Assembly (NCBI GenBank): GCA_044892525.1 | Contig: CM097887.1 | Span: 87,088,397 to 87,152,396 of the forward strand | Direction of reading: 5' to 3' | Length of the DNA: 64,000 bases | From: Schmidtea polychroa | Lineage: Eukaryota | Shown: positions 1 to 64,000 of the stretch, piece by piece | Position numbering within the stretch: position 1 is the first letter of the stretch | Layout of the letters: every line of letters begins with the position of its first letter | Translations under genes and position numbers: made by a program | Notes under the pieces: model-generated | What the model was told of the DNA's origin: nothing | Databases searched by the model: none | What the model saw: only the letters and a program-made list of their open reading frames with translations

Positions 1-670
1 TCGTAAGATCGAGTTGTTGAATAGTCCAACCGATCAGAAGGAAGAAGATTGAGCTGTTGAATAGTGCCAGCCAGTCGTAAGGTCGAGTTGTGAAAAGTCC
101 AACCGATCAGAAGGAAGAAGATTGAGCTGTTGAATAGTGCCAGCCAGTCGTAAGGTCGAGTTGTGAAAAGTCCAACCGATCAGGAAGGAGGAAGATTGAG
201 CTGTTGAATAGTGCCAGCCAGTCGTAAGATCGAGTTGTTGAATAGTCCAACCGATCAGAAGGAAGAAGATCGAGCTGTTGAATAGTGCCAGCCAGTCGTA
301 AGGTCGAGTTGTGAAAAGTCCAACCGATCAGGAAGGAGGAAGATTGAGCTGTTGAATAATGCCAGCCAGTCGTAAGGTCGAGTTGTGAAAAGTCCAACCG
401 ATCAGAAGGAAGAAGATTGAGCTGTTGAATAGTGCCAGCCAGTCGTAAGGTCGAGTTGTGAAAAGTCCAACCGATCAGGAAGGAGGAAGATTGAGCTGTT
501 GAATAGTGCCAGCCAGTCGTAAGGTCGAGTTGTTGAATAGTCCAACCGATCAGAAGGAAGAAGATTGAGCTGTTGAATAGTGCCAGCCAGTCGTAAGATC
601 GAGTTGTTGAATAGTCTAACCGATCAGAAGGAAGAAGATTGAGCTGTTGAATAGTGCCAGCCAGTCGTAA
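1..670. repeat. Tandem array of ~9 copies of a 73-74 bp unit in the 5' non-coding region of the giant retroelement (runs off the window start)
   Basis: Unit TCGTAAG(A/G)TCGAGTTG(TTGAAT/TGAAA)AGTCCAACCGATCAG(G)AAGGA(A/G)GAAGATTGAGCTGTTGAATAGTGCCAGCCAG recurs at 1, 75, 148, 222, 296, 370, 443, 517, 591. Each unit contains two related GAGYTGTTGAATAGT sub-repeats. Confidence 0.95.
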
Positions 671-1973
671 AGGCCTAGAAAAGCGAGAGATAGCAGTTAA
701 GCTACAATGAGATAATATTTAAATTACTAGTGATATGGAATATTAAAGCTAGCTAGAACAAATTGAATGTAATTTTGAAAATTCGAGTTTAGAGAGGAAA
801 TAAACGAGCTCGTGGAAAAGAAAATAAGATTATAATGAAAAAGGAAAGGGAAGAAGGAAACGAATTAAAGAGATAATAGAAAATAAAGAATAGATGAAAT
901 GATGATAATGAGTAAAGAGGAAAGTAACTAACTAATTAAAGGGATCCCAGTGAAGTAGAGAAACTCTACGGAATTTTTTTGTAAACCGGGAAAATGTATT
1001 TTTACCGGTTCCAGAGTAGAACCGAGTGGGATAATAGTAAATACGAAAAGTAAAACAGCGACAACAGCGCAAAGGAATAAGAAAACGAAGGGGGGTAATA
1101 AGCAGAGACTGACAACGACCTATTTTTACTATAATTGATAACGAATAGATAATTATTACGACTTTATAGATAATTGTTACTACCCCATATAGATAATTTA
1201 AAATCGACGGAAAATACGGGCTGATGGGATATTATAACCCGCAGAAAGGATTTCACAAAAAGATAGGGGAAGCACAAACAGAAACCTAAAAGGCGTCTGT
1301 TTTTGAATGTTGTAGAAAGAATGATGAAGTCGTGTAAGCAAATGCAACACGAGATCATTTTTTCATTTTAGATATCAAGCCAATCCAGCCAACCAAGACA
1401 ATCCAGAACCTGCACAAAAGGAATTCGAAGAAATCGACAATCAACCAAGGATAAATCCATTCAGAACCCGCACCGAGAGACACAGCAACCGGAAGACTCC
1501 AGAACGGAAGAAGTATTAGCAGCCATCTGCCAAGGATTAGTAAATCTCCTCAGGATCTCAGTAGCAGATTCATACAGAATATTTATCGAAGGAAACACAA
1601 TCAGAACCGAACGCGTCCAATTCAATAGCCGCTAATTACCAAGAAGCGTAAGAAAGGAATCACGGATAAACCCAATCTTAGATCTTCTAGTAAGCCAGGA
1701 GACGTATTATTTTCAGGAGACGAATTACAACAACTCAAAAGAGGACGATCCATTAAACATCAAAGAGGAATATCACAAGGATCCAGAAGAACCAATCAAG
1801 TACCCATATTTGACCAAGAAAATCTCGGATATACCCCTAGTCGATCTCGAAGTAGAGAAAGTCTGTCCGATATCACTAATAGTTTAGCAACGTCAACCGA
1901 GGAGTTATCAGCCCAAAGTTTAGTCACATCGTTAGACAATTTAAAAGAAACAGACGAACCTAGAACACCAATC

Positions 1974-2879
1974 ATGACGAATGTCGTAAAAACCGACGAG
2001 TATAAAGAGAAGTTCAGAGGAGAACCTTTCAACGGAAACGCAAACAAGCTAGCATCGTTCATAACTAATTTTGAAGTTTATATCACTGTGTGTGGATGGA
2101 CACCCGAAGCAATTAGTAAAAGGATGCCGTTGTTTTTGTGCGATAGTGCATTAGAGGTATATTTAGAAGCTAAAGAGAGAGACACGAAATTAGAAAAGTG
2201 GGAAGATATTAAAACATTCCTGAAGAAAACCTTCGGAGCCAGTAAGCCAATCAACCAGGCGTTGGGCGAACTAGCAAATAGGAAACAAAGAGCAAACGAA
2301 TCGATAACATTATATGCCAGTGAATTGCGGAGATTAGCGAAGAAAGCAATGAATGGAAAATTACCCGAAGAAAATCTGATCGGTTATTTCATAGAGGGAT
2401 TACGCCGAGAAGAAGTAAGAGCCTCAGTAGGTTGTCAAATGTGCAAAACATTAGAGGAAGCCATAGATTGGGCTACAAGATGCGAGCTCCACCTTCCAGC
2501 TCAAATGAATATTATGCAAGAGGAGGGAAGGATAGCGACAGCAATAGCGAAAGCGGATAACGGAGATAACAACAATCAAGAACCGAAAATGAATCAATTT
2601 ATACCAGGAGCGCACCAAATTTTCAAACCACCACAAGGACGATCAAACGGGAATAATGGTAATCGTAACAACCCGAATAATGAGAACAATTTCAATAATC
2701 GGCGAAATATGAACGATAACAAGCAGTGCCGAACATGCGGTAAACCAGGACACTGGGACAGAGATTGTTATAGAAATTCAAATTGTAATCGTTGCGGACG
2801 GCGTGGACATACCGAAAATGTATGCCAATTGCGAGGCTGTTTTAACTGTGGTCAGCCAGGTCACATCTCCAGAGATTGC
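1974..2879 (+). other. gag: Gag: capsid-like domain plus three CCHC zinc knuckles
   Basis: PFNGNANKLASFITNFE...RKQRANESITLYASELRRLAKKA...FIEGL retrotransposon gag pattern. Knuckles CRTCGKPGHWDRDC (2727), CNRCGRRGHTENVC and CFNCGQPGHISRDC (to 2879). Confidence 0.92.
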
Positions 2880-5800
2880 CGAGAAAGGGGCCAACAACAA
2901 CGACCACCACAGCAAAATAATAATTATATAGCGAATCCGCAACGACAAAGTAACCCTAACGAAGGAAAACAAATGAACGTTATGCAGGAAATTTCGCAGA
3001 TGAAACAGATGATGCAACAAATGATGAGACCAAGACAAGAATCAGCACCACAACAAACCCAGAATATACGTATGATGAGGAGTACCGAAAATCTCAACAA
3101 TTATGAAGTGCATCAACATGTACAAGAATGGCAAAGGCTACAGGCCGAGGAAGAGAGGATAAAACAAGAACGCAACCAACAACGACAAGAACAACCATTG
3201 CGAATAAATATGATGAAGTTAGTAAAAGACATGAAGAGCCAGTATTGCTACAATTACGGGAAAAGCCCAAGGGTAGTACCCATGACTGAACCAGAAAAGG
3301 TAAAAGAAATAACAACGGAAATGAAAACAGAGAATTCAACCACGATTTTAAAAGGAAACCAGAGAATTCAGAAAATATTCTGGAAAAAGATAAAAGATAA
3401 AATCGAAAAAGAACATAATAAAGCGAAAGCCGAGACAGAAGATGAAAATAACAAGAGCAAGGAACAAACCAGTCAACTAAACCACCAAATGCTACAGGAA
3501 TTAGGATCAGAAGAAACAACGATATTCGAAAGAAAGAAACTAAAGAGAGTACCAAGGATGAGAAACTTGCAAATCAATATGATGAAAAGGACAAAAGATG
3601 TAGCATCGTCAGACGAGGAAGAAGACTATGTAAGTAGTTTGGGTGGAGAAATACTACAGCTGAATGAAATAAGCGAACCTCCAAAAGGGGAAATCAAAGA
3701 GGAAGAAGGCGAAAGCGAGATAACCAGCGAAAGTGAAGACGAGGATATCGAAATAAAGTTGAGAAAAGGGAAGGAGGAAGCGATAAAACAAGTAGCGGAA
3801 ATACTCCCAGTAGTAGTGAGGAACCAAGAGTTCATTGACGTAATACCATTCAGGCGATTCGTGCAAAAAGTGATGAAATTGGAAAGAAACGAGAAAGATT
3901 TAATACCAAACGAGGAAAAATCAATTATAAAAAATTATATGGAAAAAATGAAGCAGGCCGATACCACGCGGTATGTAATAAAAATCGGAACAAGTAGAGG
4001 ACTTGAAAGAATGTGGATAAAAAATACAGTCACCGACGAACTTTTCGATTGGATACGAGAGCATTTGGGAAGTTCGAGAAAGAAAGAATATCTGTATCAA
4101 TACCAAGGAGAACAGATCAAACCAGATATGCACTTAGTAGATGCACTAATATGGCCAGGAGAAACGCAAATACTGAAGTTGCATAAAGAAAAACAACCAG
4201 CCAACCTTTACGATTGGGCTAAAGATGCCAAGGCAGAATATGATTTTAATATCAAATTGAAATTAGAACAAATAAAACAATGTACTCTGAGACGAAACCT
4301 GGATAAGCTGATCAAACAAATTCAAGAACAAGTAGAAGACAACTGGGATTTACTCATCACCAGACGAGCCCCAGCCATGTACGAACTAATGAGCCGGTTG
4401 CGAGATACAGAAATGCTCCGAATGAGTGATTGGAGAACCATAAATTTGATCCACAAATATGGAAGGTTAAAAGAAACCCAGCCACAGAGGTTGGAAATAA
4501 CCATATGGTTACCGAACGAAGAAAAACGACGAATAAAAATGAGCAATCAGAGTACAGTGGATGACTTGGTATCAAAAATAAACCAAGAGATAACGGAAAA
4601 GGTACGTAGCGAAAGTAGTGATGGTATGGTGGATGATGTAGTCATGATGTACGATAAGATAATATTACGAGCGGAGGACGACACCTCGTTAAGCGAAATG
4701 GGTATGTGGGACAATCACCAGATAATCAGGATAGTACCAATGGATGAATTTCGAACAAGAGATGTAACCTATCAAAAAGAAATACGAGACCGGATGAAAA
4801 CGTTATATCAAAAATCTACGGAAATAATTAAAATCCACCAACAATGGTTAAAAGAAAAAGAACTACAAGGAAAAATCACGAAATTAAGCACCAGATCCTG
4901 CAGACGAACCCCATGGGAAAGAGTGTGGAATGCAGAAAGTAAGGAATGGGAAATCCGGAAAGGAACCTTCGTGGAAACAGACATTGGTGAGGCAGAAAGT
5001 GAATCGGAGGAAGAAGAAGAGGAACCTCCAAAATATGAAGAGGAAGCAAGGGAACAGACATCAGATGACGAAGGCGAGACGGATGTCACATCAGAAAGCG
5101 AAAATGAAGCGAGACATATTCATGCAATGAGGAAAAAGGAACGTGAATATGCTGATATGGACGGCGAGGAAGCGACGGAAGCAAGAGAACGAGAAGAGAA
5201 AGAAAGATATAAACAATTAGGCGATACCTTAGCAATGGGAGCGAAAAATCAAAGACGCCAAGTAGTAGCGTTGGCTAACATCATCTTAAAGACATCAGAG
5301 GACATCCACAATCTGAGAGGAATGGCAAAGGCAATAGAGGAATACCGGCAATATAATGAATGGTATCCAGAACAGCTAGAACAAATTATTCGAAAATGGA
5401 GAAATCAGGAATGGGCACAAGACACCCAGGAGAGGTATCACATCCGAATCAAGTATCCAGACAAGAGCATCGAGGAACTAGAGGTGCATCCAACAACAAA
5501 AATTAGAGAATTAAAAAAGAAATTAGCATATGAAACTCCATTCCATCTGCAACTGTTCGGAAAATCACTAGACGATAATGCAGACGTCGGGATAACCCCC
5601 ATGAGATTGGAAGAGACAAATGTATTAACAATGGCAGAAACGTTGGGAAAACCGTTAAAAAGGAAAAGTAAAATTATTAAACCAACAAAAGGCAGTTTGA
5701 GTACTCCAAGTCCGAACAAAGCACCAAGTAAATCTAATGAAACTGAAGAAGTTGAAGAGATAATCCTGGAAGATAGTGACGATGAACCAGGAGAAAGATC

Positions 5801-8800
5801 ACCGCTATTAGTGAGATGGCCGACAGGAGCCGAAATGTGGACTAACAACCAGCCATCAACGAGTTATCAACAACCAACGAAACTGAACATCGAAGAAATC
5901 ATCGACAATACTACGGAAACCGAAACGGATGAACAATTCCAGAAGCAAAGAGAACCAACGAAAGTAACACCAGAAAGTCAAACCGACAAAATAATAGACG
6001 AATGGAATGAGTGGCTAAGAAATAACGATAGCTCATTACCCAGAACGGATAACGAAAGAAATCCGAATTACGAAAATACCAGAGAAGCAGGAACGATGAT
6101 GGAAAAACGGGCAAAAGGAAGACCCAAGAAACAAGGAGAAAAGTCTGAGTTCAAAACCAAAGAACAATTAAAGCAAGAACAAGGGCAAGTTCGATTAGAA
6201 AAATTGGATAAAATAGTATGGGATCTAAAGGAAGCCCAACCAACGATCGAAAGAGGAGAAAAATGGATACGAGAACTGTTAAAAGATATGTTAATAATAA
6301 CAAACCCACAACTTAGACGTTTGTGGCAACGGAAAGTAGCCAGTACGGAAGCTAGACAATTATGGCACACCATTTCGGGGATAATCCCAAAGTTAATCAA
6401 AGAGAAAACGAAAACCACCAAAACGGATTGGGACGAAACAAAGAGAGTGATTGAGCAGCTCACGACAAATGCAAATGATGACGAGCATCACCTAGTGGTA
6501 ATCACTTATTTGATGTATAATTTGATGGGACTAGCTGCGAGGAAAATACCAAATAAACAGTTTGCAAATCATGTAGAAATGACCGTTTCAATCATAGAGA
6601 ATACTATTGAACCACACATTATTCGTGCAGGAGGATGGAAAAGACTGATACAAGCGCCACGGAAAAATGAGCAAGAAAGGTCGATGCAAGTTAGATTGAA
6701 AAAACTGTTAAATGAACTAGAATGGGAACTACCGATGAAAGATCCCGCAAGCAGAAAAGCATCAATAAATTCGTTAATGATGACTATGATGATATGGATG
6801 TTGTGCACAAGTGGAGCAACAGGTTTCACCATCTACGATTGTGATAACATGATAATGAGAGATAAATACTCATTGAGAGACATAGAAGAATGCAGACAAG
6901 CCTCACCCAACAAATTGGACATCGTGAGAACAAAAGTTACTTACCATGTATATCAAGAATCAGATTTCATCAGAACGCAAGCAAGGGAATGCGTAGTATC
7001 AAAAAAGGTACTCGCATATTACTGTGGACAATATTCGTATTCGACTCTTATACTACCCGGTCTGGATAAAGAAATCGTATCAATACAACGAGAGGATTGT
7101 AAAGAGCTATTTAGAACCGGAGCGCTAAAAATGCATAACGGAGTGACAATTCACGGACAAACTGGAATGATTAAAACCGAAAGTGTTTACGTATCCGGAA
7201 AAGTAAAATCATCAGATGGGTCATGTAACGGAGGTACGTATACGATCCGAGGCGAGGTAATATCGGGAGTTGTAGTGATCGAGTCTTACACGGTCGAATT
7301 AAAAGAATACGAAGCGCAATTTGACGCAAATAATTACCAAATGAAGACCAACCCAACGTGTAGAGCTACAGAAAACGTATGCAGGACAGGAGTATCAACT
7401 ATAATCTATGAAGCTAATACCCAAAAATGCCGACTCCAACTGTTAAAAAGTGCTTTGTTCAATGAAGTAAAAGGAGAAATATATGAGAACGAGAACGACG
7501 AGGATGGAAACGACAGAGTGAGAATGCGAAATGGAAAACCAATGCCACCATCTCCCAGAGAAAAGAGACTTTCAACGCAGAAGACACCAACAGCATTAAT
7601 CACAGACGATCCAGATCTAGGTATGAGATTTATCAAAGAGAAAGAAACCACCAAATGTGACAGTATAGTATATAAAACCAATTACGCAGGTATCTATATG
7701 TCGAGACAAATAATCGATAGAGCAGTGGGAAAGATAGCAACGGAGGACGTAAAACTATACTTATATGCAAATAATAAAATGGATTTTCTATTTCATCGCG
7801 GACAAACGACCTTGCAAAAAGTATATTACGATCTAATACAAAACGATTGTTCATTGAATAAAGAAATATTGAAAACAAAGCTAGCTATTGCGATAACGCA
7901 CCCAGATAACACGATGCCATCACTCCCATTACCAGATGGACACTTTGGTAGAATGGTAGGAGAAGTGATGTACACATACCAGTGTACCAAGACGTATGCA
8001 CGAATGCCAGAAAAATCCATACTACCCGAAAAGAGATGTGCAAATGAATTAGAAATCCGTTATAAAGGACAAAATCGATTCGTCCAACCAGTCACTAGAA
8101 TTATGAATCCAGTGGGTTTCTACCCAAATCTCTTTAACTGTTCTAATGCATACGGACCTTTATATGAAAGGCCCGATGGGAAATGGATGATGTTACCGGG
8201 AAAAACCATATCCGAGGAGCCCAAGAAATTTGGATTAATAGAACTCGCCACAGAGCTGGATTTCAAACCTATAGACGTGTCAAACGGTGGTATGTATTCC
8301 CCAGAAGATCTAGAAACAGCACGACTTAACGTACTCTTCCCAGCCAGACGAGAATCCATTTTGTCTAATATGGTAACAATAACTGGGGGCACAAACTATC
8401 AATCAGGCCCGAATTACGAGCTGCTATTATCGCCAGACCATTTTCAACAAGCTACGTCAAACATGATGAAAGCAATGTGGGGAAGATTCTTAGTTTTTGG
8501 ACAAATGATGGCCGGGATATTAGGGATCATACTCATAATTCAGATAGTCAGAGTAATACTAACACAAATGTTAGCTTGTTTCGATATATACAAGCGGGAA
8601 AAGAAAGTTAATTGGAAAATGATAGTAGGCTTCTTACCATTTTTAGCTAAGACCATGGTATTACATGGCCACTCAAAAGACATTCATCGGATAAAGCGAT
8701 TGATTAAAATATTAACAAAGATTAAAGGAACCGACGAAGAAGTAGGCAGACGATTCCGGAAAGTAATGTACGATGAAGTAACAAGACGACAATTGAGAAA

Positions 8801-11800
8801 GAATAAGCCAAAATTCTTGGACCGATTTAGAAGCCAATCATCTAACAGCGATAGTGACGACGATGATAACGGGAACGATAAATGTCTTTATCCAAACAGA
8901 AACCCAAACGAAAAACCAATGGAAACGGCACCATATTGGGAAAAGGAAAAGACAAACACCTGGATCGCCAATGGAAGCTATATACCACCGGATATCGTGG
9001 GACCACAAACAGCTTTGACCATGACACAAAATATGTATCCGCAATTACCGAGTCAACCCGGTATGCATTATATGCCAACACGACGTACCAAAAGTGTAGA
9101 TCAAGCAGATGACGTAAGAACAATAGCAGCGATGAGTTTACCTGGAGGTCCAGCAGTAACAGTTATGATTCAAATCAATGGTAAAGAAACCAATGCTATG
9201 ATAGACACCGGAGCTAATGTATCAGCGATAGCGATTAATCAAATCCCCAGTAAACACTGGAAGGATATCGAATCAACAACAATTCACATCATAGCATGTA
9301 GTAAAGAAACAGTGGACGTGGTCGGAAGATGGTGGACTACATTGAGATACCAGGACAACGAAATTGAAACGTATTTGGCAGTAATACCAAAACTTAGCGT
9401 ACCATGCATAATCGGAACGGATTTGATGCCAGAATTGTTAAAAGAAGTCGTAATTGACTTAACAACCATGTGTTTAAAAGACAAAACCGGTAGAATATGC
9501 AAAATGAATGCAGTCATCAGATGTCCAGGAAAAATAATAGTACCAGCAAAATCACAGATGATTTGTCAGATAAAAGTGGATACGGGTATGGAAGGAGAAG
9601 TTATCTTTGAACCAAGCAAGTCATTTGAAAAGCGACGAGAATTACCACTCGCAAGAGAAATAATCACAATAAACCAAGAAGGAGTGATACCGCTCAACAT
9701 CACGAATTTCGAAGAGGAAGACAAAATCATTTATGAGAACGAAAAATTGGGAAGATTGACCCCAATGATGGACATAGAATTACCGAAAGTGACCAACGAG
9801 ATGATCAAAGATGATGAATTATGGACAATAGATAGTATGTTGTTGACGAATGACGAAAAGAAAAAATTGCACCGATTGTTGGTAGAATATAAAGATATAT
9901 TCGCCATCTCAGATTTAGACTTGGGTACATGTGATGTTACCTTACATGCAATACCACTCATAGACGAAACCCCAATTGCATTGAGACCATACAAGCTAGC
10001 AGAAATGCAGAAAGAAATAGCCGAAACAGAAGTACAAAAGATGCTAGACGCAAAAGTAATCGAACCAAGTTGCTCACCCTGGCAATTCCCAGTGGTCATG
10101 GTGAAAAAGAAAGATGGCACCCAACGATTCTGTATCGATTATCGGAAGTTAAACGCAGTGACCAAGAGAGATACCTATCCATTGCCGGACATCAATGAGA
10201 TGTTATTGATGTTGCAAGGGGCAGCATATTTTACTTCTTTAGATCTAAAAAGTGGATACTGGCAGATTAAAGTCAAAGATGAGGACAAAGAGAAAACAGC
10301 TTTCACGTTGGGACGAGATCTATATCAATTCAGGAAAATGCCATTTGGACTGACTAACGCACCAGCATCATTTCAACGGTGTATGAACTTTGTCACCCAT
10401 GGAATCAAACAATGTATGGTATATATTGATGATTTACTAATCTATTCAGCGACATTTGAACAACATATGGAAGATATCCGAAACGTATTTATTAGATTAA
10501 GACAGTGGAAACTCAAACTCAAACCATCAAAATGCGATTGGGCAAAGGAAAAAGTCACGTTTTTAGGACACATAGTGTCAGCTAAAGGAAAGGAGCCAGA
10601 TCCAAGAAACATTGAGAAAATAAAAACATGTCCAGCACCGAAAACTGTCACCCAAGTTCAGGAATTTCTAGGATTATGCGGATACTATCGCAAATTTATC
10701 AAAAATTATGCAGGAATTGCAAAACCAATCCAGGAATTAGTAAAGAAGGACATTTCGTTCTTATGGGGGAAGGAACAACAAGAGGCGTTTGAAACGCTGA
10801 GAGACAAACTAATCGAAGCACCTATCCTCGTACACCCAGATTTTAAGAAGCCATTTCTATTGGCAACGGATGCAAGCGGGTACGCGGCAGGCGCGATTCT
10901 GGGACAATTAGACGATGAGGGAAAAGAGAGAGTAATCGGGTATTACAGTCGAACATTCAAAAAGCACGAAAAGAACTATTCGGTAACAGAACGAGAAGCA
11001 TTGGCTATAATACAAGCTATCAAACACTTTCGATATTTACTATGGGGACATGAGATATGCATAACCACAGACCATCAACCATTAGTGTGGTTAGGGCAAC
11101 ATAAAGAAGCGTCCAGTAGACTGATGAGATGGGCCATGCAATTGCAAGAATACTCCCCATTTATAAAATTTAAAGCGGGAAGAGCAAATGCCAACGCTGA
11201 TTGTATGTCAAGATTTATTTTCCCAGATTTGGTGGATTCAGAAATGCAACGCATATGCTTAATAGTAGCGGAAGATTTGGATTTCTGTCAATTGCGAAAG
11301 GACCAACAAGAGGACGCGGAATTAAAACAAATTATCGATTATATAAAAACCGGACAGACAGATGTATATGCGAAAGACCAAAAATTAAAAGAACATATGG
11401 ATAAACACCGACACCGATATATTATAGAGAAAGATTGGTTGCTGATAATGGATGGGGAAAAACGATTAATGTGTATACCGGAAAACCGACGAAAAGAGTT
11501 ACTAACGCAATATCACGATGGGAGATTGGGAGGACATATGTCATCGAAAAAGACGTTAGCAAGAATGAAACAGAAATATTTTTGGCCTACGTTAACGGAA
11601 GATGTAACCGAATGGGTAAAAAATTGTCTAACTTGTGCAACCAGGAAGAATACGGGATCGAAATGGAAAGCACCTTTAACGCCAATGCCAGTACCAATAG
11701 AACCAATGACAATGATATCCATGGACGTAGTTGGTCCACTACCAGAGTCAGATAAAGGAAACGTTTACATTCTGGTGATCACAGACTTTCTTACGAAATT

Positions 11801-14800
11801 TCCAGAAGCATTCGCGATGCCAGACCAAAAAGCTAAAACAATCGCCAAAATTCTGGTAGAAGAGATATGTTGCCGATATGGAACACCAAAACAGATATTA
11901 ACCGATCAGGGAACTAATTTTATGAGTGAGATAATGAGCGAAGTAACAAATTACTTCAAAATAGCAAAACTAAGAACATCTCCATACCACCCTCAAACCA
12001 ATGGGATGACGGAAAGATTTAATGGAACACTTATACAAATGTTATCAAACTACGTTGACCGTCACCAACGAGATTGGGACGAATATATAAACCTATGTCT
12101 TATGGCGTACAGAATGTCGATTCACGCATCAACGAAAATGAGCCCATTCAAATTAATGTACGGAAGAGAATGTAATATGCCAATGGACCTGGAATACCAA
12201 CCACCGATATCGCAGTATATGGAGATCGATGATTATGTTACGAAATTCAAGGAAAGAATGCAAGAAATTTGGGAAACTGCGGGATTAAATATCAAGTTCT
12301 ACCAGGAAAGTTATAAAGATTTACACGATCGAAAGAAAAACGTGAAGCAACATACGTTCCAAACAGGTGATTGGGTAATGATAGAAACCCCGGAATTAAT
12401 TCCAGGAACCACAAAAAAGTTACAACGCAACGGAAAAGGACCATATGAGATCTTATTCGTAGGCGAAACTAATGTAAGAGTGAAATTGGTAAATAACCCC
12501 TTTACCAGACCAATATACGTAAACGTGGCACGATGCAAATCAATTCCAAAAACAGCCACTAGTCAACCAGAAGGCCGTACATTAACCACACGTTCGCAAA
12601 CCTACCGAATGAACATGATGCAACAACTCGCAGAACCGATCACCGGACGATTGGGTATCCAACCATCAGAAGCGGAAAAGATTGTAAAAGAGGTAAAAAT
12701 TAAAATACCTGGATGGGCGAAAGATCGATTAGATTTCGAAATATTAGGAGGATTATTGACGATGATCGAGAACTATGCAAATAGAGAAAGGACACACCCA
12801 TTATTGCGAGTAGTCAAAAGCCAATGGCCAATATTATTTACAATAACAGATCATTACGGAGACACACCATTACACAAACTCATGAAAGTAGGTAACAACG
12901 AGCAAATACTAGAAACAATAGAAGCATTTCACGACTGCAAGCGATCAACAGAACAAACAAACAACCAAGGTTACACACCATTAATGATAGCCGCAAACAG
13001 AGGCAAAACAAAAGACATTATAACCGCATTACTCGATACCGGATCGAAAATAACTACACAAGACCACGAGCGGAAAAACGCTCTACATCATGCTATCAGA
13101 GGGAGAAGTACCGAGGCGTTCACGTCATTGATGGAACTACTATCATATGAGGACAATCGGGAAGTCGGAAACATGTATGATGGATTGCTAACAGCGATCA
13201 AAGAAAAACTGACGACAATTACCGGAATATTAATTACATGGAGAAATCCAATTCGAAACGATTATATGATCAACGTAAACGAAGCGTTCACGAGAGGAGA
13301 GAACACGCTGATGAGAGAAGCTATGAAAGGACATCATTTATTCGAAATCCCGAATCAATTACTAGAACGAGGTATAAAATTCACAAATCACAAAGACGAA
13401 CAGTTAACAAAAAAGCGAATCGACACATTCGAAAAATCACTATTCCAATTTACTAACCAAGTACGACATAAATATTGGGAAACAGTAAGTGTGTTATATA
13501 TGATGGACACGATGAATAACATCCGCGAGAATTACATGGATATTATCCAAATACTTACAGCAGAGGAACGAATCAATAATCCAAACGGAAAGAAAACGAA
13601 AATAAGGTATGAGAAATCCAGGGAATCAAAGTCAACAACGAACCAAACGGTCACAAACAACGTCATCGAAACCAAATCAATGAGTATAGATCAAGAGGCA
13701 ATAATACGCAAAGCAAAAGAAGTGTTCTTTGAGGAAATGCTAGAGCTGCCAGACGAAATAATATTGTCCAAAATAATAAAAGCCGTACACACATACGCAA
13801 GAGATCAAACCACGGGTTTAGATATCGGGAAAATCAAAACCTTCTTGCCTCGAGCATTTACGATGGTAACGAAGGATTCCCGAACACCCCTACAACAAGC
13901 AATACTAGGTGCAAAAGAGAATAGAGCAATAACGATCATGAGAATCCTTGGGGAGATGGGCGAGGAAACCAACACGAAAAATGAACAAGGTGAAACCGCC
14001 ATGATGTATGCAGCTATAACGAAAATACACCCAAAAACACTCCACATCCTACATCAATCAGGATCGAAACTAGACGAAAGGTCCAATGAAGGAAATTCCA
14101 CCTTGGACTGGGCAACCATACAGCCAAACTTAGAAATGATCAGATTTATTTGCAAAAATGCGACAGAAGAAGAAGTTGAAAATATGTGCAAAAACACATC
14201 TCAGTTTCAATGGAATACGGTACGGAAAAATCTAGAAGCAATGAAATTATTATTAACCTGGAGAGTACCACCAAATAATAAATATGCGATAAATGTAAAC
14301 GAATTCTACGAAAACGGAGAAAATGCGATGGTAAAGAATACCCTAACTAAGGGGGGGACGCCTAAAATTATTTTAATAGTATTAAATAGAGAAGACCTAA
14401 AATTCACGCAAAATCAGAACGAGCAACAACGAATTGGGAAACATCGTCGTATGCAATTGAGAGAGTTAGTTAAAGAATGGAATAGAAAGAGACATGCTGC
14501 AACGGGTAGAAAAGAGTTTGAATTCGAAGCAAAATTAGCAAGAAACAGAGTGCTAACAGCATATCGCAGATTATTGAACGATATAAATGTCGAGGACGAC
14601 ATTTTAAATGACAGCAAGGGAGATAAACACGATGACAATAACGGAAAAGACCGAAAGGAGGATAAAGAGAAAAGAGAACCGGAGGAGGGTAAACCAGAAA
14701 ACAAGGATTCGGATACGAAAAGAGAGGGAAACAGCCCGAGAACCAAGACCAAAGAGGAGGAAAAATCGAATAATGGAAAACAGAGGGTATGCCTACCTTT

Positions 14801-15827
14801 CACTAACAAAGAAATAGAGACAAATATGATATTAATGATAATTATGCTTACCATGATAGAGTTAGTAACAGCTCAGGGAGGGACGAGAACGATAAAAGAA
14901 ACCAAAGAAGCGGAGAATCAAGATAGCAAAGAGGATGAACTAAAACAAGAAAAGAGAAAGCAAGCACAAGAGCAGCAGTGGGATTTAAAGGAAGAATGGG
15001 ACTTAAAGGAAAGGTGCATACTAGGAAGATGCATGTCTAGAGCGTATCAGAAACTAGTACTGATAAATGAGGACACAGAACCAATAACAGAAGTAAGAAT
15101 ACAAGAAGCATACCGAAATCGAGACGGGAAGAGAATAACGAACGTCAAAGGAAAAGAGGTACACCTAGGAAAAGGTGGTGAAGTAGTAATAACGCAGATC
15201 CAACCTAGAAAAGAGCACAAAGTCTGTATTTCAAGATTAGGACCAGGTGAGAGATGCCATCAATATGTGACGCAGCAGCAGCCGCCGAAAGAATACACGG
15301 TTTGTATCTGGAGGAATGAATCAAAAAGAGAATGCCGACGATACCCGGGGAAAAGAGGAAGGAAAAGAAAAAACCACGACGAAAAGAACGAAGGAGGAAA
15401 GCACAAGAAAACTGGTGAGGAAGCTCAGGACAACTATGTTTCGGAGGAAGAGATGGAAAAAATACAAAAGATGGCAAAGGAGGGTATGAACGAGGAAATA
15501 GCAAGAATACGGGAAATGATGAAAGGAAATGGCAAAAGAGGAAACGAGAAAAGTACAGAAGCGATATCAACATTAACCAACAAGGAAAAACCAGAGAGTA
15601 TAAGCGTGAAGCAGATGATGTGGATCAGTGGGATAATAATAACAGGGGCATTCCTAATCATAACGGGGGGAACAATAAAAATAATTAAAGATAAACGACA
15701 TCGCGGAGAACTAGAAATGACCCGAATCAGAAACTTCCAACATCGAGTGAAACGACCAAGTGATATCAAACAAGGACAGTGGGTGGAGGCCTGGAACGTT
15801 CAGCGCCCTCCAAACTCACGTATATAG
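1974..15827 (+). CDS. 4617-aa Gag-accessory-Env-Pol-ankyrin polyprotein
   Basis: Single open frame; retrotransposon gag capsid, 3x CX2CX4HX4C, DTG protease, YIDD RT, DAS RNase H, HHCC + DDE + GPY integrase and ankyrin repeats are all recognisable. The frame is also open upstream to 1629 without an ATG. Confidence 0.95.
   Translation: [4617 protein letters not shown]
3966..5640 (+). other. Three ubiquitin-like (beta-grasp) domains inside the polyprotein (~3966-4187, ~4491-4739, ~5436-5639)
   Basis: By-eye match to the ubiquitin pattern: [28 protein letters not shown]...[43 protein letters not shown]...[10 protein letters not shown], and a weaker first copy ([25 protein letters not shown]). 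No C-terminal di-Gly. Confidence 0.6.
6264..6650 (+). other. Bcl-2-like helical domain (divergent, viral-type)
   Basis: Ends in BH2-like [15 protein letters not shown] (GGW at 6630-6638), preceded by a hydrophobic helix [13 protein letters not shown] at the BH1 position. The canonical NWGR motif is absent. Confidence 0.6.
6765..8660 (+). other. env: Envelope glycoprotein, chuvirus-glycoprotein / herpes gB-like class III fusogen type, in frame upstream of the protease
   Basis: Internal signal peptide ([18 protein letters not shown]), then FTIYDC...YSLRDIEEC...YYCGQYS...DGSCNGGTY...YANNKMDF...CSLNKEIL...GEVMYTYQC...RCANEL...FVQPVTR...C..AYGPLY..W, the Cys/motif pattern of chuvirus-like glycoproteins. 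TM segment [25 protein letters not shown] at ~8487-8582. Confidence 0.8.
9150..9450 (+). other. Retroviral aspartic protease
   Basis: [23 protein letters not shown] (DTG at 9204) ... CIIGTDLM. It is followed by the dUTPase-fold-like spacer common in gypsy pol (~9510-9760). Confidence 0.93.
9960..11215 (+). other. Reverse transcriptase and RNase H (Ty3/gypsy type)
   Basis: [51 protein letters not shown], YIDD (10422-10433), FLGHIVS. RNase H: [40 protein letters not shown]. Confidence 0.97.
11490..12540 (+). other. Integrase (HHCC, DDE core, GPY/F tail)
   Basis: YHDGRLGGH...CLTC; [37 protein letters not shown]. Confidence 0.97.
12800..14340 (+). other. Two duplicated ankyrin-repeat modules C-terminal to integrase
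   Basis: [26 protein letters not shown]; then [25 protein letters not shown]. Both modules end in the shared motif L(I/L)TWRxPxxNxYxINVNExxxxGEN (~13227 and ~14247). Confidence 0.85.
14826..15827 (+). other. C-terminal type-I membrane protein segment of the polyprotein
   Basis: Signal-like [17 protein letters not shown], Cys-containing luminal part with FN3-like [15 protein letters not shown] / [36 protein letters not shown] (~15615-15686) and a basic tail. Confidence 0.55.
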
Positions 15828-15987
15828 AAAGGAATATGACTGTATATAATTGTAAAAAGTAAGTATATCTTATGTATATAACAGTACTATATCTCTATAT
15901 AAGCGCGGTATCAATATTATACAATAACGGGAATCATAAAATAAAATTAAATTTACATAAGAGTTGAAAAGTGTATATAAATTAGGA

Positions 15988-16347
15988 ATGGATCAAGGAA
16001 ATAACGAAATGAACCACAATACAGTAACTGAAGAATTATGGAAGCAACAATGTGCCGTATTAGCACAATTAGTGTCCAATTTGCAAGAACAAGGACTGAC
16101 GATGCACAGAAACCTGATCGAGAGTATGAACAGAGGATTTAGTTATTTGAAGATAATTGAAGACCAGAGGTTAAAAATCGAACAAATGCAAAGAGAGATA
16201 GAGAGGATAACCCAATATAGCCGTCGACAGGAAATTGAAATAGACCGAATGAGGGAGGAAGCGGAACAGACAGAAATAGAAGACTGGTCGGAATGGCTAA
16301 TGAATAGAGAGGAGAGCGGGCACGAAGCCGACTCTTCCGAACCCTAA
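15988..16347 (+). CDS. Accessory ORF2, small coiled-coil protein of unknown function
   Basis: Clean ORF with element-like codon bias and heptad-rich IIEDQRLKIEQMQREIERITQY. First ATG is at 15988; the track starts at TTG 15964. Confidence 0.65.
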   Translation: MDQGNNEMNHNTVTEELWKQQCAVLAQLVSNLQEQGLTMHRNLIESMNRGFSYLKIIEDQRLKIEQMQREIERITQYSRRQEIEIDRMREEAEQTEIEDWSEWLMNREESGHEADSSEP

Positions 16348-16432
16348 ACCAAACCTAGCTTAAAATGTAAATAATTGTAAATAAAATATCGAACCTGTAT
16401 CGATAAGAACTATTTGTACATATAATTATAGA

Positions 16433-17821
16433 ATGGATAAACGACAAAGAGAAGAGTTCAGAGAGATTGTCGAGCAAGTCCGAAAATCTACAACGATCAG
16501 AATACACAAACATGTTATGTGCGGAATATGTGAAAAGTTGTTAAAGGAACCTCACCAAACGCAATGTGGATGCAGAGTATGTAAAGAATGTATCAGTGAA
16601 GCAATAAAGAATAGACCACAGAGGTGCCCGGTGTGTAAAGAGACACTAATATCGAGTTTAGAAGACACTAACGAGGATAAAGCCGCAGTGAAAGACATGT
16701 TAAACACCAACCTGGGATGCAAAAATGCCCCATGCGAATGGAAAGGAGTAATATGGAAGGTAGTACGACATATGGGAGAATGTATGTACAGAATTGGCCA
16801 GTGTGAAAGGTGCCATAAAACCATTCGAGCAAGCGAAGAAAAAGAGCATCAAAGGCAGTGTGAAGAGAGATTGGAAAGATGTGAACACTGTGGAGAAATA
16901 GATACGTGGATAAATCTCACCCTCAAACATCACAATGTCCAAGAGGAGAGAGTATGTGCAGAGTTCAGTGGGGAATGCCCAAACGGATGTAACCAAGGGG
17001 AAATAATGAAGGTGGCACAGCATCTAAGGGAATGCGCAAAGAAAAGAATGACATGTGTACTAGGTAGATGGGGTTGTCAGAAACTACTACACCGAGGTGA
17101 GTTACCACATCATTTAGTAGAAAATGCTTCAACTCACGCAGAAATGTGGTCGACTGCGCTACAAGAAAGCGAAGAGAAAGTAAAACAAATGGAGATAGAG
17201 ATAACATCGTTGAAAGTGTTAGTCAAAGAACTACTAGAAGAAAGGGAAGCGTTCGAAGAAGCCCGAGCAAACATAAAGATGCAAATAAACCGAACAGAAA
17301 TCAGTAATAATCAGGCCAAGGAGCTACATCAGAAAATACGGGAAATAAATCTAAATGAGATAACCCCAACAGCACCCTACATATGGAAAATAACGGGAGT
17401 AAAAGAAAGAATACGAAAAGCAAAAACCGGAGAAGAGACAAGAATAACAAGTCCTACATTCCATTCTTGGAAAAATGGGTACAAAATGAAAATGAAGGTA
17501 TATCCCAACGGGGACGGAACCGGATTGGATACGCACTTTTCGATTTTCTTTCTGTTATGTAAAGGAGAATACGACGAAATATTAGAATGGCCGTTCCAGG
17601 CAAAAATCGATATTACTCTGATGAACAACCAAAGTATACATGAGCAAAGCTTCAAAACAACGGGGAATCAAATAGCTTACCAGAGGCCCCTCAACGAAGA
17701 AGGATCAGCAACAGGAGCACCTACGTTCATCTCACAACAAAGAGTAGAAGATATGGCGAGAAATGATACCATATATATCAAGATGACCGTGAGGAAAGAG
17801 GAGAAGGGTAGAACGGAGTAA
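16433..17821 (+). CDS. TRAF: Full-length intronless TRAF-family protein carried by the retroelement
   Basis: RING CGICEKLLKEPHQTQCGCRVCKEC...CPVC, tandem TRAF zinc fingers, coiled coil, and MATH domain YIWKI...SPTFHSWKNGYKMKMKVYPNGDG...THFSIFF...GEYDEILEWPF. Confidence 0.95.
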   Translation: MDKRQREEFREIVEQVRKSTTIRIHKHVMCGICEKLLKEPHQTQCGCRVCKECISEAIKNRPQRCPVCKETLISSLEDTNEDKAAVKDMLNTNLGCKNAPCEWKGVIWKVVRHMGECMYRIGQCERCHKTIRASEEKEHQRQCEERLERCEHCGEIDTWINLTLKHHNVQEERVCAEFSGECPNGCNQGEIMKVAQHLRECAKKRMTCVLGRWGCQKLLHRGELPHHLVENASTHAEMWSTALQESEEKVKQMEIEITSLKVLVKELLEEREAFEEARANIKMQINRTEISNNQAKELHQKIREINLNEITPTAPYIWKITGVKERIRKAKTGEETRITSPTFHSWKNGYKMKMKVYPNGDGTGLDTHFSIFFLLCKGEYDEILEWPFQAKIDITLMNNQSIHEQSFKTTGNQIAYQRPLNEEGSATGAPTFISQQRVEDMARNDTIYIKMTVRKEEKGRTE

Positions 17822-18013
17822 CCAATCGAATAATGTTGTATATAATAATCTGTATATATCGGTGTATATAACCAATAAAATATTATATAATAATAGTATG
17901 AAAACCCTAAATACGAAAACCCAAAAATGATGCGAAAATTTCCCAAGAAACAGTAAATAATAAATAAATTCCTTTTCATAATAAAAAGATTAATCGATGT
18001 CTATGATTTAGAG

Positions 18014-19069
18014 ATGACACAAGAGAAAATAACCGAAACTGCGATAGCCCCAACCAATGTCAACAAGACACAAATTCCCCGGGAACATAATAAAAAATGG
18101 AACAAAGTAATGTTCCAACTAACTAATCTCACCCGAAATCACATCGAAGAAACTAGAGAAGATGAGAATAGTCAATACCAATGGTTAATACACAACTTAA
18201 GAGCGGAAGCAGAAGCATGCAAAAGAGCATCAAAATGGGCGTCACTAGAAAATACCCGCCAAGAAGCACACAGCCACTACTTAAAGCAGCTAGTGCAGGA
18301 AGCGAGAAAAAGACTTACCGATGAGAACACCAAGCGCGAAGCGGAAAAACAAATAGAAGACAGGAAAACGATGCACTTAGTGGCAGAAGCGAGAAAATGG
18401 AAAAGACAAAACAGAGAAATGAAAAAAGAGATGAAAGAATTGCCCATGAGACTCGGATATGAAAGCGAACAAGGTAAATGGGAGGAGAATTTAATAATAA
18501 AGGAAGAATTGAAAAGGTTGAGAAAGGTCGCCGCCCGAAGCCAAACCTGGCAAACAAAGGCTATGGAGTTTGAGCGACATTTGGCAATGAAGTGCGACAT
18601 AAGAGAGCACGAGAATGCCGCAATGGAAGAGATGATAACCCAACAAGCGGGACGGGTTGTGGAATTAGTAAATCAGGTAGAAGAGATGAAAAGAGACCTT
18701 AATGGATTACAAGGATCGCTGGAACAAAGAAACATGGTCCTAGCGGGAAAAAACAGAAAATTAGAAAACGAAAGGAAAATGTACACCGAAAATATTAAAA
18801 ACTTAGAAATAGAAATTGAAAAATGGAAGGGCGACGAGAAAATCAAGGCCCTAGACAAACAGATAGAGGCGAAAGACGAAGAGACAAGGTATCTCACCTA
18901 TCTGCTCGACGAGGAATTGAACATCACTCGAGCTCTAAGAGACGAAATTAATGAGTTGAGAGCTCAAATCCCCCAATATTACCTACCATACGACCCTATT
19001 GCGATACAGTTACATCCCGCGGTCGATAGTGATGAAGGGTATGTAGGCCAGGAGGAAACCTTCGTATAA
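18014..19069 (+). CDS. Accessory ORF4, long coiled-coil protein of unknown function
   Basis: 351-aa intact ORF, E/K/R-rich heptads over most of its length, element-like bias. Confidence 0.75.
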   Translation: MTQEKITETAIAPTNVNKTQIPREHNKKWNKVMFQLTNLTRNHIEETREDENSQYQWLIHNLRAEAEACKRASKWASLENTRQEAHSHYLKQLVQEARKRLTDENTKREAEKQIEDRKTMHLVAEARKWKRQNREMKKEMKELPMRLGYESEQGKWEENLIIKEELKRLRKVAARSQTWQTKAMEFERHLAMKCDIREHENAAMEEMITQQAGRVVELVNQVEEMKRDLNGLQGSLEQRNMVLAGKNRKLENERKMYTENIKNLEIEIEKWKGDEKIKALDKQIEAKDEETRYLTYLLDEELNITRALRDEINELRAQIPQYYLPYDPIAIQLHPAVDSDEGYVGQEETFV

Positions 19070-19240
19070 GGGTGGATGAAAAAAAATGAAAAACCAAAAA
19101 CCGGGAAGTATATCCCAAACAAAAAAAATTAAAGTATTGTAAAAGTATTCAAAGGACTGTAACCCAAACTATTAAATTTTATATCAATGTATACGTATAA
19201 GTCGCACTATAGCGCATCATTAACTGTACATATTATAGAT

Positions 19241-19939
19241 ATGAAAATCGAGGAAATGATAGAAATTATGAGCGACGTAGAAGAGGGAGAGATTGAGGCA
19301 GAAACAACAGAAACACAAACGATAAAGGCCGAGTTACGGGAAGAGAAATACGAAAACGGGAGATTAATAAACAAATACCTGGAGGACCGGAAAATGATAA
19401 AGGTGTTAAAGAAAGAGTGCGAAGCGTTGGGGGAAATAAAAAGAGAAACGGAAGAGGAAAATGAATGGCTACACGAACAAAGGAAGCGAGGGAAAAACTG
19501 GGAAAAGATAGCGGAAGAACTATGGAAAGAGAGGGCAAGCTTCAAAGCAAAGGAGGTAATCCAAGACTACTGGAAAACTGAGGCGAAGGAGCGCCAAACA
19601 GCTATAAATAAATTAAAACGACAACTAGAAGAAAACCAACGGGAAAGTAAAGAAATGAGGAAGTGGGTCCGCAAATATAGAGAAATAGAAAGAAAACATC
19701 AACAACAAAATTACCTGCAAGAAAACGAACAAGATCTCCTACAAATCGAGCTAAAAAGAAACCTTGAAAAGAAAAGGGAAGAAATTAGACGCTTGGAAAA
19801 AGAAATTAGACATCTAAAGAGAGAAGCCCGTGAAAAAGACCGACAATTGGAAATGCTGCCCGAGTTAAGACACAGGGTAATTAAAGCAGAGTCCACCTTG
19901 ATGAGAATCGGCGAAAATAATCCAAATCAGAACCATTAA
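19241..19939 (+). CDS. Accessory ORF5, coiled-coil protein of unknown function
   Basis: Intact ORF (track start 19187). The ATG at 19241 follows an acceptor-like TATTATAG. Heptad-rich. Confidence 0.7.
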   Translation: MKIEEMIEIMSDVEEGEIEAETTETQTIKAELREEKYENGRLINKYLEDRKMIKVLKKECEALGEIKRETEEENEWLHEQRKRGKNWEKIAEELWKERASFKAKEVIQDYWKTEAKERQTAINKLKRQLEENQRESKEMRKWVRKYREIERKHQQQNYLQENEQDLLQIELKRNLEKKREEIRRLEKEIRHLKREAREKDRQLEMLPELRHRVIKAESTLMRIGENNPNQNH

Positions 19940-19994
19940 ATTAAGGGTCATTAAAACCAATTGTAAATAAACATAATGAATGTATAATAGTATC

Positions 19995-20648
19995 ATGCGA
20001 GGCGAGATGATGATAACAATGATGGTATTGATGATTCTGATGGAGAGCAAACAAATAGACGCCCAACCGAAAATCGTACGAGATTACCGAAATCAAAATC
20101 AAGAACCTAAACAAGAATCCGGTCAATGCACATACCCGATGACCGTAAAAACCCATATCATCCAAACCATTCAATCAACCCGATCACACATCAACAACAT
20201 CCAAACAATGTGTAAAAAGAATCCCATTTGTAAAATGATAAACAAACAAATCCTCGAACAAATTCAACAATTCGACCAGTTGGAACAACAAATGCAACAA
20301 GAGAATTTTGGAAATCTGGTAGAAAAGCCAAAAACACCTCCCGAAATCAATGACACCCACTATCTCATATATGTGGTGATCGCAGAGACCCTCCTCCTAT
20401 GTCTACCAATATTCATGAAAATTTACGAAGTTCGAAATAGATGTAGAATCTCGACATCAATAAGAGTAACCTCGAACCAAAATCCTCAAGAAGTGCCCCT
20501 GACAAATCTTAACCCAACCCCATTCCGACCTCGAACCCCGAGTAATCAACCAATCCAGCCGAAATCTAATAGTCAGACCTATCTCAACATCAATACCCAA
20601 ACCAACCAACAGCCGCCAGCAGAAGCATCAATGGTTAACAATTCATAA
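19995..20648 (+). CDS. Accessory ORF6, putative type-I membrane protein
   Basis: Met-rich signal-like MMITMMVLMILMESKQIDAQ, short Cys-containing ectodomain, TM YLIYVVIAETLLLCLPIFM, and P/Q/N-rich tail. Confidence 0.65.
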   Translation: MRGEMMITMMVLMILMESKQIDAQPKIVRDYRNQNQEPKQESGQCTYPMTVKTHIIQTIQSTRSHINNIQTMCKKNPICKMINKQILEQIQQFDQLEQQMQQENFGNLVEKPKTPPEINDTHYLIYVVIAETLLLCLPIFMKIYEVRNRCRISTSIRVTSNQNPQEVPLTNLNPTPFRPRTPSNQPIQPKSNSQTYLNINTQTNQQPPAEASMVNNS

Positions 20649-20873
20649 ACTCTAATTCAAACATTTGTGTTATTATATGTGGAAACTTTTATTGTATGTA
20701 CCAACTATCACCTTAAGTGATACTTGCTTGGTCTTGCTTTGACCTTGATCTTACAATAAAATTTTTATCATTGTTGTATAATTTTCCGTGTTCGTGTTAT
20801 ATTTTTTTTGAATGAATGAATTAAGTTAATTATGCAATTGCGGGACGCAATTTTGATGGGTCCCCGAGTGATT

Positions 20874-21503
20874 TGTTGGGCTGAGTCGAAAATTTAATCG
20901 TTGAAAAATAAGAAAGTAGGGAAGTAGAACATTAAGAAAAATAAAAATAAAATAAATAAAATCAGAAATAAAATAGAATAAGATATAAGGAAAATAATAA
21001 TTAAGACATAAGAATTAAAACAAAAAATAAAATTAAGAAAAGATTAAAATAGAACAAGTTGACAAAGAAATAAAGAGGAATTCAAGAAATAATAAGGAAA
21101 TTAAGGAAATAAATAGAAAAACATATTAAAAATAAAGAAAATAAGGAAAAAACAACCTAAAAACAAGAAAATTATATTAAATTAATAGAAATAAGCGGTA
21201 CTCAACTCTGATTGGTCCGCACAAATAAGAATTTGATATATATACAACTACCAAAAACATTAAATTTACTGTTAACCCCGAGCATTTCATAGGTAAGAAA
21301 GAATGTTTACTGTTTTTACTGTTAACCCCGAGCATTTCATAGGATCGACACTACTAGCCAAGCAACCGTCATTCAGAAAACTCCACAACTATTCAAAACC
21401 AGTTCAGAGACCGAAATACCATTCATCACAATAATCGACATCCAACGGACCACCATTAGAACTATTTGGAACGAACAACATTGAATTTTGACTCAGCCTA
21501 ACA
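20874..21503 (+). repeat. Putative 3' LTR (630 bp) of the giant element
   Basis: Starts TGTTGGGCTGAGTCGAAAATT and ends AATTTTGACTCAGCCTAACA (~20-bp imperfect terminal inverted repeat, TG...CA). It lies ~225 bp after the last ORF and after a TTGCG-GGA-CGCAA hairpin of the kind often seen before gypsy PPTs. The partner LTR is not visible. Confidence 0.7.
21205..21300 (+). promoter_or_regulatory. Candidate LTR promoter and splice donor
   Basis: Reverse CCAAT box (ATTGG 21211-21215), TATATATA 21237-21244, then a 29-bp direct repeat (21265-21293, 21315-21343) whose first copy ends in AG|GTAAGA (donor GT at 21293). Confidence 0.5.
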
Positions 21504-23392
21504 ATAGTAAGGGGTATTTCATTTGTTTATAGATTTATTTAAGTATTTGCAAAGCTAATAACAATGTTAAATATTAACGATTAAACATTTTAGTTAACTC
21601 TCTTCATTTGATTCTCCATTTTAATAACTTTAACGTATTGATGGAATTTGTATTATTTAAGTATTTCAGAATCAATAAAATATTTTTATCCAGATGTCCG
21701 TATTTTATTTGAATTAAAGATTTTATGAATTTTCATTTAACGAGTAACGTGGAGTTGAGATACTCCATGTCATGGTATGAGGTGCCTTCGGGAGCTCAGC
21801 CGGTGGACATGGAGTATTTCAATCGCGCAGCTAGATTGGGCCGAAATGTGAAGGCTTCTTCACGGGTCCTATCGCTGAAGATGCGACTAAATTATCACAA
21901 TGGGGTATGGATAAAAGAATAACCGGTAGACAATGATTTCACAAAGATAGTCATACGAATGAAGTGATTTTCAAGGATTTGCACAGTGATTGAGGGCGTC
22001 GCATTCTTCTTTCATTCAGTCGTTTTCGTAGGTCTTACCCCTATTGGAAAAAGAGATCCAGACAACGATTTAGTGAACTTCGTCAAAAATAACAATATCT
22101 CATAGTACGCTTCATCTGGAAACATGGTTTTATCAAATTAATTGCGACAACGTCTATTTGCCGGACTCAGTAGAACTAAATTCGTATGAAATTCCATTAT
22201 CATAGACCCAATGTCATCTAACCTGTCCAGATTGTATGTCAGGTTACGAAAGTATTCTAAAAACTTTAACTAACTCGAAACTATAAAATGCGAGATTCTA
22301 CGAAAACCTCTCTAGTATTATAATCAGAAAGTTTTTATAGACTTAGTTATTTCAAAAATTATAAACAGGTAAAATATCACCAAATTTAATTAATAACATT
22401 TATTTCTACAATAAGAGCCAGGTCATCACTGTATATATCCAAATTATTGAACCTGAGAGAAAAGGACAGGTTTCATCGAGACGGCATTACATCTGAATAG
22501 GAAAATCCGAGTAGAATGACGAGAGTAGTAATATGCTCCAGTATTTGGTAGAATTATTCCCTCGACGATCACTGAAAAGATCCAATAAATTTCCAAACGA
22601 TGGTGATCATTCACACAAGTTGATAAGGGTAAAATTCCGCGATGAGAACTGGCGGTAGCATAAATCATAACTCAAATAAATCACTGTGCAGAGAAAATCA
22701 TACGACAGCAGGATCGATAAAATCACCGTGAAAATGGCATACACCAAGTGAGTGAGATAAGATAGTAGCCATACACGAATCCATGTGGTGAGAGCACAGA
22801 ATATCAGACTAGCATACATAGTAGTCGCGACACGTGACATTCACAATAGGTCGATAATGTAATCAACCAGTCGACAGCAGTATCCGTAAATTTGGATATG
22901 TTATGACCGATGGGATTTTCCATGAGGGTGTTAAAGTAATGGCTGATGTAAACTCATCACATATTTTCAGACCAATGGTAGACAACATAGATAATCACAT
23001 TCACTACCGAATTAAAAGTGCACTTCCAATAACAAATTTCGAATCAAAAATATGTTGAGAGCGATAGTAATTTGTTTTTAATAAATTAAAATAGATAACA
23101 TATAGCAAGGTTTGGTCGCATACTATAATGTCCCTCTACTAAAGCATTATTATATTATTTCACCAATATTATATTTACACCCTATCAATTATTACGTCCC
23201 TCATGCATACAGTTAGATCAATAGATAGTCAAAGTTAATAACATGCGTCAAGCCGATGGCATTTGGTTAAATAAACTGTTTTAACAACTAAGATCCGTAG
23301 TAAAACCGGATTGTAGAATAAGTTTTCCTTCTTTTCGACGGTCAAGTATCCACGAATGGACGCGGGTCGTATCTAATTTATTCTAAAATCGT

Positions 23393-24181
23393 ATGTTCTC
23401 CATTTCATTAGTATTATTTATAGCAAGCATGCTACCAACCACTAAATCGGCATTACGGCCGTGCTTCTCGTGCGCGGATAAAAATACGGTGATAAAGGAC
23501 CTACAAACTCAGATTGGACGTTACAAGAGGAAGATAGACGAGCTGGAAGGGACATGGTTTAGTCCCGCTCGGATGAAAGAGATCCAAAAGAAGCTCGATC
23601 GTAGCGAGCATTGCCGGGACGCGCTAATATCTGAGAGCCGTGCCCAAAGAAGTCTAATCAGAGAACAATCCGAGGCACTGCATAAGGTTTACGTGCAGGC
23701 GGCTACAACCCGAAAAATCGTGCAGATTCCCATCCGAGAGGCCGATGACATCTTTCCGCCTCATCACAACCTTTCCTCGAATCCATCTCCACCGTTCAAG
23801 AGACAGTGCCGAGACTGCGTCGAAACCGAATTGTCCCCCAAGCGTCCAGATGTTGTCATCACGGGTACCAGTAAACCCCCCACTGCTAGTCCATCTGTAT
23901 CAGTCACCCTTCTGCAAGTGGCATCTTCAAGCAAACCCAAGCGCAAACAACTCTCTCGTGCAGAGCGCAAGAAGAGACAGCGCGAGCGCGCTACTGCAAA
24001 GCCAAACATTCCATCAATAGAGGACTCAACCAACGGTGGCAACTCTCACGTGTCCATCGACCTAACAACGGGACCCTCAGCGCGAATCATATCAGCCGCT
24101 GGCGTAAGGTGGGAAGAGAACGCTTCCGAGTTTTTCAACCTCGACGAATTATTCGCCGACACTGAATGGGAGAAACAATAA
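23393..24181 (+). CDS. Orphan ORF-B family member (coiled coil + TWFxP motif + basic tract), copy A, apparently intact
   Basis: 262-aa ORF. ELEGTWFSPARMKEIQKKL matches NFESTWFPPAEMQKRL / NFECTWFPPAEMKKKM at 60.5 and 62.1 kb; its C-terminal half matches the 57.2-57.5 kb ORF. AATAAA occurs at the stop and at ~24305. Confidence 0.6.
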   Translation: MFSISLVLFIASMLPTTKSALRPCFSCADKNTVIKDLQTQIGRYKRKIDELEGTWFSPARMKEIQKKLDRSEHCRDALISESRAQRSLIREQSEALHKVYVQAATTRKIVQIPIREADDIFPPHHNLSSNPSPPFKRQCRDCVETELSPKRPDVVITGTSKPPTASPSVSVTLLQVASSSKPKRKQLSRAERKKRQRERATAKPNIPSIEDSTNGGNSHVSIDLTTGPSARIISAAGVRWEENASEFFNLDELFADTEWEKQ

Positions 24182-24439
24182 AACCCCAGTGGCGGTCAGG
24201 ATGAGGAACAAGGATCCGATCTATGTTGATTATGATGTTTTCTCTTCTTTCGACAAACATTAGTAAAGTGTACAGCTGAATCCTTGTGTCATAACGTTGA
24301 AATTAATAAATCTTGTTGTCTTACACGTTTTCGTTCATGAATAATTAGACTTTAATTAAGTGGGTTGAGTAGAGAACCCGCAAGATCTAGTGAGAATTTC
24401 CCAATTTGCATTCAGCGAATCCTGATAGGTGGTTGTGTA

Positions 24440-24715
24440 AGGAAATGGACGTAAGCCCTTCTATCGGCAGTCGTGAATGGGAAGTCGAGGCCTCAGCAAG
24501 GAGTAGTTTTAAGGCAGAAGCTCACCTGCTTGCTGGCGTCTCGCCTGCATAGTGCAGTACCAACGTGAAGTGATTCACGGGCACTATGTTGGAAGAAAGT
24601 TATGTGGGGTTTCACTCCAGGTTGACAAATCGGTGGCACCTTTTATTCGAGATGGACAATCAACCCTTAGACCCGCCAACATGGTAGAATGGTCAGCCGA
24701 GGTGTGACCCCAACA
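24440..24715 (+). other. Conserved structured non-coding block, copy A
   Basis: Shares GGAC..GCCCTTCTATCGGCAGTC, GCAG..CTCACCTGC and CAGTACCAACGT with the other copies. Closes with stem GGGGTTTCAC/GTGTGACCCC followed by AACA. Confidence 0.55.
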
Positions 24716-24748
24716 GTAACAAGAATTTCAAATACATTGGATTCAGGT

Positions 24749-24985
24749 CAGTGGCGTAACTAGTGGACGCAGGACCCTGCGTTGCGGGGGCCCAAAATTA
24801 TTACTAAAAAAATATTTAAAACATTTTCTGAAACTTTTTTCCCGCAGTTATATTTGCCTACAAACATAAAACTATCATTGAATAGCGGCTGCTGTGAATA
24901 ACTATGTATTAAACTTTAACCGAAAAATTTAAGTGGAAATATTTTACATTGCGCTGGGGGCCCAAATTTTGAAGTCCCGCCACTG
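24749..24985. mobile_element. hAT-type MITE (237 bp)
   Basis: Ends CAGTGGCG...CGCCACTG; 8-bp TSD ATTCAGGT/ATTCTGGT; subterminal TTGCG..GGGGCCCAAA repeats. Confidence 0.85.
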
Positions 24986-25352
24986 ATTCTGGTTTCCGAA
25001 ATTTTCCAATGTCATCGAATATAATTTCAAAAGTATATCTATCATTTAACGCATAAATTATTCACAAACAAATAATTTATAATAAAAACTCTGGTCATTC
25101 AAATAAAAGTAACTGTTTCGACCGATTTTGGGCTCGCCTTTGTGCGCGCGTTTTTTGTAATTTTTATCGCATCTGTTTGTGCTTTGTTGATAAATGGTTT
25201 TTCATGTATGTGTACAGGTGCGGTCAATGCTTTTGTAAGGTAATTTGGATGGATTTTCTCGAACTTTAATTAAGTTTTTTAGAATTTTCGAGAATTTCAG
25301 ATTATATATGAATGTTTGTTTAAAACGGTTTTGTTTTGGAATTATTTTGAAT

Positions 25353-26160
25353 ATGGCAGAAAAAAAATTTAGCAATCCTGATAAAATATTGATGGCCGAG
25401 GAACGCTTTAAATCAAATCCATGGGAAGCATGGAATGTTTTATATAGAGATCCACAAAGTACATATATTGAAGAAGGTCAACCAATGTTTAAAAGATTAT
25501 TTCACCAGTTTCCCTTAACCGGTCAATATGTTTAAACGTTTGAAAATGTTGAAAAACTATTAAAATAATGTTTACCGTGAATTTATCACATGGATTTATG
25601 GAAATTTCGCTGGTCGCATGTGAAAGATAAAGATAACAATACTTCTAGTTTCAAAGAAAGAATGGCTCAAGCTTATGATTATGCAGTAGATAAAAAGAGT
25701 TAGGACTTAAAGACTTTTCCTATTTGGTCAGATTATATGAATTTCTTAAAATCAACTCAATTCGAACGTGAATATGCTGAAAGTCAAAAGACTATAGCCA
25801 CGCGTCGAATCTATCATCGGACTATTGTTACTCCATTTATTGGTATTGAGACAATTTGGAGAGATTATAATGCTTTCGGAACTTCTATTGATAGCGTCAT
25901 CGCTAAAAGATTTATCGAAGAGATGAGTCAGGATTATATGAACGCAAGGCGAGTTGCAGGAAAATTTAGAGCTGGAATTTCAAAAGATGGCCAAACTCGA
26001 GAACAGGCTTTGTTGGCTTATAAACTTAGATCAAGCAAATGAAAATTGATTTTAAAAAACTTGTTCGATATAATTCATTTTGATTTATTCAGTAACAAAT
26101 AGAGCAACGAATAAATAGCTTGATATGAAATTTTACTAAGACAACTAACAATGTAAGTAC
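25353..26160 (+). pseudogene. CSTF3: Decayed CstF-77 (CSTF3 / suppressor of forked) N-terminal HAT-repeat fragment
   Basis: EERFKSNPWEAWNVL..., FKERMAQAYDYAVDK, YAESQKTIATRRIYHR..IETIWRDYNAF..AKRFIEE.SQDYMNARRVA match CstF-77. It is broken by stops and frameshifts, with no obvious introns in the matched stretch. Confidence 0.85.
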
Positions 26161-26232
26161 TATAAAAAATTTTTATCTTCCTTTTAACATCAACATTTTG
26201 AATATTCAATCAATAAATGGTTACTTACCATC

Positions 26233-26772
26233 AGGGCCGTCTTAAGAAATTCGGCGCCCGTGGGCTACCAAAAATAATAAATAAGAAAATTCACAGAATA
26301 GCAAACAAATGCCGAGTGTTCGGAAAAGTTATCCAAGTGTCAGAACTAAGTAAAATCAATTTATTACCTATATACAAAACAAAAACACAAATTTGAATCA
26401 AATTAAATTAAAAAACCTTTAAGAACAAAAACAAACCTTAATGTAAACAAGAAACAAAAGTAACTTATATATTTATTTTCCTAGCTTTTTCTTTGGAAAA
26501 TTGATCAATAATATCCCTCGTATTTAAGTTATCAAGTAAATCTCTCTCAAATGATAAAATACTTAAATCATTGAATTTGCTCTGTCTCAAAGAAGATTGT
26601 AAATAATTTTATATTCTTTTTATTGCTGAAAATGATCTTTCGCTACTGCAGTTTTAGGCGATACTAAATAACTAATAATAACAAAAACATATACATCACA
26701 AATAAAAATTGCCGCCCCAAAAGGCTTGCGTCCTGTAGCTACAGCCCATTTAGCCCTGTAATTAGGGCGACC
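26233..26772 (-). mobile_element. Degenerate non-autonomous hAT element
   Basis: Left end CAGGGCCGTCTTAAG, degenerate right end. The minus strand at ~26500-26660 reads ERSFSAIKRI*NYLQSSLRQSKFNDLSILSFE, a hAT C-terminal dimerisation remnant. Confidence 0.65.
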
Positions 26773-26800
26773 TTAGATACCATTTGGTAAAATATTGTGA

Positions 26801-27163
26801 NNNNNNNNNNNNNNNNNNNNNNNNNNNNNNNNNNNNNNNNNNNNNNNNNNNNNNNNNNNNNNNNNNNNNNNNNNNNNNNNNNNNNNNNNNNNNNNNNNNN
26901 NNNNNNNNNNNNNNNNNNNNNNNNNNNNNNNNNNNNNNNNNNNNNNNNNNNNNNNNNNNNNNNNNNNNNNNNNNNNNNNNNNNNNNNNNNNNNNNNNNNN
27001 NNNNNNNNNNNNNNNNNNNNNNNNNNNNNNNNNNNNNNNNNNNNNNNNNNNNNNNNNNNNNNNNNNNNNNNNNNNNNNNNNNNNNNNNNNNNNNNNNNNN
27101 NNNNNNNNNNNNNNNNNNNNNNNNNNNNNNNNNNNNNNNNNNNNNNNNNNNNNNNNNNNNNNN
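26801..27163. other. Assembly gap (run of N)
   Basis: 363 consecutive N. Confidence 1.
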
Positions 27164-27583
27164 TCCGGTGCAACGGAAATTAGTGATCCGTCTAGAAAGT
27201 ACCGTAAAGTCTCATAGATAGCCTACACATGTGTATAACCGATACTGCGGGATGTTGAGGAAAATTAACTTTTTTCATTAGCTCTCATCCTCTAATTTTA
27301 GAAAAATATCATTTTTTCTTAACAAAACCCGCGGGTTAACTATGAGACTTTAGGGTATTTAGATATTTATTTCTTAGAAAATATTTAAATATTCAAATAC
27401 TTCAAGTAATAAATTATTTTTCAATGAGTTTGTAAATCAATATTCTTGAAACGGGATTGATTATGTTATAATTAGAAAAAATTATGGTATTTTAATAAGT
27501 TTAGTATTTAATGATTATACGTAAGGAATCTAAAAACGCCAAAATATAAGATTAATGTTAATGTAAATGAATCAGGAAGATAC

Positions 27584-27934
27584 CTTAGCTTTACAGTTGC
27601 AATTGAATGTCAGAACGTATTCTCCTTCCCTGGTTTCACTTTGTCGAACAAGGAACACTCCATTTAGGTCCCCTTCAAATGCTGGAACGCATATATTGTG
27701 ATTGCTATTATTGGTTGCTACTGTATTTAATCCTAAAACAAAATTCGCTGCTTCAACTCTAGAAAGAGTTCCGTGATACCAAAGATATTCGAAAAATTTA
27801 TCTGGACTAATCTCTGAAAAGTGAATAATTTTCTAAATTTTAATTTTTTTTTTAAACTTAACTATTCAATATCTGTGCGTTTGGTTCATACATCACAGTT
27901 GTTGCGTTGTTATTATTATTATTAGTATTATTAA

Positions 27935-28010
<76 letters not shown>

Positions 28011-31000
28011 TTCATTGCTTGTGGTACTTTCAAATCTGTTGCAATCTTCATCAATTTTATCCAAGCTTCTCATAGCACCAACTCTTAAATCTCTAGACGA
28101 GGACGTGATAGATTTGCTTTCTTCTGAAGACTTCATCAATTGCATCCCACTTGGACTAGTACTAGAATGATTAAATTTCGTTACTTGTATTTGATAAAGA
28201 TTATAATTTAAATAATATTCAGGTCATATCGACAGGTAAGCATGGGCGTCCCCTGAATTTCCGAAAAAAATTCTATTTTTCGATTAATTTAAACACATTT
28301 TAATAAATGCGCTCAAACAATGTTGGGAAAACCCAAGACAAAAAAAATTAATAAAAAAATCTAATTTAAAAAGGTTTCCTGTTTTTTTAATGTTATTTAT
28401 TATATCTGGAAATCAATTATTTCAAATCGTCTTATTTTTATAAAAACTGTCAATATTAACTGACGTTCTGGTTTAAAAAAAGTGTTCTATCTTGTAAATA
28501 AACGAAAAAAAGTCCTATTTTGTATAATGCCCAAATATTTATTACACCTAATTCCGAAATTTAATAACTTCTATAACTTTAAAAAAATCAATAAATTTAT
28601 AGTATAGGAACACACAAACTTACCTGTGTGTAGAAATTTATTGTTCCGAAATTTAATAACTTTATTATAGGATTTGTGAAGGTGAGCGAAAAATAATTGA
28701 ACACACCAACACAAAACACATAATGAAAAATGCATGCAAATTTATTATAGCTTTTTTGTTTCGAAATAAATAACCATTAACATATTGTTAACATATTGTT
28801 AAAATATAATTATTTTGAAATTATTAAAAAATTTTGTAGGAAAATACTTTTAATTTAGAATCCGACAGCTGTACCTTGAGCTTCAGAGAAAACGTAGGAA
28901 ATACATCGTAAAATTCAATTATAAAATAATTTAGAATATAAACTCTTTAGATTTACAGATATTTCTCAGGATACATTGCCTTTTCGTGAAGGTGGAAATC
29001 TGACAATGTAAGATTTATTCATTAAATTACAAAACATTAGAATTTGCAGAAAGAAATTCACAATTCGTAAATTTAAATAAACTATTTCATTATAAAATTA
29101 TAAAAATTATAAAATTCAGCCTTTCCTTCTTTCCAAATTGTATTAAAAAATAAATGTCTTCGGTGATTAGTTAATTTATTTATAATCAAAAATATATCTA
29201 ACTTACATTTTATTGAAATAATTCCAAATAAATTCATAAAATGTCAAAATTCCTAAAAAAAACACCTGAAATTTAATTTTTAATATGTTATATTATAAAT
29301 GCTGAATAACAGTAATATTTAAGAACTTGAATAAAGATCTCATAATTATATAAAATCAAAATTCAAGTCTTAAAGTTACCTGAAATTATTTAAATTATTT
29401 TTAAAACCATTTTTAAGAAATTGAATAAATGAAATTGAATAACTTCATTTTCACGTAAATGGTGACTCACCTCAACTGGTGTGCACACCAACGTGAATTA
29501 TAGAGGTTACTAAATTTCGGAATTGGGTGTATACACATGCATTTTTTTCAACTCTCTTCCCCCTAGAAAAATTGTGTACTTGGTAAAAAAAATATTTTTG
29601 CCCCCCCTTGGAAAAATTCCTGCGGACGCCCATGTATATAAGTATTTTCTTATTTGACCTTTACGAAGAAATGCTATATAAAAAGATCAGCATAGATGAT
29701 TCGCATATTGCTCATCTTTTTAATTAATTCATCAGAATAGGTTCAATGAGACATAAGGACAAAAAATTAAATGAGTTTAATCAATGATGATAGTTGAAAT
29801 TCTTTTGTTGTTAAAATATATTGAATGAAATTGGGGTATTTCGATGAAAATTACTTCATTTATAGAATTAGCTCTAGTTTTGCAGATTGTAACTACCTTC
29901 ACACATCTATGATTTTTATTGTACACCAAAACGCAATTGATTATCATTAATGAGACATTTAATTAGAAATTTCAATTGAGCTATGTTTTGGTTTTATTTA
30001 TAATATAAGTTTTTATGTTTAATTTATGAAAAAAAGCAGGATATTTATTTATTTAAATATACATAAAATTTTTCACAGTTCACTTAAAATATCTTGTTTC
30101 TTCAAGCATTTAGGGAAGAATCTTTTAATATGATCATAGTAATTTTTCAAATTACTATAATCTGGTTTTCGAAGTTACTTGATAACTGCTTGGGATATTG
30201 CAGTAAATCTATCATTGAAGGTCATCCTGCTAAATCCATTAGCCGAGGAAACTTTAGTTCTTAACTTTTTAATTTTGCTGAACACACTTTCGATGGGGTT
30301 CAAAAATGGACTATATGGAGGCAACTTTTCAATTTGATTATTCCATGAAGATATATTATTGTGGATGGATGCATTATCGTGGATCAAAATGATGCATAAA
30401 TTCCCTTACCAGTTTTCTGTTGTAATATCAGATCAAAATATGAAAAATATATCATGGGAGACTGTCTTTGTATTCGGTGTAGCACACGCATAGTAGTGCC
30501 TTGGCTTCGTCCACATCGTGGACAGTTATCCACCACTCTACTTTGGCGATGTCTACGGCGGTTGCGCATGATTGTTCTTCGATCAAAGTCGAATCAACGC
30601 GCAAATTCATTAAGAGACAAACCTTCCGAATGTAGTGAATGGGTGTTGCTACATGATTTTGGCATTGTGTTTAATATGTGGATATAATGACTAGTCCAAG
30701 AAAAATAGCCACCCAAGCACATCTCTTCTTGTTGTAGATTGAGTCTCATTCCCACATTTATTGCTCCATCAAACATGAGTAGTAACTTTTTTCATTGATT
30801 TCTTTGATTTTTTATGGGTAGAAGCATTAATTATGCACAGATTAGTATATTGTAACCGTTGAAAAATGTATTTAATGTGATTCAAATGTGATTAAAATGT
30901 TTACACATATTTGCTTGATACACTTAGGAATCATTCACAAATTATGTAATTTAAAAAATGAATACCTTTGAACACTCTTTGTCAAAAATAGTAAATTTAT

Positions 31001-32194
31001 TCCCTTGGGCCATACCATTACAGACATAAAAATAAGAGAAGCATTTAAATATTAATTCAAAAATAATATTAAATTATAAAAATTAAATTTATTTTAATTT
31101 TTAAATTGAGTTGAATAATAGATATTTAAAATTAGATTTCTTTCTTATTAATGTCAATTCGTCGGCAAAATACAATTGTGTATAATAGATAAATTTCTTT
31201 ACTTTAAGACAAATTTCTACGCCTGAAACATATTTTATTTATGGAAAATGTGGTCCTTTGTTTGTAATTGAATCATAAATACTCATAAGTTTATATTATT
31301 TTCTTTAATCTTTAATCTATCTATGTATTTTCTAAAGTAATCAATTATAAAAATATTATTAATAAATAAATCGATTTCTAAATTGTCAAAATGTTTTGAT
31401 AAACAAAAATTATACATTATTTTATATATGCTATGTAACTTCACAGAATAGGTATACTGTATGTGTATAAATATCTGTACTCAATGCCTAGGTATAATAT
31501 TAATATTAACAGGTATAACATTAGGTAGGTTAAATCCAAAAAATGTAAATATCTTTTGTTAAATATTAAACTCGTAATTTTATACGTGAAAAAAAAATCT
31601 TTCAGCATAATTTAATATATATAATCAACATAAAAATAATGCAAAATAATAGTAAATTTATAAGTTACTTGGCATAGAGATGCACTGGTTCACTGATTTC
31701 ATCAACAGTTTCTTGACTGCTGCTTGGATAGTTACATAATTCTTTCTTTTGTACATCCACGTTGGACTTTTGAAGGAGTATTTGTACCCACAAATCACGG
31801 TCATGGTAGTCATTGGTGCCGAATGTATACTGCTGTTGGGTAGCCGTCTGCCAATGATGGAATGGAATGTCATAATTATAAACCCATTACCACACACATA
31901 CTTTCACATAGAATACGAACGGGCAGCCTATATAATTGTTGCATGATCTAACTTCAGTAATGAGGCAGCAAAATAAAGACAGGTGAGGTTTGTCAACCTA
32001 ATAAATTTATCAGAATATTAAATTTTTATTATAAAAATCAGTCTGGCAGTGAATAAATCATTTTTTCATGTTAACAAAGTGCATTGATATCTGTTTATAA
32101 TTTGATTGTCTGCAGATTTTACAACCGAATGATGAGAAAAATTCAATTTAGACGGAAAAATTATCATTATGTCAATTTTTTAACAATTAAACAG

Positions 32195-32250
<56 letters not shown>

Positions 32251-35200
32251 CGAGAGGTTTAAAGGCCAATTTATCAGTTTCACATAACCTTTTATTCGGC
32301 CAGACCGCAAAAACTGTTTATTTCCACTACAGTTTAAGAACTTTTCTGGTTTCCTTGTTTAAGATTTCTAGCTCTATCAAAAAACAAATTTTTGATAATA
32401 TGGAAAATATTGTTTAAATAAATAAAGCGAGGAAATAATAAAATGAATAATATTAATGAATAATAACATATTGAATTAGTGAAAGACATGAAATTTCTTT
32501 GCAGTTCAGACAATAATTTGACTTGCACCACAACAAGATTTGGTTCAATGACGGCAAGGAAATAATCGTTAATAACTTTGTCTGATCTAGAGTTGTTATC
32601 GATTAGTATTATAATATTATTATTAAACAAGTAAATGATAAGATAAGCTTTGTCTGCAAAATATTTATTAAATTAAATGACAAAATATTTGATTATCTCT
32701 GAGATTAAAAAGGGTTATATAAATAATCGAAATATTTGTCATGATATGAAAGACAAAGCATTGCGAAAATGTTCCATTTATAAGACCTAGAAACTAACAA
32801 AGTTGTAATAGTACCGCTACGACTGTGTATTTCAGTGTGCTAGTAATTCGTAAGTGTGGTGTGTTCATGTGCGGTTAGCAATAAAAAGTTACCTGTTAGC
32901 AACTAGATAGCGGGTGGTTACGTGTTCAAAGATAAATTTTTGACATCAGAGGTTAAGGAGCAATTATTACATAAGAGGTTAAAAGTGAATTATTATGCAA
33001 GGTGGCAATGCACAATTATTATGTCGTCGTGAATAAGTTATGAAATTATGTATTGCCCTACCCCAGTGTACCCCTATAAATATTACTTAATACTGTATAG
33101 CCTGCTATATTTGGCTTGGTTTATACTTCTCATTTGCAGTAGCGGATTAAGGGGGCTGATCGGGCTAAAGCCAGGGGCCCCCAATTTTTAGGGAAGGGAA
33201 TATTCAAGTGATTTCGAAGACTGCTTTCCTTCAGAGTTAGTTCAATTTTCCGAGCTCTTCAAGACAGTTATTGTCCAGTCCCAGGGCCAGGGTCAAGGGC
33301 AGGAAGAAGCATAATTCGAACCTCAAAACACATGCACAGAGCTAAAAATGTTGCTGTTTTTGAATGAGCTAAATTTTACACAGTCTTTCCCGAATGTTCA
33401 CGTCGCACTTCGCATCTATCTCTCAGTGATGACATCAAACTACAGCGGAGAAAGATCATTTTCAAAGTTGAAAAGAATAAAAAATGTAGTTAGAAATTGC
33501 ATGGGACAACAAAGGCTGAGTCTGCTCTCTCTAATGAGCATCAAAAGTGAAATTGTAAGCTCACTTAGCTTTACTGCCATAATTGGTAACTTCGCCATGA
33601 GAAAAGTTCGCGAGCGTAGGTTCTAGGTTGAAATATATAGTCTAATAATAAATATTTTAATGAAGTGTGAATTCATTTAACATTTAATTTAATTTTTTTT
33701 AACTCTGCCTTACAAGTTACAGTCTTACATTAGCTGCTAGCAATCATTTTATATGGACGCTGGACTGCATCGGGCCCCAGTTTGAATTGCAGCCAGGGGC
33801 CCCGTACAAGCTTAATCCGCCCCTGCTCATTTGTCACTACTTAGCTAGTATTTAATCAACTGTTTAGTCGTGAGGAACCGCTAGGGTAACAATATTTTTA
33901 TGCCCAAGTAGTGGCTACTGGGACATCACAATATTGTTGCAAAATAAGCACCATACAGCTTTATCAATTGTTCATTAATTATACATTAATTGCTTCATTT
34001 TTGCAGTATACTCAATACATTTATAATATAAGTTGAAATAAGTTTTATTTATTTTATCTTAATAATTTTCAACCCTAAAATTTTAGATTCAAATGATTGC
34101 AACTAATTTATCAACACAAAAGCAAATAAATGTTTATTTTATAAAATAAACTCGGTGTATTGAAAAATGAGCGACTAATTAAAATATCTCAAAAAATGAT
34201 CTCCGAAAAGTGTATTAGCAAATTCTAAATCCTGTCAATGTCGACAGTTACGATCAATAAGTTTTCCCTTGGCTACTCGTTTAAAAAGTGTCTTCAAGAA
34301 TGCAAAAACTCCGAGTATTGAATGGAGTTAAAACTGATATATATCAAAATATCAACCACATTCGGTCGTCAATGGAAACAAATTTAGGGCCCAGTTTAAA
34401 ATCAATATTGATAAATTTTGATTAAAACGACAGCAAATTAATATAATTGATATATACAATAGGAAATAAATGAAAATTCCATATCCTAAAATTTTAAAAT
34501 GGAATATCAAATTGAAAATTGGAAAATTAATACATGTGTGTTTACTCTTTCTTTTCATTTTAATAAGACAATAAAAGAGATAATAAAAACCTCTGGAGGT
34601 GAATTAACTTGAATAATGGCACCCGCAGATATAGACAGCATACATAATCTCGACTCTCTCCAGCTACTGTCATTTGTCATCAATTCTCTGACTATTCCAC
34701 TTTTAATAATATCGATAGGCATTCTGTGAATAAAATGAAATTCTGTAGTTATTTTTCACTACGTTTTCAATATGTGAGTCACATACTTTATGGCAAACGT
34801 TGAAGTCGTTTCAGAATCGACTTGGCGCAAACCTTGGCGATAATTCTCAACATTAATGAAAGACAATTGATTATTGACCTCTGAACTGTACGCTAACTCG
34901 TTGGAGTTTCGCTTTTTTTTCTGCTTCCGCAATGAAAAACTAGAAAATAGAGATTTAAAGGCACTCTTTTGACCATCTCTTCTCTGTTGTAAAACATGAA
35001 GATTTTGTGATTCAGGCTTTTTGCTGTCTCCTGACAAAAATCAAACTAATTTCACATATATAAAGATTTATAATTGAAAATTAGTTTGATTCAGAATATT
35101 GAAGCTGTATTTGTGGGATATTTTATCCATTAACACATCTACTGCGCACGCCGTAGCATATACGGTTATAGAGCATATACGGTGATTCTATGCGCAGTGA

Positions 35201-38200
35201 ATGTGTTAATTTTTATAAATAAAATATTATTTATATTTGGTACAGTTAGATTTTTATCCTAGATTTGGAATTTATGAGTACTTTGAAAATCGCTGAACTT
35301 AAATTTTTACCAATAAATCATTTAAAACTTTATGTCCTATGTACTATGATTACCACCTTTACCTGAATTTAGAAAAATTTATAAAGGATTTCTTAAATTT
35401 TGCTTAATTTTTTAATGCATGAGAAATATTCCATGATTGAGTTATTTTAGGTGACTGATGCAACGGTATATTTAATTACCTTCTGTACCAGATATTCAAC
35501 CTAATCCTATTGTTGAAATTCAACATGAATATTGATTGGAGAAGGACACCTTAAAATGTCATTGTAATAAAAACAGTTAGCTAAGTAATAAGAATTATCG
35601 ACTTCGATACTACTGACAATCAAAACTGTATTAAAGTAGATATTTTGTGGCAGTTGCTTTTAAACTATGGATTGCTAGGATATTTTTTTCGATTGTAGCA
35701 AATATTGAAACTAATAATTTCTTATTTATATAACAAACCATGAAATGATATGTTAATAATTTTAAATGTGATTTTCCTGCAATGAGACTGCAATTTAAGT
35801 TTTTGATAGATCTGAGTTAAAGTCAGTTGATGTTTCATTAACATATCTTCGTTGTGACCTATAATTTTGACCTTTTCCCTAGATTAACGGTTGTAGACAC
35901 GTAAAATTATTTTTAATCGTGAATACGACTATCTCATTGCTTTATTTTCTAATATGCGCCTAGTTATTTTATTTCTATTGCAATTACAAGACGTCAATTC
36001 ACATTTCATATACCAGCTTTATTGAAAATACAACAAACCACATTTCAATAAATAAATAAAAGATGCAGTGATTTATCACTCGATTGGAGTTTTTAACTCA
36101 AAGCAGCAGTTAACTCGTTACTCTTGTTATGTGCATCCAGTTATTTTTCTGGCGGAGGTTTATTTTAAAAATTATGTGAGCGGTATAGTCTCGTGGTTCT
36201 TTACACAATCAAGCAATGAAATTGTTCGAGACTTGTAGATTTTTATCCAACAACACTTCCTATCTAATGGATGAAACCAAGTTGAAGTCAAAGACAATTA
36301 ATATATGTAAGATTATTGAAAAAACGTAAAAAATTTGCCTATTTCGTTAACGGAGGCTATGAATCATAACTTATGAAACACAACAAACCAAATAAAAATT
36401 GGACGCTTTCATATTGCATTTGTGTTTTTTTAATGTTCTTCTAAAAATAGTATTTAAATTTATTGTAATTTGTATATTGTCGATTGCTTGACAAAATCTC
36501 AAAAGAATGAGACTTGTCAATGAAGATGATTTTCTACCAGCTGAACTGACAACTGGAACGGAGTCTGCAGAATAATATGATTCAGTCGAGTTTTACGATA
36601 ATCAACTAGATGAACCATTTGAACTTGAACATCATAGAGACCAACATGAACGCCTAGATAACTTGGAACCAAACGGACTAGATTTAGCTGTTTTGATTGA
36701 TGTAGAGCATTGGTCGTGACAAATAATTTAAGGACAGAACTTGTTAGACGTGGTGCATCATAGAGTTTGCACGGTTCGGTTAACCGGAAACCGAAACCGC
36801 GGTTTTCGTCTCAAAAAACCGTAACCGGAAACCGTCTGCAGAAACCGCGGTTTTCGGTTTTCAAAAAATATTTCATTTAAAGCTACGTAAAATAAAAAAA
36901 TTCTCTCAAAATATTAATTTTGCCTGATTGTATGCAATTTTTCATACTTTATAGTAAGTCGGAATCCATGCCCACCAGTCAGAATCCATGCCCACTATAA
37001 AATTATAGCTGTCAAATAAATTTGTAAAAACTTTAAAATTGATTACAAATTAAAATTTATAATTCATTAATTTACTTTCTTGGATTGTATAATTGGATAA
37101 TTATTTTGATTCTTGTTGAATTTATTGAATGATTTGATGTAAATTATAGGTTGTTTATACGTATTATATATTGTTTTAAAACTATAGGTGAGTAGGTAAT
37201 TAAAATTTTGAATATGTACTTATATAATTCTTTTAAGATAATACGTAGATTTGTATTACTAAACAAATTTTTGAAACACTTTCAGTGGCCAAATAAACCC
37301 TCAAATGATGTCATCAACGGTTTGGGAATATTTTATAAAAATGCCAGCATCAAACAAATCCGACAATAAAGCAAAATGTAATAAATGTGGAGTATAAATA
37401 ACTAATTCGAACGGATCGACTTCTGCTATGATAAACCACATGCGAAATATCCACAAAATTTCTTGCAAAAGAACCGCTGTTGCGAGCACAAGTGCGTTAA
37501 TACAAAAACAATTTTCAATTATGTTCCAAAGCTAACACTTGGTGAGATTGTGGACGAGTTGGCCACAAAAGATGGTTTTACTATTCGTGGAATAACAAAT
37601 TCTAATTTTATTCGAAAGGCTGTTAGTGATAAGGGGTTTCAATTACCAAAAAGCGAAAATGGGACAATGGCGCTTATTCATTTTGAATATGAGAAAAAGA
37701 AAAAAATGTATATAAACTTTTTTGACCAAGAAAAACAAAAGGGAGAGAAATTTAGTATCACTTTGGACGAATGGGTTAGCTCACGACAGCGTCGTTATAT
37801 GAACATCAATGCACATAATAAAGAAGGAAAAGTAATGAATCTTGGATTAGTCAGGATTTTTGGATCTTGTAACGCAGCCAACAAGTTGTATTTCAACAAG
37901 TTGTACCCACAAAAGAAAATTTAAGTTTTGGCACTCGTTTATTGAATAGGTTGTATCCAAACCAAATCGATAATTGTGAAGAATTTCTGTGTGAAACCAA
38001 TTCTCCAACTGATCAGAATATTACATTTACATCTTTATCAGATGAAATAAATGCTGCTATTAATTCTGCTGCAAAAGAAGTAGCTGCAAAGCCATTTAGT
38101 TCTCTTAAAGATGAATTTGCTATATATAAGAAAACAGGCAAAAGAACAACAGTTCTTCAACAACTATACGATGCTATTTTAACAGTACGCCCAACGTCTA

Positions 38201-40656
38201 CAGAATCGGAGCGGGTATTTTCCACGTCTTCGAACTTTAGTAGAAAATTAAGATCACGCCTTAGTGATTATTCGCTTAATTCTTTAGTATTTTTGAAACA
38301 TTATCGAATAAATAATAGTTCTTAATTAACTAAATAACAAAAATCTACAATAATGCAATATAATTTTGGTTATTGTATTCCAATAACAGCTAAATGAAAT
38401 TTTCTATTTTATTTATTTTAATTTTTATTTATATTAGTTGTACAAATGTACGATTACATACATATACTAATATTACTGAACTATAGTATATGTATAAACA
38501 AAATACTATTAATTATCTGTGTTATTTTATATTCTCTGTGAACAATGTAAGTGAATTAGAAATTCATATCTGCATTGTCGACAGAATAGGAATATTGTTA
38601 TATTATTTATTAAACAACATTATTACTATTTTATATGTTGCAGCTATGATTTTATTATATATATTTCTTGTATGAAATACATTATACTTTTAAATAGAAA
38701 TATATTATTGAAAAAGCAATAAATATACTTATGCCTTTTTATTTCCTTTTACTTTTTTAGAAACCGAAAACCAGTGTTTCTCAAATTTGAAAAACCGAAA
38801 ACCGCGGTTTGCAAAAACCGGTTTTTTTGCAAACTCTAGTGCATCAGTTATCCACAATTTGAGTGGGCCATTTACAGTAATTGAGAGGCAGTTTTTGAAT
38901 AGCGCACACGAATTAAGGTCAATGACAACAAAATTGTTTTTCAAAAAAATTCGAAACAACTGCATAGGAGTGTATATGTTGCTAAATATATCGAAAACAT
39001 TAGGTAACTTTAACAAACTTAAGTGTCAATAAAGTATGTTAGTATGCAGCGCCGTGCTGTAACTTTTGGTCTCCCTGTGCAAACACTAAAAAAAAATTTT
39101 TTATTTTATTGCATTTACTTTTATTGATTTTAAATAAAAAAAATAATACAAAGAAATTATAAAGCAATTTTTCTAGCTCTTGAAAAAAACAACAGAATTA
39201 TTAGGTATATTTGTTTCAAATTAAATCGTAGCCAACTAGATTTGTTTGAAAGTTAAACGAATTTTGAATTTTCATCTTTGTTTTTTTCTTTCAATTCGTT
39301 ATATTTTTTTGCTATTGGAGAAGGTTTTCTAATGTATTTAATATTTGGGGGCCCCTCAAAAATAGGGAGCCCGGTGTGATTGCACTTGTCATAGTATGGC
39401 GCTGTTAGTATGTTGCAATATGTAAAATGGTAAAGGTTTAAAAAATATCCTAAATAGTCAGTCAAAAATTCACTATTAAAACTCAATTAACTAAATTAAA
39501 ATGGACAAAGGTGGCACTTTTTATTTTCGCATCAGTTAGCACTTTACCTCACTACACCACTGGCTGCAATGGAACAATTATAGATGAAGACAACAAATTG
39601 TCAATTTTTTTATTGTTTATTATGAACTGCTAGTAACTATTTAACCAGTATCTTCATACATTTTTTCATTTTGACAAAAGATCGAATATTTTTTATTACA
39701 CTCAGTACCAGGGGCAGCTCGTGACTTTAAAACTAGGTGGGCCACTAGGATCGAAATTCGAGAGTCCGTTTTTTTCAAAAAACTAAACTATATATTTTAC
39801 TAACATTTTATGCAAGGATACATATTGTAATAATTTTAGGGGGTTTAAGCTGACAACCACGGGACAAAGAGAGATAAAGGACTTCCCGAAACGAATTAGA
39901 ACCGGTTTAACACATTGAGTCACCAAAAATATGAAATTTATTCTTTTATTTAAAAGACATTTGTGCTGAGTAAAAAACAATATTTGATCTTTTGTGAAAA
40001 TGAAAATAAATGAAATTTCAAGAAAACTGATCAAAGTTGACTAAAAAATTTAAGAATTTTGAATTTGTTAACATAATGTAAAATTTAATTATATTTTATA
40101 TTATTAAAGTTTAAGACTTAGTTTAAAAAGTTAATTTTTAATATAATTTTATATAAAAGTTTGAATTTTATTTTCAGAGGTTGAATTTGGAGTGTTTAAC
40201 CTAATTTTGAATTAATAAAATATCAAAATAGTAATTTTCGTTAATAATAAATTCAAAATTAAATAAATAATTTTGATGTACACATAAATATTTATAAAAA
40301 ACACCCAAATTATGTAATAATAACTTTAAATTAGATAATAAATTAAATAAATCTATTAATCTTAAAATTTTAATTAAATTAATTAAAATCTCACCAATAT
40401 TGACCCCAAATTCATCCAATGTTGATGGCGAAAAATATCTAGTTGATAAAAGAGAAACAAACCGTTTTTGAAAATCTTGAGTAAATATTTCTAGAAATCT
40501 ATCACCTATGCATTCAATATTGTCACTATTTAAATCTCGCATATGACTTTTAAACATAATCACAGCTTCGCGTGAAAGTTTTTTACTGCAGTCATAGCAA
40601 AAATACTCAAACGAATCAAAAGACTTTCTTTTAATATTTCCGTCAAAAGAAGACAT
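27584..40656 (-). CDS. SH2B: SH2B/Lnk-family adaptor (Phe-zipper, PH, SH2), multi-exon; 3' exons not resolved
   Basis: GT-AG exons joined in frame: 40656-40395 (FEYFCYDC...[10 protein letters not shown], dimerisation domain), 35030-34787 (FSLRK), 34723-34591 ([19 protein letters not shown] start), 31997-31902 ([21 protein letters not shown]), 31847-31669 ([15 protein letters not shown]), ~28200-27863 (poly-Asn), 27813-27584 ([12 protein letters not shown]...[25 protein letters not shown]2B-type SH2). Confidence 0.88.
27907..28010. repeat. (TTA)n microsatellite encoding a poly-Asn tract in the SH2B exon
   Basis: About 34 near-perfect TTA units; the minus-strand frame splices in frame into the SH2 exon. 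Confidence 0.9.
28241..29634. mobile_element. Non-autonomous TIR element (hAT-like MITE) in SH2B intron
   Basis: TIR CATGGGCGTCC...GGACGCCCATG with further subterminal similarity. The TSD is degenerate (CAGGTAAG/TATATAAG). Internal inverted TTCCGAAATTTAATAAC repeats. Confidence 0.75.
30175..30800 (-). mobile_element. Tc1/IS630-family transposase remnant
   Basis: HDNASIH...[20 protein letters not shown] (DDE_3 motif) in broken frames. Confidence 0.85.
32197..32247. repeat. (TA)n microsatellite
   Basis: About 25 TA units. Confidence 0.95.
33137..33825 (+). mobile_element. Internally deleted hAT element
   Basis: TIR CAGTAGCGGATTAAG/CTTAATCCGCCCCTG, perfect 8-bp TSD CTCATTTG, and ORF 33348-33626 = hAT dimerisation domain ([24 protein letters not shown]). 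Confidence 0.93.
35134..35205. mobile_element. 72-bp piggyBac-type mini inverted-repeat element
   Basis: TTAA-CACATCTACTGCGCA...TGCGCAGTGAATGTG-TTAA, with an internal AGCATATACGGT direct repeat. Confidence 0.7.
36761..38838 (+). mobile_element. Ac/hobo-like hAT element with BED finger, internally deleted and frameshifted
   Basis: 11-bp TIR TAGAGTTTGCA/TGCAAACTCTA, perfect 8-bp TSD GTGCATCA, AAACCG subterminal repeats. BED finger ([24 protein letters not shown]) at ~37310, ITLDEW motif, and C-terminal [15 protein letters not shown]. Confidence 0.95.
39047..39404. mobile_element. hAT-type MITE (358 bp)
   Basis: TIR CAGCGCCGTGCT/AGTATGGCGCTG and perfect 8-bp TSD TTAGTATG. Confidence 0.9.
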
Positions 40657-43600
40657 TAAATATTTGACATTAAATGATTACATGCATTGAAAATATGCAC
40701 AGTTTGCTCAAAATAATAAACGATTTAAACAATTGGAAAACTTATAATTACAATGTTTTTTAAGTTAAAAATTTGCTTTTCAGTGACCTTTGATATGTTT
40801 TGTTATCTTTCAAAAATTCATTATATTTTTCATATTTAATATAAATGTTCATTTTTGACTTTCAAGTGCTATTTACACTATAGTTAAAATGAAGATGGAT
40901 TAAATTTGAAAATAATTTAAATGAATGCATCAAATTTTTAAATTAATTATAAAAAAATAATTATATTTAATTTACAAGATAATTTTATTCAAGTTAATAA
41001 ATTTTTTAAATGTTGTACATAAATTTTACTATAAGACAATTGTGCATTTTATATTGTCGAAACATACGATTTTATCCCTTCATTGTTTCAGTGCCGTAGC
41101 AATGTGGTAGAGAGACCAAATTGTATCGGGCGCAGGTGATTAGGAAACACCAAAGAATGAATGACATTTTCGCTAACTTTGAACCGTTTGTATTATATGT
41201 TGACAGCAAACCGAGTAATGCATCCAAATATTCTAAATTAAGTTTGCTTACATATCATATTAAGTTGGACTAGAACTGATTTCTAGACCCACAAGTTAGA
41301 ATAGTGATGAAATGTGTCGGTACACAACACGCAACCCAGCACACAAATCAAAAACATCTAAATAATAATATACTAAAATCCAAACAAGAATTATTGCACA
41401 AAAACCTATAAATATAACCGAAAACCATAAAACAACAAAATCAAATTCGAAAAAAGGTGATTAGAAAAAATTTTAAAAATTTTCCATAAAAATCCAGAAC
41501 AATCCATAAAAATGGCGAAATTCATCATGGTCGCCAAACCACCTAATAAGATTTAGAAAAATAAAGTTTTTTTAGTTTAAAATACAGAATTTTTGAAAAA
41601 TAATGCACACAAAGCAATTAAAAAATAAGAAATTGATTAAATTTAACATGTAATGTTCTGGAAATACCTATATCCATCATGGAGGCAAATTTAATAAAAA
41701 ATAATTCCAAAATAAAATTTTAAAAATAAAAACAAAAAATTACGTCAAAATCGCCATCAAAATTGATAAAAATTAAAAATCGGATATTCTAGAATAAAAC
41801 TAATTCGAATTTGTTTTACTGCATTAGTGCACGCACACATACTGGCACACCAAAAATAGGGTATATATACCGACCATTTCAGTTACAAAATACTCTTTTG
41901 CTAAATTTATTTTGTGTAATTTTTGGAAGAAATCGACAAGTAAGGAACTTTCATTAATAGATGTGTTATCATGTTTATTTTTTTTTGGTCTTTATTTTTC
42001 ATGAACGATCTAGAGGGATTGACTGAGACTCCCGTTGTTTGCAATTTCAGCACGAGATCCCAACCAACCCGGCATCTATACAGTGATATGAGGCCCACAA
42101 GCTGCAAACGCAAGAAGCAAAATGATTATTAACCCGGAGTGGCGGTTGACTGCACTGTGTATACCGCGTAGTGTATCCGCTTAAAAAAACTTCGTGGTGA
42201 CTAACTTAATTAATGAAACTAAGCTTGGTGATAAACTTAACCTAAGTTATTTGTCTGTGATTACAACAGACTTTTAGTTCGGCTGTAGCTGTGGCCCCCA
42301 CATAACATTAGGGTTCGACGTACCGTGTCAAGTCGGCCGGGAAATCGAACACTTACTAATTAATTAGACTCATAGTGTAAGTAACAGACAGCATACCTAA
42401 ATTCACAATTCAATTTCCTATCACACAAACCACTAGGTGTATGTTTCCTGAAGTCGAGTCGGCCGAGGGGATGTACAATTAACTTCAGCATACATAATCT
42501 GAATCACACTACAACTTATGATTGACTACGTATGATATAGTAAAGGCAGGGTTAAACAGCCATAAATGATTAGGGAATGATTTCGTTCAATGCTCCTTAA
42601 CTATGAAAGTAATTAATGGAAAAATTACAGGGAGAGTTCCTATCCAAAATTTTGAGAGAGTCTGAAAACTGTGTTAAATTATCTACCAATTTTTTAGTTA
42701 AAATATGGGTAAATTCGTTTAATCTATGAACCCGAAATACAGGGGATCCTTACCCAAGAATTTCATAAAATTACCCTACAATCTCACCACAATGGTCAAA
42801 CATCACCCAGAATAGCTATTAATAACTATTAATAAACCGAAATTTTGTACTCTACAGTACATAATTTACATTTGATTTATGAGTAAACTTACTCTAATTA
42901 TTGCGTTAATCCTACTATATAATCCTACTATATATTGCAGTCCGTGTTTATTTTATATGTAAACCTGCTCTAAATATTACGATAATTATGCTATAATTTT
43001 TATAATCTACGTTACCTAGTATGTACTATGCATTGAAATTTGTGTTTGTTTTATATTACTAGTCATATGTAATAGAATTTCTATATACAATCATTAAATC
43101 TCTACTTACCACGCCTCGGCAAGTTAACAAAATCTCCTGACTACCATGAAAATGCAAATCACAAAATGAGCGTAATGAATGACGAAACGCATAACTACTC
43201 ATTCCCACGATTTTATTTGAAAAGGAAATAAAAAAGAGATTGATCAAAAATTCCCAACGATTAAACATCAGTCGGATTGATATATATATATTGGCTTTTG
43301 TATAAACTTTTCCACATTAAGATATAAGTTTTTATATCGATGAGCCGATGATAGTGCCGAACCCGACAACCTAGTCTGAGAATGAGGTGTGAACTTAGAG
43401 GTCTAAACTCTACGGAACAATTTAATTTCATAATATGGAGGAAAATAAAATCTTCGTTAATGTAATATGTCCAATCGAAATGACTGCCAACTTTCACTAA
43501 GTGGTAAAAATACATCCTTATTTTGAGTCACCAAATCTGAAATACAAGCTGATAATTCAGAAACTTCAGTAACACTTGACAAATCTAATCTCTTTGGCTC

Positions 43601-44635
43601 TTTAGGTACAATATTATCTGAAACTACTGAATAATTATTGAAGATATAAGTAGAGCCGACTCCTAGCATAAGCCGCCTAGAGGCCAAACTTTTTTTTAAG
43701 TAATAATCCTTTGATAATACAAAAATATTTTTTTAAAACTTTATAGTTAAGGTAAGTTTATTGCTCTATTAATTCAAAATATCCTAACACCTCAATTCAG
43801 TTTGAAACCGCAATCGTCTTGCAGTGACATTACACTTGAATTCAAAGAAAGTCTTTTATTGGAATTTAATCTATCTAATGTCTTTATAAATATTTCACTT
43901 TATTTTTACGTATTACGGCTTATTAATCTGTAATTAAAGTAATTCATTTGTTTGAAGGTGAAAATTGTCGCTTCATGATTGGGTGAACGGTATTCAACCA
44001 ATGGGTGTTTGGCATAAACAATAATTGGTGCAAGTAACTGGAACTAGAAAATTTTCTTTTTTAGGATAAAAATGATTGATAAAGGTTCTGTATAGCGAAT
44101 TTAGTCATTCTACTCCAGATATTTACAAAGTTTGTAGAACTCTGAAAAATTTATTGCATTATTTTTGAATAAAACAATAAAATAGACATTGATTCGAATT
44201 GTATGATAGAATAATTATATGGATTTTACAGAAAATCAATAGAAAGAATTCATTTTTAATACGAATTTTTTATCCAATTTTAGCTGAAGATATCAGGAAT
44301 ATGAGACTTATCACTTTTGGCATTTCGTAAAATTGGACATCCAGCGAGAAGCTGACAATATACAAGATGGCCTCCGATTATGACAATTATTTCATCAAAT
44401 AACATCACAAACCCTCTTTACAATTGCAAAAATATTAAAAGAAAATGAAAAACGAGTCTCACAAACGATTTAGAAACTCTAAATACACAACATTTATTTC
44501 CATGATAAAAATATAAGAATAATCTGATAATGAATATGAACAATCGTAAGAGTGGTTATAAATATTATACTTATGTACAGTGGATGTTCAATTCTGTTTG
44601 TACATATACAATACACAATTTTTATTTAAAAAAAT

Positions 44636-47600
44636 TTAATAAATTTCACGAAGTTCAGTTAAAAAGTAGGCCTCTAATTTGTCAGCTGACTGATATTCTT
44701 TGGACTTTTCATCGAAATATATACGGCAGGCTGTGAATATCTTGTGCATATCGAGTTTGAATGATCCTATTGTCGAATATTTCATCTTATCCAAGTTGGA
44801 TTTTGCTGTAGAAAGATCTGAATGATTTGTAGTCATATAAATGTTTTAATATATGAATTAAGTCGTTTACCCATTGGTGAGCGGACAACTTGATAATATC
44901 TAGGACAAGCTTTAATGTCGACTGGTTTGAGAAAATACATGGCACTTTTGTGTTTCTATAAATATATCGGAAGGTAATTTATCAAATATGTATATAAATG
45001 TGTTACCATCATTCGATTTAGCAATTCTGATAGTTTTCTACGAATATCTGGATTAACTTTCCTCTCGTAATCGATACTATGACTGTTCGGAGTGGCACTC
45101 GAGGTAGACTCGTCTTTTTTCGGTGTTTTTCTTTTAGTCTGTTTGCAAGATGGACATTTGTAATTCCCTTGGAAATTATTCGCTTCCTCCTCTGTCATAC
45201 CTATGCAGTGTGGATGATACCAATCGTCACAGTAGTCACATCCGATATATAATCTGAAAAAGGAGAATTAATAATAACATAATTAATTAATTAGGAATAT
45301 TTATTACTTGGTTTCATCGTATTTCGTTTTACAGACACAATAGATTTCATCTGTTTCCTTTTGCTGACAAACGTGACACTTCCATGTCTCAATGGATGAG
45401 ACCTTCTTTCCGGTCATTTGAACACACGAAAAATGATACCATCGCTCACAAAAATCACAGCCGATATATTTTTGTGTTGGATCGTACACTTTACAAAAGC
45501 AATACTTTTCTTCCTCAATTTCCGATTCCGAGTACTTATGGTAGTCGGCCTTTTTCGATTTCGAATGACTTGATCGGACAGGAGAGGTAGAATAATCGGA
45601 ACTGTTCTTCCGTTTACGTTTTTTGCTCTGCTCCGTTATCGAGTTATGATCGATTGAGATAGAACTCCTTTGCTCAAAGGTCTGGAGTGTGTCATCAGAA
45701 TTGTCGTCAGAAAATTCTGAGTCGTCATTTTTGGATTTCTTAGATCGGCTTTTTCTTTTAGAAACTGATCTCGGTTTAAAATTCGCTGTTTTGTTGAATT
45801 GCGGTACACAAGGGACATGGTCGTCAAGGGGTTGAGTATCGACAGCTGGTGATGTACTGCCCGTTTCGACTTCCCTGTCGGTCAATTCATCTGAGCTTTC
45901 ACCTCGATAATGTTCTTTACGATTTTTTTTGATTTTTTTTGACTCCTTTTTAGCTAGTTCACTGAACTTCAAATCATCGACTTTATTCAATGCCTTTATG
46001 GTTTCAGTGTCAATGATATTTTGCTTAGTTGAATTTAATCGATTAGTTATTTCAGTAATACCACCTTCCATGTCGATAGCAACATCATCAAATTTGGCAT
46101 CTTCACTTTGTGATGAAACAGACCTACGCATTGGTGGTCGACCTCTCCCTCTTCCTCTGGCTCGTCCTCTTCCTCGACCACGATTGAAATGCATGTGCAC
46201 AGGTTCAGATCGACTAACTTCTCGTATATCTGTGATAGGAACCGGAATTTGTTTGACAACATGATTTTGAATGATTCCCATATCGGAAACCTCCATTGGT
46301 ATGGTCTGCTTTATCACATTCGATGATTCTATAATTAATTTTGCTGGTAAATTATCGGATTTCGATAGAACTTTGGTTTCAATCTTTATGTGTTCCAATT
46401 TGTCAACTGTTTTATTCAATCCAATGTCGGGTCTGTTGATAATATCTTGAGTTTTTATTTCAACGGGAATTACTGGCTTCATATCTAACGCTTCAGATTT
46501 AACCACTATATTAACAGCAGGAGTTATTTTATTAATTTCAGAATTAAGCTGAGTTGGTAGGGCATATTGAATATTGCTCGGAACGATTGTCATTGCATTT
46601 CTAGCTGTTATTGGGTTGTCAGAACGTTGGGACTCTTTTTTATTCATTATCGACGACACAATCTGACTTTGATTTTTATTCTGAGGAATTTGGAACTTAC
46701 GCCAACTGATGCTGAATGAATTTTATCAATAACGATGCTTGCAGACATAATTTCCACAACATTGATAAACGAGTGACCAAAAAACCTCTCCTACATCCTC
46801 TGTATCAAAATGATTGTCCGATTTTCAAATTTGGAATTAAGATAACGAAAAACGATGTAGTATTTCCGATTTCCTATTGTGAGTTGCATATTAATATAAG
46901 TCAGCTAACATTTCCTTCCATCACTTCTGGACATTGTGGCCAAATTCAATATATTACCGTCGATGTCAAATGTTGAATTTGTTGATTGTTGATTACATTA
47001 AGAAATGAGATTTTACAAAATTTACTGAAATATTCAAAGGTGAAAGGGCTAACTGTATTTTACTGTATGAAACCTGCTTCTTGAATTTGGAAATTATGGC
47101 TCACAAGAACTGTAATTGTAAACTAGAACTAACATCTATATTGCGAACGGAATCAAGGTGATTATAATTCATTTGAAGAGCTAGGAATAGAAACTTTGGA
47201 TAGCGTGTTTCTGATTTTACAGCGAGCAATGAAATGCATAATAAAAATTAGTGATTGAGGGGATGAATTTACTTCCATCTTAAAGCAAATAATTGTAGAA
47301 AATTGACAATCATTTTGAAACGGAGGAGTATATTATATGAAATATAGATTTATAAATACAAAATTTGGGATTTTAATTTCCAAATATTTCCCACCGACAA
47401 AAGCGAAACGATGGATCTTTTGACATTCACATGCATCTTACAATTTCTACTTAGTTTGTATTAATTTTTAAAAGTTTTAATCTAAGGTTAAACTCAATAA
47501 TCCAACAAAATGTTTAAGAGATGATAAAATATCTAAATCCCTGTGAATGTAAGAATTTATGAAGAATGTGAAGTTATTGAATTTAGGCCTGGCGATACGT

Positions 47601-50600
47601 GCTTTAGGCAATTAAAGTTGTTTTGCAATCTGTTGAATGCGAATAATATGTAAGTATTTTATTAATTTAATATTTTCTCAAACTATTTAAAAATAATTTG
47701 CCTTTATGTTGCTTTTCTGTTAAATAAATGCTTACAAATTTTATAGCTAGATTTGTTTTATGATTTTTAAATAAAAAATTGTAAAATATAATTCTTTTAC
47801 AGTCTATTTATCAGTCAGCTGAGAAATTATATTCAATTTTCAAATTGGGTTTCAATGTGACTTGAAAACATTTATTTGTAATATCCCAAAAAATGCGTTT
47901 TTCCAAAATTTCTTCATTGTTTTGGTCAGTTTTTGGAGACCACATAATTTATATTAGTGAATATTAAATGCAAATAAAATTGATTTTTTTGAAAGGTTTT
48001 TATTCTGAAATCGTGCTTAATTCGTCGACCCAAACTAGTAAGTATTATTTAAATAGAAAAGGTAAAATAATAAATAGAAGTTCAAAACTACTACATAATG
48101 TAGATAAATGGAGTGAAGTCGTGCTTATCTTTTAGTGATTTCTTTAAATATTCTTATAATCGATCCATGATATGTTGTATTAAATTCATGATTTTTATAA
48201 TATCTCATTTTGCTCTACCAAGTCTAAAATTTTGGAAATAAAAATAAAATAAATGATAATGAAAAAATGTTCATATAATAATTTCTTAATCTTTAATATA
48301 TGCATTTCATCATTTAATAATAATTTAGATATCGATTTAATATTAACAAAAATTATATTAAAAAATCGATTTCAGAATTATTATTTATAACATTTGGCTG
48401 CCGTGTCACCCACCAATGACCGACAACAAGGATTTCCAATTAGGCCGTGTCGACCACCGGTGGCCAACACGACATACCTAACTTTAGATTATCATTTTGT
48501 GCAGTCGACCACGCCTTTTGTATAAGCTACTATAAGACTTGCCCTATTATATTAAATTAAACCTAAAACGTTAAAATATTGTTTGGATATTTTACGAAAA
48601 TCCTATTAGTAGTCAATTATTTATAATTAATAATTAAATTTTGATAAATACAAAAAGCGATCCACAATTTATTTATAATTCTCCCCTCAATATCATAGGC
48701 CCATCATCTGTCATAGCCTAGGGGTACAAAATACACTAAATTTCTGAGCCATTTGGAATTTGCACCAATTGATACTGAAAGGAATTAACCAATAATTAAT
48801 TTCTAATAAATTCAAAGTTTGATCCGCAGTATATTTAAAATTTCAGTCAAAAGAAAAATTTTAATATAAAAAATTTCTATGAATTAGTAAAAAATCAATA
48901 ATAACCTCATTAAGTAATCCCGAATTTCCCACAATTCTAAGAGATCTTCTTCCATCCATTCTTCGCGGAATCTTTTCTCGGGAACTTTAGTCGCTTGATA
49001 ATCCTCATTGTTCTTATTTCTAGGTCTTCGACCACGTGACTTAATCGCACGCGAAACACCAGGAATGAAGTTCGGGTCCGAATCTTCCGAGTCGATTTCT
49101 CCATCATCAGTGAAATAGTCCACATCCGTATATCTAGCTGAAGTCCGTTGTCTGCCACGACGATTTACTCGGCCACGATTTCTCGACGGTCCCGGTAAAT
49201 CCGATGCTGTCGTTGTCGTGCAAATCGTCACCAAATACGAACACACGTTGCAATATTTATCCAACGGCTTCCAACCTATGATTTTCCGTTCTACGATTTC
49301 CCCGGTTAGCAGTGTTTCTTTGTAGATCCCTTGAGACATGTTGATACTGTTTGGAATACCGCTGCTGAGCCAGTTGATGAGCATGTCATCCCATCGCAGA
49401 GAGTACCAGAGAATTTTCATACATAATGCCAAACATGATAGTCCAGATGATCCGACATTTTTCAGTTTCTCGTGATCTGGATCTACACAGGGTTCCGTAG
49501 CAGCCAAATCGAAATTTCTGTCATCGAGATCGTCTGAATTCTGGACCCGTGAAACCTGATATCTCCATGTGACACAGAATCCAGGTCTAGAACTAGGATA
49601 CGGCCAAAATATCTAGAAATCCCAATATATCGATTTATATAAATATGCATACATATATAACTACATTGTTTAGTCGCTTTTTTTCCACGTCGAATCCAGG
49701 TACTTCCGTTCGACCGGCTGCTAAAATGATTTGCCGCAAGTTTTCGACTTTGTATAGGAAAACACTTCGGGCAAATTGCTTAGATTCTAACGGCCATTTA
49801 TGGAGATTTCTATTGGGTAACAATCGATCGGGTTCTGGTTCGATTTTATTGTTGTTCGGTTCATTGGGACATGATAATGATGATGAATTGAAGAGTTTAT
49901 ATTTCTCAGATATTCCCATAGTAGCCTGTTCGATCTTGTTTTCCAGTTCGGCTATTTGTTTGTCTAATTGATCTAATTGTTGATCGAGAGATACGATCTG
50001 AATGTCAATCAATGAGTAGCACACAATAGCAGAATATGACAAACTTCGTTGCATAGATTGTCCATTTCTTTCCGTTGAATTAATTCATCATTCGTATCGG
50101 AGGTCGGGACAATTCGGCTGTCAGTGTTGTGTGTAACTTTACTCATTGTGCGACGGCCTTGCACTGGTGTCGACATCCGAGATGTACCGACGATAACATT
50201 TGAATACATAGCTAAATATCAAAAATAAATTGATTTAGTTGAGGAAATTAAATAGAAAATTACAGGTATTATTTGACGCTTGGATGTTTTGTATGGTTGG
50301 CATTTGTTTCTGTTGCATCATTGCAGGTTCCATTGGTAATAAACGCTTATATTGCTGTTGGTTACAGTTGGGAGTAGTGATTCTGACAGGTAGCTGAATA
50401 CCGTTGTTTGATCCATAGATAATATTCTGTTGATTTATCACATGACCATTGGCAACAGTAGTTGGATGACCAATCGTAGCCTGGCCCATGTTACCCATAT
50501 TATTGACCAGCACAAACTGCTGACCGCCTGGATTGATCTTCCTTATTGGAACACCTTGATGGTTGACAGGTGGAGTGACTAATCTCAGCAGCTGATTGTT

Positions 50601-53600
50601 AGCCAGCCTCACAATCTGAGTAGGTTGGTATGCTCCATTTACTTGAGGAAAGTTATAGTCTACTACCTTAAATTGGTGAGGTTGATTTAGCATCATTCTG
50701 TTTTGGTTAGCATTGTTTTGACCGATATTGAGAACACACAAATGTCTGATATTGTTCCCACTATTGATGACAATCGGTTTCATATTAGCATTACTCATGT
50801 CAGTATTGTCAGTATTCTGGGGTATATATGTCAATGAATTTTGTGTCGATGCTTCAACATTTGTTGGAACATCTTCATCATCAGCACCATCATACTGATT
50901 CATAAACGGCGAGTTTTCATTTTGATATCGCATTCGCTTTTCCCTACACGATTAAATTAATTTTTGCTCAAATAGATGCCTTAAAAGTTATATCTGATTA
51001 TAATTGAAAGATCAATAAGGTTCCATTAGTGATTATAATGAACGAAAGTTATTTATTTTAATTCTCAACAACTTAATTCTGCTTAGGTGATTTTTGACGT
51101 TATGTGTAGTTTTCGGTTTTTCTGAAATCATTTCATTTTTTCAGTTTTTATTTATTTTTAATTTTCCCATTTCTAAATATGTCCCGATCTTTGAAATCCG
51201 AGTTCTTTGTTTCACCTGACGATATTTCAAATATAAATTGGAATACTAAAAGGAATCAATGTGTAATGGCAATACCAAACCGGGAATAATTATTATTCAA
51301 ACCTCTATCAATACAGATTAATCCAACTAACTGATAATCGTTACAAGAATTTTAAGGATCCAAAAACTTGTGTAAATCAAATGATAAACTATATAGCATA
51401 AAGTTAAAAACGTTCTTATTAAACAAGTAATTTGACAGGGACCCTCAGAAAATGCTGGTTTTCTACATTAAATTACTCTGTAATACTGATTGAAAAGTTC
51501 ATTTTAAATTGTCATATTTATATGGGTCAATCTAGTGAAGAATAGGAATATGGACATTGAAAAAAATTTAAAAAAAAGAAGAATGTAAATATTTATTTAG
51601 TAAATGTCACAGAAGACGTCAAAAAACAAATGAATTTGAATATTTTTTATATTTTAATTTGTCATAATTTCATTAGAAAAAATATTCTTTTGAAAGACTG
51701 CTTTTAGCTAAAGGCTAGCAAGCTGAAATTCGATAGTGAATATATATATAATTTGACTGTAAAGCGAGAGTTGTGAAAATTGGGGTTATAGTTAGCAGAA
51801 ATATATCAATATTTTTTAGAGGATTGAAAGTTAAAACAGGTGACAAATGAAAATTTAAAAATAATTTAGTAATTTTAATTGGAACAGTAGTAAAAATATT
51901 GAGACCATTTTATATCGTGATCCTGTAAACAAAATTCTTATTTTCAACAGACAGAAACGCAGCTTGTCCAACTAAAAATTTGTCTTCAAATTTTATTATT
52001 AATTTTACACCTTTCGATGGCATTACCAAGCTATATATTGAGTCTCAATTAGTTAATATAAGAACAGAGTCAGAGCTTAGACTACCGAAATTCATTATAA
52101 AACGTACAACACAATATAAAGAAATGCCACGGATCTGTGTGGTCCCGCGGATGAATATATACTGATTCTAGTATTACATACAGCTAATTAGGGTCTTAAA
52201 CTTTACACGACTTTATTATAAATAACCGTTTGATTGAAGGTGTAATATCTTAAAAGGTTACAATACAGATTTGCACTTCCTAAAATTAACCAAAGGTAAA
52301 CTTTTTCAAAGGTCCCCAAGTTTTATTATTGATTTCACTACTTTATTTTCAATGGTATTTCCAAACTTTTTAGAAGGTTCATTTGTATAGTTGAGTTCTG
52401 TTCGCATAGGGAGGGATTCGAGTTCCATAATTCCCTCTGAAGCAGTTAAAATCCCTTTATTGACTGAGTATTATAAATGGTTAATTGGAAATTTGAAATA
52501 AATATTAAAATGTTCAAAGACCTTACCCAGAATTGACGAAGGATTGATCGAAACTTTGAAATTGTCTTTTTCTATTTTGCTGTTGAGTTTTCCACTGAAT
52601 GAGTTTGTTATAATTTTTCGATAAAATATCCAATTTCTCTTCCAGTTGTTCCTTTTTCAATCGAATTTCATTTCTTTGATTTGTAAAATCTTGCAATTTT
52701 CTCTTCGAATCTTCCACATCAAAATCTTTTCTTGCATTTTCTAACTCGGTTAACCGAACCCCGAGTAAACTATTGAATTTATGAGCACCATTCGGGTCCA
52801 AAACGGGACAATAGAGTTGATGATTATTGGATATGTTGGAGCTGATATCAATAATGTCATCATCATCGTCAATGTCGTTATCATTTTCAAACGAGGCAAA
52901 TTCGAATCGAGACCTCTTTTTCATTGGTAATTTCAATAACGAATGAATTCCGAAATTCGATTCAACGATAATTTCTTTATCGCCAAATTTCGACTTGAAA
53001 TAATCGCGTAATTTGAAAGCGTTGTAAATAATCGATACATTCAACCAGGTCCATCCGTCTCCACTGCTCCGGCGGTATTCTTCGCCTTTCGTTTTCCAAA
53101 TCGTGTGTTTCAATAAGCCGGGATTTCTGGTTTTCACTAATTCACCGTCCGGCTTTACGCCTTTTCTTTCCAGGGTTTTTAGTCGCTTTTCTTCCTCTCT
53201 TTCGGCAGCGGTAATTCTATCGAGATAAAGAAATCCGAGAGAATTAGTCCATACTTTCTTTAAACTACAGGCTCGAATTGCTGACTCGAAAATCGCGACG
53301 AAATCCGCCAGAGACGCTGCATTTCGTGTTCTTTGAATGTTTATTAGCCAATTTTTTCGTTCAGTTTTCCACGCTGGACACATGTATGAGGAAAAGATTT
53401 GAGCTTCCATATGTTGGAGAGTTAATCTGAGACATTGCAACATGTTCAACGGGCCGCCAAGAATATCATTGACAGGACGTTTATTGGGAATCAATAAATT
53501 TGGCCACCCCGCTCGATTTGACGGTTGACTGACAAACCATTGGAACTCATTGCATTCATTTAGTGAATATTTGTTCCCCAAAACCCGTTTCCTATCTTTG

Positions 53601-55747
53601 TCTTCTTGGTGTTGAATTTTCGATAATGCCTCAAATTCTGTGCTGTAAAGATTAGAATAAAATCGCCAATCACCTTCTTCCCCCAATCGATAATAGATCA
53701 CTCCTTCTTCTCCAGATTCATCGATTTCACAGTTATATATTGATGCAACTTCCTCCAATTGATTTGAACGCGTTTTTGCTGACAATCTCACTCGCACTGT
53801 GCTCCCATCGATATTCCTAACCAATAAACCTTCCTGGTCTTCAATAACACCGACTGGTTGACCAGACATTGTTTTAAGGTTACATTTCTTCGATTCATTC
53901 GTTTCGATTGGTTTTTTCAATGAAAGTGTGTTTCCGAAAGCATCAAGAGTTTCCAAGTTTTCTCCGATATTTTTCACATTTCCCAAATGGGTTTCTTCCG
54001 ATTTTTCGATTAAACTCATTGATTGGCCGTATTGTTTGAGTTCTTCTTCCAAAACGTTGTAAACTTTTAATTCTTTCGATATTTCTTTCATGAATTTTTG
54101 CATACCTTTAGCAGACAAAGTTTTTGTGACTTCCATCGATTTTTTCATTTCTTCTTCGAGACTATCGAACACATCACACAATTCAGCCTCCCAATCCCGA
54201 CTTAGTTGGGATCGAACCTTTTCCAAGGCGAAAGTTGTACTATAATACATGACGTTATCGTAAACGGGCTCGAAATCCTTCTCTTCGTCTTTTTCAAGAA
54301 TTAACTCAACCAAATTCTGGATATTATCATTTCTCGGTTCAACAATCAACCTCCTAGCCGTGAACCAATAAGTATTTCCAAATCGATCTTGGCCTAGTGG
54401 GGTTTTTTTATGTTCAACTAAAGCCTTTTCACCGTCAAAATTACAATCGAATAAACCGGGTATTTTGTGTTTCACGCAAATCGGACAATTCCATGTCGTT
54501 GTTGGGACCGATGTTAACTGTGGTGTCAAACAATCCAAATGATAAACAGCTGAACATGAGTCACAGCATAACACTTCTCCACTTGTGTGACAAATCCGAC
54601 AAAAATCTTCGTGGGTTATCAAATTTTCTCTTGCCATTTCGTTTCTAACACTTGTTCCAAGAACGAATAAATCCAACAAGAATGTTAAAACACTGATTCG
54701 ATCGTAGACGTTGACGAAAGGATATGCATCTGATATATGAACTTTCTGAGATTTATAATCGATTGATTTGACATACATCCTCAATAATTCCGACCAAGTC
54801 ATAGAATCAATAAGATGAAAGGCGAGATTGATACCGTCTTTCTGGTCGATTGGACACAGAGATGTGTTTGATATTTCATCTTCTCTGAGTAATAATTTCA
54901 AAATAGATATGTGTAATTCCGATAATAGGTTTGAATTTTCATTTGTTATCATTGCTGTCATGAAATCTTCAATTTTGAATGGGGAAATTCGAAGAATTTT
55001 ATAATATTGAATAACGGTTTCATAAATACTCATCAATTGCAATACAGAATCCTTTGGACATTTCAAATCATTGGATGAAGGAGGAAGATTAATTAGAGGT
55101 TTTGATGGATCATTAATATGCAGAGAATTATCTCTTTCAGCGAGAATATAATTATAGAGATCTGAATTATTTAAATCAAAAGTTTTCATTGTTCCAATAT
55201 ATATTTCCTCTTCTTCTTCTTCCAGTTCTTCTGGTGGATCTACACTTTCAGCAATAAGAGGTTCAACAACTTCGGCAGTATTTCCATAAACTTCACTTGC
55301 TTCTTCTAATCGTCTAAAATATTCATCATCACTTAATTCATTTTCAATGCCCAAATTTTCATCGTCAATATCTGAGGACCATGGATTTTGAATTTTTTTA
55401 CGTTTAGGCCGACCACGTTTTTTTCTTGTTGATTTTGGTGTTGTTTTTGGTATTTTCGGTTTAGGAGTAGCTTAATATTGACAACGTTAAATACAAATTT
55501 AAAAATTATTTAAAATCATTTAAGTAAAAATAAACATACTTTTAATAGATTTAGTTTTTGGTGTCTTTTTTATTTTAGGTTTAGACTCTTCTATGTCCCA
55601 ATTTTCTAATTCATTAGGTGAAACAAAAACTATATTTGTGTTCTTTTTATGAATTTTATCTCTCAATGGCGTACTGTCATTTTTAACGTCTGTTGAGACA
55701 CTATTTGAATCTTCTGTGGAATCGATATTTTCATCATTTGATTCCAT
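44636..55747 (-). CDS. BPTF: BPTF/NURF301 chromatin-remodelling subunit, multi-exon
   Basis: Exons ~55747-55540, 55470-52527 (AT-hook RKKRGRPKRK, DDT, PHD HEDFCRIC..., WHIM LGQDRFGNTYWF), 50943-50264 (Q-rich), 50211-50045, 49997-~49660, ~49604-48906 (WPYPSSRP..TWRY, LWYSLRWDDM, EEDLLELWEIR), ~46680-45308, 45253-45007 (two PHDs), 44955-44871 and 44817-44636 (bromodomain). Some small internal exons (46.7-47.3 kb, 51-52.5 kb) are unresolved. Confidence 0.95.
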
Positions 55748-57119
55748 TTGATAATCCCGCAATTAAATAAATTTACTACTTCAAGGTCACTATATATAGG
55801 TATTCAATGCAATGGCTGCCTTTGAATAGATTTATTACAATTAAGAAAATCGTAAATTAAAACAAACTATATAAAAATTTAACTATGTGGTTATATTCTA
55901 AATGAATAAATTTTGTAGCTTATGCAATTGAAAATGTCACAAAAATATTCTTTACGTTCTTGAGATCTGTAGTTAATCTAGAAAAGTAGATAATTAATAA
56001 AAATTAAATATTATTAATGTTTTCATTTAGTTGAATATATATTAATTAGTCGTTTTTCTATTAATTTTCTTTTTTAAACTATTTTTGAAGGTAATGAAAA
56101 ATTTTATATGGTTGTATATTCAAAATTTAAGATATAGAAAGTATCGAAAGTTTCGAGAAACAAAACATTGTAATTGAAAATTTTATTTAGTGTGACAATT
56201 TAAATTTTTAAGTTAAAAAAAGAATTTGTCTAAGCCAAAGTTAATGGTTTGAACTTCTCATGAGATTTCTTGATTCACAGTAAATTAAATTTAACCAATT
56301 TATTCCTATTCAGTTGCACATTGCGACTCATAACATTTATTTCACCAATTGCACTCCTTTGCTAGTACTGTAACATAGAAGTAGTTGTCAGCAAAAACGT
56401 TTCCCGTTATTGAAATTGTTGGGTATTTTGTGCAAGTTGGTGTCACTGACTGACTTTTTGGTGTATTTTTATTATGCAAATCGAACAACCCAAAACAATA
56501 ATATTTATTCAAAATTATCACAATTGCACTTCTCTTTTATTAGACATTTTAATGAAACATTTTCCGTTCACACAACTTTAAATATCTCTGTTTCTCTGCG
56601 TGCTTTTCAAATTTAACCTGAATCTTACGCAGGGATAATCTTCCAACGGGAGATGTCTCTTTCTGGTACGCTGGATTCAAAACGATTTTAACACTAAGTT
56701 AAATTAACATGGACTTCCTTTCGCTATACTATAACTTTTCTTTCTTCGACCTACTGGCATTTCTGTTTACTTGCCGGCCGCTTTTATACCCATTTCGTAA
56801 TTTTATTATTTTAGTTTCAAATTACTTTGGATACTTTCCCCCGGGCTTTCTCTTACCGACCTAATTGTTTTGGGCAATTTATTCATATTTTATTAGTTTG
56901 CCTCAATTTAATTATTTGTTGACTAATTCGATTGCCTCTACCTAATTTCATTGACCACTCAGGTTCTATTACACCGCACGGGTTTTCCATTAGCCCAGGT
57001 TTTCTATTGGTTTTTTGATATTATTTCTTTCTAGGGACCATCGTTGACTTTATTTTTATTATATTTGAACTTGTCTCATTAACTCGACGAACATCTTTCC
57101 CGCCCATCATCTGGGGGAA

Positions 57120-57497
57120 GAACCTTGCATCACTAGGGGTCAAGTATGTGCGGGCTGCACAGCTCATGTACCAACTCCAACTGCACCGGAGGTTATCATC
57201 ACGGGTACTAACGTTGTACCGATTCCATCTTCTTCATCGGCACTGATGCCTGCCCCTCAAGTTGCTCCAATTCGGCCCAAGCAACCTCAGCTATTGCGTG
57301 CTGAGCGAACCCGCAGAAAACGTTTGCAGCAAGTGAAAGCAGATGCACGAGAAGCCACCCAGCTTGCAGAGGCTCCACCAGCACGGATAGTTTCCTCTGT
57401 GGATCTACCATGGGATAAGGTGGTGTCCAACGATTTTGAATTAGAAGATCTCCTCGCCGAGGCTGAGGCCGCTTCTTTCTGGATCGATTCGATGTAA
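57120..57497 (+). pseudogene. Orphan ORF-B family member, copy B (partial/decayed)
   Basis: APEVIITGT ~ RPDVVITGT; QLLRAERTRRKR ~ QLSRAERKKRQR; PARIVSSVDLPWDKVVSNDFELEDLLAE ~ SARIISAAGVRWEENASEFFNLDELFAD of the 23393 ORF. AATAAA at ~57594. Confidence 0.65.
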
Positions 57498-57699
57498 ATA
57501 GTCATGTGATATCATCTTGACCCATTCGCGTGCTATCAATTTGTTTATTCATTTAAATTACCTTGTGTATGTTTGCTGACATATTTATTGTTAATAAAGT
57601 CTTGCATTTCATTGAGTCTTATTGTGTTGTTTGAATTAAATCGTCATCTCATCAAATTCGTAACGGACCTTTGTATGTTGACATGGAAATGACTATGTC

Positions 57700-58005
57700 T
57701 GATAGAGGTAAGTCCTTCTAACGGCCGCGCAGAGTCCGAATAGGAAGTACATGAAGGAGTATGGCGCTAAAGCAGACACTCACCTGCCTCATGTTTTCCA
57801 CCGACATCGCAGTTTCAACGTGAAACATCTTCACGGGTGCTTTGTCGTGAAGCAACAGTCATGTGAAGTGTTGTAAAAATCTGACTTTTACCACCAACTA
57901 TCGATCTTGCTCTTTATATGGATTACTTTGTTTAAATCTATGAAATTTTCTTCCAACAACACGCCAACATAGGAAACGATGAATCTGACGACTATGACAG
58001 TGCCA
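57700..58005 (+). other. Conserved structured non-coding block, copy B
   Basis: GTAAGTCCTTCTAACGGC, GCAG-ACACTCAC-CTGC, CAGTTTCAACGTGAA, CACGGG and CGCCAACAT are shared with copy A. Ends in a stem followed by CA. Confidence 0.5.
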
Positions 58006-59876
58006 TGATAAAGCAAAAACTAGTTCGAGAGGATCAAAATCATCTGGATGAAATATTTAATAACTTGTTTTAATGAAAATAATTTGTTTAATATATTTTA
58101 AAAATTTATTATTCATTTTTAATTTTAATTTACAAACTACCGTGATAACCTCTTCGGGGTGGGCTGTTCGTCTGCTGATGATTTATCTTTATATTTTCTA
58201 ATAAATGTACATCAATATCTAGAAGGTTATCTCTAATCATTGACGGCAACGAAGTATCAAGCTTACAGTGCCTAACCTAAAAAAATGAATTAGTATCACT
58301 GGAATGATAAATAATAATAATTAACGAAATCAATCAAGATAGAATCAGTTGGGAATAAAATTCTAATGAAATAATAAAAACCATCCAAAGTAAACGATTA
58401 ATAAAAACTTAATTATATTTTATTTGTTACCAATTTATGAAAAGAAAATTATTAATGTAAAAATTTTTTGTACATTTAAGCTATTTTGTCATGACGTGTA
58501 TTTTATATTTTTTAAATTGTTTTTTTCATTCAATGAAAAATCATATAATTTATATAAAATTTTAATTTATTATCAAGTTTTTGTTTCAATTACTATGAAA
58601 TTGATAAGGATTGATAAAGTCTGGCAGAATAAATGCTTCTTGTTCCAGTAAATTACGGAATTTTGAAAAATTTTTATATTCCTTTATTATGTATTATCAT
58701 ATTTGTTAGTTTTGAATTTACTGATTTTCATTTTATTTTAATTGAATTTGTAAGGAAATATATTTTTAAATCTAAGTTTTATTTCTTAACAAGGAACAAC
58801 AACACCGTTCTGGGAGAAATTAATGCCGTAATTTTTTATTTAATATCATTCAAAATGAAATAGAAATGACAAATAATATTTTCTTGTTAACCAATAAAAT
58901 TCAATCCAAAACTTAAGCTTTCATAAAATAATGTTGAACCCAAAAATAAACCAACATAAAGAAAATCTGACTCTGTAGTGATCAATCGAAAATATTTATT
59001 TAATTCACACTTCGATACTTTCTAAAATTAATTGTCTGAAATTCTCTAGTATTGTGCAATTGAAATTCTAGCGTTGTTGAATTGTTGCGCTTTGCATTTT
59101 TTAATAAATTTACTTTAACATGTCTTGTGGTGAAATCTTGATTTAAAAAATTTTTGTCATAAAAAGTTATGAAATTTGAGTTGAGAAATTTAATTTAGCG
59201 ACATTTTAATATTTTTTAAAATTTTGAGTTGGGAAATATGTTTTTTGGGCTTTTTAAAATTTTGGAAAATTCTGAATTGGTAAATTTATTTTGGGAATTT
59301 TATGAGTTGGGAAGATATATAAAAATAATTTTCTATAATAAAGTATATTTTTCAAAAATTTTCTAAGTATTTTTCGTTAATTTACATATTTATTTCTTAT
59401 GCTTCTGTTTATTGTCTCCCCATGTGTTAAAGAATACGAATATTATTTCTATAATATAAGTTTGTCTTAGTTTCATAATATATAGAAAATGTTTTAGTAA
59501 AGCGTGACTTATAAATTAATTAGGAGACTTTGGAGCTCATTTCCATGGTAACTCAGCATTTTTTGTAAATGCACACTATATTTTTTCTGACCTACATGAT
59601 TTTGGAGTCGATTTAGATATTTTCTTTGGGGATTGGTTCAGTTGTGACACTTCCATATACTGAAATGAAACCTGGTAAACTAGAAGACAATCGACTAATG
59701 AAAATAGATTGCAAGGAAATGAACAGGACGATGACAACTTCCGAACAACATGCTCAGCGTACTGCGTTATGGATTAGGTGAATTTCCATTTTTTTTTATT
59801 TTCTTTTAAATGTCATTGGAATATTTTATGCTAATTTTATAAAAATGAAAACTGAAAATACAAGCAATCAAACAAG

Positions 59877-61420
59877 TGGTGGGTTACAGGTCATCCAAAG
59901 TTTCTACCTACTCATGCTGTTTCCAGCGTAACCCAGGATACAATTGACAGCAGACCACTTGATACCCATTGAGCAATCAACGTTGGTACTGTATCAAGGG
60001 TTTGAGTACTAGCAAAAAGTGAGCATGCTTAGCATACTATAATTGTCTAGCACCCATTGGAGTTCACGGACTGCCGATAGAAGGCCTATGTCCGATTTCT
60101 CTCGGTCCCCTCTGTGGTAATTGATGTCATCGAAAAATCAGAATACATATAGACACATGAGTTAACATAATGACAAGGTTTTTATTCAAATCATGCAATT
60201 CAGGTCAGGAGTTCACAATGCTTCGGTGGACTCTTTTGTGGTCGTCATCGGGAAGGTTGGTTTGATTGGTCCTTGGGCTAGGCTGGCCTGTCGTAATTTT
60301 GCCCGAGCAGGTTTACCCGGTCGGATCTTTTTTCGAGGGGAATGGAAGAGGCGAGCTCTTTCGGTTGGTGGAGTATTTCCGGCAGAGGTCGAACCTTAGC
60401 GATCACGTCTCGATCGATCGCTTGTTGATGAACTTGAGTCTCAAGTTCTCTCACCCTCAGACGGATAGCTCGTAGTTCGACTTGATCGTGAGCGCTCTGC
60501 AATTGTAACTGGGAATTCAGTTTCAGGCGCTTCTGCATCTCCGCTGGCGGGAACCAAGTACTTTCAAAGTTACGGCAATGGGCTTTGATTCTCATCAGTT
60601 TGGTCCTATATTCTTTCGTCTGTTGTTGCGCTCGTTCCCGGTCCCGATGCATGTCTTCCAAGAGTTTTAACACTAAATCAAATGCATAATTAATGACCGG
60701 TCCTTTCGTATCCTCGTCAGGCGACTGCGCCCTGTCGTTATAATTATCGTTGCATAAACTGTGATCGTGCGGCTGTAACCCCGTATTAGATTGTGGATAA
60801 ACCCCGGATTAACCTTACGAACCCCGCCAAAAACGTTCATGGTTTGCGTGATAGAAGGAAAACAAAACAATAACACATTATGAGTGAAAGACAACTTAAT
60901 TAATATTATACAAAGGATCATTTAATTTAAGTTAACCATGTCATAAAAGCAAATCAAAATAAAGCATGATCACAAGGTGCTGTCATTCAGCCCAACTGTT
61001 AAATTGTTTATGTCGGGCGATTTTTGAGCGGACGTCCCCGTTTTGTGGTTGGTCATCTTCTGTGAGACGCGGGCCCCGTGGTGGGCTCCTTGGACGTGCT
61101 ACGCCACGGCGAATGGCGGCTGTTCGTTCAGGGTAGCACTGTAATCTGGCGTACCCGTCGATGTCTTCTAGCTCGCCGGCTAGGATTGCACTCTCGAGCC
61201 TTTGTAGGCGGTTTACGGCCGCTTTGACGTCCTCGAATGCTTCTATCAGGGCGAGGGAAGTGGAATTGATGAAGGGCTCTACCTTAGGGGTCACCGGGAC
61301 CACATTTTGGTAGGTCCAGTCGTGGATCCGATACCATATCCACGGGACCTTAGTCGAGTAACTTCTCCCTCTCGGTGCAGTCTGGTAGCGTCGTCTGCCT
61401 CATCTTGGGTTGTGCTGAAT
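59877..61420 (-). mobile_element. Unclassified repeat unit C: ORF-A' (frameshifted, 5' truncated) + ORF-B' + poly(A) signal + conserved block
   Basis: Paralogous over its whole length to unit D (61432-63110). ORF-A' 60983-~61420 has a 1-bp deletion before WIWY; ORF-B' is 60278-60673; block 59877-60110 ends GTAACCC-ACCA. Confidence 0.7.
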
Positions 61421-61431
61421 CCCGATGTAGA

Positions 61432-63110
61432 TGGTGGGTTACAGGTACTGTAAATCTTTTTACCTCCTCATGCTGTTTCCAGCGTAACCCAGGATATAAT
61501 TCATAGCTGACCACTTGATACCCGTTGAGCAATCAACGTTGGTACTGTATCAAGGGTTTGGGCACTAGCAAAAAGTGAGCATGCTTAACATACTATAATT
61601 GTCTAGCACCCACTGGGGTTCACGGACTGCCGTTAGAAGGCCTATGTCCGATTTCTTTTCGTCCCCGTTACAACAATTAACATTATAATAAAAGGAAATC
61701 AAAATGCCCGCTATGGACGCACTGTGAAGATTTATTTTGACAACATGAATCGCTTATCGTGTGCTGGTCGGTTCTCTTGGCGTAGCCTCTGATTCAGTAG
61801 CATGGAGAGCTAATTGGGCCTGGCTGGCCTGCCTTATCCTCGCTCGTGCCGCTTTTCCCAGCCGATTCTTCTTCCTTGGGGTTACTATTGTGGGGACAGG
61901 TTCCTTTGGTCGATGGAGCAACTCATCTAAAGGCCGGATCTTGGCAATGACCTCTCACTCCAGCTCCTGTTGATGCACCTTGGCTCCCAGTTCCCTCACC
62001 TTTAAGCGGAGGGCCCGCAACTCAATCTGGTCTTGAGCATTCTGAAGTTGTAGTTGGGTGATTAACTTCATCTTCTTCTTCATCTCCGCTGGTGGGAACC
62101 AGGTGCACTCGAAGTTCCGACAGTGGGCCTTGACTCGTGTCCACTTAGTCCGGTATTCGTCTACCTGTCGTTGTGCCTGTTCCCTATCGGCTCGCATCTC
62201 TTCCAAGAGTTTCTGCACTAAACAAAGGTAAGATCAATGATTTTTACATCGACATCGAGGGTCGGGCATTATTATGGGCATTAAGGCTAAAAGAAAGTAA
62301 TCCCCTCGTCGTAGTCCTTTGCTATGCGCACCCCAAGACCGAGACCTAGTTGTCTTACTCAACCTATAGGGTTGTTGTCGCTATAGAAATGTGTATTCAA
62401 CAATGATGATAGTCCACGTCATGGACATTACAAACAATCCACACAATTAAATTGTCACCGACCATCAAGACACAAACAAACCTTAAATAATTATGATGAA
62501 CTGTTAAGGCCTAACATATTTTATTCAATCCTGGATTAAAGAGGTTTAATCCAGTACATAATATCACCTAATACACCCGACACTAAGGTCAGCACAAAAT
62601 GATTAGTTTTGATCCCGAGTTTTCCGCCTACTCTCCGAATCCCGCGCTCTCCTTGGTCGAGCGGGTGGACGTTCGCGCGCGTCCGCGTGTCCTTGGTCGT
62701 CCTGGTCCTCGTTGAGGCCGTCTTGGGTATTTTAATCCACGCTGAAGAGCCGCGGTCCGTTTCGGGTGACATTGGGCTCGAGCGTAGCCGTCGCAGTCTT
62801 CTACCTCGCCAGCCAGAGTCGCTTTCTCGAGCCGGTGTAATCGGTCTATCGCATCCGTCACTTCGTCAAAAGCGTCGATCAAGGCTAACGACGCGTGGTT
62901 GAGGTACGGCTCCACCTTCGGAATTACGGGGATCACGTTCTGGTAAGTCCAATCATGGATCTTGTACCAGATCCATCTAGACCTTAGGCGAGCGATTTCC
63001 GATTCTTCCCTCAATCGGACGGCTTCATCTGCCTCTTCGCCGCTACCTCCGCGGTTCCAGTCAGTCGACGAGTGACCTTCTCGTATCTTCTTTGGTTCGG
63101 TACTGAGCAT
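61432..63110 (-). mobile_element. Unclassified repeat unit D: ORF-A + ORF-B (internal stop) + poly(A) signal + conserved block; 5' end not defined
   Basis: ORF-A 62628-63110 (RSRWIWYKIHDWTYQNVIPVIPKVEPYLN); ORF-B 62218-~61758 with TGA at 61955; block 61432-61660 is near-identical to 59877-60110. Confidence 0.7.
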
Positions 63111-64000
63111 GGCTGTAATGATAAAAGAGGTATTAGGCGAATCTTTGTCCCTCTATCTGTGGTCGTTTACTCCAACATGTCTAAACCCCCCATTACGATT
63201 TACATCCAAGCATACTAGGCATTCAATCCCATAGACCAATGATTTTGTATGTGAAGTAGATTAAATTACTAATTAATTTCCATATTGATTTATTTATCCG
63301 ATTAGATCGCGGATTACTAAATTAAATTAAATTTGTACATTGACGGTTGGTAAGTAAATTAAATTTAAGACAAAGAAAAATTAAAATTTCGTAAATTAAA
63401 TTAAGACAAAAATTAGAATTTCGTAAATTAAATCAGAATCGCATATTTCAAAGATTTTGTTTAATTTGATTAAAAATTAAATTTGTTATTCTTAATGTCT
63501 AATATTCTTCAAATTTTGGTTTAACGATAATATGCAATTACTATGCTACTAAGACCTACTACGAGGAGGGACATTACTACATATCGAGAAATTTTACTCG
63601 GTCTCTAGTAATACCTAACCGTAAGGGTTGTGAGTAGCTCCACCATCATCCCAGTTGGATAAGTAAAAGGACAAAAAAAAATTGGTTAGTTTTCCATTTG
63701 TTTAATTTTAGGAATTCGATCCTTCCAGCTTTCAGTCTCAACGAGGGGTGTATTCGGATGAATTCTGCAACAGTCGTGGCCTAATAATAATCTAACGTAT
63801 GCCAATTCCCCCATTTGTGACGCATTTGTGCCCCAGATTATGGGTAACCCCATTCTCGTGTTTATGGATATACATGTGGGGGAATACAGGACAAAATGTT
63901 AATCTGAAGAGGATTTAGTGAGGCTTTCTGCTCATTCCTCTGTCTACATCGTTGTTAAGCATTTTGCGGTGACTGATAATCTTTCCTGTCTATAAGTATT

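Follow-up and report, generated by a model that had tools for sequence, protein, structure and literature searches.

A recent giant Burro-type Ty3/gypsy element of Schmidtea polychroa with a predicted class III Env and putatively spliced accessory genes

The Burro elements of Schmidtea mediterranea, the largest animal LTR retroelements in the review that presents them, were read there as probable proviruses needing experimental proof (PMC6431247, 2019). Their polyprotein of 4,600-4,900 aa comprises Gag, ubiquitin-like (UBL) and Bcl-2-like parts, an in-frame env, PR-RT-RH-IN and ankyrins, and TRAF-MATH cargo and giant size were also published. Elements with a gB-type gag-env-pol arrangement (errantiviruses) are described from S. 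mediterranea and Platyhelminthes in PMC13524379, where six S. mediterranea elements are given spans of 14.5-18 kb with neither LTR nor PBS indicated, and the words 'Burro', 'accessory' and 'splice' have no occurrence in the corresponding main text. The locus considered here lies in a 64,000-nt stretch of the S. polychroa genome (GCA_044892525.1, contig CM097887.1, positions 87,088,397 to 87,152,396, forward strand), hereafter the window. Its novelty is low, the in-frame env, the cargo, the provirus idea and the gB-type gag-env-pol all being in print (PMC6431247, PMC13524379), and the sequence-only reading of this DNA was right that giant size and Bcl-2-like and ankyrin cargo, published for Burro, are not new; what is added here is the set of pN/pS values for env and cargo and the acceptor-like sites at the accessory starts. 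The best explanation of the locus, with a probability of roughly 0.65, is that an active Burro-type Ty3/gypsy element, with a class III Env in its polyprotein and likely an enveloped endogenous virus, inserted here recently and is still intact, its seven accessory genes probably being expressed as separate spliced mRNAs.

Boundaries, copies and relatives of the element

The element is 29,997 bp long with both LTRs, beyond the >21.5 kb of the sequence-only reading. Upstream extension located the 5' LTR at contig positions 87083115-87086956 (5.3 kb upstream of the window), 100% identical to the 3' LTR, and, 7 nt past it, a PBS that is an exact complement (18/18 nt) of the 3' end of host tRNA-Pro(TGG) plus CCA. 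Paired TG...CA LTRs, a short TSD, a tRNA PBS and PR-RT-RH-IN after gag identify it as Ty3/gypsy (Metaviridae). The terminal repeat of 630 bp proposed earlier, with its end at 21503, was wrong, as the CA at that position closes a stretch inside the 3,842-bp LTR that nearly repeats, in inverted orientation, the 22 nt at the LTR's start (Table 1); the ATAG(T) taken for the TSD is LTR sequence, the true TSD being GTAA. There is no purine run before the 3' LTR, and a hairpin-like motif occupies that spot. The sense strand is A-rich, as had been noticed, with an AT skew between +0.22 and +0.51 in each 1-kb bin from 1 to 21,000 and near 0 in the host flank.

Table 1. Features of the element within the window (position 1 is the first nucleotide of the window)
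Feature	Position	Strand	Evidence or remark
74-bp tandem array, 5' leader	1..670	+	TRF 9.1 copies, 95%; begins ~30 nt before the window
Strong 3' splice-acceptor-like site (putative function)	1357..1371	+	602 nt before ORF1 ATG, no ATG between
ATG-less in-frame N-terminal Gag extension, possible ACG start	1662..1973	+	frame open in copies
ORF1 gag-env-pol polyprotein	1974..15827	+	13,854 bp, 4,617 aa, no stop or frameshift
Gag (Retrotrans_gag aa 52-145) and CCHC zinc knuckles	2127..2882	+	Pfam E 3e-9, 8e-10
Ubiquitin-like segments, up to three, weak	3966..5678	+	Pfam on excised pieces, sub-threshold
Bcl-2-like helical domain, weak but consistent	6171..6713	+	Pfam E 0.03-0.06, under cut-offs
Env, predicted class III (gB/chuvirus-type) fusion protein ectodomain	6843..8582	+	PF24664 E 6e-70
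Protease, RT, RNase H, integrase, Ty3/gypsy order	9162..11993	+	Pfam RVP, RVT_1, RT_RNaseH, Integrase_H2C2, rve
Ankyrin repeats, two blocks	12897..14147	+	Ank_2 E 6e-19; another Pfam scan 3e-16
Predicted second membrane protein, C-terminal end of polyprotein	14823..15665	+	hydropathy; no known family
119-aa coiled-coil ORF (ORF119)	15988..16347	+	homolog in Burro1-like family; pN/pS 0.10
Full-length intronless TRAF, 462 aa: RING, zinc fingers, coiled coil, MATH	16433..17821	+	Pfam; pN/pS 0.18
351-aa coiled-coil ORF	18014..19069	+	33% to 532-aa ORF of Burro1-like family; pN/pS 0.12
250-aa coiled-coil ORF	19187..19939	+	likely true start Met19, behind acceptor-like site; pN/pS 0.19
222-aa predicted type I membrane protein, fast evolving	19980..20648	+	signal-like and TM stretches
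Conserved hairpin-like motif at the place of the classical polypurine tract	20838..20873	+	sequence
3' LTR	20874..24715	+	3,842 bp, TG...CA; blastn 100% over 3,842 bp vs 5' LTR
Inverted near-copy of the LTR's first 22 nt, internal to LTR	21482..21503	-	its CA is the false LTR end
262-aa ORF within LTR, likely start Met13	23393..24181	+	no known family; pN/pS 0.20; homologs in sister families
4-bp TSD GTAA	24716..24719	+	identical 4 nt directly before 5' LTR

The family has at least 169 copies, as judged by 169 genome matches to the family-exact version of the 3'-junction motif (1,127 for a loose version, 0 for reversed controls); a count of 2,679 matches to a PBS 15-mer was dropped, 2,167 tRNA-Pro-like gene matches overlapping that pattern. 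Fifteen other copies were chosen from the 40 best matches, so that intactness is overstated: 13/15 have paired LTRs (99.76-100% identical), all 13 with 4-bp TSDs, and 12/15 keep the full 4,617-aa ORF. The 12 other full copies span 29.6-30.6 kb, the copy number of the 74-bp array being the main source of length differences. The earlier description of the insertion as recent is borne out by the identity of the 3.84-kb LTRs, the TSD, the exact match of the PBS and the many intact copies that are nearly identical. A location in an intron of the host suf/CstF-77 gene was considered and dropped, the neighbour being one of ~80 broken dispersed fragments.

Among the 16 copies, pN/pS is 0.06 for env, 0.07 for Pol, 0.07 for the Bcl-2-like region and 0.15 for the ankyrin/C-terminus, against 0.34-1.90 for six non-coding controls. 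Env and most of the cargo (pN/pS <=0.20) are under purifying selection.

The element resembles Burro1/GYPSM1 and Burro2-4 of S. mediterranea in its ~30 kb size, long LTRs, leader tandem repeats, accessory ORFs and TRAF/MATH content. ORF1 has the published Burro layout, with env in frame between the Bcl-2-like region and the protease and ankyrins after IN, and TRAF/MATH is represented by a free-standing full TRAF. The same genome contains a 35-kb family in which, as published for Burro1, MATH lies inside ORF1 and a BIR-RING ORF is present; it shares gene order with the window element, 57% ORF1 identity and 88% RT-RH identity, and the two form a 100/100 clade in a tree of 20 rows. In contrast to Burro1, the window family has no MATH domain within ORF1 (Pfam), no BIR-RING (IAP) ORF and no BIR domain in any window ORF scanned; its LTR is 3.84 kb versus 4.75 kb. 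Nothing comparable to the 392-aa ORF of the Burro1-like family is present between TRAF and the coiled-coil ORF here. The window family is probably a sister of Burro1 that lacks the BIR-IAP gene, Burro being matched by description and through the Burro1-like family. No match to the dUTPase-like region reported for Burro was found in the window element, and a metagenome scan found no relative.

With the gB-type errantiviruses the element shares a Ty3/gypsy Pol, a gB-type Env between gag and pol and multiple intact copies, and differs in having 29,997 bp with both LTRs and PBS. By eye and unaligned, the window Env resembles Smed_errantivirus_5, and the 35-kb family Smed_errantivirus_6, in the part of PMC13524379 compared.

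The gag-env-pol polyprotein and its Env

The 13.85-kb stop-free ORF of the sequence-only reading stands, and may extend further upstream: the Gag extension frame is open in 12/12 copies with a locatable start, its ACG is kept in all of these and in one sister copy, and its dN/dS is 0.22 in frame versus 0.74 and 1.14 off frame. The ankyrin cargo is confirmed by Pfam. The Bcl-2-like and UBL cargo fared less evenly, with matches that are consistent, yet all below Pfam cut-offs. For the UBL region, cut-out pieces gave E 0.006 (ubiquitin) and 0.004 (PI3K_rbd), both below cut-off, and its segments are 40-47% identical in the Burro1-like family. The Bcl-2-like region has Bcl-xL as the top match of a PDB profile search (E 0.03), and the first 18 Foldseek matches of its low-confidence model (pLDDT 52.6) are all of the Bcl-2 family (E 0.06-0.4); the model is too weak to decide the fold, and Bcl-2 is absent from the VIA listing.

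Env is supported as a class III fusogen of gB/chuvirus type by its predicted fold (AF2 pLDDT 88.4; E 1e-13 vs herpes gB, 2e-33 vs chuvirus G), and the earlier call of a fusogen is supported by this model and by a pN/pS on par with that of Pol. The ectodomain has 14 cysteines and, as expected of an HSV/gB-type errantivirus, conserved cysteines and a TM anchor (helix aa 2180-2196); it is preceded by a hydrophobic internal signal-like stretch (hydropathy), which falls under the hydropathy threshold in the window's family and reaches 1.54 in the Burro1-like family. Env is 89-90% identical to that of a sister family at dS 1.6-2.0. Glycoproteins of chuviruses and other Monjiviricetes and herpesvirus gB have the same predicted class III fold and cysteine pattern, but identity is 15-20% to chuvirus G and ~10% to gB, and Env lies within a polyprotein here and is a free gene there. 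Env candidates in the genome number 2,581, including smaller families with unrelated cargo. Word-index protein searches gave 0 matches with env alone and 7 unnamed matches with the ORF1 env region. A second hydrophobic stretch beyond the Env TM could alter topology.

The predicted second membrane protein has a signal-like stretch (aa 4284-4300), a 6-Cys ectodomain and a TM stretch (aa 4548-4564) by hydropathy, a layout repeated in the sister and Burro1-like families (pN/pS 0.11); no usable match was found in Pfam or Atlas. The polyprotein would thread the ER membrane, with the Gag, UBL and Bcl-2-like parts cytosolic, Env luminal behind the internal signal, PR-RT-RH-IN-ankyrin cytosolic once more and the second small membrane protein at the end, and would be cleaved by signal peptidase and the element's own protease. 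A protease-site motif, picked post hoc, has 11 matches (shuffle mean 3.5, max 12).

Accessory genes and acceptor-like sites

The five intact downstream ORFs noted earlier (119, 462, 351, 250 and 222 aa) belong to the element as had been supposed, lying between the LTRs and recurring in order in copies and sister families; their interpretation as host genes is ruled out by this location. A 161-aa RING ORF upstream of the window had been missed by the sequence-only reading, as had the 262-aa LTR ORF. Neither the RING ORF (pN/pS 0.32, p 0.06) nor the 222-aa ORF (0.45, inside the control range) is clearly under the controls; the latter has 110 copies at >=91% identity, of which 100 are without stops. 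The TRAF cargo is confirmed by RING and MATH domains in the 462-aa ORF, which matches TRAF3/2/1 at E 1e-27, its RING region TRAF6 at E 9e-15; a word-index search gave 1 unnamed match, and a MATH tree (12 rows, deep forks open) resolved no host donor.

In three families, 17/22 accessory starts lie 0-6 nt past a 3' splice-acceptor-like site (shuffle mean 1.8, max 8) according to a rule formulated after viewing the sequences, which 3/430 internal windows and 13/394 non-coding ATGs also satisfy. Among held-out diverged copies the rule holds for 23/43 accessory starts and 0/211 internal ATGs (shuffle mean 4.1, max 10), failing mainly at ORF119 (0/5) and the 222-aa ORF (2/10). These counts are not independent, because the starts form only ~8 homologous groups. 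CAG/TAG exchanges preserve the AG. The acceptor-like site in the leader recurs in an 87% sister family, 579 nt before the ATG; upstream of ORF1 the nearest ATG is 632 nt away. The spacers contain AATAAA at 6.3/kb and TGTA at 18.6/kb, compared with 1.4 and 3.2 in ORF1, the AATAAA excess being relative to coding sequence and not to AT-matched non-coding DNA. Because most accessory ORFs begin at likely splice acceptors, they probably have separate mRNAs, either spliced or SL-trans-spliced subgenomic species. A single long transcript would yield monocistronic accessory mRNAs, with poly(A) signals in the 55-192-nt spacers and with the acceptors joined either in cis to a donor in the LTR or to the host spliced leader.

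SL trans-splicing has been reported for S. mediterranea (PMC12582326). Flatworm SLs end in ATG, and with most of the acceptor-to-ATG spacings found here (1, 2, 4, 5 nt) the SL-borne ATG would fall in another frame, slightly favouring cis-splicing. The SL-resolved operons of flatworms (PMC12582326) likewise have genes on one strand, separated by <300 bp, with the downstream gene preceded by an acceptor; the present genes lie within a retroelement and SL use is putative. A literature search at the level of titles and abstract openings found no paper on splicing of Burro cargo; points made here may already appear in Grohme 2018 or Lee 2026 (Dev Cell).

Alternative readings and implications

The same element might transpose only intracellularly, Env being kept for assembly anchoring or cell-cell contact with no free infectious particle. 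One copy lacks RT-RH-IN and one gag-only family has paired LTRs, so that much of the copy number could come from intracellular help in trans, and a single frame yields Gag, Env and Pol in equal amounts, which is not usual in a budding virus. We consider this unlikely, given that the whole ectodomain retains a class III fold and cysteines under constraint like that on Pol, and that in-frame env is also retained in smaller relatives at ~49% RT identity. Expression of the accessory ORFs from short internal promoters, the AT-rich motif and AG being promoter or translation-start context, is about equally improbable. TATA-like repeats do occur in the spacers, ORF119 in diverged copies mostly has AAG in place of YAG, and in contigs from four runs (three taken to be RNA by guess, one of unknown kind; mostly 90-95% alike) the matches listed show neither a joint nor a loose end at the acceptors, although these data are uninformative either way. 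Against such promoters, the AG-to-ATG distance is variable (0-9 nt) with TAG/CAG switching, variant LTRs with different upstream sequence again have a pyrimidine tract and YAG, and the TATA-like words adjoin the ATG more closely than a usual Pol II start allows.

Somewhat less probable still is domestication of the cargo for host benefit, with selection acting via the host rather than element replication, a reading not exclusive with selection during replication. The Burro1 BIR-RING protein protects stem cells according to a 2026 paper, as cited in PMC13465017; the window family, however, has no BIR-RING ORF while the Burro1-like family has one, and the constraint spans numerous scattered young insertions, each with its own TSD, as selection during replication would produce. 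Under the preferred reading, that of an active and likely enveloped endogenous virus, the TRAF, RING, ankyrin and Bcl-2-like proteins would dampen host immune and death signalling, and Env would ferry particles from cell to cell within an animal, reaching stem or germ cells; the infectivity suggested earlier is putative. The fuller proposal of a complex retrovirus on flatworm RNA processing, in which a herpes-gB-type fusogen from a membrane-threaded polyprotein serves cell-to-cell spread and a seven-gene accessory operon is resolved by the host spliced leader, is doubtful, if slightly more credible than these alternatives.

The locus provides material for testing the provirus idea. Its ends are placed exactly and its primer tRNA is identified, the family is young and counts at least 169 members, env and most of the cargo show selection, and the predicted splice junctions can be checked against existing planarian RNA-seq. 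Should the spliced leader be joined at these acceptors, host operon processing would be serving a retroelement, and the stem-cell-enriched SL RNA mentioned in PMC12582326 could link cargo expression to neoblasts. A MATH search of the genome gave 1,551 candidates, with many frames of identical length among the matches listed, and 4/4 of those fetched lay inside elements, a warning that many TRAF/MATH matches in such genomes are element-borne, which bears on the planarian TRAF expansion reported in PMC6109357.

Anatomy and copies of the element

The LTR pair defines an element of 29,997 bp. Extension of the sequence 8.5 kb upstream, as the sequence-only reading had advised, recovered a 5' LTR of 3,842 bp that is 100% identical to the 3' LTR, and the pair is flanked by GTAA instead of the anticipated ATAG(T). 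That reading had also taken the LTR to be 630 bp long and to end at 21503, which is incorrect: the sequence there is an inverted near-copy of the first 22 nt of the LTR, internal to it, and was rejected as the LTR end. The long stop-free ORF, the five downstream ORFs and the A-rich sense strand that it described are all present, and the element also carries a 262-aa ORF within the LTR and a 161-aa RING ORF in the leader (zf-C3HC4_3, E 3e-11). ORF1, the gag-env-pol polyprotein, contains Gag, CCHC, viral fusion glycoprotein (E 6e-70), protease, RT, RNase H, integrase and ankyrin domains, and a 462-aa ORF encodes RING and MATH domains (Pfam). The PBS lies 7 nt past the LTR and exactly complements the 3'-terminal 18 nt, including CCA, of a host tRNA-Pro(TGG); a classical polypurine tract is absent from the element. 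Ahead of the Gag ATG its frame continues without a stop, and under constraint, for 104 codons behind a conserved ACG, from which Gag may possibly possess a non-AUG N-terminal extension.

Genome-wide there are 169 exact matches to the 33-nt 3' junction, 66 matches to the LTR-PBS junction (with at most one mismatch), and 1,127 to a looser motif common to related families; reversed controls of the first and last gave 0. Fifteen other copies were compared, all drawn from the 40 best TRAF-ORF matches and therefore skewed to young copies, of which 12 retain ORF1 at its complete length of 4,617 aa, one has lost RT-RH-IN in frame, and two are truncated or rearranged. Paired LTRs were found in 13 of the 15, 99.76-100% identical and flanked in every case by a 4-bp TSD. 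The downstream ORFs, which might have proved to be unrelated flanking genes, keep the same order in all 15 copies (ORF119 in 14), and are the family's own. The element in the window is real, intact and very young, and its family is transposing now or was until very recently.

Several other loci were noted (see table). The suf/CstF-77 fragments suggest capture by another repeat. The copy lacking RT, RNase H and integrase possibly moved in trans, the ~4.15-kb LTR type represents swapping of LTR modules through recombination, and the paired TRAF ORFs belong to tandem elements with one LTR in common.

Features of the window and of other loci in the host genome assembly (G000; C1-C3, its contigs; L-numbers, stretches taken from it for comparison)
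Feature	Location	Strand	Description
ORF1	window 1974-15827		4,617 aa
3' LTR	window 20874-24715		3,842 bp
suf/CstF-77 N-terminal half	window 25383-25970	+	broken intronless fragment; 83 genome matches, mostly such fragments
hAT transposase remnant	window 37406-38325	+	one side of the insertion
hAT transposase remnant	L001 1656-2351	-	other side of the insertion
Host gene exons	window 45304-55471	-	DDT, PHD and WSD domains (Pfam); BPTF/BAZ-like chromatin factor
tRNA-Pro(TGG) genes	from G000:C1:130.90 Mb		long tandem array, 475-bp unit; 2,167 matches to the tRNA gene pattern genome-wide
Copy lacking RT, RNase H and IN	G000:C3:113.36 Mb (L022-L025)		equivalent of window 9632-13425 lost in frame; LTRs identical, TSD present
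Copies with second LTR type, ~4.15 kb	G000:C2:118.88, C1:78.54, C1:184.60 Mb		LTR positions ~470-2560 unalignable to window LTR; internal region 98.5% identical
Paired TRAF ORFs	G000:C2:177699304 and 177725516		spacing 26,212 bp, close to the element length less one LTR
14-18-kb relatives	G000:C1:110146001-110186000, C3:85538001, C1:158640001, C2:30729001 (L070-L081, L086-L089)		1-kb LTRs; different PBS; single 3,319-3,346-aa gag-UBL-Bcl-2-like-env-pol frame
Gag-only 15.6-kb element	G000:C1:5728807-5744374 (L110-L111)		1.6-kb LTRs; sole ORF 760 aa, Gag-like; PBS and pre-LTR motif as in window element

Relatives and membership of the Burro group

Burro elements are described as exceeding 30 kb, with accessory ORFs and a 4,873-aa ORF1 comprising Gag, MATH, Ubi/SUMO-like, BCL-2, ankyrins and an in-frame env that matches mononegavirus glycoproteins; the provirus hypothesis was published with them (PMC6431247). 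Flatworm GAG-ENV-POL elements, six of them from S. mediterranea, have been classed as HSV/gB-type (PMC13524379), BURRO1 transcripts rise upon smedwi-2 RNAi (PMC8532177), and a 2026 report cited in PMC13465017 has the Burro1 IAP protecting stem cells. The element in the window is a member of this known kind: by every architectural test run it belongs to the Burro group, with a probability of roughly 95%, and it works like one of them. The families present point to a dugesiid planarian as host. A sister family with 87% ORF1 identity has an identical gene order. A 35-kb family with 57% ORF1 identity has two published Burro1 features, a MATH domain within ORF1 and a BIR-RING ORF, and its gene order, in common with the window element, runs RING, ORF1, short ORF, TRAF, coiled-coil ORFs, membrane ORF. 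A 20-row RT-RH tree, which leaves the deeper forks unsettled, unites the window element with its sisters and the Burro1-like family in a single clade (100/100). The element is not Burro1 itself, because it has neither MATH in ORF1 nor a BIR-RING ORF. The headline traits of the sequence-only reading were already in print, and it misread the LTR. The present analysis contributes the precise anatomy of the element, evidence of selection on env and on most cargo, the prediction of a second membrane protein and a predicted splice-acceptor code for the cargo genes that is open to testing, additions that may not all be new.

Smaller elements of 14-18 kb have gag-env-pol as a single frame without the accessory ORFs of the window family, and therefore the in-frame env is older than the giant cargo. 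The 15.6-kb element probably represents an abundant non-autonomous family that parasitizes Burro elements; in the first 100 of the 1,127 motif matches, its pre-LTR variant turns up frequently.

Selection, Env and membrane topology

Variants counted column by column among 16 copies gave pN/pS of 0.06 for env, 0.07 for both Pol and the Bcl-2-like region, and 0.10-0.20 for gag, the UBL region, the ankyrin/C-terminus, ORF119, TRAF, both coiled-coil ORFs and the LTR ORF. On this measure constraint is not clear for the RING ORF (0.32, p 0.06) or the 222-aa ORF (0.45), since six non-coding controls span 0.34-1.90; both frames are still open in the sister family at 34-41% identity. Env is 89-90% identical to that of the sister family at dS 1.6-2.0. 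The Bcl-2 and ubiquitin-like labels are putative, resting on sub-threshold but consistent matches; Bcl-2 was not among the matches of a second aligner to the weak model of the Bcl-2 region.

By its predicted fold, Env is a class III fusogen. The model (123 aligned sequences, mean pLDDT 88.4) matches chuvirus-type glycoproteins (best E 2e-33, TM up to 0.65) and herpesvirus gB (best E 1e-13, TM ~0.4), and 14 cysteines are nearly invariant. Hydropathy places a transmembrane segment at aa 2180-2196 of ORF1 and, toward the C-terminus, a signal-like stretch (4284-4300) followed by a transmembrane segment (4548-4564), which are also present in related families; the signal-like stretch preceding Env exceeds threshold only in the Burro1-like family. 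Because of these stretches, the polyprotein is predicted to thread the membrane so that Pol faces the cytosol, and its end would form another small membrane protein, which matches no known family. The excess of protease-site motifs (11 matches; shuffle mean 3.5, max 12) is suggestive only.

Expression of the accessory ORFs

At the starts of accessory ORFs, TAG or CAG stands shortly 5' of the ATG, behind a T-rich stretch; in the window the candidate AGs lie immediately ahead of 15988, 16433, 18014, 19241, 19995 and 23429, with a further one at 1371. A rule set post hoc, after the starts had been inspected (YAG ending 0-6 nt 5' of an ATG within the first 25 codons, the preceding 10 nt having 4 or more T and no more than 1 G), holds for 17 of 22 accessory ORFs in three families (shuffle mean 1.8, max 8), for 3/430 internal windows and for 13/394 non-coding ATGs. 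Because the rule was post hoc, 12 further diverged copies were tested, fragments without an N-terminus being excluded: 23 of 43 starts satisfy it (shuffle mean 4.1, max 10), as do 0/211 internal ATGs, counts that measure conservation and are not independent trials, since the starts are homologous. The fit is 6/7 for TRAF, 5/6 for the 351-aa ORF and 7/7 for the 250-aa ORF, 3/8 for the LTR ORF (6/8 if the distance is extended to 10 nt), and poor for the 222-aa ORF (2/10) and ORF119 (0/5). An intermediate check of six more elements gave 14/25, and 0/2 in the non-autonomous family.

The simplest reading is that the accessory genes are likely expressed as separate spliced mRNAs. The spacers between ORFs (55-192 nt) are richer than ORF1 in AATAAA and TGTA, and a strong acceptor-like site lies 602 nt 5' of the ORF1 ATG with no intervening ATG. 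These mRNAs would arise either by cis-splicing from a donor in the LTR, where a donor-like site lies near position 418, or by SL trans-splicing of the kind seen in flatworm operons (PMC12582326). We regard the full mechanism proposed for the element as reasonably probable.

Follow-up and report, generated by a model that had tools for sequence, protein, structure and literature searches.

How does a giant retrotransposon express a row of accessory genes that lies downstream of its polyprotein? The window analysed here, a 64,000-nt stretch of Schmidtea polychroa contig CM097887.1, carries such a cassette within a young, intact Burro-type Ty3/gypsy element of 29,997 bp (about 30.0 kb), whose two 3,842-bp LTRs are 100% identical and end in TG...CA, and which is flanked by a 4-bp target duplication (Table 1). 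Its single giant ORF1 encodes Gag-CCHC and then protease, RT, RNase H and integrase, the Pfam order of Burro, with an env-like fusion glycoprotein (PF24664, residues 1868-2207, E 6e-70) in frame between Gag and protease; Pfam also identified Ank_2 in ORF1 and MATH and RING in ORF B. A TRAF search found one homologue. A BCL2-like match ahead of env (PF00452, ORF1 residues 1484-1555, E 0.061) fell under the cut-off. The element resembles Burro and GYPSM1 in its length of ~30 kb, its env-bearing single polyprotein (4,600-5,100 aa), its ankyrin repeats, its TRAF/MATH domains and its accessory ORFs (PMC6431247). It differs in that TRAF is a gene of its own 3' of ORF1, rather than part of ORF1 or upstream of it, and in that Pfam matched no BIR/IAP domain in ORF1 or ORFs A-F; because of the latter, the element was not filed as Burro1. 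The Burro family itself is already known from planarians, and its members are described as carrying host-control genes; one member is reported to protect planarian stem cells (PMC13465017). A review of the planarian giant gypsy elements is silent on how accessory ORFs are expressed (PMC6431247), and in a search of openly accessible papers we found no account of Burro splicing, downstream-gene expression or a rebuilt LTR intron. The expression map is what we add here.

Table 1. Features of the element in window coordinates.
Feature	Position	Strand	Remarks
ORF1 acceptor and ATG-free exon	1370..1973	+	602-nt exon; third donor 1690, conserved
ORF1	1974..15827	+	4,617 aa; Gag, CCHC, fusion glycoprotein, protease, RT, RNase H, integrase, ankyrin repeats
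Spacer 1	15828..15987	+	three TGTAHATA; acceptor AG 15984; donor-like GTAAGT 15859; TATA-like box 15896
ORF A	15988..16347	+	119 aa; no Pfam family
Spacer 2	16348..16432	+	three TGTAHATA; acceptor AG 16430
ORF B	16433..17821	+	462 aa; TRAF-like (RING and MATH)
Spacer 3	17822..18013	+	three TGTAHATA; acceptor AG 18010
ORF C	18014..19069	+	351 aa; no family above cut-off
Spacer 4	19070..19240	+	short hairpins; one TGTAHATA; acceptor AG 19237
ORF D	19241..19939	+	232 aa; no family above cut-off
Spacer 5	19940..19994	+	one TGTAHATA; acceptor AG 19989
ORF E	19995..20648	+	217 aa; no family above cut-off
Spacer 6	20649..20873	+	AATAAA 20755, sole convincing internal poly(A) signal; hairpin ~20707-20722
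3' LTR	20874..24715	+	partner 5' LTR ends 1,440 nt upstream of the window (L027)
Promoter boxes	21210..21244	+	reverse CCAAT 21210, TATA 21237; layout constant across all LTR types found
Leader exon 1 (predicted)	21265..21292	+	begins 28 nt past TATA start (predicted start site), ends TAG, ATG-free
LTR intron	21293..21342	+	50-nt GT-AG; exon 1 repeated in its final 28 nt (21315-21342)
Leader exon 2 (predicted)	21343..21506	+	164 nt, no ATG
Second donor GTAAGG	21507..21512	+	candidate major splice donor (predicted use); T-rich sequence next
Candidate LTR poly(A) signals	21580..21679	+	ATTAAA 21580, AATAAA 21674; 3' of second donor
ORF F	23422..24181	+	within LTR; acceptor AG 23422-23423, likely ATG 23429, 250 aa

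Sequence comparison reveals conserved acceptors before ORF1, ORFs A-E and ORF F, and conserved donors at 21293 and 21507 in the LTR and at 1690. ORF F is a predicted sixth accessory gene, sited inside the LTR; no Pfam family scored above cut-off for it (best Atlas score 0.84), and an Rfam scan of 15700-24800 returned nothing at curated scores. Taken together, the second donor, the position of ORF F and the conserved ORF1 acceptor speak for cis-splicing of a leader made of several exons, and for 3' ends that are nested. We propose, as somewhat the better bet, that each gene receives by cis-splicing a leader that originates in the 5' LTR and lacks ATG, and that the messages would share 3' ends in the manner of complex retroviruses.

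The case begins with the acceptors. The first-pass annotation had placed a TAG just ahead of the ATG of each of ORFs A-E, and all five are present, with AG-to-ATG gaps of 2, 1, 2, 2 and 4 nt; the joint pattern beats chance (dinucleotide-shuffle p about 4e-7 for the five sites). It had also named conservation of these AGs across copies as a check. A YAG lies 0-7 nt upstream of the ATG in 67/67 copies of B, 67/67 of C, 65/65 of D and 55/56 of E (67 loci surveyed, with D located in 65 and E in 56), compared with 43 of 213 internal in-frame ATGs; as with every conservation count given here, copies inside one lineage are not independent and the lineages are mosaic. The YAG at B-E is thus kept, but the AG-to-ATG spacing is not: it drifts between lineages and is a multiple of three in just 26 of 322 site copies. 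At ORF A the site is TAG in 27/67 copies and AAG in 40/67, which we count against the model. The AGs persist across lineages that are only 73% alike, with the -3 position switching between T and C. In-frame ATGs lie further upstream of C, D and E in window-family copies and are not kept in other lineages. In 12/12 family-2 loci with intact F, a TAG adjoins the F ATG. The acceptor reported ahead of the main ORF at 1370 is likewise present and T-rich (1370-1371), and an ATG-free stretch of 508-686 nt follows it in 8/8 elements (3/10 of the 5' stretches were dropped for want of a gag match). The acceptors of ORF1 and F are T-rich, whereas those of A-E look different, with 6-10 T per 20 nt. Short host introns in myosin genes (17 calls of 39-57 nt, two near-duplicates included, from a search limited to AT-rich introns of 36-99 nt) have AT-rich acceptors with 6-13 T in 20 nt, ending in TAG (10), CAG (5) or AAG (2). 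Since this range includes the values for A-E, the host introns count in favour of A-E splicing.

Splicing from an LTR leader is well supported by comparison of copies. The CCAAT and TATA boxes noted at first pass exist, although the CCAAT is reversed, and AG|GTAAGA is found at 21293 as described. What did not hold is the use of 21293 as donor for each gene. This donor appears, from the sequence, to serve mainly the 50-nt intron inside the LTR, which makes 21507 and 1690 the likelier donors for long jumps. The LTR intron is precisely absent in 2/24 window-family copies, and window-type LTRs differ from those of L020, L022, L023 and L078 by 31 nt that extend from one AG to another, the trace expected if a second acceptor had been used. 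In a sister lineage, one contig from run X1, presumed to be RNA, omits a 49-nt GT-AG stretch; it extends upstream of the start site and so may derive from an intron-less genomic copy. Exon 2 lacks ATG up to a donor-like site in 15/16 LTR types, where a single match is weak by itself because six motifs were allowed.

The end of the intron is a copy of the exon that precedes it. In 39 LTRs, which have nine distinct leader ends, this copy measures 20-30 nt and ends at AG, exon 1 starts 27-36 nt past the TATA start, and the intron spans 45-51 nt. All 22 window-family LTRs that bear the intron are identical over the 10 nt ahead of copy 1, and the 10 nt ahead of copy 2 fall into eight haplotypes; the hypervariable spot lies at 21313-21317. 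This region matches between both LTRs in 15/15 elements, so the variants predate integration. The spot falls within a run of T accompanied by a short repeat, and slippage accounts for part of its variation. L077 and L029 have promoter and GT but no copy of at least 10 nt, and no promoter match was obtained in L065, L070, L075 or L076. By the same test, a smaller gypsy family that carries env (5 loci, LTRs of 0.8-1.1 kb) has neither such a cassette nor an LTR duplication, and the design is therefore not general to env-gypsy elements here.

We propose that the intron is rebuilt at each cycle. Very probably, the packaged RNA would have lost the LTR intron at its 5' end, in which case the first DNA strand would end in exon 1 joined to exon 2. 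In the 3' repeat, which is unspliced, this strand would pair with the second exon-1 copy and recopy the intron, so that each cycle would overwrite the intron end with exon 1. The hotspot before copy 2 and its sharing by both LTRs agree with transfer of the first strand from a 5' end that has been spliced. It is quite probable, moreover, that donor 21507 is joined to the acceptors of F and ORF1, and reasonably probable that the A-E acceptors, which are weaker, are served by either 21507 or 1690. As no leader-to-A-E junction was observed by any route, this latter step is drawn from conservation alone. The A-E acceptors also lie ~20 kb from the LTR donors, with the acceptors of F and ORF1, which are stronger, in between; this is a further point against the model. 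As rather more likely than not, we suggest that messages would end mostly at 20755 while genomic RNA continues into the LTR, and that TGTAHATA elements would act as Pumilio-type sites, of which the ORF1 message would hold 11, with numbers declining to zero for that of E.

The inner spacers do conserve a motif whose sequence is of this Pumilio type. TGTAHATA occurs 11 times in the spacers, never on the opposite strand and never across the 18 kb of ORF sequence (shuffling gives a mean of 0.6 and a maximum of 5); it is strictly one-stranded, matches the PUF consensus, and is found in 19/19 loci for spacers 1-5 and in 2/19 for spacer 6. Its limitation to gene-preceding spacers, often 12-15 nt ahead of the AG, means that a splicing or promoter role could apply. 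In spacer 6, the hairpin shows paired changes between lineages.

Searches for spliced messages gave the following. In the window, contigs of four presumed-RNA runs provided no leader-to-acceptor joint among the 15 of 37 joints listed, mostly from X4. For L097, contigs of X1 and X6 (presumed RNA) provided no leader-to-A-E joint among the six listed, nor any loose end at an acceptor among 12 of 98 listed; the contigs used for joints lose short tips and rare forms. One X1 contig spans the D acceptor unspliced, which is compatible with every model. Genomic retrocopies joining the exon 1 end to ATG gave 0 matches, as did those joining the exon 2 end to ATG in two lineages. The spacer-1 donor-like GTAAGT, kept in 19/21 loci, gave five matches, all with the donor still unspliced.

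Could each gene instead have a 3' end of its own? The first-pass annotation proposed exactly this, a cis-spliced LTR leader combined with a separate poly(A) site per ORF, after the pattern of the adenovirus late unit. We judge it quite unlikely. Its hexamers are indeed in place (15940, 16380, 17874/17980, 19128/19171, 19966 and 20755), with TGTA motifs upstream in spacers 1-3, but they occur at chance level (joint p 0.26; the spacers are 46% A), and across spacers 1-6 they persist in 18, 19, 18, 5, 13 and 19 loci, each out of 19 (L070 and L075 left out as rearranged), so that the first three spacers speak for the model and spacers 4 and 5 against it. The sequence downstream of the seven inner hexamers has a T content of 0.15-0.33, compared with 0.55 at 20755 and 0.53 at 21674. 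One X6 contig ends in an A-run within spacer 4 of L097, as the model would have it, but on a genomic A8, and other A-runs lie within ORFs B and D; internal priming would give such ends. The claim of one poly(A) signal per gene thus goes unsupported. The alternative that had been offered beside it is a flatworm operon, with the host spliced leader trans-spliced onto the A-E AGs. In the form considered here, the LTR donors would be left to F and ORF1 alone; we judge this unlikely. The cassette shares with such operons, as far as these are described, tandem genes on one strand with an AG preceding each start (PMC12582326, PMC8629364); its spacers of 55-192 nt fall within the 300-bp flatworm threshold, Schmidtea is reported to use SL trans-splicing, and acceptors are said to be often common to both kinds of splicing (PMC12582326). 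The dissimilarity of the A-E acceptors to those of ORF1 and F would also suit it. However, conserved cis donors lie upstream, whereas trans-splicing is reported to dominate at acceptors that lack one (PMC8629364); flatworm leaders are described as ending in ATG, yet the AG-to-ATG gap is rarely a multiple of three and drifts; and a conserved poly(A) site in each spacer was not found, judged from sequence only. Given the upstream donors and the drifting gaps, we favour cis-splicing.

Two further readings dispense with splicing onto A-E. Every spacer might be a small promoter, with TGTAHATA a DNA element and the YAG part of an initiator. Accessory genes of foamy viruses are driven from an internal promoter, TGTAHATA occurs only in gene-preceding spacers, and spacer 1 is 81-88% conserved (47-68% at third codon positions of ORF A), with a TATA-like box that is itself conserved and has GC-rich bases after it; this box also counts against our model. 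Starting at the YAG, however, would leave a 5' UTR of just 3-9 nt, TGTAHATA is 12-15 nt rather than 30 nt ahead of the AG, it is strictly one-stranded and matches the PUF consensus, and F shares the YAG-ATG layout with a classic T-rich acceptor; such promoters therefore seem to us improbable. It is still harder to credit stop-restart or leaky scanning on one long RNA, with the TAGs as stops of small upstream frames. A TAG near an ATG does look like a coupled termination-reinitiation signal, but the TAG is replaced by CAG in 6 copies of C, 4 of D and 10 of E, many A sites read AAG, and the upstream ORFs end 55-192 nt before.

Cis-splicing of an LTR leader, the reading we prefer, has parallels elsewhere. 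Complex retroviruses make spliced subgenomic messages. Here too, to go by sequence, a conserved LTR-leader donor is accompanied by an acceptor before each downstream ORF. As described for foamy and complex retroviruses, the LTR poly(A) signal is preceded by a splice donor within the LTR, and accessory genes follow the main ORFs and precede the 3' LTR (PMC3694450). In contrast to those viruses, the whole intron here lies inside the repeated region and is apparently rebuilt, a poly(A) signal precedes the 3' LTR, and there are six accessory genes, one within the LTR. We do not claim membership of Retroviridae; env is fused within ORF1. Plant Ty1/copia elements, LTR retrotransposons as well, reportedly make a subgenomic gag RNA through splicing and early polyadenylation. 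The likeness is one of subgenomic RNA made by splicing and poly(A) choice; the plant elements make one such RNA, for Gag, whereas seven acceptors are predicted here.

Taken as a whole, the proposed map comprises a multi-exon LTR leader, seven spliced messages, a Pumilio dose gradient set by nested 3' UTRs, and an intron rebuilt through first-strand transfer. We offer this combination tentatively, at somewhat less than an even chance. It supplies exact junctions that can be tested experimentally, and the hotspot would mark the strand-transfer point from genomic sequence alone. If the map is true, the element replicates through spliced RNA and yet stays intron-bearing, and its self-restoring intron would break the rule that retrotransposition erases introns.

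How might the five accessory ORFs that follow ORF1 (A–E) be expressed? The first-pass annotation had assigned each an AG acceptor before its ATG and a poly(A) signal of its own, at coordinates that we could all confirm in the sequence. The acceptor half of that finding stands. TAG lies immediately upstream of all five ATGs (joint shuffle probability 4e-7), and in a comparison of 67 loci, which are related and mosaic so that copy counts overstate their independence, YAG was found 0–7 nt upstream of the ATG in 67/67 for B, 67/67 for C, 65/65 for D and 55/56 for E, against a control rate of 43/213. This YAG alternates between TAG and CAG, and its distance to the ATG varies. ORF A has TAG in 27 copies and AAG in 40. 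Host introns called in myosin genes (39–57 nt) have AT-rich acceptors, AAG among them, and the A–E acceptors thus fall inside the host range. We regard the cassette feature as real.

Features of the element and its surroundings (window coordinates unless stated)
Feature	Position	Remark
Tandem repeat, ~74 nt	1-681	between primer-binding site and ORF1 acceptor
ORF1 acceptor	1370-1371
Open Gag frame before first ATG	1629-1973
In-frame ACG	1662	conserved; candidate non-AUG start
Third donor	1690
Hydrophobic stretches, ORF1 end	14800-15700	two; by eye
Donor-like GTAAGT	15859-15864	31 nt past ORF1 stop; kept in 19/21 loci
Short hairpin, spacer 4	19103-19117
Short hairpin, spacer 6	20707-20722
3' LTR	20874-24715	window starts inside element
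LTR leader donor	21293	50-nt intron to 21342
ATG-free stretch	21343-21506	then GTAAGG at 21507
LTR hairpin region	21747-21885	stable, z -5.4; 79-87% alike in sister lineages
ORF F	23422-24181	in LTR
Suppressor of forked / CstF-77 match	25737-26042	PF05843, E 2e-22; 1 kb outside element
Primer-binding site	L027, about 8561-8590	~7 nt past 5' LTR; same in 9/11 stretches
Smaller gypsy family, 17.7 kb	G000:C1:110148057-110188056	L189-L192

The 5' LTR ends 1,440 nt upstream of the window start, both LTRs are identical across 3,842 bp, and the whole element measures 29,997 bp. ORF1 (4,617 aa) encodes Gag, a CCHC knuckle, a fusion glycoprotein, protease, RT, RNase H, integrase and ankyrin repeats, and the ORF B product is TRAF-like; the element agrees with Burro elements as described in PMC6431247, which points to a planarian host. 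The stretches near the ORF1 end resemble a signal peptide and a transmembrane anchor, so that this region may specify another membrane protein. At least 24 further copies are 93–100% identical (25 of 2,114 candidates were scored), and a distant TRAF query recovered lineages about 73–83% alike with the order of A–E unchanged, plus the further ORF in the LTR. Across loci L081–L103 identity to the window changes from one ORF to another, a mosaic which indicates that cassettes and LTR types have often recombined. In the smaller gypsy family, env likewise lies in frame between Gag and protease (ORF of 3,319 aa), and an 81-aa ORF follows a T-rich AG within the 5.3-kb 3' region.

Across 39 LTRs with nine different leader ends, a reverse CCAAT and a TATA are followed after 27–36 nt by a 20–30-nt unit that ends in YAG, then by GT, and then by an exact second copy closing a 45–51-nt intron. 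At L021 and L024 the intron is precisely absent, L077 and L029 have the promoter without such a second copy, and at four loci the promoter was not matched. The unit is lineage-specific, with copies 1 and 2 exact; therefore, something keeps both copies alike. The 10 nt upstream of copy 1 are invariant in 22/22 LTRs and those upstream of copy 2 form eight haplotypes, where both LTRs agree in 15/15 window-family elements and 7/8 others, the sole disagreement being one base in the intron. In retroviruses and Ty1, errors occur at the first-strand transfer point. We propose that the packaged RNA would be spliced at its 5' end; the first DNA strand would then anneal within the 3' repeat at copy 2, and the LTR intron would thereby be copied back. 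This is the simplest reading of the LTR pattern, and it is very probable that the intron is rebuilt. Sub-lineages differ by 31 nt running AG to AG, as would be expected if a second acceptor were used. The corresponding 49-nt intron stretch is skipped in one X1 contig, which could derive from an intron-less copy.

Following the small intron, 15/16 LTR types contain no ATG up to a donor-like site. The LTR hairpin region has no Rfam match, and its loop region is similar to the primer-binding site of the element itself, which may in turn resemble a tRNA-Pro site. Shortly past the donor-like site at 21507 come candidate poly(A) signals of the LTR, as in foamy viruses, in which such an arrangement silences the 5' LTR poly(A) signal (PMC3694450). 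For ORF F, TAG abuts the ATG in 12/12 family-2 loci, and YAG lies 0–9 nt upstream in all 9 of the 5' stretches holding F, among 10 examined. The ORF1 acceptor is followed by 508–686 ATG-free nt and the third donor in 8/8 elements. The Gag frame is open for 107–169 codons before its first ATG, again in 8/8, and this extension encodes a conserved Arg/Ser-rich peptide.

The spacers (1–6, the gaps after ORF1 and A–E) show much stronger conservation than third codon positions do. Spacers 1–5 hold 11 copies of TGTAHATA (shuffle mean 0.6), and the motif is absent from the opposite strand and from 18 kb of ORFs; it is found in 19/19 loci for each inner spacer and in 2/19 for spacer 6. It agrees with the PUF consensus UGUANAUA (PMC5855632) and is a putative PUF site; because it is positioned before genes, a role in splicing or as a promoter may apply instead. 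Both sides of the spacer-6 stem, read by eye, are altered between lineages. The GTAAGT past ORF1 could bind U1 and favour read-through, or allow part of the cassette to be removed by splicing; no genomic copies spliced there were found.

The poly(A)-per-gene half of the earlier finding does not stand. The joint shuffle probability of the hexamers is 0.26, the number of loci, out of 19, that retain one is 18, 19, 18, 5, 13 and 19 in spacers 1–6 respectively, and T-rich downstream sequence accompanies only those at 20755 and 21674; a separate poly(A) site for each gene is accordingly quite improbable. We assign just as little probability to internal promoters in the spacers, for which TGTAHATA would be the possible element, and scarcely more to spliced-leader trans-splicing, which would use the same acceptors before A–E. 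No junction of the LTR leader to A–E was seen in contigs or as genomic retrocopies, two routes that could easily miss one. We found no published description of such a splicing map, and recent Burro1 work (2026) may already report some transcripts. Because the element itself has the predicted signals in cis from which a leader could be spliced, A–E are most economically explained by cis-splicing. As the best explanation we lean, with restrained confidence, towards an ATG-free LTR leader that would be cis-spliced onto the acceptor before each gene.

Follow-up and report, generated by a model that had tools for sequence, protein, structure and literature searches.

Results

A giant LTR retrotransposon carries a complete TRAF gene downstream of pol

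The window referred to throughout is the whole stretch of DNA that was analysed, 64,000 nucleotides of Schmidtea polychroa contig CM097887.1 (GCA_044892525.1, positions 87,088,397 to 87,152,396 of the forward strand). An LTR retrotransposon of 29,997 bp runs into it from the left. Its 5′ LTR starts 5281 bases before the window (in L013), the LTRs are 3842 bp each and 100% identical to each other, and the flanks carry a 4-bp target duplication, GTAA. The element is a young insertion. After the 5′ LTR (L013:8561-8590) comes TGATTTT, followed by an 18-nt stretch that we take to resemble a tRNA-Pro primer site; no clear polypurine tract was seen ahead of the 3′ LTR. Features of the element within the window are collected in Table 1.

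Table 1. Element features in the window, in order of position.
Feature	Position	Strand	Basis or remark
Array of 74-bp tandem repeats in the 5′ leader, 3′ of the RING ORF and 5′ of gag	37..681	+	Repeat analysis
Polyprotein, 4617 aa	1974..15827	+	Pfam: Gag with zinc knuckles, Monjiviricetes-type fusion glycoprotein, protease, RT, RNase H, integrase, ankyrin repeats
Accessory ORF, 119 aa, directly 5′ of TRAF	15988..16347	+	Sister-family homologue about 32%; dN/dS 0.15
Candidate 3′ splice acceptor TATAG, one base 5′ of the TRAF start codon	16427..16431	+	Conservation; function predicted
Stand-alone full-length TRAF ORF, 462 aa	16433..17821	+	ORF call, Pfam, PDB sequence matches, AlphaFold model; dN/dS 0.12
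RING, aa 30-68, eight Cys ligands	16520..16636	+	Pfam and alignment
Five zinc fingers, aa 96-235	16718..17137	+	Ligands placed by alignment and inspection
Coiled coil (TRAF-N), aa 232-307	17126..17353	+	AlphaFold model
MATH (TRAF-C), aa 316-453, altered peptide-binding groove	17378..17791	+	Pfam, PDB sequence matches, alignment, Foldseek
Accessory ORF, coiled-coil-like, 351 aa	18014..19069	+	Sister-family homologue 33% over 246 aa; dN/dS 0.09
Accessory ORF, coiled-coil-like, probable start 19241	19187..19939	+	ORF inspection
Accessory ORF, hydrophobic N-terminus and one membrane-spanning stretch, probable start 19995	19980..20648	+	Inspection
3′ LTR, 3842 bp, TG...CA; contains a 262-aa ORF at 23393-24181	20874..24715	+	Identical to 5′ LTR
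TATA box and candidate 5′ splice donor AG/GTAAG in the LTR (intron start would be 21293)	21236..21298	+	Conservation; function predicted

The polyprotein contains, in frame and in the interval from gag to protease, a mononegavirus-type Env (PF24664, E 6e-70, best stretch aa 1868-2207). Before it, at the expected place, lie weak Bcl-2-like (E 0.021) and ubiquitin-like (E 0.006) stretches, both below the Pfam cut-offs. Pfam gave no MATH match in the polyprotein of the window element, and no BIR domain was found among the window ORFs scanned. By its layout (near 30 kb, long LTRs, a single polyprotein of the 4,600-5,100-aa class) and its agreement with published descriptions, we classify the element as a Burro-type giant Gypsy. 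A further ORF of 161 aa lies in the leader upstream of gag (L013:8903-9388), from about 1100 to about 610 bases ahead of the window. It encodes a RING of cIAP-like type (E 3e-11), and no BIR was matched in it. This ORF is multi-copy, the best 40 of 196 candidates being 99-100% identical. The 262-aa ORF in the LTR is without a Pfam match, and an Atlas search with the small membrane protein near the 3′ LTR returned only matches under 0.9.

Some further observations concern the surroundings. The tail of the polyprotein (window 14826-15827, dN/dS 0.13) looks like a second membrane protein: it has an internal stretch resembling a signal sequence, a region bearing Cys residues and a transmembrane stretch. 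A 160-aa ORF on the minus strand at 62628-63110 has the motif RLRSRWIWYKI in common with an ORF in the LTR region of a sister element family and may belong to another Burro LTR. Upstream of the element, L014:559-6663 on the minus strand encodes a 2034-aa polyprotein of BEL/Pao type, in which a ubiquitin domain lies close to the N-terminus.

The TRAF is the second of five accessory ORFs downstream of pol, lies between the polyprotein and the 3′ LTR, and is without intron or interruption. This bears out the earlier note, made from the sequence alone, which had described an intronless RING-zinc finger-coiled coil-MATH protein at this place within an element; the fingers number five, and the element's borders and identical LTRs are now located. 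The domain order is that of TRAF2/3/5. Pfam matches cover the RING (aa 29-68, E 9e-5 to 1e-4) and MATH (aa 316-453, E 3e-27). PDB sequence matches are to the TRAF domains of TRAF3/2/1 for the C-terminal part (E about 1e-27) and to TRAF6/5/2 for the RING-zinc-finger part (E 9e-15 to 9e-10). A word-index protein search with the TRAF returned 1 protein out of 3811 candidates. The AlphaFold model, built from a 27-row alignment (mean pLDDT 89.5, pTM 0.42), predicts one helix at 232-307 and a MATH sandwich, and Foldseek places TRAF domains as its best folds, with TRAF3, TRAF1 and TRAF2 at E about 1e-17. The RING ligands are C30, C33, C45, C47, C50, C53, C65 and C68, the fourth being Cys for His in the motif CGCRVC, and the 28 zinc-ligand positions of RING and fingers are conserved in 39-40 of 40 rows.

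For the peptide-binding groove we assumed that TRAF2 positions 453 and 467 also count as groove residues. The window TRAF has K355, Y357 and Q413-I414-A415 at TRAF2 R393, Y395 and S453-S455. In the alignment, element TRAFs retain Y395, have Lys for R393 and carry QIA or LVC in place of the serines, so the canonical receptor-peptide groove is not matched. Such deviations also occur in several host flatworm TRAFs (e.g. DQC, MIC) and are therefore not element-specific. Published TRAF2 groove residues are 393, 395, 454 and 455 in the part of PMC12457700 available to us.

The A-rich codon usage noticed earlier is borne out by counts: A occupies 0.52 of fourfold sites in the TRAF, as in the polyprotein (0.52), vs 0.29-0.33 in three host exons of the window, and codon usage of the TRAF correlates at 0.81 with the polyprotein and at 0.34 with the host exons. 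These control exons, at 45304-55189 on the minus strand, encode DDT, PHD and WSD domains. They presumably belong to a BPTF/NURF301-like gene.

The TRAF occupies a fixed slot in three element lineages

Lineage-specific 20-mers place about 590 element-borne TRAF copies in three element lineages (172 + 136 + 283 matches), the total of 591 including broken copies and being a lower bound. Control 20-mers gave 0-1 matches, and each lineage-specific 20-mer matched its own group only among 83 fetched loci. When the TRAF ORF was used in a DNA search, the best 40 of 363 candidates were all 99-100% identical over the full ORF. A MATH search reached further: the best 150 of 1509 candidates lie at 83-100%, and 132 of these have open frames of at least 470 aa, 16 are shorter and 2 have a stop. 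From the 150 we fetched 40 copies, picked as intact and spread over 83-98% identity; the same two ORFs flank the TRAF in all 40, with RT or integrase upstream in 38. A gene unique to this locus, which the earlier note had named as a case that would speak against it, is not what was found; the TRAF is multi-copy element cargo.

The slot is also kept beyond this subfamily. In a second subfamily (12 fetched), the TRAF is 67-69% identical to that of the window and RT, where present, 96-99%; the upstream ORF is found in 12/12 and the downstream ORF in 11/12. In a sister family (RT 86-89%, integrase 79-81%), a 474-aa TRAF of 29-30% identity sits in the same slot. This family additionally has MATH in its polyprotein (E 1e-29) and a BIR-RING IAP ORF directly 3′ of the TRAF (L111:5419-8706, L115, L120), and it thus carries two TRAF-C domains, one in the polyprotein and one in the full TRAF. 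Judged by gene order and identity, this shows that the TRAF was present in its slot before the element families split. Since the sister family has the same ORF slot at 30% identity, residence in the element appears long, as had been supposed from codon usage. Copies L045-L084 are mosaic, their identity to the window shifting between ORFs (e.g. 74% in the tail and 99% in integrase), a pattern that points to recombination between subfamilies.

All four TRAF domains are under purifying selection

Across element copies the TRAF has a dN/dS of 0.12 (bootstrap 0.10-0.15; piN 0.046, piS 0.385), calculated over 40 of 41 naturally intact rows, and the four domains give 0.10, 0.14, 0.13 and 0.11. Values are similar in the second subfamily (0.11; 8/12 rows) and the sister family (0.15; 9/11 rows), and the synonymous diversity behind the 0.11-0.15 range is 0.17-0.39. 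Among comparison ORFs, integrase gave 0.02 (31/41 rows) and the two TRAF neighbours 0.15 and 0.09. Variants common to several copies are more constrained than private ones (0.16 vs 0.33). Between the subfamilies synonymous sites are saturated (pS 0.76) at a dN of 0.18, and the TRAF frame is open despite 70% amino-acid divergence. Pairs behind the dN/dS values are non-independent and copies were picked as intact, yet choosing open frames cannot yield such an excess of silent change. Together this shows that the TRAF is held by purifying selection in all four domains, and the neutral decay across copies that the earlier note had allowed for is not seen. The MATH domain, where copies differ more, was considered as a target of positive selection; at domain level this is ruled out by a dN/dS of 0.11 (0.07-0.15), the excess being synonymous.

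Candidate splice signals precede the accessory ORFs

A YAG lies 1-2 nt 5′ of the TRAF start in 52/52 copies of both subfamilies and in 10/11 of the sister family, a conservation that stands out because synonymous sites between the two subfamilies are saturated. In the window, a TAG falls no more than 5 nt from a start in each of the five downstream ORFs (in two of them at the second ATG), vs 9.8% of 488 element ATGs, and in one copy of the sister family AG occurs at that place in 6/6 ORFs. The leader RING ORF has an AG acceptor before its start; gag has none. The spacers are AT-rich, with AATAAA or ATTAAA. A candidate partner lies in the LTR, where the donor AG/GTAAG or AG/GTAAA, about 55 nt 3′ of a TATA box, is found in the window and in 16/20 other stretches with diverged flanks; of the remaining four, one is without the segment, one has no LTR in reach and in two the donor was not found.

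We propose that the TRAF would be made from a spliced subgenomic mRNA, as in complex retroviruses, with a short LTR leader joined to the AG acceptor just before each accessory ORF; on the conserved signals, such a scheme is probable. Spliced-leader trans-splicing was considered as the partner of the acceptors, and the conserved LTR donor favours cis-splicing. A 50-nt segment ending in AG follows the donor, and the donor may instead serve a small local intron. In the LTRs (window 21265-21345; L133-L152), the 25-30 nt before the donor recur about 50 nt later in copy-specific sequence, and L133 is without the segment between these repeats, as if it had been spliced or deleted. No GT..AG joint was seen among 15 of 26 joints from contigs aligned to 4800-24715; the contigs come from four runs (three guessed to be RNA, one unlabelled) and are blind to strand and starts, so this weighs neither for nor against splicing. 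Burro1 is reported to be silenced by PIWI (PMC8532177, available text). The predicted splice signals give an ORF-specific handle, by junction PCR or junction-level counts.

Flatworm ancestry of the element TRAF and the host TRAF expansion

The Cys-for-His RING, which had been picked out as unusual, is present (Cys47) but is not special to the element. All nine host TRAFs with a matched RING have CGC (12 rows, 3 partial), and among 12 named non-flatworm TRAFs 10 have CGH, 1 CGC and 1 CGD. An element novelty is thereby ruled out; on this comparison, the CGC RING is a mark of flatworm ancestry, and the element TRAF is of flatworm type.

Identity of the element TRAF to any host TRAF is about 30%. 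A quick tree of full-length sequences unites the element TRAFs with five unnamed database proteins (SH-aLRT 97); the program flagged composition bias, and a shared bias may have helped this grouping. In a MATH-only tree (58 rows; 7 dropped by choice, 4 without MATH) the element clade has support of 91/77 and the tandem host genes form a separate clade of 100/98. The phylogeny with host TRAFs proposed in the earlier note therefore gives each group its own clade, but AU tests do not reject the two as sisters (p 0.21 and 0.11). The trees single out no host donor gene. Host TRAFs without introns fall together with named genes of Dugesia and Dendrocoelum.

We fetched 20 host-type loci from the best 150 of 1551 MATH-profile candidates, many of the best matches clustering on contig C2. 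All 20 have an AT skew of -0.07 to +0.05, vs about 0.37 for the element, and none has the element ORF layout. Some are full TRAFs without introns, so that a lack of introns is ruled out as a mark of retro-origin; in others the RING and MATH are encoded in different frames, and hence in different exons. The window family has also inserted in or beside a host TRAF gene: one of its LTRs (99% identical in the LTR ORF) is found at L095:6174-6959, about 3.7 kb 5′ of a MATH exon and in the same orientation.

The planarian expansion reported in the accessible text of PMC6109357 comprises 99 transcripts and 121 MATH domains, and the earlier note had suggested that retroelement carriage accounts for part of it. 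This stands for copy number and fails for distinct genes: carriage explains many genomic copies, only about four lineages, and adds few distinct genes. A stronger form, in which carriage is the main source of the expansion and host TRAFs are domesticated element copies, could draw on the roughly 590 element-borne copies, on the many intronless host TRAFs and on AU tests that leave a tandem-host plus element clade standing. We consider it very improbable. Composition is near-zero in AT skew and the element layout absent at 20/20 host-type loci, the tandem genes have separate RING and MATH exons and a well-supported clade outside that of the element, intronless host genes group with those named in Dugesia and Dendrocoelum, and the element copies amount to three stand-alone TRAF lineages plus one polyprotein MATH. 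The host expansion consists mostly of intron-bearing tandem genes and of intronless genes outside elements, and the published figure is more likely to come from host arrays, together with some element transcripts. For annotation, this means that hundreds of TRAF/MATH matches in such genomes are element copies, to be separated from host tandem arrays when an expansion is counted.

Discussion

What the TRAF may do for the element

In the portions of the literature available to us, TRAF2/3 link receptors to cIAP-dependent ubiquitin signalling (PMC3697994), planarian TRAFs respond to microbial patterns (PMC7958881) and the IAP of Burro1 is reported to shield stem cells from caspase-mediated death (Lee et al. 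2026, Dev Cell, as cited in PMC13465017). By analogy with this IAP and from the co-cargo, it is plausible that the element modulates host immune or death signalling, as the earlier note had proposed. We lean towards a joint reading in which the TRAF serves as an adaptor of ubiquitin signalling with changed targets and, together with IAP- and Bcl-2-like cargo, dampens signals for death or defence, and in which the tandem TRAF expansion of the host did not arise from it. The protein would act in the manner of TRAF2/3: coiled coil and MATH would form a trimer, and the RING and zinc fingers a stalk serving ubiquitin signalling. The altered groove would direct the protein to partners other than canonical receptor motifs. 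With an IAP-type E3 of the element and the Bcl-2-like domain, it would damp death or defence signalling in the cell expressing the element; the E3 would be supplied by the BIR-RING ORF next to the TRAF in the sister family and by the RING-only ORF upstream of gag in the window family. Damping is favoured because the co-cargo is anti-death in kind and because of the stem-cell protection reported for the Burro1 IAP. Against this reading, the window element has no BIR beside its TRAF, so the TRAF-IAP pairing is not universal, the Bcl-2 and ubiquitin matches fall under the Pfam cut-offs, and the best-studied viral TRAF promotes apoptosis in the account available from PMC3352826.

That last point speaks for a reading in which the TRAF activates JNK or caspase signalling, for instance for LTR transcription or particle release. 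ISKNV ORF111L binds TRADD and induces caspase-8 apoptosis (PMC3352826, available text), iridovirus TRAFs are among the nearest viral folds and all RING ligands are conserved in the element protein. A germline-resident element would presumably gain little by killing its cell, though, and the sister family pairs its TRAF with an IAP; we regard activation as quite improbable. The TRAF might instead serve the element's own cycle, as a ubiquitin-ligase adaptor acting on element proteins in assembly or membrane trafficking, or as a remover of a host restriction factor, leaving death and immune signalling unchanged. Selection on all domains is compatible with this, as with any other function; the groove does not follow the receptor-binding pattern, and a fusion glycoprotein and other membrane proteins are among the element's products. 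Yet the co-cargo, whether IAP RING, BIR-RING or Bcl-2-like, consistently indicates the death pathway, and candidate TRAF-binding motifs in the tail of the small membrane protein vary across copies; we think an own-cycle role rather unlikely. The same protein was considered as a TRAF-recruiting receptor mimic and set aside, its candidate tail motifs not being conserved over 20 fetched stretches.

We give almost no credence to the TRAF being neutral baggage or a host gene that flanks pol by chance. The 16 shortened frames and 2 stops among the best 150 copies are what such a gene might leave behind, but the TRAF is enclosed by identical LTRs, dN/dS is 0.11-0.15 at synonymous diversity of 0.17-0.39, shared variants are held back relative to private ones (0.16 vs 0.33), and the frame has stayed open across 70% amino-acid divergence. 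A retargeted, damping adaptor remains our preferred reading. We also speculate, while thinking it unlikely, that it could be extended: Burro would encode several genes that control cell death as one module (TRAF, IAP or IAP-type RING, Bcl-2-like) and are expressed through alternatively spliced subgenomic mRNAs, the TRAF would recruit the IAP as TRAF2 does cIAP, and the roughly 590 copies would contribute a part of the TRAF signalling of stem or wounded cells on which the host now depends. A complete, selected TRAF beside a Burro1-type IAP readily suggests itself as the second effector; the cargo would then amount to a pathway module, not a single gene.

Comparison with known systems

Burro/GYPSM1 are giant Gypsy-like LTR retrotransposons of planarians (Jurka 2007 and Grohme 2018, per Arkhipova and Yushenova 2019, PMC6431247). 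In its available text, that review lists MATH_TRAF_C among Burro motifs, placing it in the polyprotein or an upstream ORF and, for Dugesia tigrina, in an accessory ORF. Burro TRAF-C domains, those in accessory ORFs included, have therefore been published before, as have viral TRAFs. Our literature search found no account of a complete downstream TRAF, of its selection, of its place beside an IAP or of the splice signals, though figures or supplements of Grohme 2018 and Lee 2026 may show the ORF. The window element resembles Burro/GYPSM1, as far as these are described in the sources at hand, in its length of about 30 kb and its huge polyprotein with Gag, PR-RT-RH-IN, ankyrin repeats and, between gag and pol, an Env of mononegavirus type; the ubiquitin-like and Bcl-2-like stretches described for Burro have counterparts at the expected place that fall below the Pfam cut-offs. 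It differs from the described Burro in that a complete RING-ZnF-CC-MATH gene sits downstream of pol, and from Burro1/GYPSM1 in that its polyprotein has no MATH match and no BIR ORF follows the TRAF. The sister family has both, features that are given for Burro1 in the accessible descriptions, to which it is likened by description.

The closest functional parallel is B-IAP of Burro1 (Lee et al. 2026, in what is available of it), likewise a host-derived death-pathway regulator carried as Burro cargo, and in the sister family the BIR-RING ORF comes directly after the TRAF. The published function concerns the IAP, however, and the window family has only the RING-type IAP-like leader ORF. With cellular TRAF2/3/5 and planarian host TRAFs the element protein has in common the domain order, all zinc ligands, a long coiled coil and the MATH fold, and with host flatworm TRAFs the CGC RING; it departs from them in its low identity to any host TRAF, its element codon usage and its replaced groove serines. 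Like the TRAFs of fish iridoviruses, such as ISKNV ORF111L, it is a captured TRAF in a genetic parasite; unlike it, those proteins come from a DNA virus, are shorter (206-296 aa) and are reported, in the text available from PMC3352826, to be pro-apoptotic.
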